Shown piece after piece: positions 1 through 64,000 of a stretch of 64,000 nt of DNA. The DNA is from Marine Group III euryarchaeote CG-Epi1 (GTDB taxonomy: Archaea; Thermoplasmatota; Poseidoniia; MGIII; CG-Epi1). Location of the stretch: NCBI GenBank assembly GCA_001875345.1, contig MIZA01000019.1, positions 1,579-65,578 of the forward strand, given 5' to 3'. The notes below the pieces were generated by a model. It saw only the letters and a list, made by a program, of their open reading frames with translations. It did no database searches and was not told the DNA's origin. Made by a program: the position numbers and the translations under genes. How positions within the stretch are numbered: position 1 is the stretch's first letter; each line of letters begins with the position of its first letter.

Positions 1-1
1 T

Positions 2-610
2 TCAGACGCCCACAGAAACGGCTGGAACAATGTAATTATTGACACTACTCTCGATGATTTGTCAATAGACTCAAATTCTAGACTGTTAGAGAAAGAAGAA
101 GTAGAAATTTCAGTAACATCTAATGGAACTTATGTTTGGAATAGAGTTAATACAACCATAGATTCTGATAGGAAAGCAAATGCAGGACTTAATTCCTTTT
201 GGGCAGGGGACAGTAATGAGGATACATATCTAGACTCTTGGTCTGGTTCTTTCAAGCAAAAGTCAGATATTTCATTGCCTAGCGGTGGAGTTGGTGAAAC
301 TAGAATTTTAGAGATAAAAACATGGTATGAGACTGAAAATACTTATGATGGTGGCCAAGTTTACATAACTAAGAATTCCGGTTCAACTTGGCAATTAATT
401 ACTCCGATAGGTGGCTATGATGGCTCATTTAGTGGAGATTGTGGCTCGACCGGTGCCTTTATGGGCGATAAATCAGGATTAGGTTGGCAAACTAAAAGAT
501 TTAATTTAACAGATTATAGAGGAGAAGATATTAGATTGAAATTCACATTCTGTAGCGATGGTTCAGAAAGTGACTTTGAAGGCTGGTATGTTGATGATAT
601 CAAGATAATT
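2..610 (+). other. N-terminal beta-sandwich (jelly-roll, 'GWYVDD'-type) domain of giant protein
   Basis: Asp-box-like ITKNSGSTWQLI, followed by DYRGEDIRLKFTFCSDGSESDFEGWYVDDIKI (nt ~520-610). This is the strand pattern typical of secreted jelly-roll recognition domains. Confidence 0.4.
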
Positions 611-3600
611 AAGGCTGCAGATGAATCAGTAGTCACTTACTCTGAAGGATTTGAAAGAATAGGTTACGGCTGGATTGCTCAGAATATGGCGGGAGAAGTT
701 AATTGGGAAGCTGAAGGTACACAAATATATTCAGGGATAAATAATGCGGATGTTTATGTTGCAGACGGAAATAGTGCGTCAATAATAATGAACAAGACAT
801 CTAATTCTAATCTTGTTAATTACTATAAATTTGATGAAAATAGTGGTAATTACGCTTACGATACAGTAACTCCAACTCATTCAGCTTATCTATACAGTGG
901 AGCTACTTTTGCATCTGGCAAATTTGGTAATGCAATAAGTTTTGATGGTACTAATGATTATGCAAGAAATACTCAATGTAATACCGTAGGTGGTTGTAAT
1001 GGTTATGATCATTACTCAATGTCAGTTTGGGTTAAATTTGACTCATTTCCTACTGGTACAGCTTACGAGGGTATTGCTAATTTCAGATATGATGCTGATG
1101 CGTACTTGGCAGTAAATTCAGATGGCAATCCTGTGTTCGGAGCTTATTTCTGGGGTACACCTTCAGGTGACCATAAGATTGAAGCTTCGACAGAAATGGT
1201 CACTGGCGTTTGGTATCACATAGCTGGTACTTGGAGTGAAGATTCGGATAAGCTGAGAATATACGTAAATGGAACTCTTGATGGTACTAACACTTTGTCT
1301 GGTACTACAGCCTATATGAGGTACAGTCAAAGTTATAACTATATCGGAAAATGTGTAACTTCAAGTACATCCTGTAACGGTGGCAACATGGATGGTATGG
1401 TAGATAATCTAGCCATATTCAATTCAGAATTATCTTCATCTCAAATTAAAGCATTGCATGAAGATCCTCTAGGTACCAATTCAGTTCTATACAAAACATC
1501 TCATTTTGGTGGTTCAGATTCAAAAACGAATAGCCAAGGTAAAATTGATAATTTATTTATTCTCAAGAAAATTTATGATGGAAGCTCATCAGGTACTAGC
1601 TACAAACCATATATTGGATTTCATCAAGGTTCGTGGACTGAAGATCCTAGAGAGGTAACTATATCCGGAGGCGAGCATTCGGGTAAACTTCCAGATAGTA
1701 GGGTTTACAATAGAAACAAAGGCAAATTGTATTATTCAATATCAGAAGCTGCATCTGATGCATCTACTCAACATGTTATCGAGGTTTGGCCAGGTCATTT
1801 CAAAGAAAATGTTTACATTAACCAAAGACTTTCAATAATTGGTTCAGGCCCTTCAAGAACAATTGTTAACGGTAGATATTTGGAAAGTCCATTTACGTTT
1901 GATAGCAGTAGTGACAATTCGGTAATAAAGAATTTAGCAGTCATCAATAGTAAAAATACAACTAGTTGTTGCGGAACAAGCTCTATGTCGGGAGGAATTG
2001 AGATTGCTTTCTCGTATGATATGGTTATAGACAACATAAGGGCAGATAGCTATATCGGAATTATGGCATATTATGCAAATGATTTAGTTATTAAAAATTC
2101 CAAAATAGTTTCAACTTCTACAACTCATTATTATGGAGTTAAAATTTACCAGCAACAAGATTATACATTGACTAATAATGAAATTTCGAATTATAGAGAA
2201 GGTGTACGTGTAGAATATACATATCAAGGTTTTGACCTTGAGAACAATTACATTCATAATAATACGAGCTATGGTCTTTACACTTATTATACAGCAACTA
2301 CAAGTGCTAGATCTAATCCCTTTAACATAGTTGGCAATCGATTTGTAGATAATAACTACGGGATTTACAAGGCAGATTCAAGTAGCTCTTATGGATATTC
2401 CTACCACATCAAAGATAATTTATTCAAGAGTAGCACTTGGGATGGAATCTACAGTAACTATTACTCGAGGGAATGGATAGTTGAGAATAATACTTTTGAT
2501 GGAGATGATGATCAAAGATATGGTCTTTATCTCAACAGGTACTCTTACCAGAGTGTATTTGGAAATAATACTTTTTCAGACCACACTAGTAATGACATTT
2601 ATTTCTATTATTGTACTTGCACAGGAACAAATGCAGTAAAATTCTTTAGCAATTCATATTCTTCAATTAGTGTTGTTAGTACTGCATTAATCAATGTTTA
2701 CAATAATCTCAATATTAGAACGTTGGATGAAGACAATAATGCTTTTTCAAATGTTGATTTAGAAATTAAAGATAGTGTAAGTACTTATTACAAAACGGCA
2801 CATTGGGGAGGTAGCGATTCTAAAACAGATTCTAGCGGATATGTATCTTCACCAGAATATATTCGTTCAGGCTATTACAGTAACTCAGCAACATTAGTGG
2901 ATAATACAATTACTGTGAAAATAGCATACGGAGTGAGAGCAAAGACGACATCATTCACATTTGACTCAGACGGTACCAAGAATATTGAAGTACCTAACAA
3001 CTTTAAGCAAGGAGTAATTGAGAACAAAGAAACTGAAACATTGTACTCAAGTTTTTCTTCAGCAGTTAGTGCAGCTAGCGCAGGTGACGTGCTCCAGCTG
3101 TGGGCATGGAATTATAACAATCTGGAAGTAACAAAAGGTGTTATTCTAAGAGGAAACTCAACTACTACTGCAATTGTTGACGGTGGTTCTTCAGATCATG
3201 CAATTGAGGTAAAATCGAACTCAGTTAAAATTGAAAATTTGACTTTGCAAGGTTCATCAGATAGCATACTCTTTGCTGGAAATTACAACAATCTAGAGCT
3301 TCAAAACTTAACGATTAGTGATATAGGTAGTGATAATGGAATACATTTCGATGGTACAAGCAGTTCGACAATATCTAATGTTACAGTAAACTCAACAAAG
3401 AGAAAAGCAATATTGTTTGAAGATGTAACCAGTATTACCGTTAAAAATAGTTTTTTCAAGAATTCATCATCATCACACGGATTTGAGATTAGTGATGGAA
3501 GTAGTTCAGTAATTTTAGATAATGTATTTATCCATAATGCAGGATATGACGGTTCATCAGCATACGGATTGTATGTTTCAGGCAGTTCAGCAGTTACAAT

Positions 3601-6600
3601 TAAGAATAACACCAAGGTGGCAAGTAGTAAAAGTTATGAATTTTATGCTAACGGCGCTTCTTCTCTTAAGGTACAAAATTCCACATTTATAGGTCCTAAC
3701 ATTGCTCTCGTTGAAGACTCAGATGGATTTTTAATTGAAAAGTCAACTTTCAAAGATTCGTCTAGTGGAGATTATGGCGTTTACATCAAAAATACAGATA
3801 GTGGTACTTTCAAAGATAATAAAATATTGAATTCGGCTTCCGATGACGGCTCAGATTATGGTGCATTATACCTCACTGGTTCAAAAACTAATCTATTACA
3901 GAATAATACAATTACTAACTCAGGTCGAAGTGGAATTCATCTAAAATCAAGTTCAACAGATAATAAAATTTATTCAAACACAGTATCTTCAAGTTATTTT
4001 TCAGGATTATATGTTCAATCTTCAGATAGGTCTATTGTTAGAAATAATTCTTTTTCAAGTTCAGGAGATAATGGAATTAAGGTATCCAGTTCTGACGGAA
4101 GTATAATTGATAACAATACATTAAGTTCGAATACAGATTATGGCCTTTACATTTCAAATTCTGACGATATGATTGTAAAAGGCAATACAGCTTCAGACAA
4201 TAATGCAGGAATGTATCTTTCTGCCTCTGATGATGCAACGATTTCAAGTAATACCGTAGATGATCATGCTTCTTATGGAATTTATTTTACAGACTCAAAG
4301 AGGCTTAGGGTAAAACACAATGAAATTAAGAATAGTCTAGGAGATGCAGTTTATCTCTCATCAAATTGTGACTCAGCTTTTATCGATAATAATACCATAA
4401 AAAGTAATGGAAATTCAGACAGTGGCAGATCTCTGAGAGTATTCGAAGTAGAAGATTCAACATTTTACAATAATACAATCGATTCTAATGACTACTCCGG
4501 AATTGTACTTACTGAATCTTCAAATAATAAGATTGTACATAATGTTATCAAAGGTAATGGAAAGTATGGTATCCAAATTCTTAATGATGCAACGAAGTCC
4601 GCAAACAATACAATAAAAGATAACACAATCAATGACAACTCGGATATTGCAATTTTTAATCACGGAATATTTACAACTATTTTCAATAATACAATTAAGT
4701 ATAATGAGCTAGACGGGATCAAGATTGCTTCAGGTGGTGCACGTACAACAATAGATAGTAATAATCTAGTTGATAATGAAGGTAAAGCAATTGCAATTTT
4801 AGCTAATAATGTTATAATTAAATCTAATACTATTGATGGAGATTCTTCGGAAATAGCAGTTTCTATATTGAATGCAAACTCAGCATCTATCGAGAATAAT
4901 ACAATTGAGGGTGGAAGTCAAGGTATCAAGGTTCAAAATGGTTCAAATGCTTTCATTTACAAAAATACAGTAAAGTCTAATTCAGGTTATGGAATTTATT
5001 TGTTAATTAATTCAGTTTCAGGGGATGTTAAGCACAATACACTAACAGATAACGAAGATCATGCTATGGCAATCTCTGCGTCTAATTCTACTGAGATTTA
5101 CAATAATACGGCAAAAGAAAACGCAGGATATGGCCTTTACTCAATCAATTCCAAGCTTCTAGTAGTCAAAGGAAATACTATTGAAGATAACGATGGTGGA
5201 ATAAAATATAATAATTGTGATTATTGTAACTTAACTTTCAATAAAATTGATGATAACGGCGGATACGGACTTTGGTTTTTGTCCGGATCAGATAATAATA
5301 CAATTAAGCACAATACTGTTTCAGATAGTAGTACTAAAGATGTTTATCTACAAGGTTCGACAGATAACTCAGCTTTTAATTTTACATTTACCTCTATAGG
5401 TGTAGATTCAACATCTAAATTGACAATAACAGCTAACCTTGCCATTGTCTTCGAGGATGACGATGATGATGGTTTCCCAGGAATAGACTTTGCATTGACT
5501 AGTGACGGTGTTACAAAGTACTCTACACCTTTCTACGGAGGTTCAGATTCTGTATCTGATTCTAACGGAGCAGCAGGCGCTACTTTCTCTCTCGTATACA
5601 GGGTATATGACGGCAGTTCAACCCCAACTAATATTCCAAATATATTAAAATATCATTATGGTGTAAGAAGTAAAGAAAAATCAATAGATATGAGTACATC
5701 TCATACCGAGACAGTTTCAGTTCCATCATATTGGGTGAAAGGTCTTGTCAAGAACATTAACAGTGGTTCAACTTGGTATAAGATTCAAGATGCAATTGAT
5801 AATGCATCCTCAGGTAATACGTTACATATTTGGGCTTGGACCTACACCGAGAACGTTGAAGTCGATGAAAGTATAATTATTATCGGTAATGGAACAGCTA
5901 ATACAACACTTAATGCAACAGGAGGTAAAGGATTTGATTTAACTTCAGATGATATATCACTCAGTAATGTAAAAATTATTGACTGTGGAGATACAGCCAC
6001 CTATAATGGAGTCCAGGCGGCTGGCGATGACTCAACAATAGAAAACATAATTGTAACAGGTTGTAGTCATGGAATTTCAGCAGGCGGTTCTGGAATTTGG
6101 GTAGGAAACTCGAGTTTAACCAACAATAGTGGTGCAGGAATCAATGTTTGGAGTGGAGAAACATCAACATCAGCAGTTAAACTTTACAATAATTTATTAA
6201 CATTAAATCAAAATGGAATTTATTCTGACGAAGACGATGTAGTTATAAAATCAAATAATATTAGAAATAATACCGCAAATGGAATTTACTTAAGTAATGC
6301 AGCAGACGCAGTTATTTCAGGAAATACTATTGTCGACAATCCTGATGGAATTGAAACAACTAATAGTTCTCCGAGAACTGTTATTAAGAATAATGTAATT
6401 TCGGATTCTAGTTCAAATGGAATTAAGATAAGCTCAGCAAACTCGAATAATGTAGTATTTGAAAATAATACAATATCAAGTAGTAACGTATACGGAATAT
6501 TTATCAATCATTCAGATAACATTTACTTAGGTAACAATACAATATCTTCTAGCGGGAATAAAGATATTAGGTTTAACAAGGCAACTGTTGGTAATTCAGG

Positions 6601-9600
6601 AAAAGGTAATACTTTTTTAACAATTCAAATGGATGGTAGCGCTTATTTTGCTTTATTCAATGATTTGACTTTGAAATTTATGCAAGATGAAACCACTGGT
6701 TTCTCAGAATTAGATGTTAAGATTATTTCTGATGGATCTACTAGATATTCAACTTCAGGCTATGGAGGTTCAGATTCAAAAACTAATACTAACGGGCTGT
6801 TATCTAGAGACTTTGAATTCAAATATAATGAATACGATGGAAGTTCTACACCAAGTGTAGTTTACACCAACATATCATATCAATACGGAGTTAGGGCAAA
6901 AGAAGTTTCAGTTAACATGACAACATCACATACCGAAACTATTACAGTTCCTAGCTTTTGGAAGAATGGTTTAGTTCATAATTTGAATAGTGGAGTCAAA
7001 TATTCTACAATTCAGGATGCTATAGATGGAGCTTCCTCCGGAGATGTCCTGCAATTATGGGCTTATGAGTACGTTGAGCATGATATCGAAGTAACTGAAC
7101 GCGTTACCTTGGTAGGTAATAGTACTTCATCAGTAATAGTTAACGGAACTTGGTCAGATTCAATTTTTGATATTACTACAAACTCAATTGTTCTAAAGAA
7201 TATGACCATTGAAAGTAGTGCAAACGGAACAACTAAAGAATGTATTGAAGTATCCTCAGGTAGTGGTATTGTAATTAAGAATTTAATACTCAAAAATTGT
7301 TACAATGGTATTGTCGTAAATACAAGTAATGTTGATATTACTAATGTAACTGTACAAGATTCAGCTAAAGATGGAATAGTGGCAAGTGCTAGTAACATTG
7401 ATATTTCCAATGTAATTGTTAAGAATTCAGGTGACGACGGAATAGTAATAAGTTCATCATCAACTACTCTTGAAAATTCTACAATTCAGAATAATGCAGA
7501 TGATGGTATTGTTCTTGTTGCTAATGCCTTTATTTATAAAAATATAATAAAATCTAACTCGGGTATTGGAATTAATATCGGTGAAGGTTCAGATTATGCA
7601 AGAATATTATCTAATACAATTGATGATAACGACGGGCACGGTGTTTACGTATATGAATCACACCATGTCAAACTAACTAATAACGTAATCGAAGATAATG
7701 AAGACTATGGATTAGAATTGCGTTTTGCTAATTTCACTCAAATCCACAACAATTCTGTAGATGACAACGATGGAGGCATCAAGTTTGTTTCTACAAAGTA
7801 CAGTAACATAACAAAATCATCATTCAATGATAACAATGGTAGAGGAATATGGTTTACTTCAAGTTCAGACAGTAATAATATTAGAGATAGTTCAGCTTCA
7901 GGAAGTACTGACGACGATCTTGAGTTAGATAGCTCTAGCAAAAATACTGGATTCAATTTTACTTTTGGAGATGGTAGTATTGATGTTGACTCAGATTCAG
8001 ATTTCCGTTTGATGAATTCTCTGAACATTAGATTTGTTGATGAAAATGGTGACGCCTTTTCCGGATTAGATATTGAATTGTTCAATCACGATACAGTGCT
8101 CTACGCTACAGACTTCTTTGGAGGTTCTAAAGCAACTTCGAATTCCACAGGTTATATTGCTGAAGAACTAACTGTAGCTTACGAAATTTACAATGGTAGT
8201 TCAACAACTGAAGATGTAGATACCACACTTCAGTATCACTATGGTGTAAGAGGCAAAACCAAGCAAATAGATATGAGTTCATCTCATACGGAAACTATCA
8301 CCGTACAATCCTACTGGACTAAAGGACTTGTTAAGAATACAAATACTGGAACTAACTATTACAAGATTCAAGATGCAATAGATAATTCATCTGTAGAGGA
8401 CATATTACATGTTTGGGCTTGGACTTACAATGAAAACATTGAAATTGATGAGTCTATATCTGTGATAGGTAACGGAACTTCTAATACAACAATAAATGGT
8501 ACTTGGAATAGAATAATAACAATTTCATCTGATGAAGTTACAGTTAAGAATTTGAAATTAGTCTCAGGTTCTAATACTACTTCCTTAGTTTACATAGATG
8601 CCGAATATGCAATTTTAGAGGGATTGGAAATCCACGGAGGATATCAAGCAATTGAAGTTAAGTCTAGGTACGCTAAAATATCAGATTCTCATGTGTCTGG
8701 ACAGAGTTATTCAGGAATTCAAGTTAAGGCCCAAGGTCTTAACTTAGAAATCGCTAATTCAATCATAAGAAATAGTGAAAGTAATGGTATTTATGTAGAA
8801 TTAGGCGCTAATTATGTAGATATAAATAATAATTCTATTCACAATAACAGCGGTTCAGGAATTAGATTCCAAAGTGCAGCTTCATCTTTAAAGGATAATG
8901 TAGTTGTAGATAATGATGACTGGGGAATACAGATCAATGGCCGTACAGCAGATGATATAGACAATGTAGTTACAAACAATACCATTTTAAGAAATGGAGA
9001 TGGATTAAAGTTGTTCAAACAAGATTCAGTTCTTTACTCAAATATAATTAAAGATAATGATGGATTTGGATTACAGATAGATACTTCTCAAGACATTTAT
9101 ATTTGGAATAATACAATATCAGAAAATGACGGTACTGATATTGGCATGAGTACAGGTTCCTCAGCATATTCTATCGGAACTAGTTTCAGTACAATTAGTG
9201 TTTCAAGTGACTCTATACTAACGCTCAAGTCATATATTGATTTGAACGTAACAGACGCTCGTGGGTTGAATATTTCCGGAATCGATATTAGGATTAAAGA
9301 AGGAGATTCGGTAAAATACAGTACAGATTATTTCGGAGGCAATGATCCTAAGACAGATAACAATGGAACCATAGCTACTTTCTTAATAAATTCTAAAGAG
9401 TACGACGGTAGCTCAACTCCAACTATAATTCCAACTTCAGTTTCTGCAAGGTCTAATGATTGGGTTGAGACGAATACGTTTGACCCAGCCAATTCAATAG
9501 AAATAACAGTACCAGATCTTAGAGTTTTGAATACAAGATTGGATGATTCACCTCTCTACTATAATATTCAAACAGCTATCGATAACGCTGATGAAGGCGA

Positions 9601-12600
9601 TACAATTCACGCTTGGAGCGGCATCTACTTCGAAAACATAGAGATTAGCGATGAAATTACTCTAAAAGGTAACGGAACTTCGACAATTATCAATGGAACT
9701 TCAGGAACAGCAATAGAAATAAATGATAATGACATAAGTGTTGAGGACTTGCTGATTATTTCATCTGAAAAGGGAATATTCCTAAATGCAGCTAATGACA
9801 TTACGATAAGCACAATCAGATTCACAGGAAATGAGTATGCGATTTACATTGAAGATTCACAAAGTGCTTTGATAGATAACAATGAATTTGATTTAGAGGA
9901 ATATGGAATATACTTTACAGGCTCTTCCTCTGGCGCTACAGTAGAATATAACAAGTTTAGAAATGCTACGGAATCTGCAATTTATCAGTCAGAATCGGAT
10001 GAAAATGGCGGTACTAGTATACACGATAATATGTTCAATGATTGTGCAATAGGCTGGCAATCAGGTAGCGGTAGTAACACATTTAGCTCAAATGCTCTGA
10101 AAGATAACAATTACGGAGTGAGATTAACCGGAATAGAATCTTACAATAACATGCTAGATTCTAACTCATTTGATGATTCTATTGTGGCCGTTTATATCTA
10201 TAATACAGCTCACGATAACAATTTATTCAATAATGAGTTTGATGATTCTGATAATTCAGATATTAAACTGAGTGATTCTTCTGACACGGTTTCCTTCAAC
10301 AATACATTCTCAGATGTCTCAGTTTCATCTGATGCTAATATGTGGATAAAGGTGTACATTGATGTAACCGTCTACGATAATTCTAGTAATACTTTTGAAG
10401 GAGCAGATATTGAGGTCAAGCAAGATAATCTAGCCCTTTATTCTACAGCTTATTTCGGAGGTAGTGATGATAAGACTAATTCCTCAGGACAAATAGATAC
10501 TTTCCTTGTAGCAACTGATCAGTATAACGGAAGTTCAACACCTTCTGAAGTAATAACTACTGTAACTGCAAGATATTCAGATTGGATAAATGCTGAGACT
10601 TATGATGTTGAAGCTTCAATTACAATTGAAGTTCTTGATTTTAGGGTATACAACGAAGATACTGAGGAACTTTTCTATTCTATAAATGGTGCAATTGCAG
10701 GATCCTTTGATGGTGACACTATTCAAGTGTGGGAAGGAACTTTCAGAGAATTAGTTTTAGTAGACAAAGAACTAACCATAGTCGGTAATGGTACATCTAA
10801 GACGGTAATTAATGGAACATTCTCAGGTAACACAGTTACTGTAGAATCTAACGAAGTTTCAATTTCCGATTTGGCCATTGTAGCAAGTAGCTCAACTGGT
10901 TCTGGACTTTACGTTGAAGGTGGAGATGGCCAGTTCATTAATCTAAGATTGTCATACAACAACATTTCGTATCAATCTGTTGAAGATTTTAATGAAATTA
11001 AGGAATCTGATATTAGAAACAATAATCTCGGTATTTTACTTTCAGGTGATAATAATATTATCAATAATAATGAGTTTAGTGATAATAACATAGGAATAGA
11101 GCTAAATGAAGAGTGTGAAGACGCTACAATAGAGCATAATGAGATTAGCGATAGTTTACAAAGTGGAATGTTCATTAATAAAGCTGAAACTAACGTAATT
11201 AAGTTTAATAATATCAATAACAACTCCGGTTATGGCATACATTCATACTCAGCTAGTGAGAATCACATATTTTCTAATGATTTGAGCTATAATTCTGATA
11301 TTTCTCTATACTTAGAGTCTACAGGAAATTCATCGATACACAATAATACTTTCATTGGAAATGATGATTATCCGGCAACTGTTACAGATTCGTATTATAA
11401 TGTAATCAGAGATAACAAGTTTGTAGCTAATGATGATTATTTCCAGTTCTTTGAAGCTGGCGGTTACAATTCATTAGTAAACAATACATTTGATGAAAGT
11501 GGAATTATTTTAGAAGATTCTAATAATCAAATAATATCTGACAATACAATTTCCGAATCTTCCGAAAATGGAATTAAAATCTATAAATCAAGCTCAAATA
11601 ATTATCTTTCAGGTAACACAATATCCGATTCAGATGATGAAGATATTTACATTGGTGGAAGTGGTTATCAGAGAAATAATCGAGGTTATGATAACATATT
11701 TAGCACCATTGAAGTGCAGAACAATGGTCAGTTTATTCTAATGGATTACGTGAATGTTAGAACAGAAAATTCAGAGGGCAACATGTCCGGAAACGATGTC
11801 CAGGCAGTATACAATTCGGAAATTTTCTATGCTTCTGAATATTTCAGCGGCAGTGACCCTTTAACTGATGACTCTGGCCTAGTACCTGATTTCCTTGCTC
11901 CAGTAGAGGAGTACAATGGTAGTTCCACTCCAGATGAAATTCTTACAACAATCACAGTAAGATATGTTGACTGGATAAATTTATTTGAAATGGATGCTTC
12001 GGATGATACTTCCTTGTCTGTATTCGTTCCAGACTTGAGAGTCAAGAACATTAATACTGGTGAAGAATCTTATCACATTCAAACATCAGTTAATAATGCC
12101 GGTCAATCTGATACAATTATTGTTTCAAATGGGACTTATTTTGAGAACGTAGTTCTAAATGTTCAGAAAATAACCTTAAGAGGACCTTATGCAAATCAAT
12201 TGAATGAAAATGTAATTATTGATTCACAAGATAATGGAATAGCAGTTACAATTTCGAAGGCTGAAATTAAGTTATTTGGATTTAATATTACTAATTCTCA
12301 TGAAGAAGAGGACGTTTTCACATCTTCTGCTGTAAGAGTTCTTTCCAATGGTAATACACTATCATTCAATAAAGTGACTAATTCATATGCAGGAATATTG
12401 CTTGAAGATACCTCAGATAATACGATTTCATACAATTCAATTGATGATGTCGACTTCGGAATCGTGTTGACTAAAGCAGATGATAATCAAATTAGGTACA
12501 ATACAATATTAGATTCTGAAGAGAATGATATCGAATTAACAAATACAGGATACTCCACAGGTTCTTCGGGAAATACTATAAGTCACAATGAAGAAATCGG

Positions 12601-15600
12601 AGTTATAAAATTTATAAATTCAGATAACAATTTACTTGTTGCTCAAGATTCTACAACAATCAATTTGGTTGATTCAGCTAATGTGTCCGCTATTGGTTCT
12701 ACTTTTGATTTTGTAATTTGCAATTCAGAATCTTCTCTATATCTAAAGAATTATTTCAGAATAAATGTTACAAGAGATGGTACACCTCTAGAGGGAGTTG
12801 ATCTGAAAGTCTGGGATGGAGATACGACAGTTTATTCAACAGAATATTTCGAAGGTAGTGATGATAAAACCGACTCCGATGGTTTTGTTAGAAATATTCT
12901 TGCAATATACAAAGTATATGATGGAAGTAGTTCAGGTACTGAAAATACCACTCACATCAAGGTTAGATATGGTGATTGGTTCTTGTCTGAAAGCGATATA
13001 TTTGACAAGTACACTATTATCAATGTAGACATTCCAGTATTCAGGGTTTATAATACAAATAGTGAAGATGGTTACAATTACATCCAGAGAGCAATTGATA
13101 ATGCATCTGCAGGAGATGAGATTATTTTATCAGCAGGTACATTTAACGAGAATATATTAATTGACAAAGAGTTGACTTTGACCGGTTCAGGAATTGGTAC
13201 GATTATAACTGTTCAACCACCATTTGGTATGGGTTCTCCACCAATTGCCGATTGGAGAGTGCCTGGAATTAATGTAACCTCATCTAACGTAGCTATTACT
13301 AATGTTTTAATCAGTAATTTCACAGTTGGAATATTAGCATCCAACGCAGACTCCTTACGACTGGATTCTGTTCACGTTTCAGGTATACAAGGAATTGGTA
13401 TTCACATACTATCTTCTGAAAACGTTGAGGCTAATGAAGTTACAGTTGAAGGAAGCGAAGGATCAAACATTATTGTCGAAGACAACTCAACGGGTATGTC
13501 TATTTCCAACTCGTTAATAGGCTGGTCAGAAGAGTCTGGAATAATAGTAAGGCAAAATTCAGATTTCTTTGAAATGAGTTATGTAAACATAGAGAATAAC
13601 GAAGATTATGGATGTCTTATTTCATCAGACTATGCAGATTTATCAAATGTAGTTATCACCAATAACGGTTTGAATGGAATTTATTTAACTTCTTCATTCG
13701 GTAGTTCTTTCACTGATTCTTCATTTAAGGGCAATGGTCTTTCTGAAGTAAAAGTTATTCAGTCAAATTCATTACTAATTGAAAACAGTGAATTTAATAG
13801 TACAGATCAGGATGGAGGAGGTTGGGGAATTGATGTTTCTTCTTCTCTAAATATTGATATTCATTACACGTATTTCGAGCTAGGTATTAGATTTACAGAT
13901 ACTGATGACTCGCATATTAGAGACAGTTATTTTGGTAACATAAGTTATGGTAACAATTACGACCAGAAGACTTCTATTTTACTTAGTGATAGCTTCCGAA
14001 ACAAAATTTCAGATAACGAAATTTATAATGTGGGGCTAGGCTTTGTTATACTTGGCGGATCAAATAACAACTCAATCGAAAATAATACAATTCAGGCAGC
14101 TTCTACTGATATCGAATATTATTCCTCTGGAGCCAACAATACATTTATCAATACAGAAATTGATATAGTAGATATTCTTGAGACCAGTTATTTCGAAATA
14201 TTAAATTACGTAGATATACAAATGTATACTGTTAATGGTCCAGTTGAAGGCGTCGAATTGAATATAACAACAGACGGTAATCCTATATTTGTAACAGAGC
14301 ATTATAGCGGAGACGATGAGGCAACATTTTCGGATGGCTTTATTGGCAGACTATTCTTAGTCAACGAAGTTTACAACGGAAATTGGATTGCTAGCAAACC
14401 TGAAACTGTTGTAGAGTATTATTACGACGATGAAGGATACTCCTATACCTTAGATACTGACGTAAGTGGCTATCAGAAAATTTATGTAAATCTTCGCCCA
14501 ACAGCTACAATTGATTACATTAAGGGCATAGGAGAGAATGCATCACTTATCGGAATTGAAGCGGTTAAAGGGGCAGACAAGCCTATTGTTGACGAATACA
14601 CTACAGCCTATTGGTCCTTTGATGAAGGTGAGGGTTCTGATGCCTCTGGCACCTTTGCCTCAGGAACTATTACACCTTCTCCACTTTGGGAGGAAGGTAG
14701 ACAAGGTTTAGAAGGCGATTATTCAATAGTGTTTGATGGTCTCTTTACTAAATTGACTACAGATATTGTACTTGAAGATCAAGAATTTACTGGAGAAGTA
14801 TGGTTCAAAACTTCTTCAAGCATGCCTATGGTCATTTTTTCAGATAATGATGCTTCAGGTTCTTGGGGACATTCTCTATACATCGACGGAGGCACCTTAG
14901 GATTTGACTTCACAGTTGATGGAGGCTCAGTTATTCGTCTTGATTCATCTGTAGTAGTTACAGATGGAGATTGGCACAATGTAGTTGTTGTAAGAGGTGA
15001 AGACTATGTTGAGTTGTGGTTAGATGGCGAATTTTTAGTAGAAACAAATTATGAGGGTCAAGTTGATTCTTCTTCATCAGTGATATATGTAGGTCAGAAT
15101 CCGCTCGGAGGAGAACTATTTAGCGGAAATATTGACGATTTGAAATTCTCTAACGTTCCAAGGCACAGTGAAGATTTCATGTCAGGCGTTGGCGTAGTTG
15201 AGTTTAGTTCTGTAGTTAATGATGAAGATGGAGTGATTATAGAATACGAATGGCGTTCATCAAGGGATGGAATTATTGGTAGTGATAAGAGGCTATTCTA
15301 TTCAGTAGATGATTTATCCGAAGGAACACATACTATTACTCTTGAAGTTATAGATAATAATGGAACAAGGTCCGATATTGATTCAATGCCACTAACAGTT
15401 ATGATGAGGCCAGATGCTTATTTCTTAAGTGTTAAGGTAAATGGCAGCTCTCAAGCTTGGGGCTGGGATCCAATACCTGTATTCGATGATGAATTTATTG
15501 AAATTAGAGGAGCTTCAGGTACATTACCTGGTCTCATATCTGAATATTATTGGTCCTCAGATTTAGATGGTAAAATAGCAGATGGACTTACTTTGAATAC

Positions 15601-18600
15601 AGATGAGCTGTCCAATGGTACTCACACTATCAAATTTAGTATTAAGGCTACAAATGGTCTCTGGAGTCCTGTTCAAACGTTATTGGTAGATGTTAATGGT
15701 CGACCAGTTATTGAAGCTGACGAAGCTGAATTGTCTGATACTGAAATTCTAAGAATGGGTTCCGCTAATTTCAAGGTACCTGTTGAAGATGACAGTACAG
15801 CAGGAAATGAGTTAGATTACCAAGTTTCTTACAGGGTAGACGGCGGAGAATGGCAGAATGATTACATTTCTAATGTGTCATTTAATGCTCAAAGCTCTGA
15901 TGTTGAATTTGACTTCAGTCCTGATGTAAATGCCGAAACTGGAGATTATGAATTCCGTGTGGTAGCTGATGATGGAGAGGGCGGTAAGCAACAAGTTCAG
16001 CTAACACAGACTATTAACGTTCAGAACAATGCACCAGAAATAGAAATCGATGATGTACCATTAGAGTTTGAAGAAGGTGAAACAATTGATTTCGGTGTAG
16101 AAGTAACGGATGTCGAAGGTGGAACTCCATCTGTAGTATGGTATGCAGATTGTGAAGGACAATGTACAGAAGCTGACGAAATTGGTACTGGTTCCAACTT
16201 CAGTTTTGCAAATAGCTTAGCACCTGGTGATCATACCATTAAAGTTAGAATCTTGGATTCAGAAGGTGGTTACAAAGAGCAAGAATACAATATTGTTGTC
16301 AAAGCAGCTCCTGAAAGCGCAAGCTTAGTTGAGACAGCTATAGCAGATTTGAGCAATAATTTACCATTGTTTGCAAGTGCTGGAATCGGATTGGTTATGA
16401 TTTTAGGAACTTTGCTATTCCGAAGAAGGTCTTCAGCAGAACCAGTAGTCGAAGGTCTTGTAGTTGATGATGGTGTATCACCTCAACAACAGCAAAATCA
16501 GCAAATGCCTCCTACAGAAGTACTAGATTGGGAAATTCCAACGGATGCCCAAGGTCAAGCGTTGATTATTGGTGAATACATGGCAAAACGCCGTGAATCA
16601 TACATCACGCATCCAAATAATGAAGAAGTTTTAGATTACTTGCACAACAACCGTGAAAGATTTACAATATCAACTTATTTTGAAGTTCCAAATGATCCAA
16701 CTAACGTTATTTCAGACTGGGCATTACCTGAAAATTTACGTGGTAATGTTCACTTAGATTCTTTCCGTCAACAAATTGTTGAGAGGATTACAAACAGTTC
16801 ACCAGACAAAAATTTCGTTATTATCGGAGAACCTGGAGTTGGTAAAACGGTAATGTTATTCGAAGTGTTTGACAGATTAATGAACAAAGCTCCTGTAGGC
16901 ATTTTGACCACAGATACAATAGCTAAAGCTCATGAAATGTTCGGAGTACGTGTATTTTACGATGATATACCAGAGAATCAGGATTTAGTCGAAGCTTTAA
17001 CTGAAAATGAAGTTAAAGGAGTCATAGTTAGTTCAAGAGAAGCAGATTGGAAGGCTCTTCCAACAGAAATGCAAGCTAAATTCGATCGCTTGACTGTACC
17101 TCTCTTCAGCGAATTGGATATGAAAGCCATGATTGAGAAAATGATGGGATTCCAAAGTATTGGTCACAATGATGAGGCTGTGGCTATACTTGCAGAATAT
17201 GCAGAAGGAAGCCCAATCTATGTTTGGTCCATGGTTAGAGAAATGATGCACAGGAGTGTCAAAACTTTAACAAAAGAGTACATTGAAGAAAATTCAGTTA
17301 AAGGAATGCTAAATTATGTGGCACAGCTATTACAGAGATTACTCAAAGATGGAGAAGAATATCGTAAAGGAGGTCTCCACGCATTAGCTTCTTTGATTTT
17401 CCTTTCAGATCACATGGAAGAGCGTTACTGTAACGATTATTTCTTTGATGCATACGTTGAAGTTCTGTCCAAGTATACTGAAGAAAAATTAGATGATAAA
17501 ATGAATCCAAAAACATTGAATTTGGTTTTAGCTTATTTACCAATTAACGACAGTGTTATCAGATTCCCTCACGATACTTGGCCGGATGTATTGCAAGGAT
17601 GGGGTGACATGAATCCATTTAGTACAGAATTAAGGATGATAAACCGTGCTTTTGCAGATTCAGGAATATTCCAAGATTTAAAGAAGGAAGTTGTCAAAGA
17701 AGTCTGGGACTCTACATACGAAAGATACAAGAGAACTCCATCCAGGCAAAAGAATTCATTCTTGGCATTGGCAGACACATTATTCCAGAACTTTACTATT
17801 GATGAATTGAAAGAGTTGGGTGTAGACATAGACATTGTTAGGCAAGTTGCATCTACATACTCACACATTCCACAAGCAGCAAAGTTAATTTCCAAAATTC
17901 AAGCTGTTTTACCACAGACAGTTACAAGGATTATCAATATGCAGGACATAGGCTCTGAAAGTAGTCATGCACCGTACAAGATTCAAGAAATGTACTTAAT
18001 TTACAATGATGGTCGAATGCTATCAAGTTTAATGGATGAGGAAGCTAAAGTCGATGAAGATATTATGAGTAGTATGTTAACTGCAATCAATGACTTTGTT
18101 AAGGATTCATTCCAAACAACTGGAAACTTGGGTTCGATAGATTATGGCGAAAATCAAATTATCCTTGAAAGAGGAAAGCATACTATGCTTGCTTCCGTAG
18201 TTTATGGTGAGGCTAACAGAGATTTACGATCTAGAATGAGTCGTGCTTTGACAAAGATTGAAGATGAATTTAAATCAGATATTAAAGATTGGAATGGCGA
18301 CGTTGACAGCCTTAGCGGAACAGTGAAGCATCTTCAACCGATTATGGACATAAGTAAGTCAGTCACAAAAGATATGATTGATGAACTTCAAGCATTAAAA
18401 TCGGTTAACTTACGCTCTAGTTGGACACAGGTTGCAGGATTCGTTCAAGTTAATATTTTGATTAATAATTATTCAAAGAAGCAACTTAAAGGAGCAAAAT
18501 TAACTTTAGAATATGGTGCTGACTTCATGAAGGTAGTAAAAACTGAGCCTAAATTCAAGTACAAGGTTACAGAGGTTGATATCAAGAAAGTACCAGCCAA

Positions 18601-19153
18601 CGATGAAATGCCAGTAACATTGTACTTCGAGCCTTTAAAATCTGCTCAAGCTTCCTTGAACGTTCATTTAGATTATGAGTCAAAAGGTGGAAATGCATCT
18701 GGTGTGTCATCAGCTGTCTTTGAACGTGTTAATTTGTACAAAGAGGGACAATCACTTAACATTGCAGACCTTGAAAATGCAGCAAAGGCCGAGATAGTTC
18801 CAGAAGTTAAACCAGAAGCCGAAGCAGAGCCTGTTGTAGAAGCTGAAGTAGTGGTAGAAGCCGAAGCAGAGCCTGTTGTAGAAGCTGAAGTAGTAGTGGA
18901 AGCAGAGGCTGAAGTTGTTGACCCAGGTGAGTCTGGAGTCGATGATATTATGAGTAAATTGAATGAGTTAGATGGCGATAGTTCTACCGATGACAATGAT
19001 TCAGGTTCTTCAGATGATGACGATGATTTGATGAGTAAGCTAAATGAATTAGATGATCCAGAGAACAAGCCTAAGAAAAAGGAAAAGAAATCTGATGACG
19101 AAGATGATGCTTCAGGTATGGATGATCTTCTCGGTAAACTTGATGAATTATAA
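2..19153 (+). CDS. Giant modular surface protein, 5'-partial (>6,380 aa): multi-beta-helix ectodomain, one TM helix, cytoplasmic STAND-like NTPase tail
   Basis: A single frame is open from nt 2 to TAA 19151-19153 in an AT-rich sequence. The TTG at 59 used by the ORF track is not a real boundary: nt 2-58 continue in frame without a stop (SDAHRNGWNNVIIDTTLDD), so the N-terminus lies upstream of the window. ORFs on the opposite strand or in other frames inside it are short and low-complexity. Domain evidence is itemised in the sub-features below. Confidence 0.93.
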   Translation, partial: SDAHRNGWNNVIIDTTLDDLSIDSNSRLLEKEEVEISVTSNGTYVWNRVNTTIDSDRKANAGLNSFWAGDSNEDTYLDSWSGSFKQKSDISLPSGGVGETRILEIKTWYETENTYDGGQVYITKNSGSTWQLITPIGGYDGSFSGDCGSTGAFMGDKSGLGWQTKRFNLTDYRGEDIRLKFTFCSDGSESDFEGWYVDDIKIIKAADESVVTYSEGFERIGYGWIAQNMAGEVNWEAEGTQIYSGINNADVYVADGNSASIIMNKTSNSNLVNYYKFDENSGNYAYDTVTPTHSAYLYSGATFASGKFGNAISFDGTNDYARNTQCNTVGGCNGYDHYSMSVWVKFDSFPTGTAYEGIANFRYDADAYLAVNSDGNPVFGAYFWGTPSGDHKIEASTEMVTGVWYHIAGTWSEDSDKLRIYVNGTLDGTNTLSGTTAYMRYSQSYNYIGKCVTSSTSCNGGNMDGMVDNLAIFNSELSSSQIKALHEDPLGTNSVLYKTSHFGGSDSKTNSQGKIDNLFILKKIYDGSSSGTSYKPYIGFHQGSWTEDPREVTISGGEHSGKLPDSRVYNRNKGKLYYSISEAASDASTQHVIEVWPGHFKENVYINQRLSIIGSGPSRTIVNGRYLESPFTFDSSSDNSVIKNLAVINSKNTTSCCGTSSMSGGIEIAFSYDMVIDNIRADSYIGIMAYYANDLVIKNSKIVSTSTTHYYGVKIYQQQDYTLTNNEISNYREGVRVEYTYQGFDLENNYIHNNTSYGLYTYYTATTSARSNPFNIVGNRFVDNNYGIYKADSSSSYGYSYHIKDNLFKSSTWDGIYSNYYSREWIVENNTFDGDDDQRYGLYLNRYSYQSVFGNNTFSDHTSNDIYFYYCTCTGTNAVKFFSNSYSSISVVSTALINVYNNLNIRTLDEDNNAFSNVDLEIKDSVSTYYKTAHWGGSDSKTDSSGYVSSPEYIRSGYYSNSATLVDNTITVKIAYGVRAKTTSFTFDSDGTKNIEVPNNFKQGVIENKETETLYSSFSSAVSAASAGDVLQLWAWNYNNLEVTKGVILRGNSTTTAIVDGGSSDHAIEVKSNSVKIENLTLQGSSDSILFAGNYNNLELQNLTISDIGSDNGIHFDGTSSSTISNVTVNSTKRKAILFEDVTSITVKNSFFKNSSSSHGFEISDGSSSVILDNVFIHNAGYDGSSAYGLYVSGSSAVTIKNNTKVASSKSYEFYANGASSLKVQNSTFIGPNIALVEDSDGFLIEKSTFKDSSSGDYGVYIKNTDSGTFKDNKILNSASDDGSDYGALYLTGSKTNLLQNNTITNSGRSGIHLKSSSTDNKIYSNTVSSSYFSGLYVQSSDRSIVRNNSFSSSGDNGIKVSSSDGSIIDNNTLSSNTDYGLYISNSDDMIVKGNTASDNNAGMYLSASDDATISSNTVDDHASYGIYFTDSKRLRVKHNEIKNSLGDAVYLSSNCDSAFIDNNTIKSNGNSDSGRSLRVFEVEDSTFYNNTIDSNDYSGIVLTESSNNKIVHNVIKGNGKYGIQILNDATKSANNTIKDNTINDNSDIAIFNHGIFTTIFNNTIKYNELDGIKIASGGARTTIDSNNLVDNEGKAIAILANNVIIKSNTIDGDSSEIAVSILNANSASIENNTIEGGSQGIKVQNGSNAFIYKNTVKSNSGYGIYLLINSVSGDVKHNTLTDNEDHAMAISASNSTEIYNNTAKENAGYGLYSINSKLLVVKGNTIEDNDGGIKYNNCDYCNLTFNKIDDNGGYGLWFLSGSDNNTIKHNTVSDSSTKDVYLQGSTDNSAFNFTFTSIGVDSTSKLTITANLAIVFEDDDDDGFPGIDFALTSDGVTKYSTPFYGGSDSVSDSNGAAGATFSLVYRVYDGSSTPTNIPNILKYHYGVRSKEKSIDMSTSHTETVSVPSYWVKGLVKNINSGSTWYKIQDAIDNASSGNTLHIWAWTYTENVEVDESIIIIGNGTANTTLNATGGKGFDLTSDDISLSNVKIIDCGDTATYNGVQAAGDDSTIENIIVTGCSHGISAGGSGIWVGNSSLTNNSGAGINVWSGETSTSAVKLYNNLLTLNQNGIYSDEDDVVIKSNNIRNNTANGIYLSNAADAVISGNTIVDNPDGIETTNSSPRTVIKNNVISDSSSNGIKISSANSNNVVFENNTISSSNVYGIFINHSDNIYLGNNTISSSGNKDIRFNKATVGNSGKGNTFLTIQMDGSAYFALFNDLTLKFMQDETTGFSELDVKIISDGSTRYSTSGYGGSDSKTNTNGLLSRDFEFKYNEYDGSSTPSVVYTNISYQYGVRAKEVSVNMTTSHTETITVPSFWKNGLVHNLNSGVKYSTIQDAIDGASSGDVLQLWAYEYVEHDIEVTERVTLVGNSTSSVIVNGTWSDSIFDITTNSIVLKNMTIESSANGTTKECIEVSSGSGIVIKNLILKNCYNGIVVNTSNVDITNVTVQDSAKDGIVASASNIDISNVIVKNSGDDGIVISSSSTTLENSTIQNNADDGIVLVANAFIYKNIIKSNSGIGINIGEGSDYARILSNTIDDNDGHGVYVYESHHVKLTNNVIEDNEDYGLELRFANFTQIHNNSVDDNDGGIKFVSTKYSNITKSSFNDNNGRGIWFTSSSDSNNIRDSSASGSTDDDLELDSSSKNTGFNFTFGDGSIDVDSDSDFRLMNSLNIRFVDENGDAFSGLDIELFNHDTVLYATDFFGGSKATSNSTGYIAEELTVAYEIYNGSSTTEDVDTTLQYHYGVRGKTKQIDMSSSHTETITVQSYWTKGLVKNTNTGTNYYKIQDAIDNSSVEDILHVWAWTYNENIEIDESISVIGNGTSNTTINGTWNRIITISSDEVTVKNLKLVSGSNTTSLVYIDAEYAILEGLEIHGGYQAIEVKSRYAKISDSHVSGQSYSGIQVKAQGLNLEIANSIIRNSESNGIYVELGANYVDINNNSIHNNSGSGIRFQSAASSLKDNVVVDNDDWGIQINGRTADDIDNVVTNNTILRNGDGLKLFKQDSVLYSNIIKDNDGFGLQIDTSQDIYIWNNTISENDGTDIGMSTGSSAYSIGTSFSTISVSSDSILTLKSYIDLNVTDARGLNISGIDIRIKEGDSVKYSTDYFGGNDPKTDNNGTIATFLINSKEYDGSSTPTIIPTSVSARSNDWVETNTFDPANSIEITVPDLRVLNTRLDDSPLYYNIQTAIDNADEGDTIHAWSGIYFENIEISDEITLKGNGTSTIINGTSGTAIEINDNDISVEDLLIISSEKGIFLNAANDITISTIRFTGNEYAIYIEDSQSALIDNNEFDLEEYGIYFTGSSSGATVEYNKFRNATESAIYQSESDENGGTSIHDNMFNDCAIGWQSGSGSNTFSSNALKDNNYGVRLTGIESYNNMLDSNSFDDSIVAVYIYNTAHDNNLFNNEFDDSDNSDIKLSDSSDTVSFNNTFSDVSVSSDANMWIKVYIDVTVYDNSSNTFEGADIEVKQDNLALYSTAYFGGSDDKTNSSGQIDTFLVATDQYNGSSTPSEVITTVTARYSDWINAETYDVEASITIEVLDFRVYNEDTEELFYSINGAIAGSFDGDTIQVWEGTFRELVLVDKELTIVGNGTSKTVINGTFSGNTVTVESNEVSISDLAIVASSSTGSGLYVEGGDGQFINLRLSYNNISYQSVEDFNEIKESDIRNNNLGILLSGDNNIINNNEFSDNNIGIELNEECEDATIEHNEISDSLQSGMFINKAETNVIKFNNINNNSGYGIHSYSASENHIFSNDLSYNSDISLYLESTGNSSIHNNTFIGNDDYPATVTDSYYNVIRDNKFVANDDYFQFFEAGGYNSLVNNTFDESGIILEDSNNQIISDNTISESSENGIKIYKSSSNNYLSGNTISDSDDEDIYIGGSGYQRNNRGYDNIFSTIEVQNNGQFILMDYVNVRTENSEGNMSGNDVQAVYNSEIFYASEYFSGSDPLTDDSGLVPDFLAPVEEYNGSSTPDEILTTITVRYVDWINLFEMDASDDTSLSVFVPDLRVKNINTGEESYHIQTSVNNAGQSDTIIVSNGTYFENVVLNVQKITLRGPYANQLNENVIIDSQDNGIAVTISKAEIKLFGFNITNSHEEEDVFTSSAVRVLSNGNTLSFNKVTNSYAGILLEDTSDNTISYNSIDDVDFGIVLTKADDNQIRYNTILDSEENDIELTNTGYSTGSSGNTISHNEEIGVIKFINSDNNLLVAQDSTTINLVDSANVSAIGSTFDFVICNSESSLYLKNYFRINVTRDGTPLEGVDLKVWDGDTTVYSTEYFEGSDDKTDSDGFVRNILAIYKVYDGSSSGTENTTHIKVRYGDWFLSESDIFDKYTIINVDIPVFRVYNTNSEDGYNYIQRAIDNASAGDEIILSAGTFNENILIDKELTLTGSGIGTIITVQPPFGMGSPPIADWRVPGINVTSSNVAITNVLISNFTVGILASNADSLRLDSVHVSGIQGIGIHILSSENVEANEVTVEGSEGSNIIVEDNSTGMSISNSLIGWSEESGIIVRQNSDFFEMSYVNIENNEDYGCLISSDYADLSNVVITNNGLNGIYLTSSFGSSFTDSSFKGNGLSEVKVIQSNSLLIENSEFNSTDQDGGGWGIDVSSSLNIDIHYTYFELGIRFTDTDDSHIRDSYFGNISYGNNYDQKTSILLSDSFRNKISDNEIYNVGLGFVILGGSNNNSIENNTIQAASTDIEYYSSGANNTFINTEIDIVDILETSYFEILNYVDIQMYTVNGPVEGVELNITTDGNPIFVTEHYSGDDEATFSDGFIGRLFLVNEVYNGNWIASKPETVVEYYYDDEGYSYTLDTDVSGYQKIYVNLRPTATIDYIKGIGENASLIGIEAVKGADKPIVDEYTTAYWSFDEGEGSDASGTFASGTITPSPLWEEGRQGLEGDYSIVFDGLFTKLTTDIVLEDQEFTGEVWFKTSSSMPMVIFSDNDASGSWGHSLYIDGGTLGFDFTVDGGSVIRLDSSVVVTDGDWHNVVVVRGEDYVELWLDGEFLVETNYEGQVDSSSSVIYVGQNPLGGELFSGNIDDLKFSNVPRHSEDFMSGVGVVEFSSVVNDEDGVIIEYEWRSSRDGIIGSDKRLFYSVDDLSEGTHTITLEVIDNNGTRSDIDSMPLTVMMRPDAYFLSVKVNGSSQAWGWDPIPVFDDEFIEIRGASGTLPGLISEYYWSSDLDGKIADGLTLNTDELSNGTHTIKFSIKATNGLWSPVQTLLVDVNGRPVIEADEAELSDTEILRMGSANFKVPVEDDSTAGNELDYQVSYRVDGGEWQNDYISNVSFNAQSSDVEFDFSPDVNAETGDYEFRVVADDGEGGKQQVQLTQTINVQNNAPEIEIDDVPLEFEEGETIDFGVEVTDVEGGTPSVVWYADCEGQCTEADEIGTGSNFSFANSLAPGDHTIKVRILDSEGGYKEQEYNIVVKAAPESASLVETAIADLSNNLPLFASAGIGLVMILGTLLFRRRSSAEPVVEGLVVDDGVSPQQQQNQQMPPTEVLDWEIPTDAQGQALIIGEYMAKRRESYITHPNNEEVLDYLHNNRERFTISTYFEVPNDPTNVISDWALPENLRGNVHLDSFRQQIVERITNSSPDKNFVIIGEPGVGKTVMLFEVFDRLMNKAPVGILTTDTIAKAHEMFGVRVFYDDIPENQDLVEALTENEVKGVIVSSREADWKALPTEMQAKFDRLTVPLFSELDMKAMIEKMMGFQSIGHNDEAVAILAEYAEGSPIYVWSMVREMMHRSVKTLTKEYIEENSVKGMLNYVAQLLQRLLKDGEEYRKGGLHALASLIFLSDHMEERYCNDYFFDAYVEVLSKYTEEKLDDKMNPKTLNLVLAYLPINDSVIRFPHDTWPDVLQGWGDMNPFSTELRMINRAFADSGIFQDLKKEVVKEVWDSTYERYKRTPSRQKNSFLALADTLFQNFTIDELKELGVDIDIVRQVASTYSHIPQAAKLISKIQAVLPQTVTRIINMQDIGSESSHAPYKIQEMYLIYNDGRMLSSLMDEEAKVDEDIMSSMLTAINDFVKDSFQTTGNLGSIDYGENQIILERGKHTMLASVVYGEANRDLRSRMSRALTKIEDEFKSDIKDWNGDVDSLSGTVKHLQPIMDISKSVTKDMIDELQALKSVNLRSSWTQVAGFVQVNILINNYSKKQLKGAKLTLEYGADFMKVVKTEPKFKYKVTEVDIKKVPANDEMPVTLYFEPLKSAQASLNVHLDYESKGGNASGVSSAVFERVNLYKEGQSLNIADLENAAKAEIVPEVKPEAEAEPVVEAEVVVEAEAEPVVEAEVVVEAEAEVVDPGESGVDDIMSKLNELDGDSSTDDNDSGSSDDDDDLMSKLNELDDPENKPKKKEKKSDDEDDASGMDDLLGKLDEL
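811..1460 (+). other. LamG/concanavalin-A-like lectin domain 1 of giant protein
   Basis: LVNYYKFDENSGNYAYD...GKFGNAISFDGTNDYA...YSMSVWVKFDSF...LRIYVNGTLDG...MDGMVDNLAIFNSELSSSQIKAL. This is collinear with the classical Laminin_G_3 pattern (YWKFDE..G....D.SG; SFDG..DYV; LYVNG; DEVRIYNRALS..EI). Confidence 0.8.
1490..14480 (+). repeat. Array of ~9 right-handed parallel beta-helix (PbH1/NosD-like) modules separated by 10 copies of a prealbumin/CarboxypepD_reg-like linker domain
   Basis: Each module opens with a NosD-type cap, e.g. YKIQDAIDNASSGNTLHIWAWTYTENVEVDESIIIIGNGT. It then runs through 20-23-aa coils of the type 'NNTI..N...GI.L..S..N.I'. The linker signature Y-[SKA]-T-x-[YFHW]-[FWY]-G-G-S-D-x-K-T-[DN]-x-x-G ... 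Y-[DN]-G-S-S-[TS] occurs at about nt 1490, 2789, 5519, 6745, 8102, 9316, 10438, 11827, 12831 and 14288. Confidence 0.8.
14594..15180 (+). other. LamG/concanavalin-A-like domain 2 of giant protein
   Basis: TTAYWSFDEGEGSDASG...YSIVFDGLFTKL...FTGEVWFKTSS...VELWLDGEFLVE...FSGNIDDLKFSNVPRHSEDF. Confidence 0.75.
15180..16310 (+). other. Four PKD/Ig-like domains (membrane-proximal stalk) of giant protein
   Basis: Four units of ~90 aa each, containing patterns such as I..YEWRSS.DG.IG......Y....LSEGTHTITLEV.D..G and LAPGDHTIKVRILDSEGG. Confidence 0.6.
16361..16420 (+). other. Single transmembrane helix of giant protein (type-I orientation)
   Basis: LPLFASAGIGLVMILGTLLF is followed immediately by RRRSS (positive-inside). 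It is the only strongly hydrophobic ~20-aa segment I could find in the visible protein. Confidence 0.75.
16790..17250 (+). other. Cytoplasmic P-loop NTPase, STAND (NB-ARC/NACHT/archaeal ATPase)-like
   Basis: Walker A FVIIGEPGVGKTV (GEPGVGKT = nt 16826-16849); Walker B VRVFYDDIPE; sensor-1-like GVIVSSRE (compare hhhTTR); LTVPLFSELDMKAMI; GxP motif AEYAEGSPIYVW. The order matches that in NB-ARC. Confidence 0.6.
17975..18271 (+). other. Longin/roadblock(LC7)-like alpha/beta domain (predicted from pattern only)
   Basis: YKIQEMYLIYNDGRMLSSL..DEDIMSSMLTAINDFVKDSF..LGSIDYGENQIILERGKHTMLASVVYGE..LRSRMSRALTKIEDEF gives a beta-alpha-beta-beta-alpha periodicity. Confidence 0.35.
18410..18680 (+). other. 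Cytoplasmic beta-sandwich (CARDB/Ig-like) domain
   Basis: An alternating hydrophobic beta pattern: VAGFVQVNILINNYSKKQLKGAKLTLEYG...VTEVDIKKVPANDEMPVTLYFEP...ASLNVHLDYE. Confidence 0.3.
18815..18898 (+). repeat. Two tandem copies of a 42-nt coding repeat
   Basis: gaagccgaagcagagcctgttgtagaagctgaagtagtggta (18815-18856) is repeated at 18857-18898 with differences only in the last few bases. It encodes (EAEAEPVVEAEVVV)x2, followed by a partial third unit EAEAEVV. Confidence 0.9.
18941..19150 (+). repeat. Three copies of an acidic amphipathic peptide motif DD[IL][ML]xKL[ND]EL at the extreme C-terminus
   Basis: DDIMSKLNELD (18941-18973), DDLMSKLNELD (19022-19054) and DDLLGKLDEL-stop (19121-19150), separated by D/S/K-rich spacers. 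Confidence 0.85.
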
Positions 19154-19154
19154 G

Positions 19155-19230
19155 TGGTGCGGGTGCCGGGATTTGAACCCGGGTTCCAAACTTGGCAAGC
19201 TTGAGTGATACCAGGCTACACCACACCCGC
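19155..19230 (-). tRNA. tRNA-Gly(GCC): tRNA-Gly (anticodon GCC), CCA encoded
   Basis: The reverse complement reads GCGGGTG-TG-GTGT-AGCCTGGTA-TCAC-T-CAAGC-TTGCCAA-GTTTG-GAAC-CCGGG-TTCAAAT-CCCGG-CACCCGC-A-CCA. It has a perfect 7-bp acceptor stem, a 5-bp anticodon stem with U33/A37 flanking GCC, and a 5-bp T stem with a TTCAAAT loop. It forms a GC-rich island in AT-rich DNA. Confidence 0.93.
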
Positions 19231-19250
19231 GTGTTCTGCTCCAGAATAAC

Positions 19251-19272
19251 GGGTTAATAAAGCCTTTAATGG
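19251..19272. promoter_or_regulatory. Back-to-back TATA-like boxes for divergent tRNA-Gly and presenilin-homologue gene
   Basis: gggTTAATAAAgCCTTTAATgg. On the - strand, TTTATTAA lies 23-30 nt upstream of the tRNA 5' end (19230). On the + strand, TTTAAT (19265-19270) lies 22-27 nt upstream of ATG 19292. Confidence 0.4.
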
Positions 19273-19291
19273 CCTCTGAAGTGAGCAAATT

Positions 19292-20215
19292 ATGACAGAT
19301 AGCACAGAAGCTGAACAAAGCCTTTCTATGGCTTGGGAAGAGAACAGAATCCCAATCATAGCTCTGGCGTTTTGTTTTATTTTGTCTCATATGTTAGCTA
19401 TGTTTATAGTTCCAGCATATGAAGAAGCTGAAGTGCAAGCTTTTGAAGACCCTGAAGATCCAATTAACTCAGTCGTTTACATCGGGATTATTCTAGTTTT
19501 TACAGCTTTTATTTTATGGATTGCCAAGAATGGCTTAGATTATATCCTGCAATTGATATTTCTATCCTCAATAGGTGTAACTTTTATTTATGTTTTTTAC
19601 CCATTTTTTTACAGTATTGGAATAACAGATACTGCAGGATACATTGGTGCAGCAGGTTTAGCAGTTCAGTTGACTTTCTTACTAATGACGTATCCAGAGT
19701 GGTATGTTATTGATATTGCAGGAGTAATTTTAGCGGCAGGTGTTGCAGCAATTTTTGGTATATCTTTTGGATTATTACCTGCGTTGCTTCTATTGATTGG
19801 TCTAGCAATTTATGATGCTTGGGCAGTGTATCGTACTGGACATATGGTAGATTTAGCAGATTCAGTTATGGATCTCAAACTTCCTATTTTACTTGTTATG
19901 CCTAAAACTAGCTCATATTCTTTTTTGTCACAAGGAAGCTTGAATGAACAAATTGAAAGTGGAGAAAAGAGAGAAGCCTTATTCATGGGTTTAGGAGACT
20001 TAGTAATTCCTGGAGCCTTAGTTGTTTCTGCTAAGGCTACCTTGGGTTGGGCAGTGGGCCTAGCGTCTATGTTTGGAAGTGTTGTTGGTTTCTTTATTTT
20101 GATGATTTTTGTTCTTAGTGGAAGGCCTCAGGCTGGGCTTCCCTTACTCAACGGTGGGGCAATTGTTGGGTATTTGTTAGGAGCCTTTCTATTCGCTGGC
20201 GATTTAGGTTTATGA
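19292..20215 (+). CDS. Presenilin/signal-peptide-peptidase homologue (A22 intramembrane aspartyl protease, PSH type)
   Basis: Polytopic hydrophobic profile. Catalytic YD (LAIYDAWAVY, nt 19811-19816) and GxGD (FMGLGDLVIPG, nt 19988-19999) motifs, plus a C-terminal PAL-like GLPLLNGG. Confidence 0.8.
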   Translation: MTDSTEAEQSLSMAWEENRIPIIALAFCFILSHMLAMFIVPAYEEAEVQAFEDPEDPINSVVYIGIILVFTAFILWIAKNGLDYILQLIFLSSIGVTFIYVFYPFFYSIGITDTAGYIGAAGLAVQLTFLLMTYPEWYVIDIAGVILAAGVAAIFGISFGLLPALLLLIGLAIYDAWAVYRTGHMVDLADSVMDLKLPILLVMPKTSSYSFLSQGSLNEQIESGEKREALFMGLGDLVIPGALVVSAKATLGWAVGLASMFGSVVGFFILMIFVLSGRPQAGLPLLNGGAIVGYLLGAFLFAGDLGL

Positions 20216-20955
20216 AGATAGTTCCTGTTCATGGCCATGCGGCCTTAAATTTAGTTGATGAATCACTTCTAATCCTTTCAGATTTACACTATGGCGTTGA
20301 AGCTGAAATGCTTCGTAGCGGGGTTTGGGTTCCTAACAGATCAACCTCTCGAACTGAAAAAGTTTTGAAATTATTAAAAGATACTAAATCTAACAGACTA
20401 CTTCTCTTAGGAGATGTTAAGCATCAAGTTCCACATAATAGTCAACAACAAAGGAAAGATTTAGATCAATTTTTTATGGCAGTCATGAGAATTGCTGATG
20501 TAGAAATAGTACCTGGTAACCATGACGGAGGATTAGATTCTATTGCACCTCCAGAGGTCATTTACCACGATTCCAGCGGATGCACTATTGGAGACATTGG
20601 TTTTGCTCATGGCCATGCTTGGCCTTCGCAAGAGGTAATGAATTCTAGATTACTCATAGTGGGTCACGAGCATCCTGCGTTTTCATTTCGCGATAGGGTA
20701 GACAAATTGCACAGTGAGTCTTGCTGGTTGAGAGCTCCAATGTTAGAGCATGAAAGATATGAAAAAGTTCCAGAACAATTAATTGTAATGCCTGCTTTTG
20801 GAGAATTAGCTGGAAGAACGATGAATAGGGAACCATTGAAAGGTTTGGGCCCTATACTAAGAAATGGTATGGCAGATTTATCTAAAGCACGTGTAGAGAC
20901 TTTAGAAGGATTAGACTTTGGAGAATTAGGCAATCTAATAGATTTAAGATTATGA
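20212..20955 (+). CDS. Binuclear metallophosphoesterase (MPE/ICC-like, Lhr-associated)
   Basis: Motifs LSDLHYG, LLLGDVKH, VPGNHD, GFAHGHAWP and VGHEHP. The start overlaps the upstream stop (ATGA 20212-20215) and the stop overlaps the Lhr start (ATGA 20952-20955). Confidence 0.8.
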   Translation: MKIVPVHGHAALNLVDESLLILSDLHYGVEAEMLRSGVWVPNRSTSRTEKVLKLLKDTKSNRLLLLGDVKHQVPHNSQQQRKDLDQFFMAVMRIADVEIVPGNHDGGLDSIAPPEVIYHDSSGCTIGDIGFAHGHAWPSQEVMNSRLLIVGHEHPAFSFRDRVDKLHSESCWLRAPMLEHERYEKVPEQLIVMPAFGELAGRTMNREPLKGLGPILRNGMADLSKARVETLEGLDFGELGNLIDLRL

Positions 20956-23636
20956 AAATCAATTCAGATTTGCTAAAAGCATTAGAAACACGAGGACTTT
21001 CCGAGCCGACACTAGCTCAATCTTCAACTTGGCCAGTAATTGATTCAGGTTCCAATGTTCTTTTGATCGCGCCAACTGGAGTTGGAAAGACCGAAGCAGC
21101 TATGGTTCCTTTGTTTCATAGACTTTTGGAGACTGAACTCAAGCCAATTAGCATTCTATACATTACACCTCTTCGCTCTTTGAACAGAGACATGCTTCGT
21201 AGATTGGAAGATATTGGCTCAGAACTTGGAATTAGCGTGGCTGTAAGACACGGAGATACTTCACAGTCAGAAAGGAGTCGACAATCTCGTAATCCTCCAC
21301 AAATATTGATCACTACTCCTGAAACTTTGCAAATTATGCTTTCGGGGAAGAGACTGCGAAAGAATCTTTCTGGAGTTGAAGCTGTAGTAATAGATGAAGT
21401 TCATGAGTTGGCTTCAAGTGAAAGAGGCGCTCAGCTGAGCATAGCTCTTGAGAGATTGGCTTTACTTGCAGGAGATTTCCAAAGAGTAGGTCTAAGTGCT
21501 ACAGTCGGAACCCCTAAGGAAGTATCATCATTTTTAGTAGGAGATAGAGATGTCCAAATTTTAACTCCTAAACTTGAAAGAAACATGGATCTATTGGTAC
21601 ATGCGCCTGAGCCAGTGTCTGATGATGATGAACTAGTAAATGAGTTGTATTGGGAACCAGAACGAGTTGCAGCCCTCAGATATTCTGCAAAAGCCTCAGA
21701 AATGGGGCCTACGTTACTTTTTGTTAACACTAGAGATACAGCTGAAGCAATGGGAGTCCGATGGAATATGTGGGATCCTGATGCAAGTATCCATGTACAT
21801 CACGGTTCATTGAGTAAAGATGTGAGAATAGATGCAGAGGAGGATTATCGAAAAGGCTCTGTTAATACTCTGATATGTACTTCATCCTTAGAATTGGGAA
21901 TCGACGTAGGAAATACAGCATTAGTAATTCAATATAATTCACCAAGGGACGCTTCTCGCATGAGTCAAAGGTTAGGAAGATCAGGACATAAGATCAAGGA
22001 AACTGCTATCGGAAGAATAGTATCTACCGAAGAAACTCAAATTTTAGAGTCTGCAGTTATTGCTCGTCGAACTCTATCAGGAGAATTAGAGCCGTCAAGA
22101 ATCCGTGAAATGCCGTTGGCAGTTCTTGCAAATCAAATAATTTCCTGGACAGTCTGTGATAAAAATGTGGATAAGAAAACATTTTTGGACACAATTAAAC
22201 GAGCTTACCCTTTTAAGAAATTTAACGAGGAAAACCTAACAGACATGCTCGATTTATTGGATAAGGTCCATCAAAATCGAACAATTGGTAAAGCAGTTAG
22301 ACAAGGCCCTAGGGCAATGAAATATTTCCATGGTAACTTGTCATTAATCCCAGACCAGCGAACTTCAGGGGTAAGAGATATCACAACTAGAAAGATGATA
22401 GGAAGACTAGATGAACGTTTTATTCTAGATCTTGTCCCTGGAGATAAAATAGTTTTCAGAGGTTCAGTATGGGCCGTAGTTGAAATTGATGAAGAGGTGA
22501 CAGTTTCTCCTTCATCATCTTTAGGCGAATTGCCAAGATGGATTGGTGAGGATATTCCAGTTCCCTTTTCTGTTGCGCAAGAGGCATCCCAAAGATTGTC
22601 AGACGGAAATTGGGCCGGTTTACCAATTACTCGAGAGGCATTAGATGTACTTCAAAAATATCATGAAGATATAGCTGACGCAGGAGTAATGCCATCACCT
22701 TCATGTCTAACTGTTGAGCAACATGAAAGGTTATTCATCTTGAACTATCCTGGTGGAAGCAGATTAAACCGTACAATAGGTATGATAGTTACTGCAATGT
22801 TAACTGCAAAAAGTGGATATAAAATAGGATTTCAATTTGATCCTTACAGGATTATTCTAGATGTTCCTGCTAGAACAACTGTTAAAGATTTACTTGCCAT
22901 TTTGAAAGGCTTTGTTCCTGAGGTAGGTAGTTTGTTAAGATTTGCGATAAAAGATAGTCCTTCCTTGAAACCACAACTTCTTCATTCAGCAAGGAAAATG
23001 GGAGCTATTGCTCCAGATGCAGATATTGGAAAGTTTGGTATGAAAAAATTAATGGAGGCGTATTCGGATACTCCACTATACACAGAAGCAGTTGAAAGAT
23101 TTTTATTTCATCAATTAGACGAAAACGGAATGGAAGATTTTATCCACCAAATCAATTCTGGAGATATTTCTATAAAACTCTCTCCGAAAACTCCCCATGG
23201 ACATGCAGGTTTAGATCCTTACAGAGACTACCTCAAGCCTCCTAAATCAGATAGTTCCGTAGTTACAGCTGTAAAAAGACGTTTACATCGAACAGATTTA
23301 TCTCTTAGATGTTTATCTTGTGACAATTCTAGAAAAAGAAAAGTAAAGATGATTACTAAGCATGAATTAGTATGTCCAAATTGTAACAGTAGAATGATAG
23401 CTTTACTTCATCCAATGGAGCTTAACCGAGAAGTGAGTAACAAGAAACTAACTAAGTCAGCTTCATTGGCAAGATCTCACGGCGAAAGAGCAGCTTTAGT
23501 AATTGCAGGAAGAGGTATTGGCCCAGATACTGCAGGTAGAATTTTGAGAAAGCAGTTGAGAGATGAATCAGATTTAGTTAAGGCCATAATCGAAGCTGAA
23601 ATCACATATGCAAGAACAAGACGCTTCTGGGATTAA
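20952..23636 (+). CDS. lhr: Lhr-type DEAD/DEAH-box (superfamily 2) ATP-dependent helicase with C-terminal zinc ribbon
   Basis: Walker A APTGVGKTEA, DEVH (VVIDEVHEL), SAT (LSATVG), HHGSLSKDVR...LICTSSLELGIDVG and QRLGRSGH. C-terminal CLSCDN...CPNCNS. Confidence 0.9.
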   Translation: MKINSDLLKALETRGLSEPTLAQSSTWPVIDSGSNVLLIAPTGVGKTEAAMVPLFHRLLETELKPISILYITPLRSLNRDMLRRLEDIGSELGISVAVRHGDTSQSERSRQSRNPPQILITTPETLQIMLSGKRLRKNLSGVEAVVIDEVHELASSERGAQLSIALERLALLAGDFQRVGLSATVGTPKEVSSFLVGDRDVQILTPKLERNMDLLVHAPEPVSDDDELVNELYWEPERVAALRYSAKASEMGPTLLFVNTRDTAEAMGVRWNMWDPDASIHVHHGSLSKDVRIDAEEDYRKGSVNTLICTSSLELGIDVGNTALVIQYNSPRDASRMSQRLGRSGHKIKETAIGRIVSTEETQILESAVIARRTLSGELEPSRIREMPLAVLANQIISWTVCDKNVDKKTFLDTIKRAYPFKKFNEENLTDMLDLLDKVHQNRTIGKAVRQGPRAMKYFHGNLSLIPDQRTSGVRDITTRKMIGRLDERFILDLVPGDKIVFRGSVWAVVEIDEEVTVSPSSSLGELPRWIGEDIPVPFSVAQEASQRLSDGNWAGLPITREALDVLQKYHEDIADAGVMPSPSCLTVEQHERLFILNYPGGSRLNRTIGMIVTAMLTAKSGYKIGFQFDPYRIILDVPARTTVKDLLAILKGFVPEVGSLLRFAIKDSPSLKPQLLHSARKMGAIAPDADIGKFGMKKLMEAYSDTPLYTEAVERFLFHQLDENGMEDFIHQINSGDISIKLSPKTPHGHAGLDPYRDYLKPPKSDSSVVTAVKRRLHRTDLSLRCLSCDNSRKRKVKMITKHELVCPNCNSRMIALLHPMELNREVSNKKLTKSASLARSHGERAALVIAGRGIGPDTAGRILRKQLRDESDLVKAIIEAEITYARTRRFWD

Positions 23637-23721
23637 TAGATAATTCTGCCTTCATACTTATTAACTGTAGTCTTGAGTCAGTATCAAGGCATTTACAATA
23701 GTAAATTCCAAATCATCGGGG

Positions 23722-25338
23722 ATGAATGTAATGAAAGAATCTACTAAATCTGAGAAACCATTACCATCTTTCGCAATCTTTGGAATAGCTCTTTACTTAT
23801 TTTGTTATATTTCAGTTGCAATTTGGGGGTATTATGTTGTAAATGGAATAGCAATGACAATTTCTTTTTTGATAGTATACTATTATTTAGATTTAATAAT
23901 AGATAAGATAAATTTTTTGAAGAATTCAGATTACAGAAAGCAAATGTATTTTCTCTTCTTTTTATCTATAATTCTTAGATTCGGATGGTTAGGCCAAGAT
24001 CAGGTAATTACCAGAGACATAGACTTCTATGTGGAGCGTTCTCAAGCACTTGTAGATGGTCAAAAACCATATATCGAAAGAGCTGACATCAACAAACCAC
24101 CTCTTTTTGCTCTATATATTTGGATAATTGGCTTCTCTACTGATGTCGTTAACAATTTTTTGTCAACAGATATTAGCTACTACACTTCATTCAGAATGGT
24201 CTCTAGTATTGGCGATTCATTAGTAGTTATTGGAATTTTTTGGATTGCTTATGAAAATTATTCTAAGAAACATGCCCAATATGCAGCCATTAGTTATGCA
24301 ATATTTCCTATAGCAATTGAAACATCAGGTTTGTCAGGACATTATGATCCATTTGTAATTTTGTGCACGTTAATACCTTTGAAGCTTCTCTGGCCAGAGG
24401 AAAAATCACAGAGGTTAGATTCTATTTACATTCTGTCAGGTTTTTTGATAGGTTTAGGAATAGCTCTGAAATTTTATCCAGTAGTTATGATACCTTTCTT
24501 CTTGTTCATAATATATTCATGGAGAGGTCGGATTTTATTTTCAGGAGGGTTGCCTATCGCTTCGATTTTATCTTATGGCATTTTAGAGATGAGATACCCT
24601 GGTGCAGTCAAAGTATACCGAGAATACCAAGGAGGAACTTGGATGGGTGAGTGGATGAAATCATTTGCAAGTGCTTTCTATGAATTTACAGGTTCTTCAG
24701 AGGTTTTGGGTTTATCGTTCAATAATGTATTTATTTCATTATTTGGAATCATGGGTTTTATTATGGTCTTAGGTTGGATTTCAGCCAGACATCTAACTGG
24801 TGTCGAAGTTTCTCGTTATGATAATGAAACTAATGCATTCACTAATCTTCTGATGTGGTTTGTGAAAAAATGGGATACAGTGATTTCTAGTAACGATTTG
24901 AAAACAGAGTCAGGTTGGACTATTTTTTCAATTAAAGTTATTAGTTTTTCTTTTATTGCTTATTATGGTTCACAAGTTGCAGCTGGATTTTACCTCTATG
25001 AGGGCGGCTTGGGTCTAAATCCACCCTGGCTATATGCTCTAGAATTTTTGGCATTCTACACTGTTATTGTATTCTTTTTGTACAAAAGTTGTTCCACTTA
25101 TTTTGATAACATCAAGCTTTCATCAGAAGAATCATTCGTTTTGATGCTTGGTTTAGGGGTTATGGTATTAATGTTCGGAAGTCCAGATTATCCAACTTGG
25201 TACATTTGTTGGTATGCTCCATTTGTAATGATTGCACCGACCTACCAAACTAGAATGGCTTTAATGCTTCTCTTAGTGTGGAATTTCCCTGGAGACAGTA
25301 TTGCACTTTTACCCGATTACGTTGTTGAGGCAAATTAA
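23722..25338 (+). CDS. GT-C-fold integral-membrane glycosyltransferase (DUF2029/ArnT/PMT-like)
   Basis: More than 10 hydrophobic segments. The first extracytoplasmic loop, DIDFYVERSQALVDGQKPYIE...NKPPLFALYIW, resembles the acidic-loop/'PY..YPPL' signature of polyprenol-phosphate-sugar-dependent GT-C enzymes. Its stop overlaps the next start (TAATG 25336-25340). Confidence 0.55.
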   Translation: MNVMKESTKSEKPLPSFAIFGIALYLFCYISVAIWGYYVVNGIAMTISFLIVYYYLDLIIDKINFLKNSDYRKQMYFLFFLSIILRFGWLGQDQVITRDIDFYVERSQALVDGQKPYIERADINKPPLFALYIWIIGFSTDVVNNFLSTDISYYTSFRMVSSIGDSLVVIGIFWIAYENYSKKHAQYAAISYAIFPIAIETSGLSGHYDPFVILCTLIPLKLLWPEEKSQRLDSIYILSGFLIGLGIALKFYPVVMIPFFLFIIYSWRGRILFSGGLPIASILSYGILEMRYPGAVKVYREYQGGTWMGEWMKSFASAFYEFTGSSEVLGLSFNNVFISLFGIMGFIMVLGWISARHLTGVEVSRYDNETNAFTNLLMWFVKKWDTVISSNDLKTESGWTIFSIKVISFSFIAYYGSQVAAGFYLYEGGLGLNPPWLYALEFLAFYTVIVFFLYKSCSTYFDNIKLSSEESFVLMLGLGVMVLMFGSPDYPTWYICWYAPFVMIAPTYQTRMALMLLLVWNFPGDSIALLPDYVVEAN

Positions 25339-26168
25339 TGGTTGACAATTCTAATAAATTGAAAAACGGATGGTTAAAACCAGGCTCAAAGATTAGTATT
25401 GTTGTTCCGTGCTATAATGAGGAAGAATGCCTTACAGCTTTAGCAAGAGAGATGAAGCTAGCTCTCGATCCTCTTGATTATGATTGGGAAGTACTTTTGA
25501 TAAATGATTGCTCAACAGATAGCACTTGGACTATGATGAAAGTTATTAATCACTGGGATTCTCGTTTCAAAGGCATTCACTTAGCTTACAACAGTGGCCA
25601 AACAGCAGGCACACTTGCAGGCATTCGTAATTCAAATGGAGATGCAGTGATAACAATGGATGCAGATTTACAGCATCATCCTAGAGACATTCCAAAAGTA
25701 TTAGAGCTTTTGAACGAAGGGAATGCAGTAGTTTCTAGTTGGAGATATGACAGAGCCGATGAGCCTGCAGGGAAAAGAATCCCTTCTAGGATTTCAAATA
25801 GTTTAGCTAGACTTATGACGGGAGTACCTGCACATGATTTTGGATCAGGATTCAAGGGGTATTATGCGCCTAGACTAAGGGATTTGATTCTTTATGGTTC
25901 ATTTCACAGATATATTCCTGCACTTATTTTACAGCCTCAAGATACCTTAGGTGAAGTAAGAATAGATTATAGAGATAGAATAGGTGGAAAAACGAAATAT
26001 GGAGCCACCCGTATCCTTAAGGGTGTCAGAGATTTAATTTACATAACAATGATAACTCGTCTGAAGGGTAATATTCTTGCTAATTTATATGCAAATTTCA
26101 TGGTTTATTTACATTATGATCAGGGCAGAGATACGTATCGTATTGCCTCAAAAATTGGGTTTGATTAA
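25338..26168 (+). CDS. GT2-family polyprenol-phosphate glycosyltransferase (DPM1/ArnC-like)
   Basis: ISIVVPCYNEEECL, LLINDCSTDST and ITMDADLQHHPRDIP (the DxD-type motif of Dpm1/ArnC-like GT2 enzymes). Confidence 0.85.
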   Translation: MVDNSNKLKNGWLKPGSKISIVVPCYNEEECLTALAREMKLALDPLDYDWEVLLINDCSTDSTWTMMKVINHWDSRFKGIHLAYNSGQTAGTLAGIRNSNGDAVITMDADLQHHPRDIPKVLELLNEGNAVVSSWRYDRADEPAGKRIPSRISNSLARLMTGVPAHDFGSGFKGYYAPRLRDLILYGSFHRYIPALILQPQDTLGEVRIDYRDRIGGKTKYGATRILKGVRDLIYITMITRLKGNILANLYANFMVYLHYDQGRDTYRIASKIGFD

Positions 26169-26969
26169 TTGACTAAATCCAATAATTTTAAGCTTTTATT
26201 AACTATTGATTTCGAAGAGCAACGTCGTCTTGAAAAGGCAGGATTTCCGAAGGAAGCAATTGAAGAATCCCTAAAAGGTACTTATCAAATTGTAGAATTA
26301 TTTGAGAAACTAGGAATAAAGGCAACTTGGTTTACTACAGCAGCAATAGGTTTAGCAGATACTAAGATATTCAAGAGATTAGTTGCTTCAGGACAGGAAA
26401 TAGCATTGCATGCATTACACGATCGTGATGATTACAATAAAATGCCGGAGGATAAAGCACGTAAGCGTCTTCAGAAAGCTAAAGATATTGTAGAATCAAT
26501 ATCTGGTCAAAAGACCGTTGGTTTTCGTGCACCTAGATTTCAGCATCCTTCATTAAAAGTTATAAAAGATCTAGGTTTCAAATATGATAGTTCACTTCAT
26601 CCAAGCCCAATGCCAGGAAGATATTCCGGTAAAGGAAAACTAGTTCCTCATGTTGATGAAGAGAGCGGTTTGACTGTTTTACCAGTATCTGTAGTTCCAG
26701 GTCTTAGATTACCATTATCTTGGATTTGGTTTAGAATGCTTCCTAAAGGATATATGAGATGGGGTGCCTCTCTTGTTGAGGCTAATTTTGATTATTTATG
26801 CCTATATTTTCATCCTTGGGATTTTGTTGATTTATCTAAATACAAAAGTTCTTTTCCTGCGGGTTTTACAGTAGGTGGAAAGAGTGCAATTAATGATATG
26901 GAAGACTTTCTAAAATGGGGATTAGAAAAAGGTTGGAAATCTATGACAATTCAAGATTATCTTGACTAA
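26169..26969 (+). CDS. Polysaccharide deacetylase/deformylase family (CE4 NodB-like, ArnD-like)
   Basis: LLLTIDFEE, ATWFTTA, GQEIALHALHD, GFRAPRFQ and YDSSLHPSP. The apparent start is a TTG immediately after the GT2 stop. Confidence 0.7.
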   Translation: MTKSNNFKLLLTIDFEEQRRLEKAGFPKEAIEESLKGTYQIVELFEKLGIKATWFTTAAIGLADTKIFKRLVASGQEIALHALHDRDDYNKMPEDKARKRLQKAKDIVESISGQKTVGFRAPRFQHPSLKVIKDLGFKYDSSLHPSPMPGRYSGKGKLVPHVDEESGLTVLPVSVVPGLRLPLSWIWFRMLPKGYMRWGASLVEANFDYLCLYFHPWDFVDLSKYKSSFPAGFTVGGKSAINDMEDFLKWGLEKGWKSMTIQDYLD

Positions 26970-27940
26970 TCTGATTTTTCTTCTTCAGGCATACCGGTAA
27001 TTCCCATTGAAAGTATACCCATTGGGACTGATAATGTCAAAGAAGTAGCAACTTCAACAATACCGATTGTAATTGCTTGTGCTTCGTCGATATTTGCAGA
27101 GGATAAAACAAGTGTAGCAATTGCAATGTTTCCAACTCCGAATGGTAAGAAAGTACCAATTGAATAAACCAAACCTGAAGCTAGAATAATTAGTCCTGCA
27201 GCTTCAAAATTTCCAGTTACAGCATACACAATTAATCCAAATCTTATTGAGGCATTAATCCAAATAACGAGAGTAACTAAGAATGCTTTAATTGCAATTT
27301 CACGTTTTTCGCGTAATTGTTCTAATCCAGTTTGGAATTGAAGAATCCAACCATGAATCTTTTGCATTAGTTTTGGCTTTGATTCTGCAGGTTCGAAAAA
27401 AGCTGTTACAATTTTGAGAGGTTTAGGATGTAATGCAAAGGTCAGTAATGTTGTTAGAATGATACACAAAGCCCCAACAGAGATGAGGAGATTCTGCCCA
27501 TCTCCATGATTTAGAATTGGTAATAGGAACCATAATCCACTAACACTTAGGCACATTAAAACAGTTAAATCAATCAATCTTTCGCTAAATATAGTTGATA
27601 ATCCTTCACCAGTGGGTGTTCCTTTTTTGTATCTAAGAAGCATAACTCTTAGAGGTTCACCACTAACACCACCTGGAGTTGTATTATTGACAGCTAAACC
27701 GCATAGAAATAATCTTACCGCTTCCACATATCCTAACTGAGTTCCTATCGATGAAACAATCAATCTCCATCGCATTGCTTTGATTACCGTATTGATTAAG
27801 TAGAGAATTACAGCTAAAATTAGCAATGAAAATTCAATCTCAGACATTGCATCAATTATCTTGTCTGGCTCAATAGCGTAGATAAGTCCAATTAGAGTGA
27901 CGAACGCAAGTCCGAACATTCCAATCTTTAGCCAGTTCAT
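26966..27940 (-). CDS. Flippase-like membrane protein (UPF0104 / LPG-synthase-TM family)
   Basis: About 8 TM helices. The N-terminal pattern LLILAVILYLINTVIKAMRWRLIV is typical of this family, which commonly accompanies GT2 genes. Confidence 0.6.
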   Translation of the reverse strand: MNWLKIGMFGLAFVTLIGLIYAIEPDKIIDAMSEIEFSLLILAVILYLINTVIKAMRWRLIVSSIGTQLGYVEAVRLFLCGLAVNNTTPGGVSGEPLRVMLLRYKKGTPTGEGLSTIFSERLIDLTVLMCLSVSGLWFLLPILNHGDGQNLLISVGALCIILTTLLTFALHPKPLKIVTAFFEPAESKPKLMQKIHGWILQFQTGLEQLREKREIAIKAFLVTLVIWINASIRFGLIVYAVTGNFEAAGLIILASGLVYSIGTFLPFGVGNIAIATLVLSSANIDEAQAITIGIVEVATSLTLSVPMGILSMGITGMPEEEKSD

Positions 27941-27956
27941 CTTTGGTTAAAGATGT

Positions 27957-27967
27957 CCTCTATAAGG
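27957..27967 (-). promoter_or_regulatory. TATA-like box for the flippase-like gene
   Basis: On the - strand this reads CCTTATAGAGG, 17-27 nt upstream of ATG (27940). Confidence 0.35.
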
Positions 27968-27990
27968 ATTGACGTTATCTTTTGTGAACA

Positions 27991-28001
27991 TTTTATTATA
28001 A
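27991..28001 (+). promoter_or_regulatory. TATA-like box for the MoeB/rhodanese gene (leaderless GTG start)
   Basis: TTTTATTATAA lies 18-28 nt upstream of GTG 28019. Confidence 0.4.
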
Positions 28002-28018
28002 CAGGACTATAGACCATT

Positions 28019-29068
28019 GTGTTAAACGATAAGGCCAAGCAAATATTCTCTCGCCAGATTACACTGCCAGAGGTTGGTGAGAAAGGTCAAGAAGAATTAG
28101 AAGACACAGGTATTTTGATTGTCGGAATGGGTGGTCTTGGTTGTCCTGTAGCACATTATTTGGTTAGCTCAGGTATAGGATACTTGACTTTAATGGATCC
28201 TGATAAAGTTGAATTATCAAATTTATCAAGGCAGCCCCTTTATTCAGAGGCTGATGTTGGTAATTTGAAGGTAGATACAGCTAAGAAAGTGTTGGCTAAT
28301 ATGAACCCTACAGCAGTTATTAATGAAGTTTCGGAAGAATTGAATAAAGATAATGCATTAACTTATGTTAGCTCTCACGATTTTGTTATTGATTGTACAG
28401 ATAACGTAGATTCAAGATATATCCTTTCAGATATTTGTCAGTCAATTGACAAACCATTGATTCATGGTGGAATTAGAGCGTTTGAAGGAAATACTGGAGT
28501 TTTTCTTCCAGGTAGTGGCTATTATCGTGCATTATACCCTAAGCCTCCTTCTCCTGAATCAATTCAAGATTGCTCAACTACTGGAGTTCTCAGTAGTTTT
28601 GTCGGTTGGGTTGGGATGCATCAAGCCATGTTAGCGGTTCAATTAGCCTTAGATTTGATTAAAGAATCTTCTTTTTACTTCTTAGATGGTAGAAAGGGTA
28701 CAATTAGACAAGTCGAAGTTCCCGACGCAGTTGTTGAGGAAGCAAAGGAGTTATCGAAAGCATTACCAGATCACATGTCTGCATCTGAGCTAAAGCAAAG
28801 ATTAGATTCAGATAATCCCCCTATGCTAATAGATGTTAGAGGCCTTGCAGAAAGAAACGAGGTTCGCATTGAGGCTACTGACATGCACATTCCTATGGAT
28901 ATATTTGCACAAAGTTTAGAAGCAATTCCAAAAGATGGCAATGTAGTTCTTTATTGTCATTTAGGTATACGCTCTAACGCTGCAAGAGCTTGGGTTGAAT
29001 CACAAGGAATCCCAATAAGCCATTTAAGCGGCGGAATAGAAGCCTGGTTATTTGATCAGGGCTTTTAA
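28019..29068 (+). CDS. ThiF/MoeB/UbaA-type E1-like adenylyltransferase with C-terminal rhodanese domain
   Basis: FSRQI.LPEVGEKGQE.L....ILIVGMGGLGCPVAHYL (nucleotide-binding GxGxxG) and LSNLSRQPLY. Rhodanese active-site loop: VVLYCHLGIRSNAA. Confidence 0.85.
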   Translation: MLNDKAKQIFSRQITLPEVGEKGQEELEDTGILIVGMGGLGCPVAHYLVSSGIGYLTLMDPDKVELSNLSRQPLYSEADVGNLKVDTAKKVLANMNPTAVINEVSEELNKDNALTYVSSHDFVIDCTDNVDSRYILSDICQSIDKPLIHGGIRAFEGNTGVFLPGSGYYRALYPKPPSPESIQDCSTTGVLSSFVGWVGMHQAMLAVQLALDLIKESSFYFLDGRKGTIRQVEVPDAVVEEAKELSKALPDHMSASELKQRLDSDNPPMLIDVRGLAERNEVRIEATDMHIPMDIFAQSLEAIPKDGNVVLYCHLGIRSNAARAWVESQGIPISHLSGGIEAWLFDQGF

Positions 29069-29069
29069 A

Positions 29070-29840
29070 TTATTCAATACCTAATTCTTTTCTATCCACA
29101 ATAGTATATCCTCTAGTCTTCAGAACATCTAAGTAACCGTACCAATAAACCAAAATTCCCTGCCCATAAAGTTCAACATAATCAGAGACCTGACCTCTGT
29201 GATTTTTGCGATGAATATATTCATCACCAAAACTTGCCTTTGATTCAATCCAATTATATTCATCACCGTGCCATTCAATAGGCTTCATTAGTAAAAAGTC
29301 GGGCGTCTTACCTTCAACAGTTCCAGCTCTTAAATCATTTTCAGTAAAATATTCTACTTCTTTGTTATCAAGCCATTTTGCAATAGAATCTTCTTTTCGA
29401 TTTCCTTCCGCAGATTGTTTGTCGTGTGATCTTGGAGTATAGAGTTCATCTCTTCCAATTACTTCATCTAGTTCCTCTTTCAATCTTTTATTATTTTTAA
29501 CAAGATTAGTGTTTTTCATTATTTCCTTAGTCTTCTTCTTAGAAAATCTCATTTTCAACATTAAAAAATTGGCTAATAGTATGGGTGGAAAGTCTATTTC
29601 TAAAGCTAGTTCACCAATAGTCTTGCCTTCTTTCCATTGCTTGTGATATAATCCTGCCTTTTCTTTGACTTTGTAGTGGTTTCGAATAGATTTTCTTTGG
29701 AGATATTGAGATCTAATTGCCCTTGTGGCATCATAGGGCTGACCGAGCTTTTCAGATACTTTATCGACGCCATTATGGACGCCATAACCAGGGTAATTAC
29801 CAAACTCCTTAATCATTTTGTTAAATGTATCTAAATCCAC
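29070..29840 (-). CDS. PD-(D/E)xK nuclease of the 'TPD motif' / CDIN1 (C15orf41)-like family with N-terminal helical (HTH-like) region
   Basis: C-terminal half EGKTPDFLLMKPIEWHGDEYNWIESKASFGD. This gives the TPD motif followed by E-x-K (IESK), the arrangement of restriction-endonuclease-fold enzymes. GTG start. Confidence 0.55.
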   Translation of the reverse strand: MDLDTFNKMIKEFGNYPGYGVHNGVDKVSEKLGQPYDATRAIRSQYLQRKSIRNHYKVKEKAGLYHKQWKEGKTIGELALEIDFPPILLANFLMLKMRFSKKKTKEIMKNTNLVKNNKRLKEELDEVIGRDELYTPRSHDKQSAEGNRKEDSIAKWLDNKEVEYFTENDLRAGTVEGKTPDFLLMKPIEWHGDEYNWIESKASFGDEYIHRKNHRGQVSDYVELYGQGILVYWYGYLDVLKTRGYTIVDRKELGIE

Positions 29841-29856
29841 AAATCGCTAATGGGGT

Positions 29857-29868
29857 CTTATAATAAAG
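29857..29868. promoter_or_regulatory. Single quasi-palindromic TATA box shared by two divergent leaderless genes
   Basis: CTTATAATAAAG is the only strongly TATA-like element I see in the 47-bp intergenic region. It lies 20-31 nt from GTG 29888 (+) and 17-28 nt from GTG 29840 (-). Confidence 0.4.
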
Positions 29869-29887
29869 AGACCGTTCATTAACTATT

Positions 29888-30964
29888 GTGAATAAAATAA
29901 CTGAATTAAGAAAAGGTATGAAAAAAGAAGGAATTGATTGTCTAGCAATAGTCCCAGGGCCAAATTTGTACTACATTACTTCGAAAAATTTCCATCTTAG
30001 TGAAAGACCGGTTGTGTTCTTTATCGAGGAGGATAATTTGACGTTTATTCTCCCAGAACTTGAGAGCCAGAAATTATCTGAACTTGATGTTAACTTTTTC
30101 ACTTACTCAGATGTAACAGGCCCTGAACAAGCTTTTGAACTTTTCTTTAAAGAACGAAGCTTTAGCAAAGTAGGTATTGAGTCTAGAATAATGCGTCATT
30201 TAGAATTAGATTTAATATCTAAAGGTTGTGAAAAATTAGTTGATTCAATGTATATTTTCGCAGATTTGAGAACAAGAAAATCAGGCTCTGAAATTGAGAT
30301 GATTGAAAAAGCCATATCAATAGCAGAAAAATCAATTAAATCAATCATTCATAAATTAAGTTCCGGAATTTCAGAAAAAGAGTTTGCGTCAGAGTTAGTT
30401 ATTCAATTACTTAAAAACGGTTCAGGACCTAGTCTTCCTTTTTCACCGATTGTAGCTTCAGGCATTAACGGAGCTAACCCTCATCATTTCCCAACTGATA
30501 AGATAATCAAAAAGGATGAATTAGTGATAATTGACTGGGGTGCTAATTATGAAAATTATTTCTCAGATATTACTAGAACATTCGCCACAGGTAGAAACAT
30601 AGATTCAAAATTATTAGAGGCTTTTGAATCCGTCAGATTAGCAAATTCCGCTGCAAGAGGCAAGTCAGCTAATGGTGTAAAAGCAGGAGATGTTGATTTA
30701 GCTGCTAGAAGCATAATTGAAGAAAGAGGTTTTGGTAATTTTTTCATTCATAGAACAGGTCACGGGCTTGGGCTCGAAATACATGAGGAACCAAACATAA
30801 AACAAGACGATGATTTTATTCTTTCCAATGGCAATGTCTACACAATCGAACCAGGGATTTACATACCTGATTTGGGAGGTATTAGAATCGAAGATGATGT
30901 TCTAATTAGTTCTTCAGGATGCCGAAGTTTAACAACACTTTCAAGAGATTTAATTTATATTTAG
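29888..30964 (+). CDS. M24-family Xaa-Pro dipeptidase/aminopeptidase
   Basis: VIIDWGANYENYFSDITRT, HRTGHGLGLEIHEEP and TIEPGIYIPDLGGIRIEDDV (the pita-bread metal-ligand pattern). Confidence 0.9.
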   Translation: MNKITELRKGMKKEGIDCLAIVPGPNLYYITSKNFHLSERPVVFFIEEDNLTFILPELESQKLSELDVNFFTYSDVTGPEQAFELFFKERSFSKVGIESRIMRHLELDLISKGCEKLVDSMYIFADLRTRKSGSEIEMIEKAISIAEKSIKSIIHKLSSGISEKEFASELVIQLLKNGSGPSLPFSPIVASGINGANPHHFPTDKIIKKDELVIIDWGANYENYFSDITRTFATGRNIDSKLLEAFESVRLANSAARGKSANGVKAGDVDLAARSIIEERGFGNFFIHRTGHGLGLEIHEEPNIKQDDDFILSNGNVYTIEPGIYIPDLGGIRIEDDVLISSSGCRSLTTLSRDLIYI

Positions 30965-31006
30965 TATCAGTGAACCCTTTATAGAGTACCAATTCGTTGT
31001 ATAATA

Positions 31007-33931
31007 ATGGCAGACTCTGAAAGCGGTGGAGGCAGGCGCTACGTTGTTCTTGCAGTAGTCATCATGTTGCTTGCAGCTTTGCCATTTTCACCGTTTGTTT
31101 CGTTCAGGTCTTCACAGCATATTGATACTGAATCAGCTTCTTTAGATTCTAATTTACCTACAAAAGATAGTGATAATGATGGTTTACCTGACTGGTGGGA
31201 AATGGAATTCAACTTGGATCCGTTTGATGCATCAGATGCATTATTAGATTCAGATCAAGATGGACACGATAGAAATCGTAATGGTATTCTTGAGGAAGAA
31301 GAGTTTTTTACTAATTTGATGGAATTTGAAATTAGAAATCTGCTTGGAAATAGTACAAATCCGACTAATTCAGATTCAGATGGTGATGGCATGCCAGATG
31401 GTTGGGAAGTTTACTATAATCTTAATCCTATTGGAGACTATGATGCAGACTCTGATGAAGATAATGATGGTTACGATGCAAATCGAAATAGTGATATTAG
31501 TCCCAATGAAAGGCATACTAATCTGGAAGAGTATTTGGCAGGAACTAGTCCTTGGCAGTTTGATTCAGACGGTGACAGGATGCCAGACGGGTGGGAATTA
31601 TTTTATGGATTAAATCCTACATCGTCAAGTGATGCTTGGTTTGACTCGGACTCTGATGGCTGGGATTCTGATTACGATGGTGAATTAATTTACGAAGAAA
31701 GATATTTCAATTACATGGAATATTTTAATGATACTAATCCGCTCGTTTCAGATACGGATGGAGATACAATGCCAGATGGCTGGGAAGTTATCTTTGAGTT
31801 AGACCCGTTAAGGCCTTCAGATAACTTTGAGGATAAGGAAAATGACGGCTTAGTAAATGTATACGAGTACAATAATTCACTGGTACTGACGGGATGGCTT
31901 GACCGTGACGGTATATTTACAACAAGGCCAGATATAGCAGATACTGATGGAGACGGTTTGACTGACATAGATGAGTTATTTATTCATTTGACAGATCCAA
32001 CTCATAATGATACTGATGATGATGGAATGCCCGATGGTTGGGAAGTAACTTACGATTTGAATCCAATATCAAGTTTGGATGCTAATGAAGACGCAGATGA
32101 TGATGGTTGGGATTTCGACAGAAATTTCATTATAGCAGGTTCGGAAAAATTTACTAACTTAGAAGAATATCTGAATTCTACTAACCCTAGAGAGAGCGAT
32201 ACAGACGGAGATGGTATGCCTGATGGTTGGGAAGCTTTTTACGATTTAAATCCGACCGATTCAAACGATGCTAATCAAGATTATGATTCTGATGGCTATG
32301 ATAGTAACAGAGATACTTTTATTTCAAATAATGAAAAATATACTAATTATGAAGAATTTTTAAACAATACAATCCCGAATAAGAATGACACTGATGAAGA
32401 TGGAATGTGGGATGGCTGGGAGATATACTACAGCTTGAATCCACTAGATGATTTTGATGCTACAGTTGACAATGATATGGATGGATTCGATTCTAATTAT
32501 AATGGGACTCTAGAGGAGGATGAAGAACATAATAATTTGTTAGAATTCCAAGCAGACACACATCCGTATCTAGAAGATACTGATGCAGATGGAATGTTAG
32601 ATGGATGGGAATGGAAATATGGATTAAATCCACTAAATCCAGCAGATGCAGGCGCAGATCCTGATCAAGATGGCGTAATTAATAGATTCGAATATAATAA
32701 CACTGCAGCAGGTTCTTACATCGAAGTAGATGGCATTACACATACAAATCCTAAGGACAATGATACAGACAATGACGGCCTTTTAGATGGTGAGGAATTA
32801 TTTAATTATTTAACCGATCCAACTCACAACGATACCGATGGAGATGGTATGCCAGACGGATGGGAAGTCAAATATGGCCTTAATCCTCTTGACCCTAATG
32901 ATGCTCTACTTGATTTAGATTCAGATGGTTTTGATTATAATTGGGATGGAAATCTCTCTGGCGAAGAATATTCGAATTTATTCGAATATTTGAATGGCAC
33001 GGATCCTACTAACGGAGATACAGACGGCGATGGAATGTCTGATGGTTGGGAGGTTCACTGGGGATTTCAACCGAATAACTCCAGCGATGCGCTCTCAGAT
33101 CCCGATAATGATGGATTGTTCAATTTATACGAATTCAATAACTCGAACATTGAAGGATTTGACAATGAAGTTATAAGTCCTGACAGCATTTTTGGATCTA
33201 ACCCCCTCTTGAAGGATACAGACGGAGATTTAATTGAAGACGGAGAAGAATGTTTTTCTGGTAATGACACTTATGTTACAGACCCCTCAAATCCTGATTC
33301 AGACGATGATGGTATGCCCGACGGCTGGGAGTTTTTGAATTCATTAAATCCTTTCGATTCCTCGGATGCAGATCAAGATTTAGATGACGATGGTTGGGAT
33401 TTTGATAGAAATGGCACTATTGAATTTTCTGAATTATACACAAATTATGAAGAATACTTGAACGGCACAGATCCTAGAAATAATGATACCGATGGCGATG
33501 GAATGCCAGATGGTTGGGAAGCATTTTATGGCTTGAATCCAAATTTAGCATTAGATTCTTCATTAGATTTTGATTCAGATGGATACGACGCGGATGGTGA
33601 CGGAGAAATGTCTCCTGATGAAAAATTTACGAATTACGAAGAGTTCCTAATGGATTCTAATCCAGCACTAGCCGATACAGATGGAGACAATTGCACAGAT
33701 GGTTGGGAAATATATTGGAATGATAATCGTCCAGCAAATGAAACACGAACAATAAATCTGTTGGATGGTTCAGATGGTTTTTTAGATTATGATGATGATG
33801 GCTGGGAAGATTGGGACGGTATTTCATATCCTTTCCCTAATTGGAGAGAAGAGGTAGCTAACACAAACCCTTGGAATCCAGATACAGACGGGGATTCCAT
33901 GACGGATGGATACGAGGCTGATAATGGATAA
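31007..33931 (+). CDS. Secreted/N-terminally anchored thrombospondin-type-3-like Ca-binding repeat protein (974 aa)
   Basis: N-terminal hydrophobic anchor RRYVVLAVVIMLLAALPFSPFV, then 13-14 repeats of ~70 aa. TATA-like TTTATAG (30978-30984) lies 23-29 nt upstream of ATG. Confidence 0.85.
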   Translation: MADSESGGGRRYVVLAVVIMLLAALPFSPFVSFRSSQHIDTESASLDSNLPTKDSDNDGLPDWWEMEFNLDPFDASDALLDSDQDGHDRNRNGILEEEEFFTNLMEFEIRNLLGNSTNPTNSDSDGDGMPDGWEVYYNLNPIGDYDADSDEDNDGYDANRNSDISPNERHTNLEEYLAGTSPWQFDSDGDRMPDGWELFYGLNPTSSSDAWFDSDSDGWDSDYDGELIYEERYFNYMEYFNDTNPLVSDTDGDTMPDGWEVIFELDPLRPSDNFEDKENDGLVNVYEYNNSLVLTGWLDRDGIFTTRPDIADTDGDGLTDIDELFIHLTDPTHNDTDDDGMPDGWEVTYDLNPISSLDANEDADDDGWDFDRNFIIAGSEKFTNLEEYLNSTNPRESDTDGDGMPDGWEAFYDLNPTDSNDANQDYDSDGYDSNRDTFISNNEKYTNYEEFLNNTIPNKNDTDEDGMWDGWEIYYSLNPLDDFDATVDNDMDGFDSNYNGTLEEDEEHNNLLEFQADTHPYLEDTDADGMLDGWEWKYGLNPLNPADAGADPDQDGVINRFEYNNTAAGSYIEVDGITHTNPKDNDTDNDGLLDGEELFNYLTDPTHNDTDGDGMPDGWEVKYGLNPLDPNDALLDLDSDGFDYNWDGNLSGEEYSNLFEYLNGTDPTNGDTDGDGMSDGWEVHWGFQPNNSSDALSDPDNDGLFNLYEFNNSNIEGFDNEVISPDSIFGSNPLLKDTDGDLIEDGEECFSGNDTYVTDPSNPDSDDDGMPDGWEFLNSLNPFDSSDADQDLDDDGWDFDRNGTIEFSELYTNYEEYLNGTDPRNNDTDGDGMPDGWEAFYGLNPNLALDSSLDFDSDGYDADGDGEMSPDEKFTNYEEFLMDSNPALADTDGDNCTDGWEIYWNDNRPANETRTINLLDGSDGFLDYDDDGWEDWDGISYPFPNWREEVANTNPWNPDTDGDSMTDGYEADNG
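31150..33925 (+). repeat. ~13-14 tandem protein repeats 'D.DGDGMPDGWE.[FY]Y.LNP....DA..D.D.DG[YW]D..[RN]......E.[FY]TN.EE[YF]LN.T.P'
   Basis: The PDGWE core recurs as LPDWWEMEF, MPDGWEVYY, MPDGWELFY, MPDGWEVIF, MPDGWEVTY, MPDGWEAFY, MWDGWEIYY, MLDGWEWKY, MPDGWEVKY, MSDGWEVHW, MPDGWEFLN, MPDGWEAFY, CTDGWEIYW and MTDGYEADN. Confidence 0.85.
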
Positions 33932-33948
33932 TTACAGCAAGATTGAAG

Positions 33949-33956
33949 TTTTTTTT
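33949..33956 (+). terminator. Oligo-T tract (T8), a possible archaeal terminator or attenuator after the TSP3 gene
   Basis: gaagTTTTTTTTggc lies 18 nt after the TAA at 33929-33931. Confidence 0.35.
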
Positions 33957-34006
33957 GGCATACCTTTATTTAACAACAGAAATTTATCTAGGTCGGTGTA
34001 GAGAAC

Positions 34007-37000
34007 ATGATGAAAAAATTATCTGTATTTTTTGCCATTTTTATCTTATTGTTTTCCCCTCTCGCTTCATTTCCAGTATCTGCAGACATTGACCCTGATG
34101 ATGATAATGATTCAGATGGCTACGATGCAAACGGAGATGGAATTATATCTTCAGACGAAGAATACACCAATTTAGAAGAATATTTCAATAATACCAATCC
34201 TAATGATCCAGATACGGACGACGGCGGAGCTTGGGACGGTTGGGAAGTCCACTACGGATTTGACCCAAAGAGCTCTTCAGATGAATCAGATGATAATGAT
34301 GGAGATTCCTTAGTTAACTCTATTGAATTTTACTGGGATTCAAATCCTTTTAGTGAAGATTCAGATCAAGATGGAATGCCTGATGGCTGGGAAGACACTT
34401 ATTCAAACAGATTAGAAGACGGAATTGGATGTGGGCTAGATCCAACTAATGGAAATGATAAGTTTGGAGATCCTGATAATGATGGTTCAGATAACTTAAG
34501 AGAGTACCAAGAAGATACTAATCCGTGCGATTCAGATAGTGACGACGATGGAGACCCAGATGGCGAAGATCCTCCGCCAGTAGATCCTGGAGATGATGAC
34601 GAAAGCAATCCAGACACAGGAGCTACGGATGGAAATGTAACAATTTATGAAATATTTGATCCGGTTTTAGGTACCGTAAAAAGATGGACTTCCTTGGACG
34701 GCCTTCTCTACGATGATCAAGCTTCAAATCCTACTGACATGTACACTATGTACAATTATGATTCAGATAAGTATGAAATTTTCCCTACAAATTATGAAGG
34801 ATACTCTAACATATTTGAGGGATGGATATGGATGGGAATTACAATTAGCACGACTGAATATACGAGAATTCCTTCAGTATCGCCTGACGCAGAGATAATA
34901 GATTATGATCCAAATTCAACCGGAGTTAATATCCGGTTTTTTAAGGATGGAGCCGATAATTACTATGTTCAAGGAAATGAAAATGTAGTTATAGATTTGA
35001 AATATAGAATGGGAACAAATGGTTCATATTTTAACAGACCTATTTCCGAAGATTTAACAACTGATGATATTCCCGAGCAAATTATACGGCCAATAAATGG
35101 TGCGGATCAGGTTAAAGAAAATGTTAGAGAATTTCTCCAGTATAGACACGATAATGGAACAATAGCTAATGAACCCTTGTATTGGTTGTGGCCAGACAAT
35201 GGAACTCCTGAAACCAATTTAGCACTAATAATTAACAATTTGACCTGGTATTTCTCTTCATTTATCGAGGGCGATGGAGATGTCCCTGATACAGAGGAAC
35301 CATGGGATGCTTATCAGACTATTTGTATTAACGGAATAGGGGCATGTAGGCACAGGTCTTTTGGCTTCTTTGTTACAGCTTTAGCATTGGGTGCGCCAAC
35401 AAGGTATGTTTCCAATGAGGCTCATGCATTTGTAGAAGTATACATTCCAGTTGACAACGAAACGGTTTCTGCAAGTCACTGGAAACGAATTAATTTAGGT
35501 GGAACAGGTAGCAGTACAACACTGGATAGGCCTGATGAGGATGATGAGGAAGGAGACACATTTGATTTCGATGAAATGGATCCTGACGATATAGATAATA
35601 TGACTGGTGTAGAAGTTACCATAGTTATTGAATCATATTCACCAGAAGAAGTAGCCAAAGGTGAGATAATTCGTATTACGGGTTATGCAGAGGACGAAAA
35701 TGGGACTAAATTGTCTAACTTCCCTATAGGTTTTGGAATGTGGGATAAAGATCATGTAAATCCAGCGTTTGAAATAGGTTCTACAGTCACAACGGCTTCA
35801 GGTACTTTCGACTACAACTCTACCGATTTTCTTCCAGCACTTCTTGGTTTGAATGAGATTTATGCAGCTTCTTACAAACAAGGTTTTTTGGGTGTAGATG
35901 GGCCCAAGGAAATTGAAATTTCTTCAGATGCAGTTCTAACTGTTTCAGCACCATCTTCTGTAGGCAAAGGACAGGATTTAATTGTTTCAGGAACTTTACT
36001 GGATATAGGCGGTGTTGCAGCATCTAATGAAGAAATTGAATTTGAGATATGGGAGCCTGGATTTGGCGGAGGAAAACCAGGAACTGTTCGTTGTAACCCC
36101 TCACAATGGTGGCAACCATATCGTTGTGATATAGGTACAACAACTACAGACTCGTTTGGAAATTTTGTATTCAATTGGACTGTACCTGAAAATGGTCAAC
36201 CAGATTCAGATGACAACTATCGCTTAGAATCTCATTTTGACGGTTCAACCTATCTTAATGAAGAAACTGTTACAACCAATTTGATTATTATGGATGAGAC
36301 TGTAAATTTAACGGCCATCCTTTCTTCAGATAGTGAGTATATTTCTAATAACATTTATGTTAATGGTAGTGTCTTAGAAAAAGCTGTAGATAATGGAGAT
36401 ATAAGCATTGAATTATCAGGATCTACTCTTGCATCTTTTGCTGTTGAAGATTCAAATTGGTCAAACGAGGTTTCAGTTCCATCCAGCCTATCTGCTGGCA
36501 ATTATACGATAATTGTTTCATTTATTAGTTCGAGCGATACATTACCTGATGAAAAGGTAGAATTGCCTTTTACAATCTTAGGTACTAGTAATATTATTTT
36601 AGACGCAGATTCTTTAAAAATTACTAGAGGTGAAACAGTTACATTGGAAGGAGAGCTTGTTGATCACCTTGGTGAACCAATTTCAAACGAGGAGATAGAA
36701 GTTATTTGGAATGATGAAATTTTAGGAACTGCAACAACAGAATCCGATGGTGATTTCTCTTATGATTACTTAGTTACACTTGATACTCCACTTGCAAACG
36801 TAACATGGTCTGCAGATTTCGCAGGTAATTTTCTCCATGATAGTTCTGAAGCGTCACAAGTAACTGAAATTTATCAACAAACAGTAATCAACTTCCAAAT
36901 AGATAAAAAACATTTTTACTCTGGAGACCAATTCATCGTCTCAGGTAATCTTTCAATGGATAATGGGACTCTTTTCGAGGGAAATCTAGTGTTTTATTTT

Positions 37001-39934
37001 GATGACGTTTTTGTTGAATCATTCACCACAGATGGTACATTTAGCTTTCAATATATCCCAGAGTCTTCATACTTAGACGTAGGTTCACATTCATTCAAAC
37101 TCAGTTATTCTGAAATAGAATATAACTTAGGAGCTACGTCACAAGAAGAAGTATTCTTCCACAAGAAAGTCATAATTGAGGTAAATGAGGAACAAGTTTT
37201 ACGCGATCAGGAAATAGAGATAACTGGTTTCGCGAGAGATGAAAACTCTCTTGCTATTTCTGGTATCGATTTATCCTTCAAATGGGGGGATAATGAAATT
37301 GATGGAGTTTCAACTACAATATTTGGAGGTTCGTTCTCTAAAGATTATTTGGTACCTAATGCTCAATTATTAGGGAAAATCACAGTTGAAGTTAATTTTG
37401 ATAATTCCACCCAACCTTTCTACGATAATGCATCAAAGACCGTAGAGTTCACGGTAGTTTCTGAAACATTAATATTTATCCCCGATACTGAATTAGTTAG
37501 AGGATCAGATGTCTGGTTCAACGGTTCCATTTTAGATGATAGAGGCCAGCCTGTCGAGGACATTGAAGTAAATATTTTTTGGAATGGAGATTATTTGAGA
37601 TACGTTACAGGGGACTCGAATGGTAGCTTCAGCTTCATTTGCGAGTCGGATTGGGAATGTTCAGACACAGATCATCCAGTTGGTGTAATTCCAGTAGAAC
37701 TTGATTTTGGTGGATTTGGTTACTATCTTCCATCTAACTACATCTCAAATTATACCATATGGGGCAGCACTTCAATTGAGATAATCGATTTCAGTGATTC
37801 AGTTATCGCTGGCAATAATGTTTCTTTCAATGGGTTTATTGAGAATGATTTGGAAGTTCCTTTAGACCGAGAAATTAAGATTTTGTGGAACGGAATTACA
37901 AGGACTACGGTTCAATCTGTTAATGGCGAGTTTGAAGGAAATTTCAAGTTGCCTTATGACACTATGGTGGGCAATCATTCTTTAACTGCTAAAGTTGAAG
38001 ATCAAAACTATCTTCGTGAATCGTCAGATGTAGTTGAAGTCTTTGTTCAACGAGAAACTGAGATAATCATACAGTGGTTAGGTGGTTACAGAAATCAATC
38101 AACTACAGTTTCAGGATATCTTAGGGATGCGGCCGGAATGGGGCTTCAGAATTTAGAGTTGGAAGTTTATTTTGATGGAATTTACGTAGGAAACGTAACT
38201 ACTCAAAATTTAGGACTCTATAGTTTCGAATATTTAATCCCCTTTGACACTACATTGGGAACGCATAATATCGAAGTAGTTTTTACAGGTTCATATTTTT
38301 ATGTTGAATCTACTAATAATGTAAATTCCGAAGTTTTATCAACTACAATCTTTGAATTTAATGAGATCGAAGTCTTCCGTAATCAAGAGTTTTTCTTGAG
38401 TTCTTATTTGTTTGACGATTTATCTAACCCTATGGCAAATCAACACGTTAATTTGACATTTAATGGTAAAAGATACCACCTAGTAACTGACGATGCAGGT
38501 ATGGTTGAGCAAAATATTACCTTAGCACCTAATCACAAGCTAGGTAATTATGCAGCTAAGTGGGATTACTTGGGATTCGAATATTATCTTCCAGCTTCAT
38601 CTGAGCAAGAAGTTCGGGTGGTGGCTTCAACTAATATTGTATTGTCCTCAGATTCAGAAGTAATAGTTGGAGAAACGTTTAGTTTTAATGGAACTTTGAA
38701 GGACGACATGGGTAATCCACTTAAAGCAACATTAAGTTTTTCATTTGATGGTAATATAATTGAGACAATTGAATCAAATTCAAATGGTTATTTTGAAAAT
38801 ATTTATTTAGTTCCAGATGAAAGTATTGCAGGTCCAAACACAATTATGGTAACTTATATTCCGGATGAATTTTATCTATCTTCAACTTCTAGTTGGGTTT
38901 TACAAGTCTCTCACAATATTAGAATCGAATTGCCAGATTATTCTTCTATGACAAATACAACCGAATCAATTTCAGGTTTTGTGTTCGATAAAGCAAATCG
39001 TCCAGTTTCTAGTCTTGAAGTTAGATTAACCTTGGACTCTGGATTTCCTTTAATCACAAATACAAATTCTGATGGTGAATTTAGTGTAGACTTAGAAATA
39101 CCCTATGGCACATCTTTAGGATATCATAATTTAACTGCAGAATCGCTTGGTAACAATTACTATATTGGGAACAGTACAACATCAAAATTATTTGTTCAGG
39201 GTCAAACGTTTTTGACTTTAGACGTTCCAGCTTCTTTAGAATTTAAGCAGGAGTTCATAGGAACGATTACTCTTCAAATGTATGACGGGACTTATGTCTC
39301 CGGTGCTCCACTGCTAATATCTTTTGAACCTCTTGGAATGACTACAATGGTTGTTACAGATTTCAATGGCACTGCAACGTTTTCATCTTATTATTCAGGT
39401 AATACAACCATTCCAATGCAAGTAACTGTAAATTATACAGGGAATGAAGAATACGTAGCTAGTAGTATTGAATCTACAATTATATACAGAGCACCTTCTC
39501 AACAATCCAACTACGCAATATGGGCAATCATTGGAGCTACATTAGTCGCATCTTCAGGGGTATTACTAGGCTGGAAATGGTATCGAGAACGTCATCTCAG
39601 AGAAATCCAGAGAATTTTGGAATCCACAGCTTTAGCTTTAGAAGCAAATATGGATTACAGAGATTCAATTGTTTTCTCCTACAAAGAGATGTGTAAGGTC
39701 TTACAGGGCCATGGATATCTAAGAAAACACTTTGAAACAGTTAGGGAGTTTCAAGAAGCTCTTCGGACTGCCTTATCTCTAGATCAAGATTCAGTTGCAA
39801 GATTGACAATTCTCTATGAGGAAGCGGACTATACTAAGAAGGAATTGGATGATGACCATAGAATTAATGCAGTATCTGCACTTAGAACTGTAATTGAAAG
39901 TTTAGATTTAAACGAATCATCATTAGAAGACTAG
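34007..39934 (+). CDS. Giant (1,975 aa) extracellular transglutaminase-core protein: signal peptide, TSP3-like repeats, transglutaminase-like cysteine-protease fold, 13 Ig/prealbumin-like repeats, C-terminal TM, cytoplasmic DUF4129-like tail
   Basis: Signal peptide MMKKLSVFFAIFILLFSPLASFPVSA. AWDGWEVHYGFDP / MPDGWEDTY repeats. Core motifs GIGACRHRSFGFFVTALALGAPTRYV...EAHAFVEVYI...WKRINLGG. TM helix YAIWAIIGATLVASSGVLLGWKWY (39511-39583). Tail TVREFQEAL......SVARLTILYEEADYTKKEL. Confidence 0.85.
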   Translation: MMKKLSVFFAIFILLFSPLASFPVSADIDPDDDNDSDGYDANGDGIISSDEEYTNLEEYFNNTNPNDPDTDDGGAWDGWEVHYGFDPKSSSDESDDNDGDSLVNSIEFYWDSNPFSEDSDQDGMPDGWEDTYSNRLEDGIGCGLDPTNGNDKFGDPDNDGSDNLREYQEDTNPCDSDSDDDGDPDGEDPPPVDPGDDDESNPDTGATDGNVTIYEIFDPVLGTVKRWTSLDGLLYDDQASNPTDMYTMYNYDSDKYEIFPTNYEGYSNIFEGWIWMGITISTTEYTRIPSVSPDAEIIDYDPNSTGVNIRFFKDGADNYYVQGNENVVIDLKYRMGTNGSYFNRPISEDLTTDDIPEQIIRPINGADQVKENVREFLQYRHDNGTIANEPLYWLWPDNGTPETNLALIINNLTWYFSSFIEGDGDVPDTEEPWDAYQTICINGIGACRHRSFGFFVTALALGAPTRYVSNEAHAFVEVYIPVDNETVSASHWKRINLGGTGSSTTLDRPDEDDEEGDTFDFDEMDPDDIDNMTGVEVTIVIESYSPEEVAKGEIIRITGYAEDENGTKLSNFPIGFGMWDKDHVNPAFEIGSTVTTASGTFDYNSTDFLPALLGLNEIYAASYKQGFLGVDGPKEIEISSDAVLTVSAPSSVGKGQDLIVSGTLLDIGGVAASNEEIEFEIWEPGFGGGKPGTVRCNPSQWWQPYRCDIGTTTTDSFGNFVFNWTVPENGQPDSDDNYRLESHFDGSTYLNEETVTTNLIIMDETVNLTAILSSDSEYISNNIYVNGSVLEKAVDNGDISIELSGSTLASFAVEDSNWSNEVSVPSSLSAGNYTIIVSFISSSDTLPDEKVELPFTILGTSNIILDADSLKITRGETVTLEGELVDHLGEPISNEEIEVIWNDEILGTATTESDGDFSYDYLVTLDTPLANVTWSADFAGNFLHDSSEASQVTEIYQQTVINFQIDKKHFYSGDQFIVSGNLSMDNGTLFEGNLVFYFDDVFVESFTTDGTFSFQYIPESSYLDVGSHSFKLSYSEIEYNLGATSQEEVFFHKKVIIEVNEEQVLRDQEIEITGFARDENSLAISGIDLSFKWGDNEIDGVSTTIFGGSFSKDYLVPNAQLLGKITVEVNFDNSTQPFYDNASKTVEFTVVSETLIFIPDTELVRGSDVWFNGSILDDRGQPVEDIEVNIFWNGDYLRYVTGDSNGSFSFICESDWECSDTDHPVGVIPVELDFGGFGYYLPSNYISNYTIWGSTSIEIIDFSDSVIAGNNVSFNGFIENDLEVPLDREIKILWNGITRTTVQSVNGEFEGNFKLPYDTMVGNHSLTAKVEDQNYLRESSDVVEVFVQRETEIIIQWLGGYRNQSTTVSGYLRDAAGMGLQNLELEVYFDGIYVGNVTTQNLGLYSFEYLIPFDTTLGTHNIEVVFTGSYFYVESTNNVNSEVLSTTIFEFNEIEVFRNQEFFLSSYLFDDLSNPMANQHVNLTFNGKRYHLVTDDAGMVEQNITLAPNHKLGNYAAKWDYLGFEYYLPASSEQEVRVVASTNIVLSSDSEVIVGETFSFNGTLKDDMGNPLKATLSFSFDGNIIETIESNSNGYFENIYLVPDESIAGPNTIMVTYIPDEFYLSSTSSWVLQVSHNIRIELPDYSSMTNTTESISGFVFDKANRPVSSLEVRLTLDSGFPLITNTNSDGEFSVDLEIPYGTSLGYHNLTAESLGNNYYIGNSTTSKLFVQGQTFLTLDVPASLEFKQEFIGTITLQMYDGTYVSGAPLLISFEPLGMTTMVVTDFNGTATFSSYYSGNTTIPMQVTVNYTGNEEYVASSIESTIIYRAPSQQSNYAIWAIIGATLVASSGVLLGWKWYRERHLREIQRILESTALALEANMDYRDSIVFSYKEMCKVLQGHGYLRKHFETVREFQEALRTALSLDQDSVARLTILYEEADYTKKELDDDHRINAVSALRTVIESLDLNESSLED
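35265..35520 (+). other. Transglutaminase-like core (Cys 35345-35347, His 35423-35425, Asn at the expected Asp position 35492-35494)
   Basis: The G-x-C-R-H...H-A-F-V-E-V-Y...W-x-x-I-N pattern is compared from memory with the canonical G.C..FA....HAW.EVY....W...DPT. Confidence 0.65.
35625..39400 (+). repeat. 13 tandem ~95-105-aa Ig/prealbumin-like repeats
   Basis: Recurrent strand motif [IV].[ILF].G.[LIV].D..G.P[ILV]....[ILV].[ILV], e.g. ITGYAEDENGTKLSNFPIGF, LEGELVDHLGEPISNEEIEVIW, FNGSILDDRGQPVEDIEVNIFW, VSGYLRDAAGMGLQNLELEVYF and FNGTLKDDMGNPLKATLSFSF. Each is followed by a 'T....G.F...Y..P' strand. Confidence 0.7.
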
Positions 39935-39935
39935 C

Positions 39936-41240
39936 ATGGAAATATCTAGCCGCTCTGGTATAATGATTCTTTTTGCAACAGTGGCAGTTTGTACATTAGT
40001 TCTGTTTCCTCTATTACAATACGTAGCGGAACGAGATCCTCAATTATCAGCATATGACGACGATTGGAATGACATTTCAAATTTCAGAAAAGGCTTGGAA
40101 GACAATCCAAATACAAGCTACAATGTTAGTGCAGTATTGTCAAATCCTGGTGTACTCGATGAGATTTCAGATCCTACCTCCACCTTATTTGTCATAGTGG
40201 GCACAGAATCCCCATATTCTTCTTTGGAATTGGAGATATTAGCAAGATATATGGAAAGTGGTGGAAGCATACTTGTGTTTGGAGATTTTGATTATTCCAA
40301 TACCATCGCGGAATTATTTGCAATAGAATTTGTAAAGCATAAACTCTGGGATCAAAACTATAGGGATAATTTATCATTGATTCCTACTACTGCAATTGTC
40401 GAAGGTGAGTCGTACAACATACTTTTGAATGAACCTGTTGCGATTAGAGACTTAGGTTCTCAATACATAAATCTTTGGAGCCAAGGTTTTGAATGGAATA
40501 AGAAAGTCTTTATTTCCACATCTAAAAATTCTTGGATTGATTCAGACGATGACGGATTAATAACACCTGAAGATGAAGTGTCCGGTCCTCAAGGTTTTAC
40601 AGTTGGAATGCGTTGTGAAATGAAATCTGCTGAGGGGGTACAATTAGGCACAGCGGTTTTTGTTTCGGATTCAAGTTTGCCAATAAACATGATGTGGAAT
40701 GAAGATAGAAATTCAGATTTTTTATTGAGTCTAATAGAATCAATGATAGGTTCTGAAGGTGATATTCTATTTGATGAATCTAGACATACACAAGAATCGT
40801 TTGGAGCTAGTTTATTTCAGAGTGCATTAGGATTTTATTTTCTTCTGGCAGGAGATACCTTAATCATCCAAGTAATTAGATTAAACGTTCTTGTTTTAGT
40901 AATTATTTTGACAATGGGATTGTCAATGAGGCAGGCTGAACCCAAACGTTGGTATCATATTTTTGACATTAGAAAGCCTAGGCCTCTTAGATCATATGGG
41001 CATAGTCTTGACAAGGGAATTCTTGCACTTCAAGATGTGTTTTTGGAGAGGCTAAGGTTGAAGCATCAAATTTATGAGTTTGACGATAAATCCAGAAAAG
41101 ATAGAATGGCCATGCTAGCAGACGTACTGAATCGTTATAATGTGGCCTTAGATGAAGATATTAAGATGCTTTTGGGTAATCCTCAAGAAATAAGGCCAGA
41201 TATTCTCAGAAGTATAGCTAAAAAATTGAGTGCGTGGTAA
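39936..41240 (+). CDS. DUF4350-like membrane protein (N-terminal TM, extracytoplasmic flavodoxin-like domain, second TM region, cytoplasmic tail)
   Basis: TM helix MILFATVAVCTLVLFPLL, then SAYDDDWNDISNFRKGLED...TLFVIVGTESPYSSLELEILARYMESGGSILVFGDF. This matches my recollection of DUF4350 proteins in MoxR/DUF58 clusters (SxY...G...L...L; L..Y...GG.LL). The start is 1 nt after the upstream stop. Confidence 0.5.
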   Translation: MEISSRSGIMILFATVAVCTLVLFPLLQYVAERDPQLSAYDDDWNDISNFRKGLEDNPNTSYNVSAVLSNPGVLDEISDPTSTLFVIVGTESPYSSLELEILARYMESGGSILVFGDFDYSNTIAELFAIEFVKHKLWDQNYRDNLSLIPTTAIVEGESYNILLNEPVAIRDLGSQYINLWSQGFEWNKKVFISTSKNSWIDSDDDGLITPEDEVSGPQGFTVGMRCEMKSAEGVQLGTAVFVSDSSLPINMMWNEDRNSDFLLSLIESMIGSEGDILFDESRHTQESFGASLFQSALGFYFLLAGDTLIIQVIRLNVLVLVIILTMGLSMRQAEPKRWYHIFDIRKPRPLRSYGHSLDKGILALQDVFLERLRLKHQIYEFDDKSRKDRMAMLADVLNRYNVALDEDIKMLLGNPQEIRPDILRSIAKKLSAW

Positions 41241-42243
41241 ATTGAGTAGCGAAAAAGATGTTGTAGAAAATTCTAGTCAATCTCTTGACTTAGTTAAGAA
41301 AACTAACAAGTCAGCAAAGCAAATTGCAGATGAAGTTTCTAATGTGGTATTAGGAAAAGAACAAACAATTGAAATGGTTATGGCAGGAATTCTAGCTAAT
41401 GGTAATATTTTGTTTGAAGATTTTCCAGGATTGGCAAAGACATTGATGTCTAATACTTTGGCCGATGCTTTAGGATGCGAGTTTAAGAGAATACAATTTA
41501 CACCTGATTTATTGCCAGCAGATATCACAGGTTCCTATTTTTATGACCCTGAGAAAAACAAATTCAAATTTCGTAAAGGCCCTATATTCTGTAATATTCT
41601 TCTAGCCGACGAAATTAACAGAGCACCACCTAAAACTCAAGCTGCTTTATTAGAAGCGATGCAAGAGAAACAAATTACTATTGAGGGAACAACACACAAG
41701 CTAGCATCTCCCTTCATTGTTTTGGCAACTCAGAACCCTATTGAGTACGAAGGAACATATCCTCTCCCAGAGGCTCAGATGGATCGTTTTTTAATTAAAT
41801 TAAGTGTAGGTTATCCTGATGAGGATGTTGAGACTGGTATCTTAGAAGGGCGTTCACAAAGAAAGAAAGATTCGTTTACAGTTAAATCTCGAGCTACTCC
41901 AGATAAGGTAGATGAAATGCACGCCTCAATTGAGGAAGTTTTTGTTAAGAAAGAAGTAATGAGATATATTGTAGACTTAGTTCAATCAACTCGAAGAGAT
42001 CCGCGTGTTGCCGTAGGTTCAAGTCCTCGTGGAAGCCTTGGTCTGTTTAAGTTGTCCAGAGCTTTAGCAGTTCTTTCTGGGAGAGATTACGTAGTTCCTG
42101 ATGATGTTAAAAGAGCTGCAATTCCTGTACTTGGCCACAGAATAATTCTTAAGCCAGAAGCACGTATTCGTGGTGTAAATGTAGAAGAGGTCATAGGTGA
42201 ATTGCTTATGACTGTTCAAGTTCCAGCAGTAACTGTGGAATAG
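41230..42243 (+). CDS. moxR: MoxR-family AAA+ ATPase
   Basis: VVLGKEQTIEMVMAGILANGNILFEDFPGLAKT (Walker A), LLADEINRAPPKTQAALLEAMQEKQITIEG and VLATQNPIEYEGTYPLPEAQMDRF. The GTG start overlaps the upstream gene by 11 nt. Confidence 0.92.
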   Translation: MRGKLSSEKDVVENSSQSLDLVKKTNKSAKQIADEVSNVVLGKEQTIEMVMAGILANGNILFEDFPGLAKTLMSNTLADALGCEFKRIQFTPDLLPADITGSYFYDPEKNKFKFRKGPIFCNILLADEINRAPPKTQAALLEAMQEKQITIEGTTHKLASPFIVLATQNPIEYEGTYPLPEAQMDRFLIKLSVGYPDEDVETGILEGRSQRKKDSFTVKSRATPDKVDEMHASIEEVFVKKEVMRYIVDLVQSTRRDPRVAVGSSPRGSLGLFKLSRALAVLSGRDYVVPDDVKRAAIPVLGHRIILKPEARIRGVNVEEVIGELLMTVQVPAVTVE

Positions 42244-42247
42244 TTCA

Positions 42248-43495
42248 ATGTGGACACGTAAAGCAATTGTTTACGTTGGCTCAGGCGTTATTCTTGTATT
42301 ATTTGCTCCTTTCATTAATAATCTTCAGCTTTTTTTACTTGGAACTACAATATTAGCTTTTGTGGCAGTTCATAGTCTTGTTAATACCAGACCCATTGAT
42401 GTAAAGATTTCAAGAAGTTTTAATGATGATCAAGTTTTTGAAAATAGTAGTGTTAGTATTGATCTTGTTGTTCAAAATAAAGGACGTGCAGTAGGCTTTT
42501 TGGAAATTTATGATAATCTTCCTTCCGAAGTTGAAGTTCAATCTGGATTAAATCATAGTGTAATTCGCTTGAGGAAAAATGAGACAGTTGTTAACCAATA
42601 TTTACTTGATTGCCGACTGAGAGGCCAATTTAGGCTGGGTAATCCAAGACTAAGAATATACAACCCTTCGTTCCTATTTTACTATGAATCTGAAATTGAA
42701 TCAAAGTCTAGTCTAGTTGTTTTACCCCAAATTGAAGAAATAGAAGGCGTTGATCTGTCAACAGATTTTCCAAAGATGTACCAAGGGGCCATGCCAATTC
42801 GAAGGATAGGGACTAGCGGGGAATTTTATGGAATTCGTGAGTATTTCCCAGGGGATGATTTCAAGAATATAAATTGGAGGGTGTTTGGACGAACTAGAAA
42901 ACTAATGGTCAATCAGTTTGAAAGAGAAGATATTTCAGATATAATGATTGTCTTGGATGCGCGTGAGATTACAGGTACAGGTACAATTCTGAGGAATCCT
43001 TTAAATTATTCATGTAAAGCTGCAGCGTCATTAGTAAATTTCTTTTTGAGAACTAGAAATCGTGTAGGTTTGATTACCTACGGTGAATCTGTAAATGTTA
43101 TTTCTCCTGATACTGGCGAAAGACATCTTTTTAAGATTTTAACAGCTTTAGCAGAAATTAAATCTGCAGGTTCTTTAGGATTACATACTGTATTAGGCGA
43201 TCTTCGAAATTTTACGCCTCGCTCTCCTGTAATGGTCATATCTACCTTAGAAAATGATAAGACTAGTGCGACTGCACTTCGGGAGATTACTGCTAGAGGT
43301 TTCAAATTGACAGTTATTGCTCCAGATACCTTAGATTATGATAGAGATTCTAGGATAATATCGCCTACTGTTTATTTTACAGCTTCAGCTTCATTGGAAA
43401 ACAAGATTACAGAAGCTCGTTCATTAGGTGCTCGGGCTATGCGTTGGAATCCTGATTCTGTTCTATCGACTTCGTTAGCAGAGGTAATACGATAA
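42248..43495 (+). CDS. DUF58 (vWA-like) protein, the usual MoxR partner
   Basis: Two N-terminal TM helices. Signature SGEFYGIREYFPGDDFKNINWRVFGRTRKLMVNQFERE. Confidence 0.9.
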   Translation: MWTRKAIVYVGSGVILVLFAPFINNLQLFLLGTTILAFVAVHSLVNTRPIDVKISRSFNDDQVFENSSVSIDLVVQNKGRAVGFLEIYDNLPSEVEVQSGLNHSVIRLRKNETVVNQYLLDCRLRGQFRLGNPRLRIYNPSFLFYYESEIESKSSLVVLPQIEEIEGVDLSTDFPKMYQGAMPIRRIGTSGEFYGIREYFPGDDFKNINWRVFGRTRKLMVNQFEREDISDIMIVLDAREITGTGTILRNPLNYSCKAAASLVNFFLRTRNRVGLITYGESVNVISPDTGERHLFKILTALAEIKSAGSLGLHTVLGDLRNFTPRSPVMVISTLENDKTSATALREITARGFKLTVIAPDTLDYDRDSRIISPTVYFTASASLENKITEARSLGARAMRWNPDSVLSTSLAEVIR

Positions 43496-44340
43496 TGCAA
43501 ACAAGCAATACTCTAGCAATAATGCAGTCCGTAGCGACTTTATCATTAATGCTTAGCTTGAGTTTTGCGTATTTAATTAATCCACTGGAAGATTCACTTT
43601 TCCTTAGTGCACTTGATGGTTTTACAAGTAGTTTGTACAATAGTAATGTAATCAATGAACTAAATACTTCTGTCATAGCAGGAATACTAGTAGGATTGTT
43701 CTTAGGAACTACAAACGTTTTGCTAAGCTCTAGCAAAAAAATATATGATTATGTTTTAATTGCAATAGTCTCATTTTTTGTATTAATTTTCTTTGGTTAT
43801 GTATTTAGTGTAGAATGGATCCCATATGAGCCTCTTCAGCAAGTACTATTTTGGGTCTTTATTGGTTTGCCAGTTTCTACAGGAATGGTTGGTATTTGGC
43901 AAAATAAAGTAGGTAATCTAGCAGTATCAGCTTTTCTAATCTTATCCATGCCTCTTGGTTTGACAGGTAATACAAACGAACAAATTTATCCAATTTTAGG
44001 GTTTGTTTTTAGTTTTATTCTTTATTTGGAATTAAGTTATGGCCATGCAAGATATAGCAGATTAGCAAGAGTTATGGCATTTTCAAAAGAATATGAGGAT
44101 GTTCTAGTTTGGTTCTTAACAACCTTAATGGTAACCGTCGCTTTTACTATGATTTTGACTTCACTAGCTTTCTTATTTCATGATTTATTAGGTAGTATTT
44201 TACCTTACAGCTTTTCTAATTCCATAGAATACAACACAATTTACGGTCAGGCATTATCGGTTCTTGTTTTCTTCATGTTATGGTCTGTGATTCAAATTCT
44301 TTTTTCAAGAGGATATCTCGCTCGGCAGGTCGAAGATTAA
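43495..44340 (+). CDS. Polytopic membrane protein (about 7-8 TM), last gene of the MoxR cluster, function unknown
   Basis: Hydrophobic throughout. Its ATG overlaps the DUF58 stop (TAATG 43493-43497). I recognise no family motif. Confidence 0.6.
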   Translation: MQTSNTLAIMQSVATLSLMLSLSFAYLINPLEDSLFLSALDGFTSSLYNSNVINELNTSVIAGILVGLFLGTTNVLLSSSKKIYDYVLIAIVSFFVLIFFGYVFSVEWIPYEPLQQVLFWVFIGLPVSTGMVGIWQNKVGNLAVSAFLILSMPLGLTGNTNEQIYPILGFVFSFILYLELSYGHARYSRLARVMAFSKEYEDVLVWFLTTLMVTVAFTMILTSLAFLFHDLLGSILPYSFSNSIEYNTIYGQALSVLVFFMLWSVIQILFSRGYLARQVED

Positions 44341-44382
44341 GTTGTAAGGAGAACTTAAAAACAATACTTTAATCCCAAATAC

Positions 44383-46701
44383 ATGAAGAGCCCTTCAGAT
44401 TTAAAAAATGATTATCAATTTTGGGAAATTACTAAAGACTTAATTGATCAATGCATAGATGTTACACTAAATTTAAGTCAGAGTGGTCATCCCGGCGGCT
44501 CTCGTTCTAAAGTTCACGGAATGCTAATTACTTTATTATCAGGTGCAATGAGATGGGATATTCGAGATCCTACCAAACGTTTTTCAGATAGGTTTGTCTT
44601 GGTAGCTGGCCACGATAATCCTATGGTTTATGCAACTTTAGCAGTCTTAAATGAATCACTTCGAATAAAGTTTGAACAAACTCAAGATTCCAAATATTTA
44701 GTTAAGAACGGTGATGAATTTCAGTTGGTTTGGGAAGATTTACTTACTCTAAGGCAAAATAAAGGACTTCCAGGCCATGCGGAAATGGAAGGTAAGACGC
44801 TTTTCTTCAAATTTAACACGGGACCAAGCGGACATGGCTCTCCAGCGGCAGCAGGTGCAGCCTTAGCCCACAAATTGGCAGGAACTGAAGAGGTGAAAGT
44901 TTTCGCTTTTGAGGGAGAAGGTGGTTTGAGTACAGGTGTAACTCTCGAGACTTTAAATTCAGCTTGGGGGCTTGGCCTTGGAAATTTAGTTTATTACATT
45001 GATTGGAATGATTACGGTATTGATAGTCGCCCATTCAGCAGTATAGTTAATTCTACCCCTAAGGAGCTTTTTGAAACAAGCGGATGGCATGTAGAAGGCA
45101 CAGATAATTGCGAAGATTGGGATTCCTTCACTAAAGCATATTATAATTTAATCGTTGGAAACTCTAATTCAGCAATCCCAAAAATGGTTTTTGCTAAGTC
45201 ACGTAAAGGACGAGGCTACCACAAGTTTGATGAGAAATCGCATGGTTCTCCGCATAAGAGAAACTCAGAATTGTTTTGGAAAACCAAAGAAGATTTTGCA
45301 AATAAGTACAATGTTAGTTTTGATAATTTTGGTGAGGATGCTGCACCATCAAGAGACGAACAAGTTTTACAAGGTTCATCTTACTTAGAGACTATCTTTT
45401 CAGTTATGCGTAATAATCAAGATTTAGTGGATTATTTAGCAGACAGTTTAGTTCAGATAGGAGATTCAGTACCTAGCGATATTTCTTCTTGTAAAATCAA
45501 AGATAGTAATCCTCTTGATGATAAAGAGCTCTTTAATTTTTCAAACTATCCTTCAGAATTATTTGCTAATCCTGGCGAAAAAGTTCCAAATAGAGTTGGC
45601 TTCTCTAAAGTTGCATCTTGGTTGAATTCGTATTCGAGAGAAAATTATGATCGTCCTTTGTTTGTGGCGATGTCAGCGGATTTGGCAGACTCAACAAATA
45701 TTTCAGGTTTCTCAAAAGGTTGGGGAGATATGGAGGATTTGGGTATGTATAGTAAAGAAAATAATACCTCATCACCTCTTATGCCACAAGGCATAACTGA
45801 ATTTGCAAATTCAGGTATGATGGCAGGTTTGTCTACAGTTAATTTTAATTCAGATACTCTTGATTCATATAACGGATTTATTGGTTCATTCAGTACTTAT
45901 GGTTCTTTCAGTTATCTAAAATACGGTCCAATCCGACTTTTTAGTCAGGTTGCCCAAGACTCACAAATCAAAGTAGGTAAGTTGTTGTGGATAGCAGGTC
46001 ACTCAGGCCCAGAGACTGCAGAAGATAGTAGAACTCATTTTGGTATTTTTGCACCAGGAGTTACTCAGCTTTTCCCTAAAGGCCATATCATTAATCTTCA
46101 TCCCTGGGAGCATAATGACGTAGCACCAGCTTTAGCAGCCGCTTTTTCAACAGACGTTCCAATAGTGGCACTTCACTTAACTCGGCCAGCTATAGAAGTT
46201 CCAGACAGGCAAAAAATGGGCATAGCTAGTCATTTCGATGCTTCTAAAGGAGCTTACCTCATAAGAGATTTTGACGAGCGCCCAAGAGATGGTGTAGTTA
46301 TTGTCAGAGGGACTAGTTCTACCAACACAGTTGTCTCTATTCTTGAAGATATAAGTTCTAAACATAATGTTAAAATTGTTTCAGCTATATCATGGGAACT
46401 TTTTGATATGCAAGATTCAGAATATAAATCATCTATTATTGGGGACCAAGAGTGGGCCGATTCAATGGTTATCACTAACACAGGATTAAATGTTATGAAA
46501 AATTGGATATCTAATAGAGTAGTAGCAGATTATTCATTATCTCCAGATTGGGATAATAGATGGAGAACTGGTGGTAGCCTAGAACAAATTATTGATGAAG
46601 CACATCTAAGCCCTAGATGGGTAATGAAATCTATAGCTAAATTCGCGACTGACAGGTCCAAAAGATTGGAAAGATTAAAGCAGGAGATTCCTGAAAAATA
46701 G
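44383..46701 (+). CDS. Transketolase-family thiamine-diphosphate enzyme (full-length, divergent, 772 aa)
   Basis: SQSGHPGGSRS, RFVLVAGHDNPMVYATL, LPGHAE, FNTGPSGHGSPAAAGAA, FEGEGGLSTGVTLETLNSA...LVYYIDWNDYGID and EFANSGMMAGL. Confidence 0.7.
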   Translation: MKSPSDLKNDYQFWEITKDLIDQCIDVTLNLSQSGHPGGSRSKVHGMLITLLSGAMRWDIRDPTKRFSDRFVLVAGHDNPMVYATLAVLNESLRIKFEQTQDSKYLVKNGDEFQLVWEDLLTLRQNKGLPGHAEMEGKTLFFKFNTGPSGHGSPAAAGAALAHKLAGTEEVKVFAFEGEGGLSTGVTLETLNSAWGLGLGNLVYYIDWNDYGIDSRPFSSIVNSTPKELFETSGWHVEGTDNCEDWDSFTKAYYNLIVGNSNSAIPKMVFAKSRKGRGYHKFDEKSHGSPHKRNSELFWKTKEDFANKYNVSFDNFGEDAAPSRDEQVLQGSSYLETIFSVMRNNQDLVDYLADSLVQIGDSVPSDISSCKIKDSNPLDDKELFNFSNYPSELFANPGEKVPNRVGFSKVASWLNSYSRENYDRPLFVAMSADLADSTNISGFSKGWGDMEDLGMYSKENNTSSPLMPQGITEFANSGMMAGLSTVNFNSDTLDSYNGFIGSFSTYGSFSYLKYGPIRLFSQVAQDSQIKVGKLLWIAGHSGPETAEDSRTHFGIFAPGVTQLFPKGHIINLHPWEHNDVAPALAAAFSTDVPIVALHLTRPAIEVPDRQKMGIASHFDASKGAYLIRDFDERPRDGVVIVRGTSSTNTVVSILEDISSKHNVKIVSAISWELFDMQDSEYKSSIIGDQEWADSMVITNTGLNVMKNWISNRVVADYSLSPDWDNRWRTGGSLEQIIDEAHLSPRWVMKSIAKFATDRSKRLERLKQEIPEK

Positions 46702-46702
46702 T

Positions 46703-47293
46703 ATGTCATACGAAAATTTCCCAATAGCTGTTGTAGACAATGGTGGACAGTGGACACACAGAGAATATAGAGTTCTGAATTATCTTGGATGTAGAGCAGA
46801 AATAATATCTAATGTTACACCAATTGAAGAATTGGACAGGTTTCAAGCTCTTGTACTGTCTGGTGGAGCTCCTCGAATAGAAAGTGAGTCTGAGGCTTTA
46901 GGCTTAACTTCAGAATATTTAGATTTAGAAAAATGGCCTATTTTAGGGATTTGTGTAGGCCATCAGTACATGGCAACTCATTTTGAAGGAGAAGCAGGGC
47001 CAGCTGCAGTTCCTGAATTTGGTTCCTCATTAGTTACACTTATTGAGGAAGGATGGATTTTGAAAGGATTCCCGAAAGAATTTAATGTCTGGGAATCTCA
47101 TAACGATGAAGTTCACAAGATGCCAAATGGATTCAGAATTTTAGCTTCTTCCGATGCATGCCAAGTACAAGTAATGCAGCATGAAACGCTTCCTTATGCT
47201 GGTGTTCAGTATCATCCAGAGGTTGAAAACACAGAATTTGGTGCTGAAATTTTTCAAAATTTTCTTGATAAGGCACTTGAATGGAATAAATAG
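46703..47293 (+). CDS. guaAA: GMP synthase (glutamine-hydrolysing) subunit A / class-I glutamine amidotransferase
   Basis: VVDNGGQWTHREYRVL, LSGGAP, catalytic PILGICVGHQ and VQYHPEV. Its size (196 aa) is typical of the split archaeal GuaA. Confidence 0.8.
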   Translation: MSYENFPIAVVDNGGQWTHREYRVLNYLGCRAEIISNVTPIEELDRFQALVLSGGAPRIESESEALGLTSEYLDLEKWPILGICVGHQYMATHFEGEAGPAAVPEFGSSLVTLIEEGWILKGFPKEFNVWESHNDEVHKMPNGFRILASSDACQVQVMQHETLPYAGVQYHPEVENTEFGAEIFQNFLDKALEWNK

Positions 47294-47357
47294 TTTCAGT
47301 TTATTTTTTAGAAACTCACAGGTTATCTGTATTTAAACCACCTGTCTATGATTGTTT

Positions 47358-49232
47358 ATGGCAGATCCAATTACTAGGCTTTTTAGCTTAGGTTCAAAGT
47401 TAAAAAATCTTCCTGAAGATAAAGAAAAAGCTATTAGCGGTTATGGATATTATGACTGGGCAAAATCGGCTTTTGAGTGTAGTGTTACTTTAGCAATTAT
47501 TCCAGTATGGTATACTGCATTATTCTTTAAAGCTAATGGACTTACAGTTTCACTTTTCTCACAGTCGATGACTGCAGATGCCGTCCTGTCTCTTGTTATT
47601 GCAATTTCGACACTTTCAGTAGCAATAATAAGTCCGCCTTTGGGAGTCATAGCTGATCGTCGACTTGTAAAAATGCGTTGGTTAAAAATTCTAACAGTAG
47701 TGGGTGCTGGTGGGACTTTCCTTATTGCATTAGCTCCTTTATTCGGCAGTTCATCGTGGATTTGGATTATGGTGATGTACCTCTTTGCTAATATTGGCCT
47801 TAATGGAGCTGGAGTTTTTTACAATGCATTACTACCTCATTTAGGTAAGCCAGATGAATTGGATGATATTTCTAATCGGGCATTTGCTTATGGGTACTTA
47901 GGTGCAGGTGTTCTTTTAGTTCTTCATCTTATTATTTTGCTAGCGACCGATTTTGCTGAATGGGCCGTTCAATTTTCATTGGCTTCGTCAGGCATATGGT
48001 GGTATGGGTTTGCACTGATTACATTTGCATGGGTTCCAGAACCTCCAGTCGAAAATGAAATGGAAAAACTAAAATTCAGAGACGCTGCAAGATTTGCAGT
48101 TGGTGAAGTTACTCAAACCTTAAAAGATTACAAAGATTTTCCACATTTATTCCTTTACATGCTTGCTTATTTTTTATTTATTGATGGAATAAATACTGTA
48201 ACTGCATTAGCTGGTGTATATGGAACTACGGTTTTAGGTATTGGATTTACAGGACTTATAATTGCTCTTCTCGTGGTTCAATTTGTTGCAGCTCCATCAG
48301 CTATATTATTTACTAAATTAGCAGAGAGCAAAGGTACTAAACAAGCTTTGATGATTTCGATTTGTGGCTGGGTTTTTCTATGTTTTGCGGGGCTCGGTTT
48401 TGCTCCATTAGAATTGGAAACGCATGAAGATTATGACATATTATATGAGTGGAATGAAGAAGATAGCGCATATTCAGTTTATGTTTCATGGTCTGCTAAT
48501 GATTTGGCTCAAAAATTAGACTATGAGGATGATGAATTTAACGAGCAAGCTTGGGCAAAACAGTGGGCATATATTCTTCCTACAGAAGTAAATGAAGACG
48601 ATAAAGATATTTTAGAATGGTCTTGGGGAGATTCAGAAGATGAGCCAAATAAGATTAAACTTTTAGGAATTCCGAATTCAAATATTACTTCTTTTTTAGA
48701 TTCAATTGATAGTACTAGATTTAGTGCGAGTATAATCGGTGGAGCATTAGATGGTGAAGCTAATGTTGGTGTAGATCACCCAACTAATTTGGGTGATGGT
48801 GTTTTAGATAGTATTCCTATATGGGCTAGAGATAATATTTGGAAACCATTAGGGATGGGTGTCTTTCTTCAATTTATTGTTCTTGGTTGTTTTATGGGAA
48901 CTTTGTTGGGTGGTTCACAGGGACTTGCACGTAGTTTATTTGGTCAGATTGTTCCCGAAACTCGAAGTACTGAATTTTACAGTTTTCTTGGATTCTTTAA
49001 TAAAGTAGCAGCATTTTTAGGTCCAGCTCTTTACTTCTTCATGTCAGTAATGTATGATAGTCGTGCTGGAATATTCAGTATTGCATTCCTTCTTTTGTTA
49101 GGCGCCATTTTACTTTACCGAGTTGATATTGATGCAGGAATAGAAGATGCTAAAGCTGAAGATAATAGGATAAGGAAATTGTTAGCGGAGACAACAGAAG
49201 CAGATTATGATTCCATGCATAACAAAGATTAG
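47358..49232 (+). CDS. MFS transporter, UMF1/Atg22-like family (with large internal acidic loop)
   Basis: GYGYYDWAKSAFECSVTLAIIPVWY (the family N-terminal motif W..YDWANSAF) and 12 hydrophobic segments. I prefer ATG 47358 over the TTG 47352 of the ORF track because the TATA-like GTATTTAAA (47329-47337) lies 21-29 nt upstream of it. Confidence 0.7.
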   Translation: MADPITRLFSLGSKLKNLPEDKEKAISGYGYYDWAKSAFECSVTLAIIPVWYTALFFKANGLTVSLFSQSMTADAVLSLVIAISTLSVAIISPPLGVIADRRLVKMRWLKILTVVGAGGTFLIALAPLFGSSSWIWIMVMYLFANIGLNGAGVFYNALLPHLGKPDELDDISNRAFAYGYLGAGVLLVLHLIILLATDFAEWAVQFSLASSGIWWYGFALITFAWVPEPPVENEMEKLKFRDAARFAVGEVTQTLKDYKDFPHLFLYMLAYFLFIDGINTVTALAGVYGTTVLGIGFTGLIIALLVVQFVAAPSAILFTKLAESKGTKQALMISICGWVFLCFAGLGFAPLELETHEDYDILYEWNEEDSAYSVYVSWSANDLAQKLDYEDDEFNEQAWAKQWAYILPTEVNEDDKDILEWSWGDSEDEPNKIKLLGIPNSNITSFLDSIDSTRFSASIIGGALDGEANVGVDHPTNLGDGVLDSIPIWARDNIWKPLGMGVFLQFIVLGCFMGTLLGGSQGLARSLFGQIVPETRSTEFYSFLGFFNKVAAFLGPALYFFMSVMYDSRAGIFSIAFLLLLGAILLYRVDIDAGIEDAKAEDNRIRKLLAETTEADYDSMHNKD

Positions 49233-49234
49233 AT

Positions 49235-50797
49235 ATGAGTAGTTCAAGAAAGATATTAGACGCACCGAAGAAGATTAGAGAGAAACTAAAGGATTTTAAC
49301 GAAGAAAGGAAAAAACCAAGAGAGCCAATAACTACCAAGGCATCCATGTTCAGTATATTTTCATGGGCTTTTTACGACTTAGGAAATACTATCTTTTCAG
49401 TTCTAATAGTTTCATTTTATTTTGGGCTTTGGGTCGTAAGTGATGAAGTAGGTGGAACAGATTCAGATTACGGTTATGCTAATGCAATATCTATGGCGTT
49501 AGTGTTTCTCACAGCGCCATTGATTGGAGCACTTTCAGATCAGGCAAGGCGTAAGATGCCTTTTCTTTTCGTTACAACTCTTTTGTGTGTTGCTTTTACA
49601 GCTTTATTAGGATATGAGAAGGACGGCTGGAGCAAGAGTACAATTTTAACAGTTTCTCTTATTTTCTTTGTAATTGCAAATTATTTTTATCAAGCAGGAC
49701 TTATATTTTACGATTCAACATTAGCCACAATTTCTACCCCAGGAAATAAAGGTAGGATCGGAGGAATTGGAATTGGTGTAGGTTATGTTGGAGCGTTAGT
49801 AGGAATATTATCTGCATTATACATAACTGATACTTTAGGTTTTCCTTACCCTGCAGTATTCCAGTTGACGGCAGCTTTGTTTTTGATTTTTGCAATTCCT
49901 TGTTTCATATTTGTCAGAGAAACTCCCGGAGATAACTTCTGGCCTAGTCTAATGATACTAATGGCGACTCTTTTGGGTATAAATGCTTGGTTGGTTGAAG
50001 ATAATATGTTGTTAAGATATACTACTGTATTTTTTGCAATTTGGTGTGTATTTTCATCAATAAATACAAAAACAACGCCTCTCTTTAGAGATGGTTCAAT
50101 AATTGATGCAACATCCGGAACATTTACACAGCTTAAAGGAACGTTGTCTATGTTAAGTAATTTTCCAGGTTTATCTAGATTTTTAGTTGGAAGAGTCTTT
50201 TACACAGATGCAGCAAATACTTCTATAACTTTTGCTGCGATTTATGTTAGAGAAGAGTTTGGAATGGAAGATTCTGAGATAGCTGTTTACACGCTTATTG
50301 GTGTTTTCTCATCAATTGTAAGTGGATTTTTGTGGGGGTATTTAGTAGACATTGTGGGTCCAAAAGTTACACTTAATGCTGTTTTGTGGTTTTGGTTTGC
50401 TTCGTTTACACTTTTAATCTCTACTGTTTGGTTAGGCCTACCAACATGGATGATATGGCTGGCTCCATTCTTGGCAGGAGTAGCATTAGGAGGGACCTGG
50501 TGTGCGGATAGGCCATACATGCTCGTTCTAACGCCACCTCGTTACATAGGTCAATTCTATGGGTTGTACAGTATGGTTGGACGCTTTGCAACTATTATCG
50601 GACCTTTATCTTGGGCAATCATAGTAGATGAGTTGGGCTTTGGAAGACCTGCAGCAATTGGTTTTCTTTTCATAGTTATGATAATTGGTTACATTATTCT
50701 TCAAGGGGTAGACGATGAACCGAGGGAATGGCCTCCAGAATTACAAGCTGATTACGAGCCTGAGCCACCCCGTGGGGCAATTGGAAGGTCACGATAA
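49235..50797 (+). CDS. MFS transporter, UMF1/Atg22-like family (paralogue)
   Basis: FSWAFYDLGNTIFSVLIVSFYFGLW and 12 hydrophobic segments. The start is 2 nt after the upstream stop. Confidence 0.7.
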   Translation: MSSSRKILDAPKKIREKLKDFNEERKKPREPITTKASMFSIFSWAFYDLGNTIFSVLIVSFYFGLWVVSDEVGGTDSDYGYANAISMALVFLTAPLIGALSDQARRKMPFLFVTTLLCVAFTALLGYEKDGWSKSTILTVSLIFFVIANYFYQAGLIFYDSTLATISTPGNKGRIGGIGIGVGYVGALVGILSALYITDTLGFPYPAVFQLTAALFLIFAIPCFIFVRETPGDNFWPSLMILMATLLGINAWLVEDNMLLRYTTVFFAIWCVFSSINTKTTPLFRDGSIIDATSGTFTQLKGTLSMLSNFPGLSRFLVGRVFYTDAANTSITFAAIYVREEFGMEDSEIAVYTLIGVFSSIVSGFLWGYLVDIVGPKVTLNAVLWFWFASFTLLISTVWLGLPTWMIWLAPFLAGVALGGTWCADRPYMLVLTPPRYIGQFYGLYSMVGRFATIIGPLSWAIIVDELGFGRPAAIGFLFIVMIIGYIILQGVDDEPREWPPELQADYEPEPPRGAIGRSR

Positions 50798-50828
50798 CCA
50801 CTTTAATGTTATTCCTAGTAGGAATATT

Positions 50829-52013
50829 ATGGAACGTCGTATAGATCACTATTTGGAAAGGTTAGTATCTTCAGATTCAATGACTTTTTACAAGGCAGTC
50901 TGCGAGTTTGCTAAAGAAAGAATTGAACCTAACTATCTTCATTGGGAGCGTAATCACGAACTAATTCCAGAAGATGTCATTGATGAAATGGGACAGATGG
51001 GATTGTTTGGTGTGACTGTTTCTGAGAGCTATGGTGGTCAAGGAGGTAATCAATTAGATTTAATTTTGATGGGATTGGCTTTGGGATATCATTCTCAGTC
51101 ATTAGCAATTACTCCTGGTGCAGCTATGTCTTTAGGCGCTAAGCCTCTACAACTTTTTGGGACAGATGCACAAAAGAAAGCTCATCTTCCAGATTTAGCA
51201 GCTGGTAAGAGAATGTTTGTTTTTGGTTTATCTGAACCAGGGAGAGGCTCAGATGCTACAAATCCAGAAGTTACAGCCAAGAAAGAAGGCGATAAATGGG
51301 TAATTAAAGGGGAAAAGTGTTGGTCAACTAACGCAAAATGGTCAAGTCACGTTGTAGTACATGCCATGACTAGTCCTGAATCTAAACCAGGTTATCGAAC
51401 CACATGTTTCATAGTACCTATGAATGATCCAAATGTTTCTTATCAAGAAATGGCAGGTAAAGATTTGTGGAGTCAGTCGTCTACAGGTTCTATTTCCTTT
51501 GATGAAGTTACTGTAACAGATGACGCAATATTGGGTAAAGAGAATGAGGGATTCAAAGTAATGGCTAAGACATTGAACGGAGGCAGATTATTCATTGCTG
51601 GAATGTCTCTAGCTTCTCTTGCGTTTGGTCTTGATAAATGTAGAACATATTCTCAAGAAAGAGAGCAATTTGGAGTTCCAATCGGTAGTTTTCAAAGAGT
51701 TCAAGATGTTATTATTGATATGGATATTACCTTAGAACAAGGCTTGACATGGCTTATTGACTTAACAAATAGATATGATGACAATACATTGGATAGAGAA
51801 TCTGCAGCTAAAGTTAAGATTGAATGTTCTCGTAAAGCATCAGATCACATGACAATGGCCATGGAAATATGCGGCGGAGTTTCTTCGTTAGACGAGTTTG
51901 GATTGACTAGGCATCACAGGGATTTGTTTGTTTGTCGTGTTGGTGAAGGCAGTAATTTTGCGCTGAAAGGTTTTGCCGCTCGTCCGCTGATGCCAGATAT
52001 TACACTTCAATAA
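50829..52013 (+). CDS. Acyl-CoA dehydrogenase
   Basis: GLSEPGRGSDA, KCWSTNA and EREQFGVPIGSFQRVQ. The first ATG that does not overlap the upstream MFS gene is at 50829 (MERRIDHYL...). The ORF-track start at 50715 would overlap it by 83 nt. Confidence 0.85.
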   Translation: MERRIDHYLERLVSSDSMTFYKAVCEFAKERIEPNYLHWERNHELIPEDVIDEMGQMGLFGVTVSESYGGQGGNQLDLILMGLALGYHSQSLAITPGAAMSLGAKPLQLFGTDAQKKAHLPDLAAGKRMFVFGLSEPGRGSDATNPEVTAKKEGDKWVIKGEKCWSTNAKWSSHVVVHAMTSPESKPGYRTTCFIVPMNDPNVSYQEMAGKDLWSQSSTGSISFDEVTVTDDAILGKENEGFKVMAKTLNGGRLFIAGMSLASLAFGLDKCRTYSQEREQFGVPIGSFQRVQDVIIDMDITLEQGLTWLIDLTNRYDDNTLDRESAAKVKIECSRKASDHMTMAMEICGGVSSLDEFGLTRHHRDLFVCRVGEGSNFALKGFAARPLMPDITLQ

Positions 52014-52050
52014 GGGCAAACAGTTATAGGGACTGCAATTATGTACCACA

Positions 52051-52272
52051 GTGGACTTTGAACAGCTAGTTTGCTACAGCCAAACAATTATTATTTTTAT
52101 TCTGGTAATTGGTTATTTAATTAATTATCAAAAAAGCCAAAACCAGATTTATGTAAAGAAAGGAATAAAATGTTCAAAATGCGGAGAGCAGCTATTGGGA
52201 AGCGACCCAAATTATTGTTCAAGTTGTGGTCATATGAACTCTCATTCTAAAGGTTCTAATTTAGAAAAATAG
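52051..52272 (+). CDS. Small membrane-anchored zinc-ribbon protein
   Basis: TM helix IIIFILVIGYLINY, then CSKCGEQL...YCSSCGH. TATA-like GTTATAGG lies ~25 nt upstream of the GTG start. Confidence 0.4.
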   Translation: MDFEQLVCYSQTIIIFILVIGYLINYQKSQNQIYVKKGIKCSKCGEQLLGSDPNYCSSCGHMNSHSKGSNLEK

Positions 52273-52308
52273 TTAAAATTTTAAGTATGTAGTTATTTAC
52301 TGCTAATT

Positions 52309-52533
52309 ATGAAACGCAGAGTTATTAATTTGTCGAATGGTACACAGAGTAGTTGTGGTATAGCCAATTGTAACGACTCAATTAAACGCTCTGTTTCTCG
52401 TAAAAAAGTTGATTTAGTCCCTGAATTAGAAGTTAGAGGAAATGGTAAAAAAATTGGATTATGTCAGTCTTGCTACAGAATTTTTAAAAAAGCCACCAAA
52501 AAGGATAGAACTCTGGAGTCTCTAGGAAGATGA
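52309..52533 (+). CDS. Small basic Cys4 (Cx5C...CxxC) protein, unknown function
   Basis: SSCGIANCND ... LCQSCYRIFKKATKKDR. TATA-like AATTTTAAG lies ~27 nt upstream of ATG. The stop overlaps the next start (ATGA). Confidence 0.5.
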   Translation: MKRRVINLSNGTQSSCGIANCNDSIKRSVSRKKVDLVPELEVRGNGKKIGLCQSCYRIFKKATKKDRTLESLGR

Positions 52534-54032
52534 ATTCTTCTTACGCAATATTTGAGGCAGAATTTCGGACATCATTTAGAAGTGCTATTCAGTCGTTCAA
52601 GAAGCGTTTTGCGTCAACCTTCTTTATATCATTTTTAGGTATTATTTTTTCATTTGCTTGCATCCGGTTGATGAATTTTGTAATTCAAAATCCTCAGCTT
52701 TTTCCAGAGGGTTCGAATGAAGGATATGGTACAATTTTACTCGTATATTTTTCATTATTTACACTAAGATCAGCAGGAATAACTTATAGAAAAATTGTCA
52801 AATCTAAAATAATGGACATGTATCTAGTTCAACCAGTAGTTCCTAGATCGATAATGTTAGGTCAATTTTTTTCAGTGCTCATTCCAAATTTATTCATTAC
52901 TTCAGGTATGCTCTTAATTTTCTTTACAGGTAATGTTGTCACTAAAACTAATATATACGTTGAAGTAGAGTTTTTAATTTTATTGTATTTATTTTCATTT
53001 TTATCTGCACTAAGTGGTTTTATGTTTTCATTAATCGGTTCTTTACATCCATTCTCTCGAAAGCTTAGTTTTTTGGTAGCTTTATTTCCAATACTTTTGG
53101 CTCTTCTTTTGGTATCAAATGCAGCACACCAAGATTCTACTGTAGCTATAATAATAGTTTTAGTTTGCACATTACTTTTACTTGTTTTCTTTTATTTTAT
53201 GGATAATATTTTTGTTGAAGCCTTGGAATCCTACAAGATAAATTCTTCTTCCCATAAGAATCCAGTACGGTTACTTCAGTTTAATTGGTTGAGCCCAATT
53301 GTTGGACGCCGTGCGTCGGCAATTTGTTCTAAAGAAGTGACATCTTCAATCAGAGAAAGGGATGTTTTAAGTTCTGCATTTTCGACATTTTCAATTTCTT
53401 TATTGATGGTATTTTGGTGGTTTAAGGTGGGGATTCCAACTGAACCTGTCGGAGATTTACCTCCAAAATTATATTATCCAGGAATGCTTGCTATCAGTCT
53501 TTACCTTGGAGCATTATTGCAATGTACAATGCTAGGTTCAACTATACTTGGTGTTGAAGGTAAAAGATTATGGATTATGAAATCTAATCCTGTAGAGTCA
53601 TTATTAATTATGAAGGGTAAGGCATTTGCGCTTTTGTTTATGGCTTTTCCAGGTCTTTTATCAATTTGGCTTCCTATTTGTTTTTTAGCTAAGTTTCCTT
53701 TTGAAGTAACTTTATTTTTTGGGCAATGCGTCTTAATTTTATTGTTTGTTAATACCGGATTAGGTATATGGGCAGGAAGCGCCTTTGCTAATTTTGATGA
53801 GAGTGATCGTGGCAATCCGGATATCTTAGTACAGTTTATGTTGATGGGGACGTCGGCATTTTTTTCTTCAATATTACTTATTTTACCAGCTTCAGTAATG
53901 CTTTACAATCATAATATTGGTCTTTTAGCTGGTGGAATATTTGTTCTTTTATCATTTGCAATAATGTTTGCAGGTATTAGGGCTAGTTCTTCGGCTTATC
54001 GTACAATCTACATTGATAGTTACGGCGTTTAA
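52530..54032 (+). CDS. Polytopic membrane protein (about 12 TM), unknown function
   Basis: A long uninterrupted frame, hydrophobic throughout, translationally coupled to the small Cys4 protein gene. Confidence 0.6.
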   Translation: MNSSYAIFEAEFRTSFRSAIQSFKKRFASTFFISFLGIIFSFACIRLMNFVIQNPQLFPEGSNEGYGTILLVYFSLFTLRSAGITYRKIVKSKIMDMYLVQPVVPRSIMLGQFFSVLIPNLFITSGMLLIFFTGNVVTKTNIYVEVEFLILLYLFSFLSALSGFMFSLIGSLHPFSRKLSFLVALFPILLALLLVSNAAHQDSTVAIIIVLVCTLLLLVFFYFMDNIFVEALESYKINSSSHKNPVRLLQFNWLSPIVGRRASAICSKEVTSSIRERDVLSSAFSTFSISLLMVFWWFKVGIPTEPVGDLPPKLYYPGMLAISLYLGALLQCTMLGSTILGVEGKRLWIMKSNPVESLLIMKGKAFALLFMAFPGLLSIWLPICFLAKFPFEVTLFFGQCVLILLFVNTGLGIWAGSAFANFDESDRGNPDILVQFMLMGTSAFFSSILLILPASVMLYNHNIGLLAGGIFVLLSFAIMFAGIRASSSAYRTIYIDSYGV

Positions 54033-54076
54033 AATTTCTAGCAAATAGAATAATAATAGGTGTTCTATGTGTATAT

Positions 54077-57000
54077 GTGGTATTGATAGCATCTAATGAG
54101 ATGGAAGCTTATTTTGAAGATTTGGAGAAAAAAGCTGATTCTTGTTATACTCTAGTTGAAAAGGTTCGAAAAGCAGGTTTTGATCCTTCAGATTCACCGG
54201 AGATACCACGGGCTAAAGATTTAGCTGAAAGAGTAGAAGCACAAGTCGGTCCAGAAGGCATAGCACCTCGAATAAGAGAGGTAGCCGAAGAAAATGATAG
54301 AGAATCTACAGCTTTAATCATTGCTAAAGAGCTTGCTGGAAAATTGAAATCTGAGTTAGGATTAGAAAAAGCACTAGAGCAGGCAGTTAGAACATCGTTG
54401 TCAATACTTACTGAGGGTGTATTAGTTGCTCCCACGGAAGGAGTTGTAAAGGTAAGTACTCTTGAAAATAGTAACAAGACTAAATGCGCTTCAATATATT
54501 ACGCAGGGCCCATCCGAGCTGCAGGTGGTACAGCTCAAGCATTATCAGTTTTGATTGCGGACGTTGTTAGGAGAGAATTAGATTTAGATCCGTATATTCC
54601 AACTCCAGCTGAAATTGAGAGGTACAAAGAGGAAATTCCTCTTTACAAAAGGGCAGTTAATCTGCAATACGTTCCAAGTCCAGAGGAAATACATACGATT
54701 GTCACATCATGTCCAATTTGTGTTACAGGTGAAAGAACTGATAAGCTAGAAGTAGCAGGAAATCGAGATCTTCCTCGAGTTGAGACGAATTCTTTGAGAG
54801 GTGGAGCATGTCTAGTTTTGGCAGAAGGTCTTTGTCTTAAAGCTGCTAAAGTTTTGAAACATGTTGATAAGTTGGGAATAAGCGGTTGGGATTTTCTAAG
54901 GACTTACACTGAGAAAAAACGAAAATCAGCTTCTGGCGATGTTAAAGAGCACAAATATTTGAAAGATGTCTTGGCAGGCCGGCCAATCTTTGCTTTTCCT
55001 GATAAGCCAGGTAGCTTTAGACTTAGGTACGGACGTTCAAGAACTGCTGGCTTAGCTTCAATGTCTTTACATCCCTCTACTATGTTAATTGTAGATTCCT
55101 TTGCTGCAATAGGTACTCAATTGAAACTTCAATTGCCTGGTAAAGCGACAGCTTCTACGCCTTGTGATTCAATAGAAGGCCCTTCAGTCATACTAAAAAA
55201 CGGTACTTTTACCAGACTTGATGATTATAATTTAGCTCTGAAAGTTGTTAATCAAGTCAAAGAGATTGTTGATCTTGGTGAGCTATTGATTCCTGTAGGC
55301 GAATTTTTGGAAAATAATCACCCATTGCAGCCGTCTGGCTGGTGTGACGAATGGTGGGATTCATTAGTTACTTCAAAAGGAATTGCAAAATATAAGGGAG
55401 ATTATTCTTTTTCTTCCCTATATAATTTCTGTAAAGAAAACGATTTGCCCTTGCATCCTAAGTATACTTACAACTGGGGAGATTTAGATCATAATGAAAT
55501 CTTAGATCTTCGCAATCAGCTTGTGAGAAATGGTTCAGAGGTTGTTAAGAATCGTTTTTCAAAAATTTACAAAGAGATATTCGTTAAATTGGGTATGTTC
55601 TTTAGAATTGAGGACAATGTTATAGTATTAGATGAAGGATATGACCCCTTGATCACATTATTGGGAATCAAAGAAACAGGTGGTAAGCTATTAGCAAGCG
55701 AGTTAGATAATTATTCGGATGATTCCTTAACCCTATTATCAGATTTATCAGAGGTTTTGATAAAGTGCAAATCTCCAACACGAATCGGCGCCAGTATGGG
55801 TCGCCCTGAGAAGGCCAATGAGCGCAGACTTAAGCCACCTCCACACGTGTTATTTCCTCTAGGTGATTCTGGAGGAAATCAAAGATTGATAAATACCGCA
55901 CTTAAAGAACGTCCTTATCGAAGGGGATTTACACAAGGTAAACTAGGATCGATAGAAATGGTAACACAATTAAGATATTGTAAGAATTGTAACAAAGAGA
56001 CTATTTCGCTCAGATGTTGTAAATCTTTAACTATGGTTAAAGAAGACGCAAAGAAGAGAATAGTCGATGTGTCTGAAATAGTAACAAAAGCGATGAATAA
56101 TACGAAAGTGGGTATATTGCCGAAAGTAAAAGGAATCAAAGAATTGAAATCAGGTCCTAAGATCCCGGAATCGTTAGAAAAGGGGATACTTCGTTCAAAA
56201 TATGATTTAAGAGTTTACAAGGATGGAACACTTAGGTATGATATGATAGATTTACCAATTACACATTTTTATCCGAAAGAGATTGGATTATCGGTTGATA
56301 AAGCTCTGGAGCTAGGTTACAGTAAGGATATTGATGGTAAGAAATTGGAATCTGAAGACCAATTATTAGAATTAAAAGTCCAAGACTTAATCGTTTCAAA
56401 AAATGCAGGTCCTTGGTTAGTTAAGGTAGCAAACTTTGTCAATGACGAGTTAGTTAAACTTTACGACTCAGAGCCTTTCTACAACGTAACCGCTAATTCA
56501 GTCATGCATGAGCTAATTGGAAGTCTTCTTATCTGTTTGAGCCCTCACACTTCAGCAGGAGTACTAGGCCGGTTGATTGGTTTTACCTCAGCTAAAGCCC
56601 AATATGGGCATCCTTTCTTCCATGCAGCTAAGAGGAGAAATTGTGATGGAGATGAAGATTCCATCATGCTCTTACTTGATGGGCTTCTTAATTTTTCAGA
56701 TAGTTTTGTACCGACAACCAGGGGCGGAACTATGGATATTCCCAGAGTTTTATCAACAAGAATTGATCCTATGGAGATAGATAGTGAAGCCCATAATGTT
56801 GAATTAAATTCAGAATATCCGTTAGAATTCTACGAGCATTCCGAAAAATCTTCTAATCCTACAGAAGTTCTAGAATATCTTGATATAGTTTCAAAGAGAT
56901 TAGAGAGTCCTGAACAGTATGAAGGTTATTCTTTTAGTCATTCGTCTTCAAGTATTAATCTGGGTCCGAATGAATCCCGTTATGTCACTTTAGATTCAAT

Positions 57001-57391
57001 GAAAAGTAAAGCAATAGCTTCATTGGAATTGGCCAAAAAAACTAGAGCTTCTGATGCAAGTTATGTTGCAGAACAAACAATTGAGAAGCACTTCATTCGT
57101 GATATTATAGGAAATTTGCGTTCATTTTCAACACAGGGTGTGAGATGCAAGAAGTGTAATACGAAGTATCGTAGGCCTCCTTTGAAGGATACTTGCCATT
57201 GTGGAGGTTTATTGCAATTAAATATTTCTCCAGCTTCTGTTGCGAAATATAGACAAATTGCAGGTGAGATTGCTGAGACATATGGTTCGAGAAAATTCAT
57301 TCGCCAAAGATTAGAGTTAGCTTTCAGTGCCATAGAAGAGACGTTGGAAAACGAACAAATTAAGCAAATGGATTTGGGAGCTTTCCTTTGA
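54077..57391 (+). CDS. polC: DNA polymerase II (PolD) large subunit DP2
   Basis: N-terminus MEAYFEDLEKKADSCYTLVEKVRKAGFDPSDSPEIPRAKDLAERVE. Internal zinc finger CKNCNKETISLRCC. C-terminal QGVRCKKCNTKYRRPPLKDTCHCGG. Length ~1,100 aa with no intein-sized insertion. The start could be GTG 54077 or ATG 54101. Confidence 0.93.
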   Translation: MVLIASNEMEAYFEDLEKKADSCYTLVEKVRKAGFDPSDSPEIPRAKDLAERVEAQVGPEGIAPRIREVAEENDRESTALIIAKELAGKLKSELGLEKALEQAVRTSLSILTEGVLVAPTEGVVKVSTLENSNKTKCASIYYAGPIRAAGGTAQALSVLIADVVRRELDLDPYIPTPAEIERYKEEIPLYKRAVNLQYVPSPEEIHTIVTSCPICVTGERTDKLEVAGNRDLPRVETNSLRGGACLVLAEGLCLKAAKVLKHVDKLGISGWDFLRTYTEKKRKSASGDVKEHKYLKDVLAGRPIFAFPDKPGSFRLRYGRSRTAGLASMSLHPSTMLIVDSFAAIGTQLKLQLPGKATASTPCDSIEGPSVILKNGTFTRLDDYNLALKVVNQVKEIVDLGELLIPVGEFLENNHPLQPSGWCDEWWDSLVTSKGIAKYKGDYSFSSLYNFCKENDLPLHPKYTYNWGDLDHNEILDLRNQLVRNGSEVVKNRFSKIYKEIFVKLGMFFRIEDNVIVLDEGYDPLITLLGIKETGGKLLASELDNYSDDSLTLLSDLSEVLIKCKSPTRIGASMGRPEKANERRLKPPPHVLFPLGDSGGNQRLINTALKERPYRRGFTQGKLGSIEMVTQLRYCKNCNKETISLRCCKSLTMVKEDAKKRIVDVSEIVTKAMNNTKVGILPKVKGIKELKSGPKIPESLEKGILRSKYDLRVYKDGTLRYDMIDLPITHFYPKEIGLSVDKALELGYSKDIDGKKLESEDQLLELKVQDLIVSKNAGPWLVKVANFVNDELVKLYDSEPFYNVTANSVMHELIGSLLICLSPHTSAGVLGRLIGFTSAKAQYGHPFFHAAKRRNCDGDEDSIMLLLDGLLNFSDSFVPTTRGGTMDIPRVLSTRIDPMEIDSEAHNVELNSEYPLEFYEHSEKSSNPTEVLEYLDIVSKRLESPEQYEGYSFSHSSSSINLGPNESRYVTLDSMKSKAIASLELAKKTRASDASYVAEQTIEKHFIRDIIGNLRSFSTQGVRCKKCNTKYRRPPLKDTCHCGGLLQLNISPASVAKYRQIAGEIAETYGSRKFIRQRLELAFSAIEETLENEQIKQMDLGAFL

Positions 57392-58020
57392 TAAATGTAA
57401 TAGATAACATAAATTCGACGAATACTTGGCTGACTGAATTTAATTTAGACTTTTTTGATTCAATTATATCTTTAAAACAATCCGAAGGGCGTGGTAGGCA
57501 AGGAAGGTTTTGGGAATCATATAAAGGTGGTTTTTACTATTCTGTAGTTTTGCCTAAAAAGAATTTATTGCCGATTATTGTTGGCATTTCCGTAGCTGAA
57601 ATTCTTTATGAAAATAAGATAATTGCTAAGGTCAAATGGCCGAACGATATATTAGTTGAAGGGAAGAAATTAGGTGGTGTGCTTTGCCAAGTTCAAGGTG
57701 AAAAAGTAATTGCAGGATTGGGAATTAACATGACTAATAGCTCTAGTTTAGAGAAATCTATTAGCCTATCAGACTTAGGTTTTAGTATTGATAAATTAGA
57801 TTTTATTAACAAATTTAATGAAAAAATTAAGATTACAATGGAACATAGTGATGAGCATATAATCCAACAGTTTCTAATGTATGACTGCTTAATCGGCAAG
57901 TATGTTTCCTGGAAAGATGGTAATGGTCAGGTAGTTAAAATTTCAGAAGATGGTCGACTCATCGTCAGGGATGCCTTGGATGATTTAATTTTTTTGACGG
58001 AGGAGATTCATATACAATGA
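57388..58020 (+). CDS. birA: Biotin--protein ligase (BirA catalytic domain)
   Basis: QSEGRGRQGRFWES, GGFYYSVVL and KWPNDILVEGKKLGGVL. The TTG start overlaps the PolD stop (TTGA). Confidence 0.8.
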   Translation: MINVIDNINSTNTWLTEFNLDFFDSIISLKQSEGRGRQGRFWESYKGGFYYSVVLPKKNLLPIIVGISVAEILYENKIIAKVKWPNDILVEGKKLGGVLCQVQGEKVIAGLGINMTNSSSLEKSISLSDLGFSIDKLDFINKFNEKIKITMEHSDEHIIQQFLMYDCLIGKYVSWKDGNGQVVKISEDGRLIVRDALDDLIFLTEEIHIQ

Positions 58021-58598
58021 TTGATTGGAATTCAGAATCATATCATCCCGTAGTTAATCTACCTGAGAAGTATAAAGTTTTAGATTTAACTAAAGGTTCG
58101 TGGGATTCAGGTAAAAGTGAATACTCAATTGGCAGATATAATGAATTTAGGCCTAATGTTTATACTACGGAGTTATTTGCTGGAGTTCGTAATTTACACG
58201 TTGGAATAGATATAGGAGGACCTGTTGGAACTCCTTGTATGGCTTTTATGAATGGAAAAATACATAATTTTGGATACAACCCCAAAGCTGGAGATTATGG
58301 TAACGTAGTAATCACAGAGCATGAAATTTCAGGTTCAAAGATTTGGGCTCTTTACGGACATTTAGATTCTAAGTCAGTAATTGGCAAATCAAAGGGCCAA
58401 TCAGTCATTAAAGGTCAAACAATAGGACATTTTGGAAATGAAAGTGAAAACGGTGGTTGGGAGCCTCATTTACACTTTCAATTATCTACAGTAGAGCCTG
58501 AAACACATGATTTACCAGGTGTAGTTTCCATTGAAGATAGTGCTATTGCTCTCAAATTATATCCAGATCCTAGATTTGTCCTTGGCCCGATTTACTGA
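58017..58598 (+). CDS. M23 (LytM-type) metallopeptidase-fold protein without a signal peptide
   Basis: HxxxD (NLHVGIDIGGPVGTP), LYGHL, GQTIGHFG and HxH (WEPHLHFQL). The start overlaps the birA stop (ATGA). Confidence 0.7.
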   Translation: MIDWNSESYHPVVNLPEKYKVLDLTKGSWDSGKSEYSIGRYNEFRPNVYTTELFAGVRNLHVGIDIGGPVGTPCMAFMNGKIHNFGYNPKAGDYGNVVITEHEISGSKIWALYGHLDSKSVIGKSKGQSVIKGQTIGHFGNESENGGWEPHLHFQLSTVEPETHDLPGVVSIEDSAIALKLYPDPRFVLGPIY

Positions 58599-58637
58599 GT
58601 TAATAACTTTTTAATTGGGTTTGTTTTATACATTATT

Positions 58638-59372
58638 ATGCGAAGTACAATTTTCCTTATGTTATCAATGATTTTGGTTTCATCAGGCTGTCTTGACAGC
58701 CTTAAAGATGAATTAATATCATGTGAAAATAGCGTTGGGGAATGTAGATATGAAATTCTTCAGGATGGCAAATACTCTAAATTACACATCGAAATTGACT
58801 ACGTTTCGGGTTATGAGCCAAGTTCCGAAGCTATTGACCTTCTTAGGCAGAGAATCAATGAAGTCACTGATAAAAATTCTGTAACCATAAGTCAAGACAG
58901 TTTTGGAAGTACAGATAATAGTTATTCACTTCAAGAAATATTGGATATTGAATCTTCTCAACGTACAAAATTTAAGGATGGCGACGAATTTGTAATTCAT
59001 ATCTTGTATCTTAATGGTGAGTTTGAGGACAATGAGAATACCTTAGGTTTAGCTTACAAAGGTTCTTCATTTGCTATGTTCCAAGAGAAAATTGAAGACG
59101 CAGCCTTCTTATTTATATCGGCTCAAGACATAGAAAAAGCGGTTTTAGTGCATGAATATGGCCATCTTTTGGGATTAGTCAACATGGGATATACATCCCC
59201 TCACGATCATGAAGACCCTGAACATCCACACCATTCCAACAATGAAGAGTCTGTTATGTATTGGGCAGTTGAAAGTCAGGACTTCTACAATCAATTGGAC
59301 GGAGAGCCTCCAAATAATTTTGATTCTTATGATTTAGATGATTTAAATCTGATGAGACAAGGTAAGTTGTAG
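58638..59372 (+). CDS. Zinc metalloprotease-like lipoprotein (HExxHxxGL)
   Basis: Signal/lipobox-like MRSTIFLMLSMILVSSGC. Motif VLVHEYGHLLGLVNMGY followed by the His-rich HDHEDPEHPHH and SVMY. Confidence 0.55.
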   Translation: MRSTIFLMLSMILVSSGCLDSLKDELISCENSVGECRYEILQDGKYSKLHIEIDYVSGYEPSSEAIDLLRQRINEVTDKNSVTISQDSFGSTDNSYSLQEILDIESSQRTKFKDGDEFVIHILYLNGEFEDNENTLGLAYKGSSFAMFQEKIEDAAFLFISAQDIEKAVLVHEYGHLLGLVNMGYTSPHDHEDPEHPHHSNNEESVMYWAVESQDFYNQLDGEPPNNFDSYDLDDLNLMRQGKL

Positions 59373-59731
59373 TGTATAAACCAAAATATGTCCACTTAAC
59401 AATTATCTATATTTTGATTATTAGTTTACTTAGTCACACGCCTAATGACAATCTTCCAGAATCAGATATTGGATTTTCAAATATAGATAAAATATTTCAT
59501 TTTGTAGAATTTTTCATTTTAGGCTTACTTATTAAATTTTCTTTATATGAAAGAGAAATTTCCAGTCAAAAAGTAATTGTTTTTACGACCATTATATTTG
59601 GTTTTTCACTTGCTTGTATTGATGAATTACATCAGAGTTTCATTAGGGGACGTGTCTGTTCAGTGGAAGATTTGTTGTTTGATTTTTTGGGAATATCTTT
59701 GAGTTTTTTTAACTATAAAAACTTTTTTTAA
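59372..59731 (+). CDS. VanZ-like membrane protein
   Basis: DKIFHFVEFFILGLL ... IDELHQSFIRGRVCSVEDLLFDFLG. Confidence 0.7.
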   Translation: MYKPKYVHLTIIYILIISLLSHTPNDNLPESDIGFSNIDKIFHFVEFFILGLLIKFSLYEREISSQKVIVFTTIIFGFSLACIDELHQSFIRGRVCSVEDLLFDFLGISLSFFNYKNFF

Positions 59732-59899
59732 TCTTTCTAATTTTTCTTTTTACCTTTACTACTCTTCTAGTTTTAGGTTTAGTATCGAAGGAAATCCATC
59801 CTGTACCTTTTTGCGTGCAACTTGGTTCGTCAGTGTAATCTGCTGCCATGATATCTCGCGGCCTGCGAATTCGTTATTTAAAACTAGTGTACGTTTTAT

Positions 59900-60193
59900 G
59901 TCAGGTGATGGGAGTAAGCCCCTTTCTGTTAACCTAAAAGGTTGGCGACATTTAGCTTCGCATCCTACCTACCGCTCCCGAGCAGGTCTAAGCGGTTACT
60001 TGGAATTGCTCCGGCAGGGGTACTCGTTTCATCAAATCCTCCACTGACGTCACGTCCTTGACGATCATTCCTATAGTGGGGCTGTGTCGTTTCTGTTGCA
60101 TTGCCAATCCTCTCGGATTCCTTACGGCTGCCTTGCTCATGGAGAGGGGACTTTCCTCAGCCTAAGGCCGTCGGTCGCCCTCCATCTCCTGAC
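59900..60193 (-). ncRNA. rnpB: RNase P RNA (archaeal type A)
   Basis: On the - strand, the P1 stem pairs GUCAGGAGAUGGAG (5') with CUCCCAUCACCUGAC (3'). The P2 stem pairs GGCGAC with GUCGCC. P3 is the hairpin CGGCC-UUA-GGCUG. CR-I reads GAGGAAAGUCC (+ strand ggactttcctc at 60149-60159) and CR-V reads AACAGAAAGGGGCUUAC. The region is a GC-rich, ORF-poor island. Confidence 0.88.
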
Positions 60194-60268
60194 AATCATT
60201 TAATGATGCTCAGAATATATAGTTCACTGTTACGGTAAACCCTTATTTACTGGATATAATCGCAATTA

Positions 60269-61972
60269 ATGCCAAATGATGAAGAGGCTTCTACAAATCT
60301 AAACGAAAATGAATCAGATTACAAAAAAGCTCACGATAAATGGGTCAAAGACGTATTAGAACCTGCTTTAGCTAAGCATCCCGAAAGAAATAAAAATTTT
60401 ATGACTACTTCTAGTCAAAAAGTAGATAGATTATACACACCATTAGATAATTTGGGTATTGATTTTGAAAAAGACATTTCTTTTCCTGGTCAATTTCCAT
60501 ACACACGAGGTATTCACTCAACAATGTACCGCGGTCGTTTATGGACTATGCGAATGTTTGCAGGATTTGGATCTGCTGAAGAGACAAACGAGAGATTCAA
60601 GTACCTACTAGAGCAAGGTAACGCAGGTTTGAGTACGGCTTTTGATTTACCTACTCTTTATGGATATGATAGTGATTCTCCTATGGCTGCAGGAGAATTT
60701 GGTGAGTGTGGTGTAGGAGTTAGTAGCATTGAAGACATGTCTATTTTGTTCAAGGATATTCCGCTTGACAAGGTTACTACCTCAATGACGATTAATTCGC
60801 CAGCAGCGATGACATGGGCTATGTACATTGCTAATGCCGAAAATAGAGGTATTCCTAAGTCTAATCTTGGAGGTACAATTCAAAATGACATTCTCAAGGA
60901 ATATATCGCACAGAAGGAATATATTTTTCCACCTAATCCCTCTATGAGATTAGTTACAGATACTGTTGAATATGGAACTAAAAACATGCCTAAGTGGAAT
61001 ACCATATCAATTTCTGGATATCATATTAGAGAAGCAGGTTCGACTGCAGTTCAAGAGCTTGCTTTTACTTTAGCAGACGGTTATGCTTATGCTGATTGGG
61101 CAATTGAAAGGGGCTTGAACATTGACGATTTTGCACCTAGATTTAGTTTTTTTTTCAATGCTCATAATGACTTTTTTGAAGAAATAGCAAAATATAGGGC
61201 AGCTAGAAGGATTTGGGCTCGGGATATGAAATACAAATACGGAGCTAAAGATCCGCGAAGTTTAACACTCAGATTTCATACACAAACTGCAGGCTGTAGT
61301 TTGACTGCACAGCAGCCTGAAATTAACATAGTTCGTGTAGCCATTCAAGCAATGGCTGGAGTATTGGGAGGTACTCAATCATTACATACTGATTCAATGG
61401 ATGAAGCTCTTGCTTTACCCTCAGAAAAAGCAGTTCAAATAGCCTTAAGAACTCAGCAAATTATAGCACATGAGTCCGGTGTTGCTAATGTAGCAGATCC
61501 TTTAGGAGGAAGTTACTACTTAGAATGGTTAACAGATGATATGGAGAGGCAGGCTAGAGAATACTTTGACCGAATAGATTCTCTAGGTGGCGTAGTTTCA
61601 GCAATAGAGAAAGGCTTTTTCCAAAAGGAAATTGCAGCAGCAGCATACAAATATCAACAAGAAATAGATAATGATGAAAGAGTAGTTGTTGGAGTTAATG
61701 AATTTACCTCAGACGAGCCCGTAGAGATACCAATTTTGGAAATGGATCCTGAGGGTTTCGAACGTCAATGTAAAAGGTTGAAAGCTCTTCGTTCTAATAG
61801 AGACAAGAGTAGGCATTCAGCTAGTCTTAGAGCAATTGAGAAAGCTGCAGAAGGCGATGAGAACCTTATGCCTCATTTTATTGAAGCTGCAAAAGCCAAA
61901 GCGACTCTTGGTGAAATGTGTGATGTTCTGAGAGGCGTTTTCGGTGAATATAGAGAGGGATCAGATTTCTGA
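60269..61972 (+). CDS. mcmA: Methylmalonyl-CoA mutase, large (catalytic) subunit
   Basis: [58 protein letters not shown]. It ends before any B12-binding domain, as expected for a split archaeal enzyme. Confidence 0.93.
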
Positions 61973-62540
61973 GGATATTTTGAAATCAATAGTTTTTGGT
62001 CTAACTGGTAAGAATGCCTCAGGTAAAGGAACTGTGGCTGAAATATTGAAGAAAAAGAATTTTACATATCACTCTTTATCAGACTCCCTTAGAGATGAGC
62101 TCAAGTCATTAAAAAAAGAAGAGACACGTGAAAACTTAATTGACATTGGAAATGAGCTTAGAGAAAAAGGAGGTCCTGGTGTTTTAGCTGATAAATTAAT
62201 GCCTAAGTTAAACTCTGAAAATAATCATATTGTAGACTCTATTAGAAATCCACTTGAAGTAATTTCCCTGAGGAAAGAGACTCTTTTACGTAGGTTTTTC
62301 TTGATTTCAGTTGATGCAAATTCAAAACTAAGATATGATAGGCTTTGCTCTCGAGGCAGAATAGGAGACACTGATTCTTGGGAAAAATTTGTAGAGCAAG
62401 AGAAGAAAGAAGAAAATAATGATGATCCAAATAAACAGCAATTATCTAGAACAATGGAAATGGCAGATTATAGTATAGATAATAGTGGAACTCTTGAGGA
62501 GTTAGAAGCACAAGTCAACAGAATCATTTCTAGTTTATAG
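61944..62540 (+). CDS. P-loop nucleotide/nucleoside-monophosphate kinase-like protein
   Basis: [15 protein letters not shown] ... [10 protein letters not shown]. The start is uncertain: GTG 61944 overlaps mcmA by 29 nt, whereas TTG 61980 (giving [11 protein letters not shown]...) would not overlap. Confidence 0.55.
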
Positions 62541-63257
62541 GTTCCATTCGTATGTTGTTGTTAAGAAAAACATGAATGCAATTGGCATTAAATGGAATGC
62601 CATTCCAAATGCAACATTTACAACCATCCATCTTCCAGCATAATTGTTTGGCATTTCCATGACTTTGTCTACTACCGTATTTGTGGTATCGACAACTTTA
62701 CCAGCAAAAAACCCAACAAACTTGGCTACTCTTTCGTGAGGCAATGCCTCATTACCTTTGTCTCTAGAATTCTTTAACCAATCTCCCATTTGAAGCATTC
62801 TATCAACCATAGGTCTATACTTTTGAACGTCTACGCTTATCAGTTTAACAGCTAAATTTCTTGTATCCCATACTCTCCTCCAGTCAAGATATGTGTGTCC
62901 TACAAAAAATAAAATCATTAACCATATTTGCCATGGAGGTGTTTGTTCCCAATTTGGGGGAGTTAACGTCAAATCAAAAAATTCTACAACTCCGTCCTCG
63001 GGTTCAAAAATAATAAATCTCAATATTGCAATTGTTGCTGGAACTAACAATCCCACAGTAAATTTTGCAGCTATAGAATAACCTCTTGGAATTTCTCTTA
63101 ATCTTTCAAAAATCCACCTCAGGTGGTGCCCATGAATCTGAATTGCTTTTAATGCAGGTTCTCCCAGGAAGATTAGCCTTTGTATAATTGGAATGAATAT
63201 TAGTGCGTGAAAGTAGAGTTCCCATGGCGTATCCCAGCTTAAGTAATCATCTAACAT
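62535..63257 (-). CDS. Membrane protein, unknown function
   Basis: A 240-aa frame with several hydrophobic helices (LIFIPIIQRLIFL, VGLLVPATIAILRFIIF, IWLMILFFVGH, VVNVAFGMAFHLMPIAFMFFL). I recognise no motif. Confidence 0.5.
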   Translation of the reverse strand: MLDDYLSWDTPWELYFHALIFIPIIQRLIFLGEPALKAIQIHGHHLRWIFERLREIPRGYSIAAKFTVGLLVPATIAILRFIIFEPEDGVVEFFDLTLTPPNWEQTPPWQIWLMILFFVGHTYLDWRRVWDTRNLAVKLISVDVQKYRPMVDRMLQMGDWLKNSRDKGNEALPHERVAKFVGFFAGKVVDTTNTVVDKVMEMPNNYAGRWMVVNVAFGMAFHLMPIAFMFFLTTTYEWNL

Positions 63258-63309
63258 TTTCTATTTTAGTTAAAGGAGGGTGTTAAAAAAAGGACCTAAT
63301 AGGTGTTTT

Positions 63310-63618
63310 ATGCCTCGAAAGCGTAGCAGGCGCCCAAAATTCCAAGAAAAGCTTGCTAGAGATAGAATTAACAAATTATTTCTATTATTTGATTCAAAAA
63401 ACTTTAGCGCACAGATTAATCCTAAAAAATGCATTAACTTTGTCAAACTTATAGGAAAAAGGTATAATCAACGATTGCCAAGTTCTTATAAAATTAAATT
63501 TTGCCGCAGATGTAATACTAAATTTAAATCTGATAATAGTCGCTTCCGAATTTCTAAAAAAGGCTGGCGTTCAATCAGTTGCCTAGAATGTAGCGCGATA
63601 TATCGCTTTAAAATTTAA
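63310..63618 (+). CDS. rnp4: RNase P protein component 4 (Rpp21/Rpr2 family)
   Basis: KLARDRINKLFLLF...VKLIGKRYNQRLPSSYKIKFCRRCNTKFKSDNSRFRISKKGWRSISCLECSAIYRF (helical N-terminus plus a CxxC...CxxC zinc ribbon). ATG 63310 is preferred over GTG 63280 because the A/T box TTAAAAAAA (63283-63291) lies 19-27 nt upstream of it. Confidence 0.8.
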   Translation: MPRKRSRRPKFQEKLARDRINKLFLLFDSKNFSAQINPKKCINFVKLIGKRYNQRLPSSYKIKFCRRCNTKFKSDNSRFRISKKGWRSISCLECSAIYRFKI

Positions 63619-64000
63619 TTTGAATCTATTGTTTTTTGTTCTAATTCCTTGCGATAACTTATTAACATTTTATCGACATCATTGTTAGAAATACCTAGTA
63701 TTCTAGCTGCGAGTAAGGCTGCATTTTCACCGCGACCGATTCCAACTCCAGCTACCGGAACCCCTGGAGGCATCTGAACAACAGATAGTAATGAATCCAA
63801 ATTTGCAGGTGAGCTCGATGATGCACAAGGCACACCTATGACTGGTTTTAGCGTATGTGCAGCTACTACTCCAGGAAGCGCGGCAGAAAGTCCAGCTAGA
63901 GCAATGAAAACGTCGGCTTCCGACTCTTCAATGACATCAACAACTCTTGCCGGTGTTCGATGTGCAGAGGCTACAAAAGTTTCAAATGTGATATTGAATT
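63615..64000 (-). CDS. purE: N5-carboxyaminoimidazole ribonucleotide mutase PurE (5'-partial; continues beyond the window)
   Basis: The reverse-strand frame stays open to the window end and reads ...VASAHRTPARV...FIALAGLSAALPGVVAAHTLKPVIGVPCASS...DSLLSVVQMPPGVPVAGVGIG...NAALLAARIL. The 'M' of the ORF track at 63833 is an internal GTG (Val). Confidence 0.9.
   Translation of the reverse strand, partial: FNITFETFVASAHRTPARVVDVIEESEADVFIALAGLSAALPGVVAAHTLKPVIGVPCASSSSPANLDSLLSVVQMPPGVPVAGVGIGRGENAALLAARILGISNNDVDKMLISYRKELEQKTIDSN

What the first reader, a model, noticed from the sequence alone, without database searches (positions are those of the whole stretch)
1..19153. 19-kb uninterrupted ORF that is still open at the window edge
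The frame starting at nt 2 has no stop for 19,152 nt in an AT-rich genome, where random frames close within a few hundred nt. The ORF-track start (TTG 59) is arbitrary, because the 19 codons before it are also open. The protein is therefore longer than 6,380 aa and its signal peptide and N-terminus lie outside the window. The architecture, read directly from the translation, is: jelly-roll, LamG, about nine NosD/PbH1-type beta-helices with cap motifs, a second LamG, four PKD/Ig-like domains, one TM helix and a ~910-aa cytoplasmic region. It occupies about 30% of the window.
Basis: seen in the sequence. Interest (0 to 1): 0.8.

Follow-up and report, generated by a model that had tools for sequence, protein, structure and literature searches.

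The report
Giant archaeal surface protein with ATPase tail
The 19-kb open frame is a real gene of an uncultured marine archaeon (Marine Group III) encoding a ~6,900-residue cell-surface fibre that crosses the membrane once and ends inside the cell in a highly conserved NLR-like (STAND) ATPase, a combination I found described nowhere.

Summary
Frame +2 is open from nt 2 to 19150 (6,383 codons; chance about 1e-214). Relatives show the true start 522 codons upstream, with a signal peptide, so the protein is about 6,905 aa (about 756 kDa). Long-read contigs, short-read metagenome-assembled genomes (MAGs) and a single-cell genome are colinear with the window. Internal DNA repeats are at most 73% identical, so misassembly is excluded.

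The cytoplasmic part is new information. It holds a STAND-type nucleotide-binding oligomerisation domain (NOD) ATPase (divergent nSTAND3, with Walker A/B, sensor-1 Arg, GxP and a winged-helix HD motif). This is followed by a longin-like domain, an Ig-like sandwich, an acidic spacer and three DDLLGKLDEL-type motifs, the last at the exact C-terminus.

The NOD is 91-97% identical between species, more than neighbouring housekeeping genes. The ectodomain is only 26-70% identical. The same TM-NOD cassette carries other ectodomains in relatives (LamG/PKD arrays, WD40 or FG-GAP propellers).

Best reading: a fast-evolving adhesin/receptor fibre coupled to a cytoplasmic STAND switch. The function is inferred, not shown.

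The parts
2..73 (+). Last rungs of beta-helix 0, whose start lies upstream of the window. The full gene starts 522 codons (1,566 nt) before window nt 2.
   Evidence: Homologues P0123/P0127/P0128 and L024 continue upstream as a Beta_helix. Window aa 1 corresponds to residue 523 of the L024 ORF.
74..646 (+). MAM-like jelly-roll domain (InhA-like MAM)
   Evidence: PF20773, E 1.4e-10, aa 103-203
806..1456 (+). LamG / concanavalin-like lectin domain
   Evidence: PF13385, E 6.6e-19, aa 335-483. PDB 4qvs S-layer-domain protein, E 1.1e-12, aa 269-485.
1457..1681 (+). First small beta-sandwich linker carrying the (F/Y)xGGSDxKT...YxGSS motif
   Evidence: The motif recurs 10 times: aa 501, 934, 1844, 2254, 2705, 3110, 3484, 3947, 4282, 4767. 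No Pfam family.
1700..14536 (+). Nine modules, each made of an N-terminal cap (Y.IQ.AID.A..GD.I.VW.G.Y.ENV), a right-handed parallel beta-helix (NosD/PbH1) and a beta-sandwich linker. Module starts: aa 567, 1007, 1915, 2324, 2776, 3176, 3548, 4013, 4348.
   Evidence: PF13229 and PF05048 far above cut-off in every slice. Cap HMM hits E 1e-11 to 1e-35. Only weak PDB similarity to AlgG C5-epimerase.
14639..15172 (+). Second LamG domain inside the window (third in the full protein)
   Evidence: PF13385 E 7.7e-15, PF02210 3.2e-8
15179..16321 (+). Four PKD/bacterial-Ig-like domains forming a membrane-proximal stalk
   Evidence: K319L-like_PKD 29.9 bits, PKD 26.2, Big_9 30, Big_7 29.7, Y_Y_Y 33.2, Big_13 33.6, all above cut-offs
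16361..16423 (+). Single transmembrane helix (LPLFASAGIGLVMILGTLLF) followed by RRR, giving N-out/C-in topology
   Evidence: Only segment with Kyte-Doolittle 19-residue mean above 1.6. N-glycosylation sequons occur at 1.96 per 100 aa before it and 0.66 after it.
16514..17911 (+). Cytoplasmic STAND-type NOD module: conserved helical lead-in, P-loop NBD, helical domain and winged helix. Motifs: Walker A GEPGVGKT (aa 5609-5616), Walker B FYDD (5652-5655), sensor-1 SSR (R5679), GxP GSP (5736-5738), FPHD (5855-5858).
   Evidence: AF2 pLDDT 82, pTM 0.72. Foldseek top hits Avs5, NLRP2, NOD2 and archaeal STAND 6mfv, plus AAA+ proteins. Motifs invariant in 63 sequences. Weak nSTAND3/AAA_16 hits. Distant family members pass the nSTAND3 cut-off.
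17969..18286 (+). Longin/roadblock-like domain (bb-a-bbb-a), signature Y.IYNDGR...DSDIMSSMLTAINDFVKDSF
   Evidence: AF2 pLDDT 82. Foldseek top hits AP-2 mu2, COPI delta, AP-1/AP-3 mu and AP sigma3 (E 2e-8 to 1e-4). No Pfam hit.
18287..18751 (+). Two helices (W-D/N-GD linker) followed by a cytoplasmic Ig-like beta-sandwich
   Evidence: Secondary structure of model m5f3a63e5805a. Cohesin/C3 MG/TRAP-beta-like sandwich hits.
18752..19150 (+). Acidic E/V/A-rich disordered spacer with three copies of the motif DD(I/L)(M/L)(S/G)KL(N/D)EL (aa 6314-6323, 6341-6350, 6374-6383). The last copy ends the protein.
   Evidence: The motif is present in all orthologues, in 2-4 copies, and in no other of 1,311 ORFs examined.
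19151..19153 (+). Stop codon of the giant gene
19155..19230 (-). Convergent tRNA-Gly(GCC) abutting the stop codon. This arrangement is conserved in orthologues.

Best explanation
This is an intact gene of about 20.7 kb in an epipelagic Marine Group III archaeon (class Poseidoniia). It encodes a type I membrane glycoprotein of about 6,905 aa.

After Sec-dependent export and signal-peptide removal, about 5,900 acidic, N/S/T-rich residues lie outside the cell as a long modular fibre. The fibre has ten beta-helix plus beta-sandwich modules, decorated with three LamG domains and one MAM lectin-like domain. It stands on a stalk of four PKD/Ig domains. Its likely role is to bind glycans, particles or other cells.

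A single C-terminal TM helix tethers the fibre to a cytoplasmic cassette that is far more conserved than the fibre. The cassette is a catalytically competent STAND (NLR-like, nSTAND3-related) ATPase, a longin-like domain, an Ig-like domain, and an acidic arm ending in repeated amphipathic DDLLGKLDEL peptides.

I propose that the cassette works as a nucleotide-dependent oligomerisation switch. Engagement or crowding of the ectodomains brings the NODs together, or the NOD state controls clustering of the fibres. The assembled platform then recruits cytoplasmic partners through the longin domain (a dimerisation and NTPase-regulator fold) and the C-terminal peptides.

Shown: gene integrity, topology, domain identities, motif conservation, rate asymmetry and modular exchange of ectodomains. 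Inferred: adhesion/ligand binding, oligomerisation, direction of signalling and partner recruitment.
For: Gene reality:
- Open frame.
- Start codon and signal peptide in 11 Illumina contigs and 2 long-read contigs.
- Uninterrupted frames of at least 4,212-4,424 aa in a single-cell genome, in MAGs and in a metagenome contig covering both halves.
- Colinearity with relatives and absence of high-identity internal repeats.

Taxon:
- Archaeal RNase P RNA and PolD in the window.
- Closest loci are MGIII genomes.

Topology:
- One TM helix, positive-inside RRR, and a threefold sequon enrichment outside.

Ectodomain:
- Pfam hits and cap/linker periodicity.

STAND module:
- AF2 model, pLDDT 82.
- Foldseek hits to Avs5, NLRP2, NOD2 and 6mfv.
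- Invariant Walker A/B, sensor-1 R, GSP and FPHD motifs.
- Distant relatives pass the nSTAND3 threshold and carry classical WD40 or FGE-sulfatase sensors.

Selection:
- NOD 91-97% aa identity, against SPP 79-91%, Lhr 86-96% and ThiF 81-83%.
- Ectodomain 26-70% identity; PKD stalk 40-45%.

Modularity:
- The same TM-NOD cassette sits behind LamG/PKD arrays (L010), WD40+PKD (P0034, P0252) and an FG-GAP propeller (P0275).
- 25 of 144 retrieved family members are TM-tethered.

C-terminal cassette:
- Longin-like + Ig model and adaptor-mu-like Foldseek hits.
- Motif exclusive to these proteins and always C-terminal.
Against: - No functional data of any kind: no expression, localisation, ligand or ATPase evidence.
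- The protein itself scores below the Pfam nSTAND3 cut-off (17.8 against 27.2 bits).
- Foldseek E-values for the NOD are modest (about 1e-6, TM about 0.3) and classical AAA+ proteins score almost as well.
- Canonical STANDs sense with C-terminal repeats in the same compartment as the NOD. Signal transfer through a single TM helix is unproven.
- Most family members (96 of 144) are soluble, so the NOD cassette does not need an ectodomain.
- Beta-helices could be catalytic rather than adhesive. A weak AlgG-like similarity exists.
Confidence: 0.55

Rival explanations
1. A cell-surface polysaccharide-processing mega-enzyme. The ten NosD/pectate-lyase-like beta-helices would be lyases, epimerases or hydrolases acting on algal polysaccharides. 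The lectin-like domains would target substrate, and the cytoplasmic cassette would only anchor or regulate.
For: The beta-helix (CASH) fold is shared with many lyases and epimerases. The only PDB sequence hits of the ectodomain are AlgG mannuronan C5-epimerases (E 3e-4). A weak Pect-lyase_RHGA_epim hit exists. MGII/III are regarded as heterotrophs on particulate organic matter (PMC6461757).
Against: Hits are marginal and cover one helix only. No CAZyme catalytic family passed a threshold. The helices diverge to 26-60% identity between species, which fits binding surfaces better than conserved active sites. Relatives replace the helices by LamG/PKD or propellers.
Confidence: 0.15
2. A conflict or defence device. 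STAND NTPases are typically immune sensors. Here the hypervariable ectodomain would detect or decoy viruses (or competitors) at the cell surface, and the NOD would trigger a cytoplasmic response.
For: Best structural matches include Avs5 and NLRs. There are weak Avs4/EruA/AbiO/Nhi hits. Remote relatives carry FGE-sulfatase or WD40 sensors, as in defence-associated STANDs (10.1101/2023.09.22.558884; PMC13581612). The ectodomain evolves very fast while the NOD is frozen.
Against: No recognisable effector (nuclease, protease, TIR, SIR2 or pore) is fused or adjacent. PADLOC hits are confined to the P-loop. The neighbourhood is housekeeping and syntenic across species, not a defence island. The gene is conserved in every MGIII relative examined rather than patchy. 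PMC13581612 notes many non-defence STAND clades.
Confidence: 0.15
3. A Notch-like regulated intramembrane proteolysis substrate. The presenilin-type signal-peptide peptidase encoded 140 nt downstream would cut the TM helix after ectodomain shedding and release the STAND cassette.
For: PF06550 SPP/presenilin homologue at 19292-20215 (E 8e-79), adjacent in all MGIII orthologues. The giant protein is a single-pass N-out/C-in protein.
Against: The adjacency is not kept in the more distant orthologue L010, whose neighbours are unrelated. Within MGIII the whole region is syntenic, so adjacency carries no information. A convergent tRNA gene separates the two genes.
Confidence: 0.05
4. An assembly artefact, chimera or decaying pseudogene.
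For: Long-read relatives L001-L003 show the gene split into many ORFs.
Against: The same contigs also split PolB, Lhr and aminotransferase genes, so the breaks are indel errors. Five independent short-read assemblies and one single-cell genome keep the frame open. The gene is colinear with relatives at 93% identity, and internal repeats reach at most 73%. The C-terminal third is under strong purifying selection.
Confidence: 0.01

Closest known systems
STAND NTPases (NLR/Avs/Apaf-1-like; Pfam nSTAND3, AAA_16)
   Same: P-loop NBD, helical domain and winged helix. Walker A, Walker B (DD), sensor-1 Arg, GxP and a conserved His-Asp in the winged helix. The fold matches Avs5, NLRP2, NOD2 and 6mfv. 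Remote relatives have the classical NOD + WD40 or FGE-sulfatase layout.
   Different: The putative sensor is N-terminal, about 5,900 aa long and extracellular, separated from the NOD by a TM helix. There are no C-terminal repeat sensors and no known effector. A longin-like + Ig-like + peptide-motif tail takes their place. The sequence is too divergent to pass the nSTAND3 threshold. The family is tiny: 164 clusters at 50% identity among 1.84 billion.
Giant prokaryotic surface adhesins and fibres (bacterial RTX/Bap-type adhesins; archaeal halomucin; methanogen adhesin-like proteins with PbH1 beta-helices). Comparison from my own knowledge.
   Same: Several thousand residues, acidic, built from repeated beta-rich modules with lectin-like tips. 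Presumably glycosylated and extended from the cell surface.
   Different: Anchored by a C-terminal TM helix with a 909-aa enzymatic cytoplasmic domain. This replaces T1SS/RTX retention, sortase or archaeosortase (PGF-CTERM) anchoring, or secretion. No RTX, dockerin or PGF-CTERM signal was found.
NosD / CASH-type right-handed parallel beta-helix proteins
   Same: PF05048 and PF13229 are matched many times above threshold, and each helix has a typical N-terminal cap.
   Different: Not a NosD orthologue: TIGR04247 scores 64.8 bits against a cut-off of 300. There are ten helices in tandem, each followed by a novel beta-sandwich with a GGSDxKT motif that has no Pfam family.
Medium (mu) and small (sigma) subunits of eukaryotic AP/COPI adaptor complexes
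   Same: The best structural matches of the C-terminal cassette have an N-terminal longin domain followed by a beta-sandwich (AP-2 mu2 E 2e-8, COPI delta, AP-1/3 mu, sigma3 TMt 0.65).
   Different: 8-12% identity. The beta-sandwich is a single Ig-like domain of about 115 aa, not the roughly 280-aa two-lobed mu-homology domain. TM-scores are about 0.3 with rmsd above 20 A for the two-domain alignment. The resemblance is one of domain composition, not demonstrated homology.
Giant genes of Omnitrophota and other prokaryotes (10.1101/2023.11.21.568195)
   Same: A very long single ORF from an uncultured organism, mostly extracellular, with attachment and carbohydrate-related domains. It is usually fragmented in short-read assemblies.
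   Different: Much smaller than the proteins above 30,000 aa. It has one TM helix rather than many and no SecA-DEAD domain. It is archaeal; that study found few archaeal giants, mostly in Asgard.

Membership tests
STAND NTPase superfamily (nSTAND3-like NOD) | Walker A P-loop (GxxxxGK[ST]) following beta-strand 1 | tested here: met
   GEPGVGKT, aa 5609-5616, after strand FVII. Nearly invariant in 63 sequences.
STAND NTPase superfamily (nSTAND3-like NOD) | Walker B hhhhDD/DE and a sensor-1 arginine after the next strand | tested here: met
   RVFYDD (5650-5655) and VIVSSR (R5679), at strand ends in the AF2 model and conserved at 90% or more.
STAND NTPase superfamily (nSTAND3-like NOD) | Helical domain with a GxP motif, and a winged-helix domain with a conserved His (MHD-like). 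This is my own knowledge of the family definition. | tested here: met
   GSP 5736-5738 and FPHD 5855-5858 are invariant in A1/A2 and lie between helices and next to a beta-hairpin in the model. Proximity of the His to the nucleotide site was not measured.
STAND NTPase superfamily (nSTAND3-like NOD) | Fold similarity to solved STAND NODs | tested here: met
   Foldseek rank 1 EfAvs5 (1.7e-6). NLRP2, NOD2 and archaeal STAND 6mfv are in the top 34. Classical AAA+ proteins score similarly.
STAND NTPase superfamily (nSTAND3-like NOD) | Score above the Pfam nSTAND3 (PF20720) gathering threshold | tested here: not met
   17.8 bits against 27.2 for this protein. Profile-linked distant relatives P0271, P0275, P0286 and P0293 score 28-31 bits and pass.
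STAND NTPase superfamily (nSTAND3-like NOD) | Tripartite effector-NOD-C-terminal repeat sensor layout in one compartment | tested here: not met
   No TPR, WD40 or LRR after the NOD. The large variable region is N-terminal and extracellular.
STAND NTPase superfamily (nSTAND3-like NOD) | Ligand- and nucleotide-dependent oligomerisation | not testable with these tools
   Needs biochemistry or multimer modelling.
Right-handed parallel beta-helix (PF13229) / NosD-like (PF05048) | Pfam gathering thresholds | tested here: met
   Up to 327 bits (cut-off 25.9) and 223 bits (cut-off 23.6). Every 1,000-aa slice from aa 1 to 5250 is positive.
NosD copper-chaperone orthologue (TIGR04247) | NCBIfam cut-off of 300 bits | tested here: not met
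   64.8 bits.
LamG / concanavalin-like (PF13385) | Pfam threshold of 27.6 bits | tested here: met
   69 and 55.8 bits in the window. 103 bits in the upstream part taken from L024.
Longin / roadblock fold | bb-a-bbb-a topology and structural match to longin domains | tested here: met
   DSSP string of model m5f3a63e5805a. Hits to mu2, delta-COP and sigma3.
Longin / roadblock fold | Sequence-family membership (Pfam Robl_LC7, longin or clathrin-adaptor small chain) | tested here: not met
   No Pfam family at E<=0.05 except a spurious TACC_C hit.
AP-complex mu subunit | C-terminal two-lobed mu-homology domain of about 280 aa | tested here: not met
   Only one beta-sandwich of about 115 aa (aa 6136-6250) follows the longin-like domain. 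8-10% identity, rmsd above 20 A.
RTX/T1SS giant adhesins; PGF-CTERM archaeal surface proteins | RTX nonapeptide repeats with a C-terminal T1SS signal, or a PGF-CTERM archaeosortase signal | tested here: not met
   No such Pfam or NCBIfam hits in any slice. The C-terminus is cytoplasmic.
Known anti-phage defence systems (PADLOC-DB) | Full-length match to a defence protein model | tested here: not met
   Only P-loop-local hits of 50-70 residues (Nhi, AbiO; 19-20 bits).

The most novel reading that the evidence does not exclude
The TM-tethered members of this family would be a new class of transmembrane NLR-like receptors. An exchangeable and sometimes giant extracellular sensor (beta-helix array, LamG/PKD array, WD40 or FG-GAP propeller) reports particle, glycan, cell or virus contact across a single TM helix to a cytoplasmic STAND NOD. 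Oligomerisation of the NOD assembles a longin/Ig platform and displays C-terminal DDLLGKLDEL peptides to recruit downstream machinery. This would be an outside-in signalling route in abundant planktonic archaea that have few classical signalling systems.
Probability: 0.25. Interest if true: 0.8.

Novelty: new variant of a known kind. Interest (0 to 1): 0.62.

Why it matters
Marine Group II and III archaea are abundant and uncultured, and how they interact with particles, algae and viruses is unknown. This gene takes up about 20.7 kb of a small genome and is kept intact in every relative examined.

It combines two things normally studied apart: a hypervariable giant surface fibre and an NLR-type ATPase switch. 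The switch is more conserved than the adjacent housekeeping genes.

If the coupling is functional, the STAND paradigm (cytosolic pattern recognition) would extend to extracellular sensing. It would also give a concrete molecular handle on attachment and surface recognition in planktonic archaea: a conserved cytoplasmic cassette with a peptide motif.

The analysis also defines three sequence families with no Pfam model: the GGSDxKT beta-sandwich linker, the YNDGR longin-like domain and the TM-proximal NOD.

On the practical side, the gene is fragmented in most assemblies, so its product is invisible in current annotations.

Tried and rejected
1. Repeat-driven misassembly. Rejected: internal repeats reach at most 73% identity over 265 nt, and two long-read contigs are colinear with the window.

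2. Frameshifts in the long-read relatives as evidence of a broken gene. Rejected: PolB, Lhr and other genes on the same contigs are split as well, and short-read assemblies are intact.

3. Septin relationship. Two septins were the top PDB sequence hits (E 0.045 and 0.07), but the match covers only the pre-P-loop and P-loop stretch. The Walker B DD, sensor-1 Arg and fold search point to AAA+/STAND, not a TRAFAC GTPase. Treated as chance.

4. Presenilin/SPP neighbour as a functional partner. The adjacency is not conserved in L010.

5. Membership of a known defence system. Only P-loop-level PADLOC and NCBIfam hits.

6. The idea that the C-terminal LxxKLxxL peptides are MIM1-like MIT-binding motifs comes from memory only. 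I could not test it, and I did not search for MIT-domain proteins. It remains a lead.

7. My first slice-wise BLAST comparison with orthologues picked paralogous modules and wrongly suggested non-colinear ectodomains. It was redone with global alignments.

8. An exact 43-nt pattern from the window start found nothing in metagenome contigs. The protein-based scan succeeded.

9. The MGIII genome paper (10.1038/ismej.2016.188) is not held. Literature searches for giant proteins in Poseidoniales/MGIII, or for STANDs with extracellular sensors, found no description.

Full report
**Observation.**
Frame +2 of the window is open from nt 2 to nt 19150 (6,383 codons) and stops at 19151-19153. The window has 36.3% G+C, so a stop is expected every 13.5 codons. 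The chance of such a run is about 1e-214. The next longest open stretch in any frame is 1,980 codons. The ORF lister's TTG at nt 59 is an artefact of the window edge.

**Source organism.**
The window carries an archaeal RNase P RNA (218 bits), the PolD large subunit and other archaeal housekeeping genes. The closest genome loci are Marine Group III archaea: MGIII-CG-Epi1 LRMED-008, MAG SP307 and single-cell genomes AH-321-L02 and AG-343-J07. The window belongs to a related but distinct species. Flanking genes are 75-82% identical in nucleotides to these genomes.

**Integrity and true ends.**
- Long-read contig L001 (213 kb) is colinear with window 1-12558 at 93.3% nt identity. Long-read contig L002 (350 kb) is colinear with window 6481-28122 at 92.7%. 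Together they span the whole ORF without rearrangement.
- Their gene calls are fragmented. PolB, Lhr and an aminotransferase on the same contigs are fragmented too, so these are indel errors.
- Short-read assemblies keep the frame open. L004, L006 and the single-cell genome L008 are open for at least 4,212-4,221 aa, up to the edge of the DNA I could fetch. Metagenome contig L017 is open for 4,424 aa from its ATG to the contig end.
- Internal direct repeats are at most 73% identical over 265 nt, which is too divergent to mislead an assembler.
- The 5' end comes from a protein-guided scan of metagenome contigs. Eleven contigs share the start M(K/R)KMSAKxRLLNASLLLLVAMLFVVF(A/T)SEDSEA/ATHTVD. This is a textbook signal peptide, and it follows a divergently transcribed flavin reductase gene.
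- In L024 (98.5% identical over the 270-aa overlap), window residue 1 is residue 523. The full protein therefore has about 6,905 aa, about 756 kDa before glycosylation, and pI 4.3.
- The missing 522 aa contain the signal peptide, a cap, a LamG domain (E 1.9e-29) and a beta-helix.

**Extracellular architecture.**
- InhA-like MAM jelly-roll (aa 103-203).
- Laminin_G_3 (aa 335-483).
- Beta_helix and NosD hits in every slice up to about aa 4700 (as strong as 1.5e-98).
- A second Laminin_G_3 (about aa 4920-5056).
- PKD/bacterial-Ig families above threshold in aa 5060-5440.

An HMM built from six caps finds exactly nine caps, at aa 567, 1007, 1915, 2324, 2776, 3176, 3548, 4013 and 4348. Each helix is followed by a beta-sandwich of about 100 aa with a (F/Y)xGGSDxKT...YxGSS signature. 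This sandwich has no Pfam model.

With the upstream part, the protein has ten helix-sandwich modules, three LamG domains, one MAM-like domain and four PKD/Ig domains. No catalytic family is detected. The only PDB sequence matches of the helices are marginal ones to AlgG C5-epimerase. The NosD equivalog threshold is far from met.

The ectodomain is acidic and rich in N, S, T and I. It has three times the N-glycosylation sequon density of the cytoplasmic part.

**Membrane and cytoplasm.**
Only one segment (aa 5454-5474) is hydrophobic enough for a TM helix, and it is followed by RRR. With the N-terminal signal peptide this gives a type I topology and a cytoplasmic part of 909 aa.

A homology search with that part returned hundreds of Poseidoniia/MGIII proteins that share a module of about 470 aa at 46-55% identity. 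An AlphaFold2 model of aa 5500-6000, built on 63 sequences, has pLDDT 82 and pTM 0.72. It shows a five-stranded P-loop core, a helical domain and a winged-helix region.

Foldseek against the PDB ranks the STAND protein EfAvs5 first. NLRP2, NOD2 and the archaeal STAND 6mfv are also high, interleaved with RuvB, FtsH and ClpC.

The alignment shows the following motifs invariant or nearly invariant:
- Walker A GEPGVGKT
- Walker B FYDD
- sensor-1 SSR
- a GSP (GxP) motif
- an FPHD motif in the winged helix

The protein itself is below the Pfam nSTAND3 and AAA_16 thresholds. An exhaustive profile search of 1.84 billion cluster representatives found only 164 relatives. The more distant of these pass the nSTAND3 threshold. 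They have the classical layout of a NOD followed by a WD40 or FGE-sulfatase sensor. I therefore class the module as a divergent, lineage-restricted branch of nSTAND3-type STAND NTPases.

**C-terminal cassette.**
An AlphaFold2 model of aa 5985-6265 (pLDDT 82) shows three elements:
- a bb-a-bbb-a longin/roadblock-like domain
- two helices
- an Ig-like sandwich

Its best structural matches are the mu subunits of AP-2, AP-1 and AP-3, COPI delta and AP sigma3 (E 2e-8 to 1e-4). These proteins also start with a longin domain followed by beta-sandwich structure. Identity is about 10%, and the sandwich here is a single small domain. This is a resemblance in domain composition, not membership.

No Pfam family matches. 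The same longin-like domain occurs in three other contexts:
- directly behind a TM helix in a cohesin-domain protein (P0233)
- in P0246
- in a soluble coiled-coil protein (P0242; also L006:17171-18829)

The protein ends with an acidic E/V/A-rich spacer and three copies of DD(I/L)(M/L)(S/G)KL(N/D)EL. The last copy is the C-terminus. Orthologues have two to four copies, always with one at the very end. None of the other 1,311 ORFs in the window and fetched loci has the motif.

**Evolutionary behaviour.**
Global alignments with three orthologues show a sharp asymmetry.
- Ectodomain: 54-94% identity with L004, 35-70% with L008 and 26-59% with L006.
- NOD: 90-99% identity.

Against the same genomes, identities are as follows:
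- NOD: 91-97%
- Longin-Ig part: 85-96%
- SPP: 79-91%
- Lhr: 86-96%
- ThiF: 81-83%
- PKD stalk: 40-45%

So the cytoplasmic cassette is more constrained than neighbouring housekeeping genes, while the fibre evolves very fast.

The cassette is also modular.
- In L010 (52% NOD identity) it sits behind at least 3,546 aa of LamG, PKD and Y_Y_Y domains without beta-helices.
- In P0031, P0034, P0035 and P0252 it sits behind a signal peptide, a WD40 propeller, PKD domains and a TM helix.
- In P0275 it sits behind an FG-GAP propeller and a TM helix.

Of 144 retrieved family members with the P-loop, 25 are TM-tethered, 96 are soluble with a coiled-coil N-terminus, and 23 are short or truncated.

**Interpretation.**
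Shown:
- A real, intact and conserved gene.
- A type I topology.
- A giant modular beta-helix/lectin/Ig ectodomain.
- A catalytically competent-looking STAND NOD.
- A longin-like plus Ig-like tail with conserved terminal peptides.
- Opposite evolutionary regimes on the two sides of the membrane.
- Repeated exchange of the ectodomain.

Inferred:
- The ectodomain is an adhesin/receptor fibre, perhaps of the order of 100 nm. That length is my estimate from domain counts and standard domain dimensions.
- The NOD acts as a nucleotide-dependent oligomerisation switch, coupled to clustering of the fibre.
- The longin domain and terminal peptides recruit partners.

I give this composite reading 0.55. 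The rivals are:
- a surface polysaccharide-processing enzyme array (0.15)
- a conflict/defence sensor (0.15)
- a substrate for regulated intramembrane proteolysis by the adjacent presenilin-type peptidase (0.05; the adjacency is not conserved in L010)
- an artefact (0.01)

**Comparison with the known.**
Giant prokaryotic surface proteins and giant genes are known. The survey in 10.1101/2023.11.21.568195 found few archaeal giants, mostly in Asgard. Poseidoniales genome papers discuss adhesion through archaella, thrombospondin-like and flotillin genes, but no such protein (PMC6461757 and PMC6864105).

STAND NTPases are described as intracellular sensors, with many non-defence clades (PMC13581612). 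Some DGR-diversified STAND targets are predicted to place sensor domains in the periplasm (10.1101/2023.09.22.558884). My searches found no description of a STAND NOD tethered to a giant extracellular fibre. The library is incomplete, so this is not proof of absence.

I rate the finding a new variant of known kinds: a giant adhesin fused through the membrane to a STAND switch.

**Limits.**
- There is no expression or biochemical evidence.
- Foldseek support for STAND over generic AAA+ is modest.
- The window's own upstream sequence was not recovered. The N-terminus comes from a 98.5%-identical contig.

Noticed in passing
window 19155-19230 (-); L002/L004/L006/L008; L010 10670-10745: A convergent tRNA-Gly(GCC) begins 1 nt after the giant gene's stop codon. 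It is conserved in all MGIII orthologues. The distant orthologue in L010 is followed 15 nt after its stop by a convergent tRNA-Gln(TTG) instead. Possibly it serves as a terminator or an island boundary; unexplained.
   Followed up: partly
window 19292-20215 (+): A presenilin-type signal-peptide peptidase (PF06550, E 8e-79) lies immediately downstream of a giant single-pass membrane protein. It is syntenic in MGIII but not in L010.
   Followed up: yes
window 23722-27940: A four-gene glycosylation/lipid-modification block: PMT_2-like GT-C, GT2, polysaccharide deacetylase, and LPG_synthase_TM on the minus strand. It is present in the window, L002 and L005. In L006 and L008 the alignment jumps from Lhr (about 23640) to ThiF (about 28000), so this is a small variable island next to the giant glycoprotein gene.
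   Followed up: partly
window 31007-33931 (+): A 974-aa protein with bacterial thrombospondin type-3 repeats (PF18884, E 2e-30). This is the kind of gene cited as an adhesion marker in Poseidoniales (PMC6461757).
   Followed up: no
window 34007-43495 (+): A second large surface-type protein (1,975 aa) with CarboxypepD_reg, Big_3_5, MG2/MG4 and a C-terminal DUF4129. It is followed by DUF4350, a MoxR AAA+ ATPase (AAA_3, E 2e-64) and a DUF58/vWA protein. This looks like a MoxR-DUF58-type operon.
   Followed up: no
L006 17171-18829 (+): In this MGIII relative the ThiF-rhodanese (MoeB-like) reading frame continues without a stop into a coiled coil and a paralogue of the giant protein's longin-like domain (E 7.7e-44 to the A3 profile). 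In the window ThiF ends at 29068 and no such domain follows.
   Followed up: partly
window aa 5575-5630 of the giant protein (nt about 16724-16891): The top PDB sequence hits of the cytoplasmic region are two septins (E 0.045 and 0.07). They align over the stretch just before and including the P-loop (NLRGNVHLDSFRQQIVERI...FVIIGEPGVGKT against LSGHVGFDSLPDQLVNK...ILCIGETGLGKS). Judged to be chance or convergent, but striking.
   Followed up: partly
window 59903-60190 (-): Archaeal RNase P RNA (RF00373, 218 bits), full length.
   Followed up: no
window 2001-14000: The beta-helix part of the giant gene has lower G+C (0.33) than the rest of the window (0.35-0.41). This is probably a consequence of its N/I/S/T/D-rich composition.
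   Followed up: no
window 52530-54032, 43495-44340, 58638-59372, 62535-63257(-): Four ORFs of 240-500 aa have no Pfam family at E<=0.001.
   Followed up: no

Follow-up and report, generated by a model that had tools for sequence, protein, structure and literature searches.

Introduction

STAND/NLR switches, the type on which innate-immune receptors rely, are recognised as soluble sensors working inside the cell; in canonical members the output resides in a variable region that precedes the NTPase, and a C-terminal repeat sensor is typical of the class, though not universal. Avs5, for example, is a SIR2-STAND antiviral protein. KAP-family P-loop NTPases are STAND-like and membrane associated, their P-loop domain being interrupted by inserted transmembrane (TM) helices, and giant adhesin-like surface proteins normally stop a few residues past their anchor. 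To our knowledge, no STAND/NLR protein has been found to read an extracellular domain across a membrane.

We analysed a 64,000-nt stretch of DNA (the window) from a Marine Group III (MG-III) archaeon, a member of a group that is among the most abundant archaea of the ocean surface and whose dealings with particles, algae, and viruses are poorly understood. Positions 16361-19153 of the window encode the TM anchor, together with the cytoplasmic tail, of a giant type I surface protein of MG-III (class Poseidoniia). A first-pass annotation, prepared from the letters and their reading frames, had described a STAND-like NTPase and a longin/roadblock-like module hard-wired through the membrane to an ectodomain, and all of the sequence features that it quoted were located where it had placed them.

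The tail resembles nSTAND3 (PF20720)/Avs5 proteins in carrying Walker A, hhhhDD, (S/T)(S/T)R, LxPL, and GxP motifs and a winged helix with a conserved His in the same order. Unlike them, it lacks an N-terminal enzymatic effector and a C-terminal repeat sensor, is membrane-tethered behind an ectodomain of >5,400 aa, and has a family-specific pre-NBD region of ~70 aa and a C-terminal IINIQDSVIS motif. The NBD-HD1-WHD-HD2 organisation is shared with NB-ARC/NACHT NLRs (Apaf-1, plant R proteins, and animal NLRs), as are a TSR sensor 1, GSPIY (GxP/GLPL-like), and PHD (MHD-like) at equivalent positions, but NLRs are soluble and cytosolic, whereas the present protein is integral to the membrane and has a giant portion outside the cell. 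As in KAP NTPases, a STAND-related NTPase is physically tied to the membrane; here, however, one TM helix stands ahead of a cytoplasmic module that is itself uninterrupted, and most of the protein lies outside the cell. Giant archaeal and bacterial adhesins share the ectodomain composition and the lone C-terminal TM anchor, but lack the 910 highly conserved cytoplasmic residues found beyond the anchor here. Finally, the predicted fold of one tail domain and the GTPase neighbours of its homologues recall longin/roadblock platforms (MglB, LAMTORs, AP sigma/mu, SRX, and DENN), from which the giant differs in having that domain fused to a STAND NTPase.

A full-text literature search covering giant and adhesion proteins of Poseidoniales/MG-II, nSTAND3 and transmembrane STAND NTPases, and archaeal longin/roadblock-GTPase modules found no description of the ectodomain-TM-STAND architecture or of a longin-STAND fusion, in agreement with the earlier view that this is not a recognised, described family. 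Kaur et al. 2020 (PMC7159879), examined for transmembrane and extracellular contexts, contains no account of it, and an Ig-protein module of Thermococcales (PMC8416519) proved unrelated. The receptor-like design seems to have gone undescribed so far.

Results

The TM helix and the 910-aa C-terminal tail (16361-19153, with the stop codon at 19151-19153) lie in one uninterrupted open reading frame on the + strand, to which all coordinates given here refer. The encoded protein exceeds 6,383 aa and the frame extends past the 5' end of the window: frame 2 is open as of base 2, which places the gene start, and with it the N-terminus and any signal peptide, upstream of the analysed DNA. Consequently, the ~5,400 aa attributed earlier to the ectodomain is a lower bound; the portion within the window (2..16360) comprises at least 5,453 aa. 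It contains ~20 stretches of right-handed beta-helix (NosD/Beta_helix), a pair of LamG domains, and membrane-proximal PKD/Ig-like domains, with Pfam matches to Beta_helix (E=7e-137 and 3e-78), NosD, Laminin_G_3, PKD, and Big_13, a composition of the type known from adhesins and polysaccharide-binding proteins. Signal peptides begin the smaller family members P0031, P0034, and L041_803.

The single TM helix, LPLFASAGIGLVMILGTLLF (aa 5435-5454; 16361..16420), was delimited by Kyte-Doolittle hydropathy and is the only 19-residue span of the protein with a mean of ≥1.5 (value 2.11). An acidic/neutral stretch precedes it, and the RRRSS reported by the first-pass annotation follows as a stop-transfer sequence at its C-terminal, cytoplasmic end; a hydrophobic helix and then R/K residues likewise occupy this position in every orthologue and in paralogue B. 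One TM helix, a positive-inside flank, and an N-terminal part of extracellular type together describe a type I single-pass protein. The juxtamembrane linker (aa 5455-5487; 16421..16519) is poorly conserved, with pLDDT <50 and an identity of 12-48% among orthologues except the closest (L011, 79%), against >80% for the adjacent module.

The same ectodomain-TM-tail frame was found in ~27 independent, species-level MG-III/Poseidoniia assemblies, single-cell genomes included, with the TM helix ~150 aa ahead of Walker A. This continuity confirms the hard-wiring through the membrane and rules out the suspicion that nt ~16.3 kb is an assembly junction between two genes. Among orthologues, identity reaches 81-96% in the STAND module, 88-92% in the longin-like domain, and 81-91% in the sandwich, versus 32-46% in the ectodomain of the same proteins, so that the tail is under strong constraint.

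The STAND module carries Walker A, GEPGVGKT (16826-16849; key residue K5596); Walker B, VFYDDIPE (16952-16975; D5635/D5636); sensor-1, VSSRE (17027-17041; R5660); an LxPL motif, LTVPLFSELDM (17090-17122; residues 5678-5688); GxP, GSPIYVW (17207-17227; G5717-P5719); and FPHDTW (17564-17581), an invariant, MHD-like motif centred on H5838 that had been overlooked. The NB-ARC/NACHT-like order proposed before (Walker A, Walker B, sensor-1, and GxP) was recovered in full, and G121, P123-K127, D166/D167, R191, G248-P250, and H369/D370 (module numbering) are invariant, Walker residues included, in 33 homologues of 46-89% identity. Distant archaeal relatives also keep the Walker A G and K and the Walker B DD (hhhhDD). 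They have (T/S)AR in place of sensor-1 GVIVSSRE, in which R191 is the invariant residue, and G(L/S/C)P(V/I/M)Y in place of the lid motif GSPIY, while conservation of PHD(S/T)W extends from MG-II/III to the Asgard/Korarchaeota relatives. Given this invariance and retention, the motifs are not chance matches.

An AlphaFold2 (AF2) model of the module (pLDDT 84) shows an NBD, a helical lid, a winged helix, and a helical domain. A family-specific pre-NBD helical region (16520..16783) comes first; it has many invariant columns (W..PP..L, LHNNRER, SSYFEIP, and WALPxNLRGNVHLD) and modelled helices at residues 31-48, 53-61, 78-84, and 99-109, and distant relatives share just its final ~30 residues. The NBD and helical lid (HD1), assigned from motifs, the AF2 model, Foldseek, and Pfam (16784..17263), consist of five parallel strands at residues 117-210, the sensor-1 strand at 186-190 among them, and lid helices at 216-262. 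In the winged-helix domain plus HD2-like helical domain (17264..17947; AF2 model and conserved motifs), residues 303-376 are modelled as helix-strand-helix-helix-hairpin and residues 386-481 as helical (HD2-like). FPHDTW stands directly after the predicted beta-hairpin wing (359-370), and the HD2-like domain terminates in the family's IINxQD motif.

Direct profile matches to STAND families were sub-threshold. The window protein scored 22.7 bits against AAA_16 (cut-off 32.6) and 19.2 bits against nSTAND3 (cut-off 27.2), and it gave no match to NB-ARC (PF00931) or NACHT (PF05729) at E≤1 in a Pfam scan; across 33 family members, sub-threshold matches went to AAA_16 in 30, nSTAND3 in 17, NACHT in 9, and NB-ARC in 2. 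All P-loop matches of the tail in Pfam and NCBIfam were below threshold, those in NCBIfam including Avs4 and EruA, a NACHT protein, and a family profile run against PDB sequences returned just Walker-A-level matches to ClpB. An indirect link runs through relatives, as the family profile recovers distant archaeal proteins (E=1e-67 to 1e-20) that pass the Pfam nSTAND3 gathering score: P0252, P0215, and P0237 were retrieved at E=6e-30, 2e-56, and 5e-36 and score 39.5, 31.2, and 30.9 bits with nSTAND3, respectively. Some of the distant relatives, P0230 and P0234, carry C-terminal WD40 repeats; in the giant's tail no C-terminal repeat sensor (WD40, TPR, or LRR) was found, its place being taken by longin-like, sandwich, and acidic segments. 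The best Foldseek match in the PDB was EfAvs5 (9jap_A; E=2e-6), and Avs5 carries nSTAND3; NLRP2/7 and SAMD9 fell within the top 20, although TMq values were low (0.25-0.32) and FtsH, ClpC, RuvB, and a clamp loader scored near the STANDs. Membership of the Avs families is not indicated, since both an equivalog-level match (Avs4 scores 18.8 bits where 1500 are required) and an N-terminal effector are absent. Motif order, AF2 layout, profile-linked relatives, and the top fold match support a STAND-class P-loop NTPase (NBD-HD1-WHD-HD2), as first proposed, and the module is probably a divergent branch of the nSTAND3/Avs5-like clade.

C-terminal of the STAND module, aa 5973-6076 (17975..18286; AF2 pLDDT 67-93) are predicted to form a longin-like ββαβββα domain, within which lies the beta-alpha-beta-beta-alpha segment (17990-18271) first read as a longin/roadblock fold. 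The modelled elements (E14-23, E28-33, H41-58, E67-70, E73-79, E83-91, and H95-111) agree with the longin/roadblock topology ββαβββα(α) around a five-stranded antiparallel sheet, and the top 16 Foldseek matches in the PDB were mainly AP-1/2/3 mu, with delta-COP and the BBSome also represented (E=7e-8 to 9e-6). Sequence profiles gave no such support. Against Pfam Robl_LC7, Longin, and Clat_adaptor_s the best result was one of 10 members matching Robl_LC7 at E=0.14; Robl_LC7 was absent from the Pfam and NCBIfam matches of the tail; the longin profile found nothing below E=1.8 among PDB sequences; and hhalign against hand-entered sequences of AP2 sigma and LAMTOR2 gave a probability of <1%.

Independent support for the longin/roadblock reading comes from genome context. 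In 6/6 sampled loci, none of them established as MG-III, stand-alone homologues lie 1-3 genes from an Arf/Ras/Roc-type GTPase, and the gene for a 185-aa Ras-like GTPase adjoins that of a 471-aa membrane protein, which has a longin-like domain in the cytoplasm sharing 39% identity with that of the giant. No small GTPase gene occurs within the window itself. Predicted fold and AP mu matches support a longin-like assignment at the level of the fold, and the GTPase neighbourhood adds to it. Homology to AP mu-adaptin, which the Foldseek ranking would suggest, was rejected because TM-scores are low (TMq 0.23-0.30 for the two-domain, longin-like plus sandwich model), identity is 7-11%, and the sandwich is too small, a single Ig-like domain of ~110 aa rather than the ~270-aa, two-lobed mu-homology domain; Pfam gave no match either. 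These sequences define a previously unannotated longin-like family genomically tied to small GTPases. The association is seen in Thermoplasmatota and in some probably bacterial loci and bears on the spread of longin/roadblock-GTPase modules beyond Asgard archaea.

The beta-sandwich and acidic tail expected after the longin-like segment were both identified. Two linker helices (aa 6077-6115; 18287..18403) lead into a nine-stranded, Ig-like (CARDB-like) beta-sandwich (aa 6116-6225; 18404..18733), each as modelled by AF2. A sandwich HMM matches the N-terminal cassette of other family proteins, and Pfam CARDB matches the same cassette; the tail sandwich is homologous to the sandwich that lies N-terminal of the STAND module in soluble paralogues. 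The low-complexity acidic tail (18734..19150; 34% D+E) contains three copies of a DDLLxKLxEL motif, VDDIMSKLNEL (18938..18970), DDDLMSKLNEL (19019..19051), and MDDLLGKLDEL (19118..19150), the last forming the final residues of the protein. Of the 22 giant-type loci with the 3' end present, 21 have an open frame that closes with this terminal motif, and two 5'-truncated tail fragments end in it as well.

The module recurs in several paralogues per genome and in different arrangements. It is fused behind WD40/PKD ectodomains in P0031, P0034, P0035, and P0192, behind seven TM helices in P0033, and behind two different giant ectodomains in each genome. A stand-alone form, which the first-pass annotation had suggested looking for, exists as complete soluble STAND proteins of 572-845 aa, one of which adjoins HerA-like and primase-like genes. 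At five loci of a soluble ~575-aa paralogue, two of them short and retaining only the C-terminal end of the upstream gene, the immediate upstream neighbour encodes, where covered, a beta-propeller/PKD ectodomain and then a TM helix, and this receptor-like gene abuts or overlaps the STAND start. Because receptor and STAND module exist in both fused and split arrangements, ectodomain and module are likely to be functionally coupled. A related receptor-like protein, P0292, has the same coiled-coil/sandwich cassette and ends in a TIR domain.

Discussion

We place high confidence in the architecture taken by itself, namely ectodomain, TM helix, STAND module, longin-like domain, sandwich, and acidic tail, which supplies mutable residues and domain boundaries for biochemistry. 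Once a signalling mechanism is added, the explanation that we favour is evenly poised between right and wrong. The tail would be a membrane-tethered nucleotide switch and signalling scaffold: engagement or clustering of the ectodomain would release an ADP-locked state closed by the PHD histidine, and nucleotide exchange would then allow the cytoplasmic STAND modules to oligomerise. Assembled tails could offer the longin domain, the sandwich, and the C-terminal motifs to partners in the cytoplasm, of which a small GTPase may be the best candidate. We infer outside-in signalling or mechanosensing, as the first-pass annotation did, and the direction of signalling, the oligomerisation, and the GTPase partner are proposals of the same kind.

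If the family does read out its ectodomains, it would constitute a new class of archaeal signalling receptor. A wider claim is tentative and, taken whole, doubtful: that the non-Asgard MG-II/III possess a true transmembrane receptor family; that in it a binding array of up to >5,400 aa acts through one helix on an NLR-type STAND switch and a longin platform for a Ras/Arf-like GTPase; and that an adjacent presenilin-type protease and MIM-like C-terminal helices might add control. Were all of this true, the family would combine, in a prokaryote, the logic of integrins and adhesion receptors with NLR oligomerisation and signalling by small GTPases.

Alternatively, the giant may be a conflict or immunity receptor whose ectodomain senses a virus, foreign cell, or kin at the surface and whose module oligomerises to launch a defensive or suicidal response. 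The nearest solved structure, Avs5, and the sub-threshold Avs4 and EruA matches point in this direction, as do the TIR domain of P0292, the contrast between a fast-diverging ectodomain and a conserved tail, the number of paralogues in each genome, and the soluble paralogue beside HerA-like and primase-like genes. We nevertheless regard it as unlikely: Pfam and NCBIfam revealed no recognisable effector (nuclease, SIR2, TIR, or pore-former) in the giant's tail, the longin-GTPase link favours regulation over killing, and the gene occupies a fixed locus whose housekeeping synteny (SPP-Metallophos-Lhr) holds between 60% and 97% identity, in contrast to the variability of a defence island.

Information might also flow the other way, with STAND oligomerisation clustering, positioning, or stabilising giant adhesins, in the manner of integrin-like avidity control or a cell-coat scaffold, and with the longin and C-terminal motifs docking the complex to cytoplasmic or division machinery. 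Soluble paralogues without a membrane part fit poorly with this inside-out or structural role, and the split operon, receptor then STAND, suggests transfer of information between two proteins instead of simple anchoring. Such a role is therefore improbable in our judgement, even though the ectodomain occupies the position of the output in canonical STANDs, the tail has no enzymatic output domain, and the protein is encoded at a core locus of the genome, where it is conserved.

Downstream of the giant frame, at a distance of 138 nt, lies a gene whose product is an archaeal intramembrane aspartyl protease of the presenilin/SPP type (19292..20215; Pfam SPP, E=8e-79). Single-pass TM helices are substrates of presenilin-type proteases, and SPP stands 3' of paralogue A in 18 loci, down to 60% identity, so that a Notch-like release, in which the protease cuts the TM helix and frees the STAND-longin tail into the cytoplasm, deserves mention. 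However, Metallophos and Lhr helicase genes always accompany SPP in paralogue A loci wherever the locus reaches far enough, and plain colinearity therefore explains the adjacency; paralogue B, in addition, has the same tail and no SPP gene 3' of it. A functional link between SPP and the giant is kept as a highly improbable rival.

A chimeric assembly or read-through fusion of an adhesin gene with a separate cytoplasmic ATPase gene, to which the soluble ATPase versions and one near-identical long-read contig with the gene in many pieces might lend colour, is effectively refuted and of negligible probability, given the ~27 independent assemblies; the contig with the broken gene, for its part, comes from an error-prone assembly of long reads, polished, whose adjacent genes are in pieces too.

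As a separate observation, bins labelled Dehalococcoidia, Kiritimatiellia, Neomarinimicrobiota, and Rhodospirillaceae also carry the STAND module. A bacterial origin of these homologues was rejected; given their 45-89% identity to archaeal sequences, they are probably mis-binned short contigs.

Results

The region at 16361-19153 is the 3′ end of a single, very long plus-strand ORF. The ORF lister placed its start at a TTG codon (nt 59; 6,364 codons), which reflects only that program's convention; frame 2 has no stop back to base 2 of the window (1-58 open), so the gene's true start and signal peptide lie upstream of the window and the protein exceeds 6,383 residues. The first-pass annotation had joined an ectodomain of ~5,400 aa to the tail, and the two do share one frame, with that length only a lower bound because the frame is open from base 2. 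All of the motifs it quoted were found in place when checked against the sequence. In a Kyte-Doolittle scan of the whole protein, a single 19-residue segment had a mean hydropathy of at least 1.5 (value, 2.11). This transmembrane (TM) helix, LPLFASAGIGLVMILGTLLF (aa 5435-5454; nt 16361-16420, plus strand), follows an acidic/neutral stretch and is followed by RRRSS. The upstream 5,450 residues contain ~20 right-handed beta-helix/NosD stretches and two LamG domains, with PKD/Ig-like domains forming the membrane-proximal part of the ectodomain, all modules typical of extracellular proteins. From these and the positive-inside flank, the predicted orientation is N-out, C-in with a cytoplasmic tail of 910 residues.

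Among 5.8 billion proteins searched, 213 relatives were found, labeled marine Thermoplasmatota, Poseidoniia, or Marine Group III (MG-III) when named at all, and a scan of GTDB species-representative genomes yielded 43 loci. In ~27 of these loci, one open frame runs from the locus edge through a TM helix, which lies ~150 residues upstream of Walker A, and into the tail. The assemblies behind these loci are independent of each other and include single-cell genomes; an assembly junction near 16.3 kb, the artifact of which the first-pass annotation had warned, is contradicted by this recurrence, and the helix is conserved in orthologues. Of the 22 such loci that include the 3′ end, 21 have a frame terminating in MDDLLGKLDEL or a near-identical sequence. 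One locus, L001 (ERZ28548065 contig_13417_pilon, 350 kb), is ~98-99% identical to the window in three downstream genes compared, and its giant gene and many others, neighbors included, are broken by frameshifts, a pattern of long-read assembly error and not of biology.

Each MG-III genome carries two giant paralogues with this tail plus soluble paralogues. Paralogue A is 60-97% identical to the window (97% in the module for the MG-III MAG MGIII-CG-Epi1 LRMED-008), and paralogue B is ~51% identical. With the window as reference, four moderately diverged orthologues showed identities of 81-96% in the STAND module, 88-92% in the longin-like domain, 81-91% in the beta-sandwich, 52-65% in the acidic tail, 32-46% in the ectodomain, and 18-48% in the juxtamembrane linker; identity to the closest orthologue (L011) was higher in all regions, at 72% in the ectodomain. 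By these comparisons, constraint on the cytoplasmic domains is much stronger than on the surface part. Seven module-bearing contigs (L026, L028, L039, L042, L046, L048, and L049; 1.4-9.9 kb each, with 39-89% identity to the module of the window) sit in bins labeled as bacterial (Dehalococcoidia, Neomarinimicrobiota, Rhodospirillaceae, and Kiritimatiellia), which probably reflects mis-binning and not lateral transfer.

Pfam and NCBIfam scans of the tail, which includes the NTPase module (aa 5488-5963, plus strand), gave sub-threshold matches only (AAA_16, nSTAND3, AAA_22, Avs4, NACHT-EruA, and Orc1/Cdc6), and in a profile search against PDB sequences the match was confined to the Walker A region. 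Across 33 homologues of 46-89% identity, six motifs do not vary (GEPGVGKT, hhhYDD, hhh(S/T)(S/T)R, LTVPLF..E, GSPIY, and FPHD(T/S)W), the Walker A and B motifs named in the first-pass annotation among them, and all six are kept in a second tier of relatives. The AF2 model (pLDDT 83.9) shows five parallel strands, a helical lid, a winged helix (helix-strand-helix-helix-hairpin, with the invariant PHD immediately after the wing), and a helical domain. Its best fold match in the PDB was the STAND protein EfAvs5 (E=2e-6), with NLRP2/7 and SAMD9 among the top matches; TM-scores were low, and classical AAA+ proteins scored nearly equal to STANDs. The family is small, as its profile had only 281 matches in 1.84 billion representatives. 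The second tier of these matches includes proteins named Asgard and Korarchaeota, which exceed the Pfam gathering score for nSTAND3, the annotation of Avs5 NTPases (up to 39.5 bits versus a cut-off of 27.2), and some of which have the classic architecture of an NTPase followed by C-terminal WD40 repeats. Motifs, model and fold matches, and this transitive profile link assign the module, as at first pass, to the STAND class, where it would be a putative divergent nSTAND3-like branch; by Pfam criteria, it falls outside both NB-ARC and NACHT.

For the segment that follows (aa 5960-6260), the AF2 model (pLDDT 79) shows a ββαβββα domain of longin-type topology, then a pair of linker helices and a nine-stranded sandwich. 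Its best PDB matches were AP-2/1/3 mu subunits, which consist of a longin domain and a beta-sandwich, then delta-COP and the BBSome, with low TM-scores and 7-11% identity. The longin/roadblock fold proposed earlier agrees with the predicted topology, and profile comparisons found no sequence-level link to the Robl_LC7 or longin families. A profile of the domain retrieved 114 proteins, most of them stand-alone (130-217 aa) and from Thermoplasmata where named. In all six loci sampled around stand-alone homologues, none assigned to MG-III, an Arf/Ras/Roc-type small GTPase (36-44% mutual identity) is encoded 1-3 genes away. The product of a gene at one of the six is a protein of 471 aa that combines a signal peptide, ectodomain, and TM helices with a cytoplasmic longin-like domain 39% identical to that of the giant protein, its gene flanked by a soluble longin-like paralogue on one side and the GTPase on the other. 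No GTPase gene was found in the 64-kb window. The gene neighborhood of the homologues lends independent support to the modeled domain as a longin/roadblock-type GTPase platform.

Longin-like domains of this family were also seen in other settings. At L041 (471-2219), a 582-aa ORF ends in a longin-like domain that comes after ThiF/MoeB-like and rhodanese-like regions (assigned by eye and against window 28019-29068) and a coiled coil; a gene pair for a receptor and a soluble STAND protein lies 1.2 kb downstream of it. In two probably bacterial loci (L057, 5001-6686; L058, 5001-6442), an OmpA-domain gene stands between a stand-alone longin-like gene and the small GTPase gene downstream, and this OmpA-domain neighbor accounts for the JGI label "OOP family OmpA-OmpF porin" on some homologues.

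Soluble paralogues have a homologue of the tail sandwich, a CARDB-like sandwich placed after a coiled coil and N-terminal of the STAND module. The last 139 residues of the giant protein are 34% acidic and hold three copies (within 18938-19150, plus strand) of [DE][DE][ILVM][LMF]x[KR][LI]x[ED][LIF], or more narrowly [DE][DE][LI][LM]xKLxEL, the third being the C terminus. The core of this motif, LxxKLxxL after acidic residues, is similar to the ESCRT-III MIM1 pattern. Similar residues also open 47 of 119 module-bearing soluble paralogues (MSYEEILEKIKK, MSYDEVLKLLET, and MTYESLLSKLNE; P0062, P0090, P0045, and others). A second motif, [IV]x[IV]x[DE]S[IV][IVL]x[RKH][ST] (e.g., INIQDSVISRS), closes the module in 62 of the 119 family proteins, with a degenerate copy in the window (17927-17947, plus strand), and might serve in beta-strand interaction or in assembly. 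One or two copies also occur at the C terminus of STAND-less receptor-like proteins that share the coiled-coil/sandwich cassette. Family and receptor-like proteins with the motif at their C termini are P0034, P0062, P0190, P0285, P0295, P0303, P0297, and P0316.

The ~475-aa STAND module recurs as a cassette in several settings, including behind two kinds of giant ectodomain. It follows a signal-peptide/WD40/PKD ectodomain and one TM helix in P0031, P0034, P0035, and P0192 (the last with longin and sandwich too) and seven TM helices in P0033. It also occurs in soluble proteins of 572-845 aa, so that part of the tail does exist as a stand-alone gene. At five loci encoding a ~575-aa soluble paralogue, the gene directly upstream encodes, where covered, a beta-propeller/PKD ectodomain and TM helix, and the stop codon of this gene adjoins the start of the STAND gene or overlaps it (two of the five are short loci in which only the C-terminal end of the upstream gene is present). 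The occurrence of receptor-like ectodomain and STAND module in both fused and split forms argues that the two parts function jointly. At L004, a divergent cluster (454-7906, minus strand) flanks the gene for a soluble STAND paralogue of 838 aa; it consists of a HerA/DUF87-like membrane ATPase gene, a truncated longin-like ORF, and several genes without annotation. DUF805 and a faint primase-like gene lie downstream of the paralogue (10538-13388), and the arrangement could be a mobile or conflict element.

Discussion

The architecture, topology logic, conservation, and modularity of the giant STAND proteins are shown by this analysis. Each component (STAND NTPase, longin-like platform, giant adhesin-like protein) is already known; in the portions of the full-text literature and comparative-genomics papers reached by term searches, no description was found of a giant surface protein that spans the membrane once and has a STAND-longin tail in the cytoplasm, nor of the wider receptor and STAND family in Poseidoniia. 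Such a protein bears on archaeal cell biology and on the evolution of NLR-like and GTPase signaling.

Our preferred mechanism is a tethered nucleotide switch, inferred by analogy with characterized STANDs, in which an ADP-bound closed state is held via the WHD histidine and oligomerization follows nucleotide exchange. Engagement or clustering of the ectodomain would pass a signal to the tethered STAND modules, which would then oligomerize beneath the membrane. The assembled tails may offer their longin-like domain, sandwich, and C-terminal motifs to partners, with a small GTPase as the leading candidate.

Alternatively, the giant protein may be an Avs-like conflict receptor. In P0292, a related receptor-like metagenomic protein of 1,194 aa, LVIVD beta-propeller repeats and a TM helix precede the coiled-coil/CARDB-like cassette, and the protein ends in a TIR domain, in effect a classic immune effector in place of the STAND module. 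The tail may instead have an inside-out or scaffolding role. Notch-like release of the tail by the archaeal presenilin/SPP-type intramembrane protease encoded next to it is a further, less likely alternative, in line with the conserved adjacency for paralogue A, but this adjacency is kept only within a larger conserved gene block. That block (protease, calcineurin-like phosphoesterase, and Lhr-type helicase; 19292-23636, directly downstream of the giant gene) follows paralogue A in 18 loci at 60-99% identity and is absent after paralogue B.

Farther downstream, the window holds a second cluster of large surface proteins (31007-43495), made up of a TSP3-repeat protein of 974 aa and a second protein, of 1,975 aa, bearing CarboxypepD_reg, Big, alpha-2-macroglobulin-like MG2/MG4 domains, and DUF4129, followed by DUF4350, a MoxR-type AAA_3 ATPase, and a DUF58/vWA protein in a Bat/MoxR-like operon.

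Follow-up and report, generated by a model that had tools for sequence, protein, structure and literature searches.

A long-stalked, TgpA-like transglutaminase-family surface protein encoded beside DUF4350, MoxR and DUF58 genes in a Marine Group III archaeon

The transglutaminase-like (TGL) protein TgpA (PA2873) of Pseudomonas aeruginosa is encoded with two companions, PA2875 and PA2874, which we take to be of the MoxR and DUF58 types, respectively. The three genes are co-transcribed and the periplasmic domain of TgpA has transglutaminase activity (PMC3507681); a MoxR-vWA-TGL operon was also described by Zhang and Aravind (2012; PMC3495828), and Makarova, Galperin and Koonin (2015; PMC5898192) termed the archaeal arCOG01314 (DUF4350)-MoxR-vWA-Ig neighbourhood a 'predicted secretion or membrane remodelling complex', so the cluster type is already predicted computationally in the latter two studies. 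The mycobacterial Rv3689-Rv3695 cluster encodes DUF4350 (Rv3691), MoxR2 (Rv3692), DUF58 (Rv3693), SpoIIM-like (Rv3694c) and RDD (Rv3695) proteins, and the orthologous genes of M. chelonae are co-regulated (PMC8191103). In the Esr system of oral Actinomycetota, to which a bifidobacterial PFNA cluster is related, a MoxR-vWA cluster includes the transglutaminase EsrD, which keeps a filament protein of 14 Ig repeats at the cell surface (bioRxiv 10.64898/2026.09.08.750141). The first four of these reports bear out the statement, made in a first-pass annotation of the DNA studied here, that a wider MoxR/DUF58/TGL/DUF4129/DUF4350 neighbourhood exists and is functionally unsolved; its further remark that it was aware of no characterised archaeal example holds for experiments only: an archaeal DUF4350-MoxR-vWA-Ig set was described computationally in 2015 (PMC5898192).

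The window analysed here is a 64,000-nucleotide stretch of DNA from an uncultured marine archaeon of Marine Group III (MGIII; Poseidoniia). ORF calling recovered exactly the six co-directional plus-strand ORFs (974, 1975, 434, 337, 415 and 281 aa) and the four tight junctions that had been annotated, and the features of the locus are:

31007..33931, + strand: acidic 974-aa protein, secreted or N-terminally anchored, with TSP3 (Ca-binding) super-repeats (ORF; Pfam TSP3_bac, 2e-30)
33949..33973, + strand: T8 run (33949-33956), then the promoter-like element GGCATACCTTTATTTAA (33957-33973) (sequence, conservation)
34007..39934, + strand: 1975-aa surface protein with signal peptide, TSP3 repeats, TgpA-like TGL module, 13 Ig-like repeats, TM helix and DUF4129 tail
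34619..35521, + strand: TGL module (aa ~205-505) of this protein, with an N-terminal beta domain and a TGL core, Cys447/His473/Asn496 (homologues, AF2, Foldseek)
35639..39493, + strand: stalk of 13 tandem Ig-like (CarboxypepD_reg/Big_3_5-type) repeats, aa 545-1829 (iterated HMM, Pfam)
39515..39931, + strand: TM helix (aa 1837-1855) and 120-aa cytoplasmic tail with DUF4129 (aa 1892-1960) (hydrophobicity, Pfam)
39936..41240, + strand: bitopic DUF4350 (arCOG01314-type) protein, 434 aa (Pfam DUF4350, 3.4e-8)
41230..42243, + strand: cytoplasmic MoxR-type AAA+ ATPase, 337 aa (AAA_3, 2.3e-64; AAA_lid_2, 2e-23)
42248..43495, + strand: 415-aa DUF58 protein with an N-terminal two-helix hairpin and a DUF58/vWA-like domain (DUF58, 3.4e-19; VWA_2, 5e-4)
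43495..44340, + strand: 281-aa polytopic (~7-helix) membrane protein of a small orphan family (hydrophobicity, AF2, hhalign)

The 1975-aa and DUF4350 genes are 1 nt apart (39934/39936), the DUF4350 and MoxR genes overlap by 11 nt (41230-41240), the MoxR and DUF58 genes are 4 nt apart (42243/42248) and the DUF58 and 281-aa genes overlap by 1 nt (at 43495). The fifth junction, between the 974-aa and 1975-aa genes (33931/34007), was not listed in the first-pass annotation; it is 75 nt long and holds the T8 run and the promoter-like element, a putative archaeal BRE/TATA element that lies 34-50 nt 5' of the ATG of the 1975-aa gene, occurs once within the whole window, and is present as GGCATACCTTTAT(T/G)TAA or near-identical variants (the shortest being AATACCTTTATTTAC) in 17 of 17 readable orthologous MGIII loci, the 18th locus being N-masked. 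Because of this T8 run and conserved element, the transcription unit probably comprises the last five genes, and the TSP3 gene beside them probably has a promoter of its own; the six-gene system first proposed is thus retained for its five tightly packed members, with the TSP3 gene more likely standing apart.

Pfam did not detect the transglutaminase core when the whole 1975-aa protein was the query, and the excised TGL segment fell below the cut-off (E 0.0042; 17.8 bits against 23). The annotated identity nevertheless stands because of the PF01841-bearing homologues of the module, a PDB profile match to PNGase in which the Cys, His and Asp positions are aligned, and an AF2 model (pLDDT 83.4, pTM 0.85). 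The module has 279 homologues, and PF01841 was present in all but three of the 120 listed (two close archaeal fragments and one protein with PF01835), the listed sequences being 25-35% identical, mostly over 70-100% of the module. Its closest sequence relatives are secreted TGL proteins of ~550-590 aa from Myxococcota (e.g. Kofleriaceae), which match the 300-aa module in this same range, with 94-100% coverage in about three-quarters of the listed matches, and include the N-terminal beta domain and the following Ig-like domain; however, these proteins are short, have no detected TM/DUF4129 tail and are not adjacent to MoxR, DUF58 or DUF4350, which suggests that the enzyme module can work without MoxR and DUF58.

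Foldseek searches with the TGL model gave TgpA structures (6g49/6g4h) as top matches (6g49, E 1.2e-6, probability 1.0), although the likeness is modest (TM 0.42-0.46, rmsd ~8 Å, only 13-14% identity). The model thus shows a Cys-His-Asn/Asp TGL domain whose fold is most similar to the TgpA periplasmic domain. Cys447 and His473 are invariant across 31 aligned sequences, whereas the third catalytic position holds Asn in 18 of the orthologous sequences (Asn496 in the window protein, a difference from TgpA), Asp in another 11, and Glu in a paralogous giant protein; such variation is unusual for transglutaminases, and could reflect a protease or binding role.

As annotated, the 1975-aa protein has exactly 13 Ig-like domains (iterated repeat HMM, E 1e-10 to 1e-31), with Pfam matches to CarboxypepD_reg, Big_3_5, MG2 and MG4. 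Hydrophobicity analysis found an N-terminal signal sequence and a C-terminal TM helix followed by a Lys/Arg-rich tail (5 of the first 15 residues), and DUF4129 was scored within that tail (E 6.8e-7; 29.7 bits against 24.8), in keeping with the cytoplasmic position first given to it. The TGL domain therefore sits at the outer end of a 13-Ig stalk with a single TM anchor and a DUF4129 cytoplasmic tail, and domain and topology analysis agree with the earlier picture, in which the enzyme is displayed by a large secreted Ig/TSP3 protein and not by a compact membrane protein.

In both this protein and TgpA, a TM helix follows a TGL domain that lies outside the cytoplasm and has the same fold, and the gene for TgpA shares its transcription unit with two genes upstream of it (PMC3507681). 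However, TgpA is compact and crosses the inner membrane several times, with a multi-TM DUF3488 region at its N-terminus, where the 1975-aa protein instead has a cleavable-type signal and TSP3 repeats; the 13 Ig-like domains are inserted between enzyme and TM helix, the gene order is reversed with the enzyme first, and DUF4350 and the orphan seven-helix protein are added. The arCOG01314 neighbourhood shares a bitopic DUF4350 protein, a MoxR/GvpN-type ATPase, an Ig-like-then-vWA protein and Ig surface proteins in one archaeal operon, but its description (PMC5898192) includes no TGL/DUF4129 component and no 281-aa family, and Marine Groups II and III lie outside its coverage. Rv3689-Rv3695 has the same core order, DUF4350-MoxR-DUF58, with polytopic membrane proteins, but no giant Ig/TSP3/TGL protein, and the 281-aa protein matches neither its SpoIIM nor its RDD family. 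The Esr system shares ~14 Ig (or FN3) repeats, MoxR, vWA/DUF58 and a transglutaminase; there, however, the transglutaminase is a different polypeptide from the filament, which carries a beta-propeller at its end, and a Ser/Thr kinase, phosphatase and FHA protein are integral, none of which is in the window locus. What is new is a long-stalked surface TGL enzyme encoded with a cytoplasmic MoxR/DUF58 pair, a fresh arrangement of a widespread, functionally unsolved cluster.

The first-pass annotation had made its reading depend on the DUF4350 and DUF4129 assignments, both of which scored above Pfam thresholds, and its TSP3, MoxR, DUF58 and membrane-protein calls were likewise recovered. The DUF4350 protein, with 285 homologues in marine archaea and weak Pfam matches to IFT52_GIFT and ABC_transp_aux, has an N-terminal TM/signal segment, an extracellular GldG/GIFT-like alpha/beta domain, a TM region (aa 296-334) and a 100-aa basic cytoplasmic tail. 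Hydropathy analysis found no hydrophobic segment in the MoxR protein. In the DUF58 protein, TM helices at aa 6-24 and 27-45 form a tight hairpin from which, by simple hydropathy, the globular domain would be cytoplasmic, whereas Makarova et al. took the vWA protein of their neighbourhood as secreted (PMC5898192); its vWA-like domain lacks the DxSxS MIDAS motif and has LDAREI at that position in all five variants aligned. The 281-aa protein (~7 hydrophobic helices; all-helical AF2 model, pLDDT 79.8) had no match in Pfam, NCBIfam or PADLOC, its model matched no fold in the PDB, transporter folds included, and only 25 representatives of its family were found among 1.84 billion proteins. By sequence profile, however, it aligns with its positional counterparts in the paralogous MGIII and the MGII loci (hhalign probability 83-90%, E 1.6e-6 to 9e-6), and this orphan family is kept in position after DUF58.

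Gene order in relatives, the test proposed at the outset, was kept in 33 orthologous loci, in about 19 diverged paralogous loci within those genomes, and in a relative, L038, at 31% identity. The M24 peptidase, transketolase-like and GATase genes flanking the orthologous loci are conserved too, so orthologue synteny alone proves little; the paralogous set (a giant TGL/TSP3/Ig/DUF4129 protein, DUF4350, MoxR, DUF58 and a polytopic membrane protein), however, has different flanks, and its presence in the same genomes argues for functional linkage beyond synteny. Identity between the window and paralogous copies is graded (MoxR 61%, DUF58 36%, DUF4129 tail 30%, membrane protein about 25%, DUF4350 24%), which indicates that surface and membrane parts diverged together and, at the level of sequence, shows a set duplicated and co-diverged. 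The TGL domain of the paralogue passes the Pfam threshold (4.9e-20), with TgpA as best PDB sequence match, and the TSP3 array, a separate neighbouring gene in the window, is fused inside the paralogous giant protein. The MGII loci keep DUF4350-DUF58-membrane protein but have neither MoxR nor the DUF4129-tailed TGL protein.

Taken as a whole, the locus is best explained, with somewhat better than even confidence, as the MGIII version of a MoxR-DUF58-TgpA-type transglutaminase/DUF4129 (+DUF4350) membrane module. The four membrane proteins (1975-aa, DUF4350, DUF58 and 281-aa) would form one complex, in which DUF58 may act as a membrane-tethered adaptor, with the DUF4129 tail and the DUF4350 C-terminus presented to a MoxR hexamer; ATP-driven remodelling by MoxR would then assemble the complex or turn it on and off, and the surface enzyme would be under inside-out control. 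Outside, the TGL head may act on proteins of an acidic, glycosylated, Ca-binding surface coat, the likeliest reaction, by analogy with TgpA and EsrD, being covalent cross-linking or anchoring, with proteolysis as the main alternative. We infer assembly, cross-linking or remodelling of a Ca-dependent matrix, and the present results do not tell cross-linking, deamidation and proteolysis apart.

Following the 2015 model, DUF4350, MoxR, DUF58 and the membrane protein might instead be a machine that exports or installs giant Ig-repeat proteins, with the 1975-aa and perhaps the TSP3 protein as cargo and TGL as passenger. This reading, which we consider unlikely, draws on the published arCOG01314 prediction, made from the likeness of DUF4350 to GldG of gliding/T9SS (PMC5898192), on the giant surface proteins directly upstream in both MGIII copies, and on the MGII loci, whose core does not need the TGL protein. 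Against it, the 1975-aa and 974-aa proteins carry ordinary N-terminal signal sequences that fit Sec export, no pore-forming or translocase-like component is recognisable (nor does the 281-aa protein match a transporter fold), and the conserved cytoplasmic DUF4129 tail suggests a lasting membrane partner rather than released cargo. MoxR proteins, moreover, are known as remodelling chaperones and not as translocation motors.

A second, similarly unlikely and marginally less credible reading is a regulated surface protease of LapG/LapD type, in which TGL would be a Ca-dependent cysteine protease trimming or releasing adhesins and MoxR/DUF58 would gate it from inside; candidate targets would be the TSP3 protein or a 6364-aa beta-helix protein. 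Archaeal members of the TGL superfamily have widely been predicted to be proteases (PMC3495828, PMC4858521), Cys-His-Asn is the papain arrangement and Asn is commoner than Asp here, LapG also turned up in the structural search (E 0.04-0.08, probability 0.75-0.89), and the Gln- and Lys-poor neighbours make poor cross-linking substrates. The best structural and sequence matches, however, are TgpA and 3isr rather than LapG, transglutaminase activity has been measured for TgpA (PMC3507681), and Pfam searches found no LapD-like or cyclic-di-GMP component at the locus.

Less probable still is a system of the Esr or 'ternary conflict system' type, in which a surface sensor feeds a MoxR-vWA threshold switch; its long Ig/TSP3 filament would detect an external cue such as a virus, epibiont or particle surface, and the signal would reach DUF58/MoxR by way of the TM helix and the DUF4129 tail. 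EsrA (14 Ig repeats), with MoxR, vWA and transglutaminase, is a close architectural parallel (bioRxiv 10.64898/2026.09.08.750141), the system exists in two copies whose extracellular parts diverge fast, and the MoxR protein also scores on Pfam bpMoxR (33.9 bits, cut-off 27). That score is nonetheless far below AAA_3 (215 bits), the locus and its immediate surroundings contain no beta-propeller sensor, Ser/Thr kinase, phosphatase, FHA protein, effector or transcription factor, PADLOC gave no match, and the stable syntenic chromosomal context does not look mobile. That the TSP3 gene, or indeed every gene of the set, is a mere syntenic neighbour with no joint function is very improbable, for although the unrelated flanks are conserved too and the 75-nt junction sets the TSP3 gene apart, the five downstream genes overlap or lie at most 4 nt apart and recur together in the paralogue, which carries its TSP3 array in cis.

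Within the favoured TgpA-type module, the TSP3 neighbour, proposed earlier as candidate partner or substrate, would be the stalk protein's non-covalent or structural partner and not a bulk substrate: its low Gln (0.8%) and Lys (1.0%) contents, by which it is predicted to be a poor bulk transglutaminase substrate, together with the TSP3 array inside the paralogous giant protein, favour the partner role. The protein has a net charge of -227 and a single N-terminal hydrophobic segment (aa 13-31), with no C-terminal anchor in its hydrophobicity profile. N-glycosylation sequons are enriched in both ectodomains, the TSP3 protein having 22 compared with 12 in shuffled sequence.

All six co-directional genes that the first-pass annotation had described as a surface system were returned by our ORF listing at identical coordinates:

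31007-33931, + strand: TSP3 protein, 974 aa
34007-39934, + strand: giant protein, 1975 aa
39936-41240, + strand: DUF4350 protein, 434 aa
41230-42243, + strand: MoxR, 337 aa
42248-43495, + strand: DUF58 protein, 415 aa
43495-44340, + strand: membrane protein, 281 aa

The four tight junctions claimed downstream of the giant-protein gene were confirmed (a 1-nt gap, an 11-nt overlap, a 4-nt gap and a 1-nt overlap), and Pfam searches bore out the TSP3, DUF4129, DUF4350, MoxR and DUF58 assignments. The 974-aa protein matched TSP3_bac (PF18884; 2e-30, 104.5 bits against a cut-off of 25, six scored stretches) and contains 14 strict DxDxDGxxDGWE-type motifs; the 1975-aa protein matched the Ig-like families CarboxypepD_reg, Big_3_5, MG2 and MG4 and, at aa 1892-1960, DUF4129 (29.7 bits, cut-off 24.8); the 434-aa protein matched DUF4350 (34.4 bits, cut-off 30.4); the 337-aa protein matched AAA_3 (215.6 bits, cut-off 27), with bpMoxR as a secondary match beneath it (33.9 bits), and AAA_lid_2 (82.3 bits, cut-off 22.7); and the 415-aa protein, whose gene starts 4 nt past moxR, matched DUF58 (69.4 bits, cut-off 23.4). 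The canonical vWA MIDAS motif DxSxS is absent from the DUF58 protein, where LDAREI occupies the position (D-A/S-R in all five DUF58 variants aligned), and its VWA_2 score of 21 bits lay under the cut-off of 27. Searched against PDB sequences, the DUF4350 protein returned only an insignificant IFT52 match (E 0.49).

Membrane topology was called from simple hydropathy and counts of flanking charges. The 1975-aa protein begins with a single N-terminal signal-type segment followed by TSP3 repeats, carries the transglutaminase-like (TGL) module at aa ~205-505 and then 13 Ig-like repeats at aa 545-1829 (iterated repeat HMM, giving the same number as the first-pass annotation), and has a TM helix at aa 1837-1855. 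Since five Lys/Arg lie within the 15 residues past this helix, the DUF4129 tail is placed in the cytoplasm, in agreement with the side of the membrane originally proposed for it. The DUF4350 protein is bitopic, with an N-terminal signal/TM segment, an extracellular alpha/beta domain, a C-terminal TM helix and a basic C-terminal tail of 100 aa, and the N-terminus of the DUF58 protein is a tight two-helix hairpin.

The whole 1975-aa protein gave no Pfam match to Transglut_core, and homologues and a structure model were therefore brought in for the TGL core; the excised region scored below the cut-off (PF01841; E 0.0042, 17.8 bits, cut-off 23). A single-sequence search with the module found 11 matches, and a profile of the module aligned with its first homologues (A3) retrieved 279 proteins, mostly 'transglutaminase domain-containing' proteins of ~550-590 aa from Kofleriaceae and other Myxococcota. 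Identities were 25-35%, mostly with 70-100% of the 304-aa module aligned; among the matches listed, about three quarters covered 94-100% of the module and nearly all carried PF01841. The best match of the A3 profile among PDB sequences was peptide N-glycanase (PNGase), with the catalytic Cys, His and Asp positions aligned. The AlphaFold model of the module (pLDDT 83.4, pTM 0.85, 42-sequence alignment) has the papain-like TGL fold, its Cys lying on a helix and its His/Asp on strands, and its best Foldseek matches were to the periplasmic domain of TgpA, the Pseudomonas aeruginosa transglutaminase (6g49/6g4h; E 1.2e-6, probability 1.0), a likeness that is modest by TM-score (0.42-0.46, ~319 aligned columns). 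Several independent results thus establish the transglutaminase-like assignment: the core first proposed stands on fold and homologues, although the window protein itself does not reach the Pfam threshold for Transglut_core.

Cys447 and His473 are invariant in the 31 aligned sequences covering the active site. At the third triad position 18 of these, the window protein included, have Asn and 11 have Asp; the giant protein of L044, a paralogous locus of Marine Group III (MGIII), has Glu there (WLTFEPT; locus 708-9974). In the window protein the residue is encoded as follows:

35492-35494, + strand: Asn496 codon of the 1975-aa protein, third triad position

Asn is catalytically acceptable as the third residue in papain-type enzymes. 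Judged from its sequence the module looks active, and it may cross-link, deamidate or cleave its substrates. MoxR or DUF58 neighbours were not found for three bacterial homologues (P0008, P0011 and P0166), so the TGL-MoxR link is not extendable to them. The closest non-archaeal relatives of the module are the Myxococcota proteins of ~550-590 aa (Kofleriaceae and others), an affinity for which transfer between domains is possible; Myxococcota-type contigs (L001-L004, L088) often have Ser/Thr kinase, PP2C or FHA genes no more than a few kb away.

The 75-nt spacer 5' of the 1975-aa gene holds a T8 run followed by GGCATACCTTTATTTAA (window 33949-33973), an element that is single-copy within the window; GGCATACCTTTAT(T/G)TAA or near-identical variants occur in 17 of 17 readable MGIII orthologous loci, an 18th being masked by N. 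In most of these 17 loci the start codon is preceded by an ACGCGT-containing stretch and GGTG; ACGCGT is missing in the window. The T8 run and the element may represent an oligo-T terminator plus a BRE/TATA-type promoter, on which reading the transcription unit would consist of the five downstream genes, with the TSP3 gene separately promoted. Of the six-gene unit originally suggested, the tight five-gene part is retained, and the TSP3 gene is probably not a member, given this putative terminator/promoter spacer.

A functional tie between the TSP3 protein and the giant protein is likely, since the same super-repeat is found at the N-terminus of the 1975-aa protein (~40% identical to the TSP3 protein) and the paralogous giant protein carries ~40 TSP3-type motifs in cis, between its TGL head and Ig stalk, a fused-versus-split ('Rosetta stone') arrangement. 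The TSP3 protein had been put forward as a partner or substrate of the enzyme; the shared and fused repeats favour a partner, whereas a composition poor in Gln (0.8%) and Lys (1.0%), with a net charge of -227, disfavours a bulk substrate of Gln-Lys cross-linking. Both ectodomains show an enrichment of about 1.7-fold in N-glycosylation sequons, consistent with proteins exposed at the surface. NCBIfam matches of the TSP3 protein to Myxococcus CglD and MtsD lay far below cut-offs and were due to the repeats only.

The 281-aa protein has ~7 helices by hydropathy, and its all-helical AlphaFold model (pLDDT 79.8) matched no solved PDB fold (best E 1.8). Searches of Pfam (with the E limit relaxed to 5), NCBIfam and PADLOC gave no match, nothing supported an identity as SpoIIM, RDD, CPBP or archaeosortase, and an exhaustive search of 1.84 billion representatives found only 25 relatives. 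Profile-profile comparison matched it to the same-position membrane proteins of the paralogous MGIII loci and of Marine Group II (MGII) loci (probability 83-90%, E 1.6e-6 to 9e-6), and the proteins so matched have in common the motifs GIW, E-L/S-S-Y-G/A-x-x-R/K-Y and S-I-E-x4-Y-G. On these comparisons the protein is a conserved fifth component of the Poseidoniia DUF4350-DUF58 core.

We propose that the giant protein, the DUF4350 protein and the 281-aa protein would form a membrane complex, and that the DUF58 protein, hairpin-tethered and vWA-like without the MIDAS serines, would present the two cytoplasmic tails, that of DUF4129 and that of the DUF4350 protein, to MoxR, which would spend ATP on assembling the complex or on switching it. 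The TGL head, perhaps tens of nanometres off the membrane on its 13 Ig domains, would covalently modify surface-coat proteins. Cross-linking or anchoring would be the favoured reaction, on the precedents of TgpA, whose periplasmic domain has transglutaminase activity and which is co-transcribed with two upstream genes (PMC3507681), and of EsrD, a transglutaminase of a MoxR-vWA cluster that retains a 14-Ig filament protein at the cell surface (bioRxiv 10.64898/2026.09.08.750141).

Other readings were weighed against this surface-modifying complex. The locus might encode a secretion or assembly apparatus (PMC5898192); a DUF4350-MoxR-vWA-Ig neighbourhood is already known in archaea from the same study, and in the six proteins Pfam found no match to the arCOG02884/arCOG03442-type Ig-like S-layer membrane proteins (pfam07760), the Ig-like domains at the locus being of the CarboxypepD_reg/Big_3_5 type and carried on the TGL protein. 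The head might instead be a LapG-like regulated protease. The next Foldseek match after TgpA was 3isr, a Cytophaga TGL 'putative cysteine protease', and LapG itself, along with PNGase and animal TG2/TG3, was a weaker match. An Esr-like sensor would share the MoxR-vWA and transglutaminase setting of EsrD, but no kinase, FHA protein, beta-propeller or defence-model match was found at the locus, and Pfam searches of the locus and scanned neighbours found no beta-propeller, Ser/Thr kinase, phosphatase or FHA components. A defence system is not supported, PADLOC having given no match, and the Zhang & Aravind model of degradation in the cytoplasm (PMC3495828) cannot hold in its literal form, since enzyme and ATPase lie on opposite sides of the membrane.

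Mere synteny of neighbouring genes is a further rival, which bears on the comparison of the window proteins with the 80 loci recovered by the DUF4350 profile. Among genomes, MGIII archaea (Poseidoniia; 'MGIII-CG-Epi1' and related MAGs) gave the best matches. The order TSP3 / giant / DUF4350 / MoxR / DUF58 / 281-aa is complete in 33 of 33 orthologous MGIII loci (DUF4350 63-99% identical), which also have common unrelated flanks (M24 peptidase, transketolase-like gene, GATase); orthologous synteny alone therefore says little and was not used as evidence of linkage. The same MGIII genomes hold a diverged second copy on other contigs with different flanks (~19 loci), in the order ~3,000-aa protein, DUF4350, MoxR, DUF58 and ~365-aa polytopic membrane protein. 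The giant protein of L044 (3088 aa) matched Transglut_core (4.9e-20), Ig-like domains, DUF4129 and TSP3_bac (1.8e-78, 15 scored repeats) in Pfam, and TgpA was again the best match among PDB sequences. A five-gene copy with the same domains in the same genomes means that the whole module was duplicated. Identity of the second copy to the window locus is 61% for MoxR, 36% for DUF58 and 24% for DUF4350, and the DUF4129 tails of the two giant proteins are 30% identical; after duplication the cytoplasmic ATPase stayed conserved and the tail, DUF4350 and membrane protein diverged together, a pattern that would be expected of parts touching in paralogue-specific sets.

In a relative at 31% identity (L038), DUF4350 and MoxR come after a giant TGL/Ig/tail protein. 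In ~31 MGII species (L055-L087) the arrangement is Cdc48 / DUF4350 (~550 aa) / DUF58 / ~404-aa membrane protein, for example:

L081, 7225-13994: Cdc48 / DUF4350 / DUF58 / membrane protein

Neither MoxR nor a TGL/DUF4129 protein lies within 10 kb of the MGII DUF4350-DUF58 loci, and MoxR and the DUF4129-tailed enzyme are jointly present or jointly absent in this locus sample, with one possible exception on a 5.7-kb contig (L039: tail-bearing protein, DUF4350 and DUF58, with no MoxR between). In MGII, Cdc48 might stand in for MoxR or might just be a syntenic neighbour. The MoxR-DUF4129 association rests on one clade. In the polished long-read contig L005 (4044-9999) the giant-protein gene is called as three (677, 1115 and 123 aa), most likely through residual frameshift errors and not real fission.

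A bolder reading, which we hold to be improbable, is that DUF4129 might serve as a cytoplasmic 'handle' by which the membrane-tethered adaptor DUF58 and the MoxR hexamer mechanically control the extracellular enzyme across one TM helix, an ATP-driven, integrin-like inside-out switch that would turn the cross-linking or cleaving enzyme on its stalk on and off and so control MGIII attachment to particles or neighbouring cells. It fits the joint loss in MGII of MoxR and the DUF4129-tailed protein and, if true, would offer the whole MoxR-DUF58-TgpA/DUF4129 class its first mechanistic rationale.

To our knowledge, MoxR-DUF58-transglutaminase clusters and DUF4129/DUF4350 clusters are among the commonest unexplained operons of bacteria and archaea, and TgpA is essential in Pseudomonas aeruginosa. 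The window locus resembles the TgpA type in that an extracytoplasmic TGL domain precedes a TM helix and, on the cytoplasmic side, a DUF4129 domain, which TgpA itself presumably carries too, and in that the TGL gene shares an operon with MoxR and DUF58, presumably the identities of PA2875/PA2874, the genes 5' of tgpA. It differs in that the 1975-aa protein has no N-terminal polytopic DUF3488 domain (no Pfam match). Computation, and in part experiment, has already made the class known: besides TgpA and the archaeal DUF4350 neighbourhood, the MoxR-vWA-TGL operon (PMC3495828), the mycobacterial Rv3689-3695 cluster (PMC8191103), the PFNA cluster of bifidobacteria (PMC8430577) and the Esr pathway have been described. 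New here are the joining of a TgpA-like head, Ig stalk, TM helix and DUF4129 in one protein; the replacement of the polytopic N-terminus by a signal peptide; the combination of this fused protein with DUF4350; the orphan membrane-protein family; two co-diverged module copies per genome; a third catalytic residue that varies between Asn and Asp (and Glu); and the affinity of the TGL module to Myxococcota proteins. A specialist would not be very surprised by the locus, and the host is uncultured.

The MGIII version has its parts cleanly separated, with the enzyme head far outside on a stalk, one TM helix and a short DUF4129 tail inside. With direct contact between the ATPase in the cytoplasm and the enzyme at the surface impossible, any coupling must run via the tails and membrane partners, which narrows the hypotheses for the whole class, makes the MoxR-DUF58-TgpA question easier to frame and points to the tails, DUF58 and MoxR as the parts to examine. 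The locus also defines a small new membrane-protein family and may be what determines adhesion at the surface, or the assembly of the coat, in abundant uncultured ocean archaea.

Elsewhere in the window, a 6,364-aa ORF (59-19153, + strand) with about 20 Beta_helix/NosD stretches, two Laminin_G_3 and PKD-like domains looks like another giant surface protein, and its stop codon is abutted by a tRNA gene:

19155-19230, - strand: tRNA-Gly(GCC)

A few kb upstream of the locus, 23722-26969 holds a row of genes for a PMT_2/GT87-like glycosyltransferase, a GT2 glycosyltransferase and a polysaccharide deacetylase; they may form a surface-glycosylation set with a bearing on the surface proteins rich in sequons. 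Downstream, at 44383-46701, lies the gene for a 772-aa single-chain transketolase-like protein (N, pyrimidine-binding and C domains), followed co-directionally and with small gaps by those for a 196-aa class-I glutamine amidotransferase and two ATG22/MFS transporters, a row that adjoins the locus in all MGIII orthologues.
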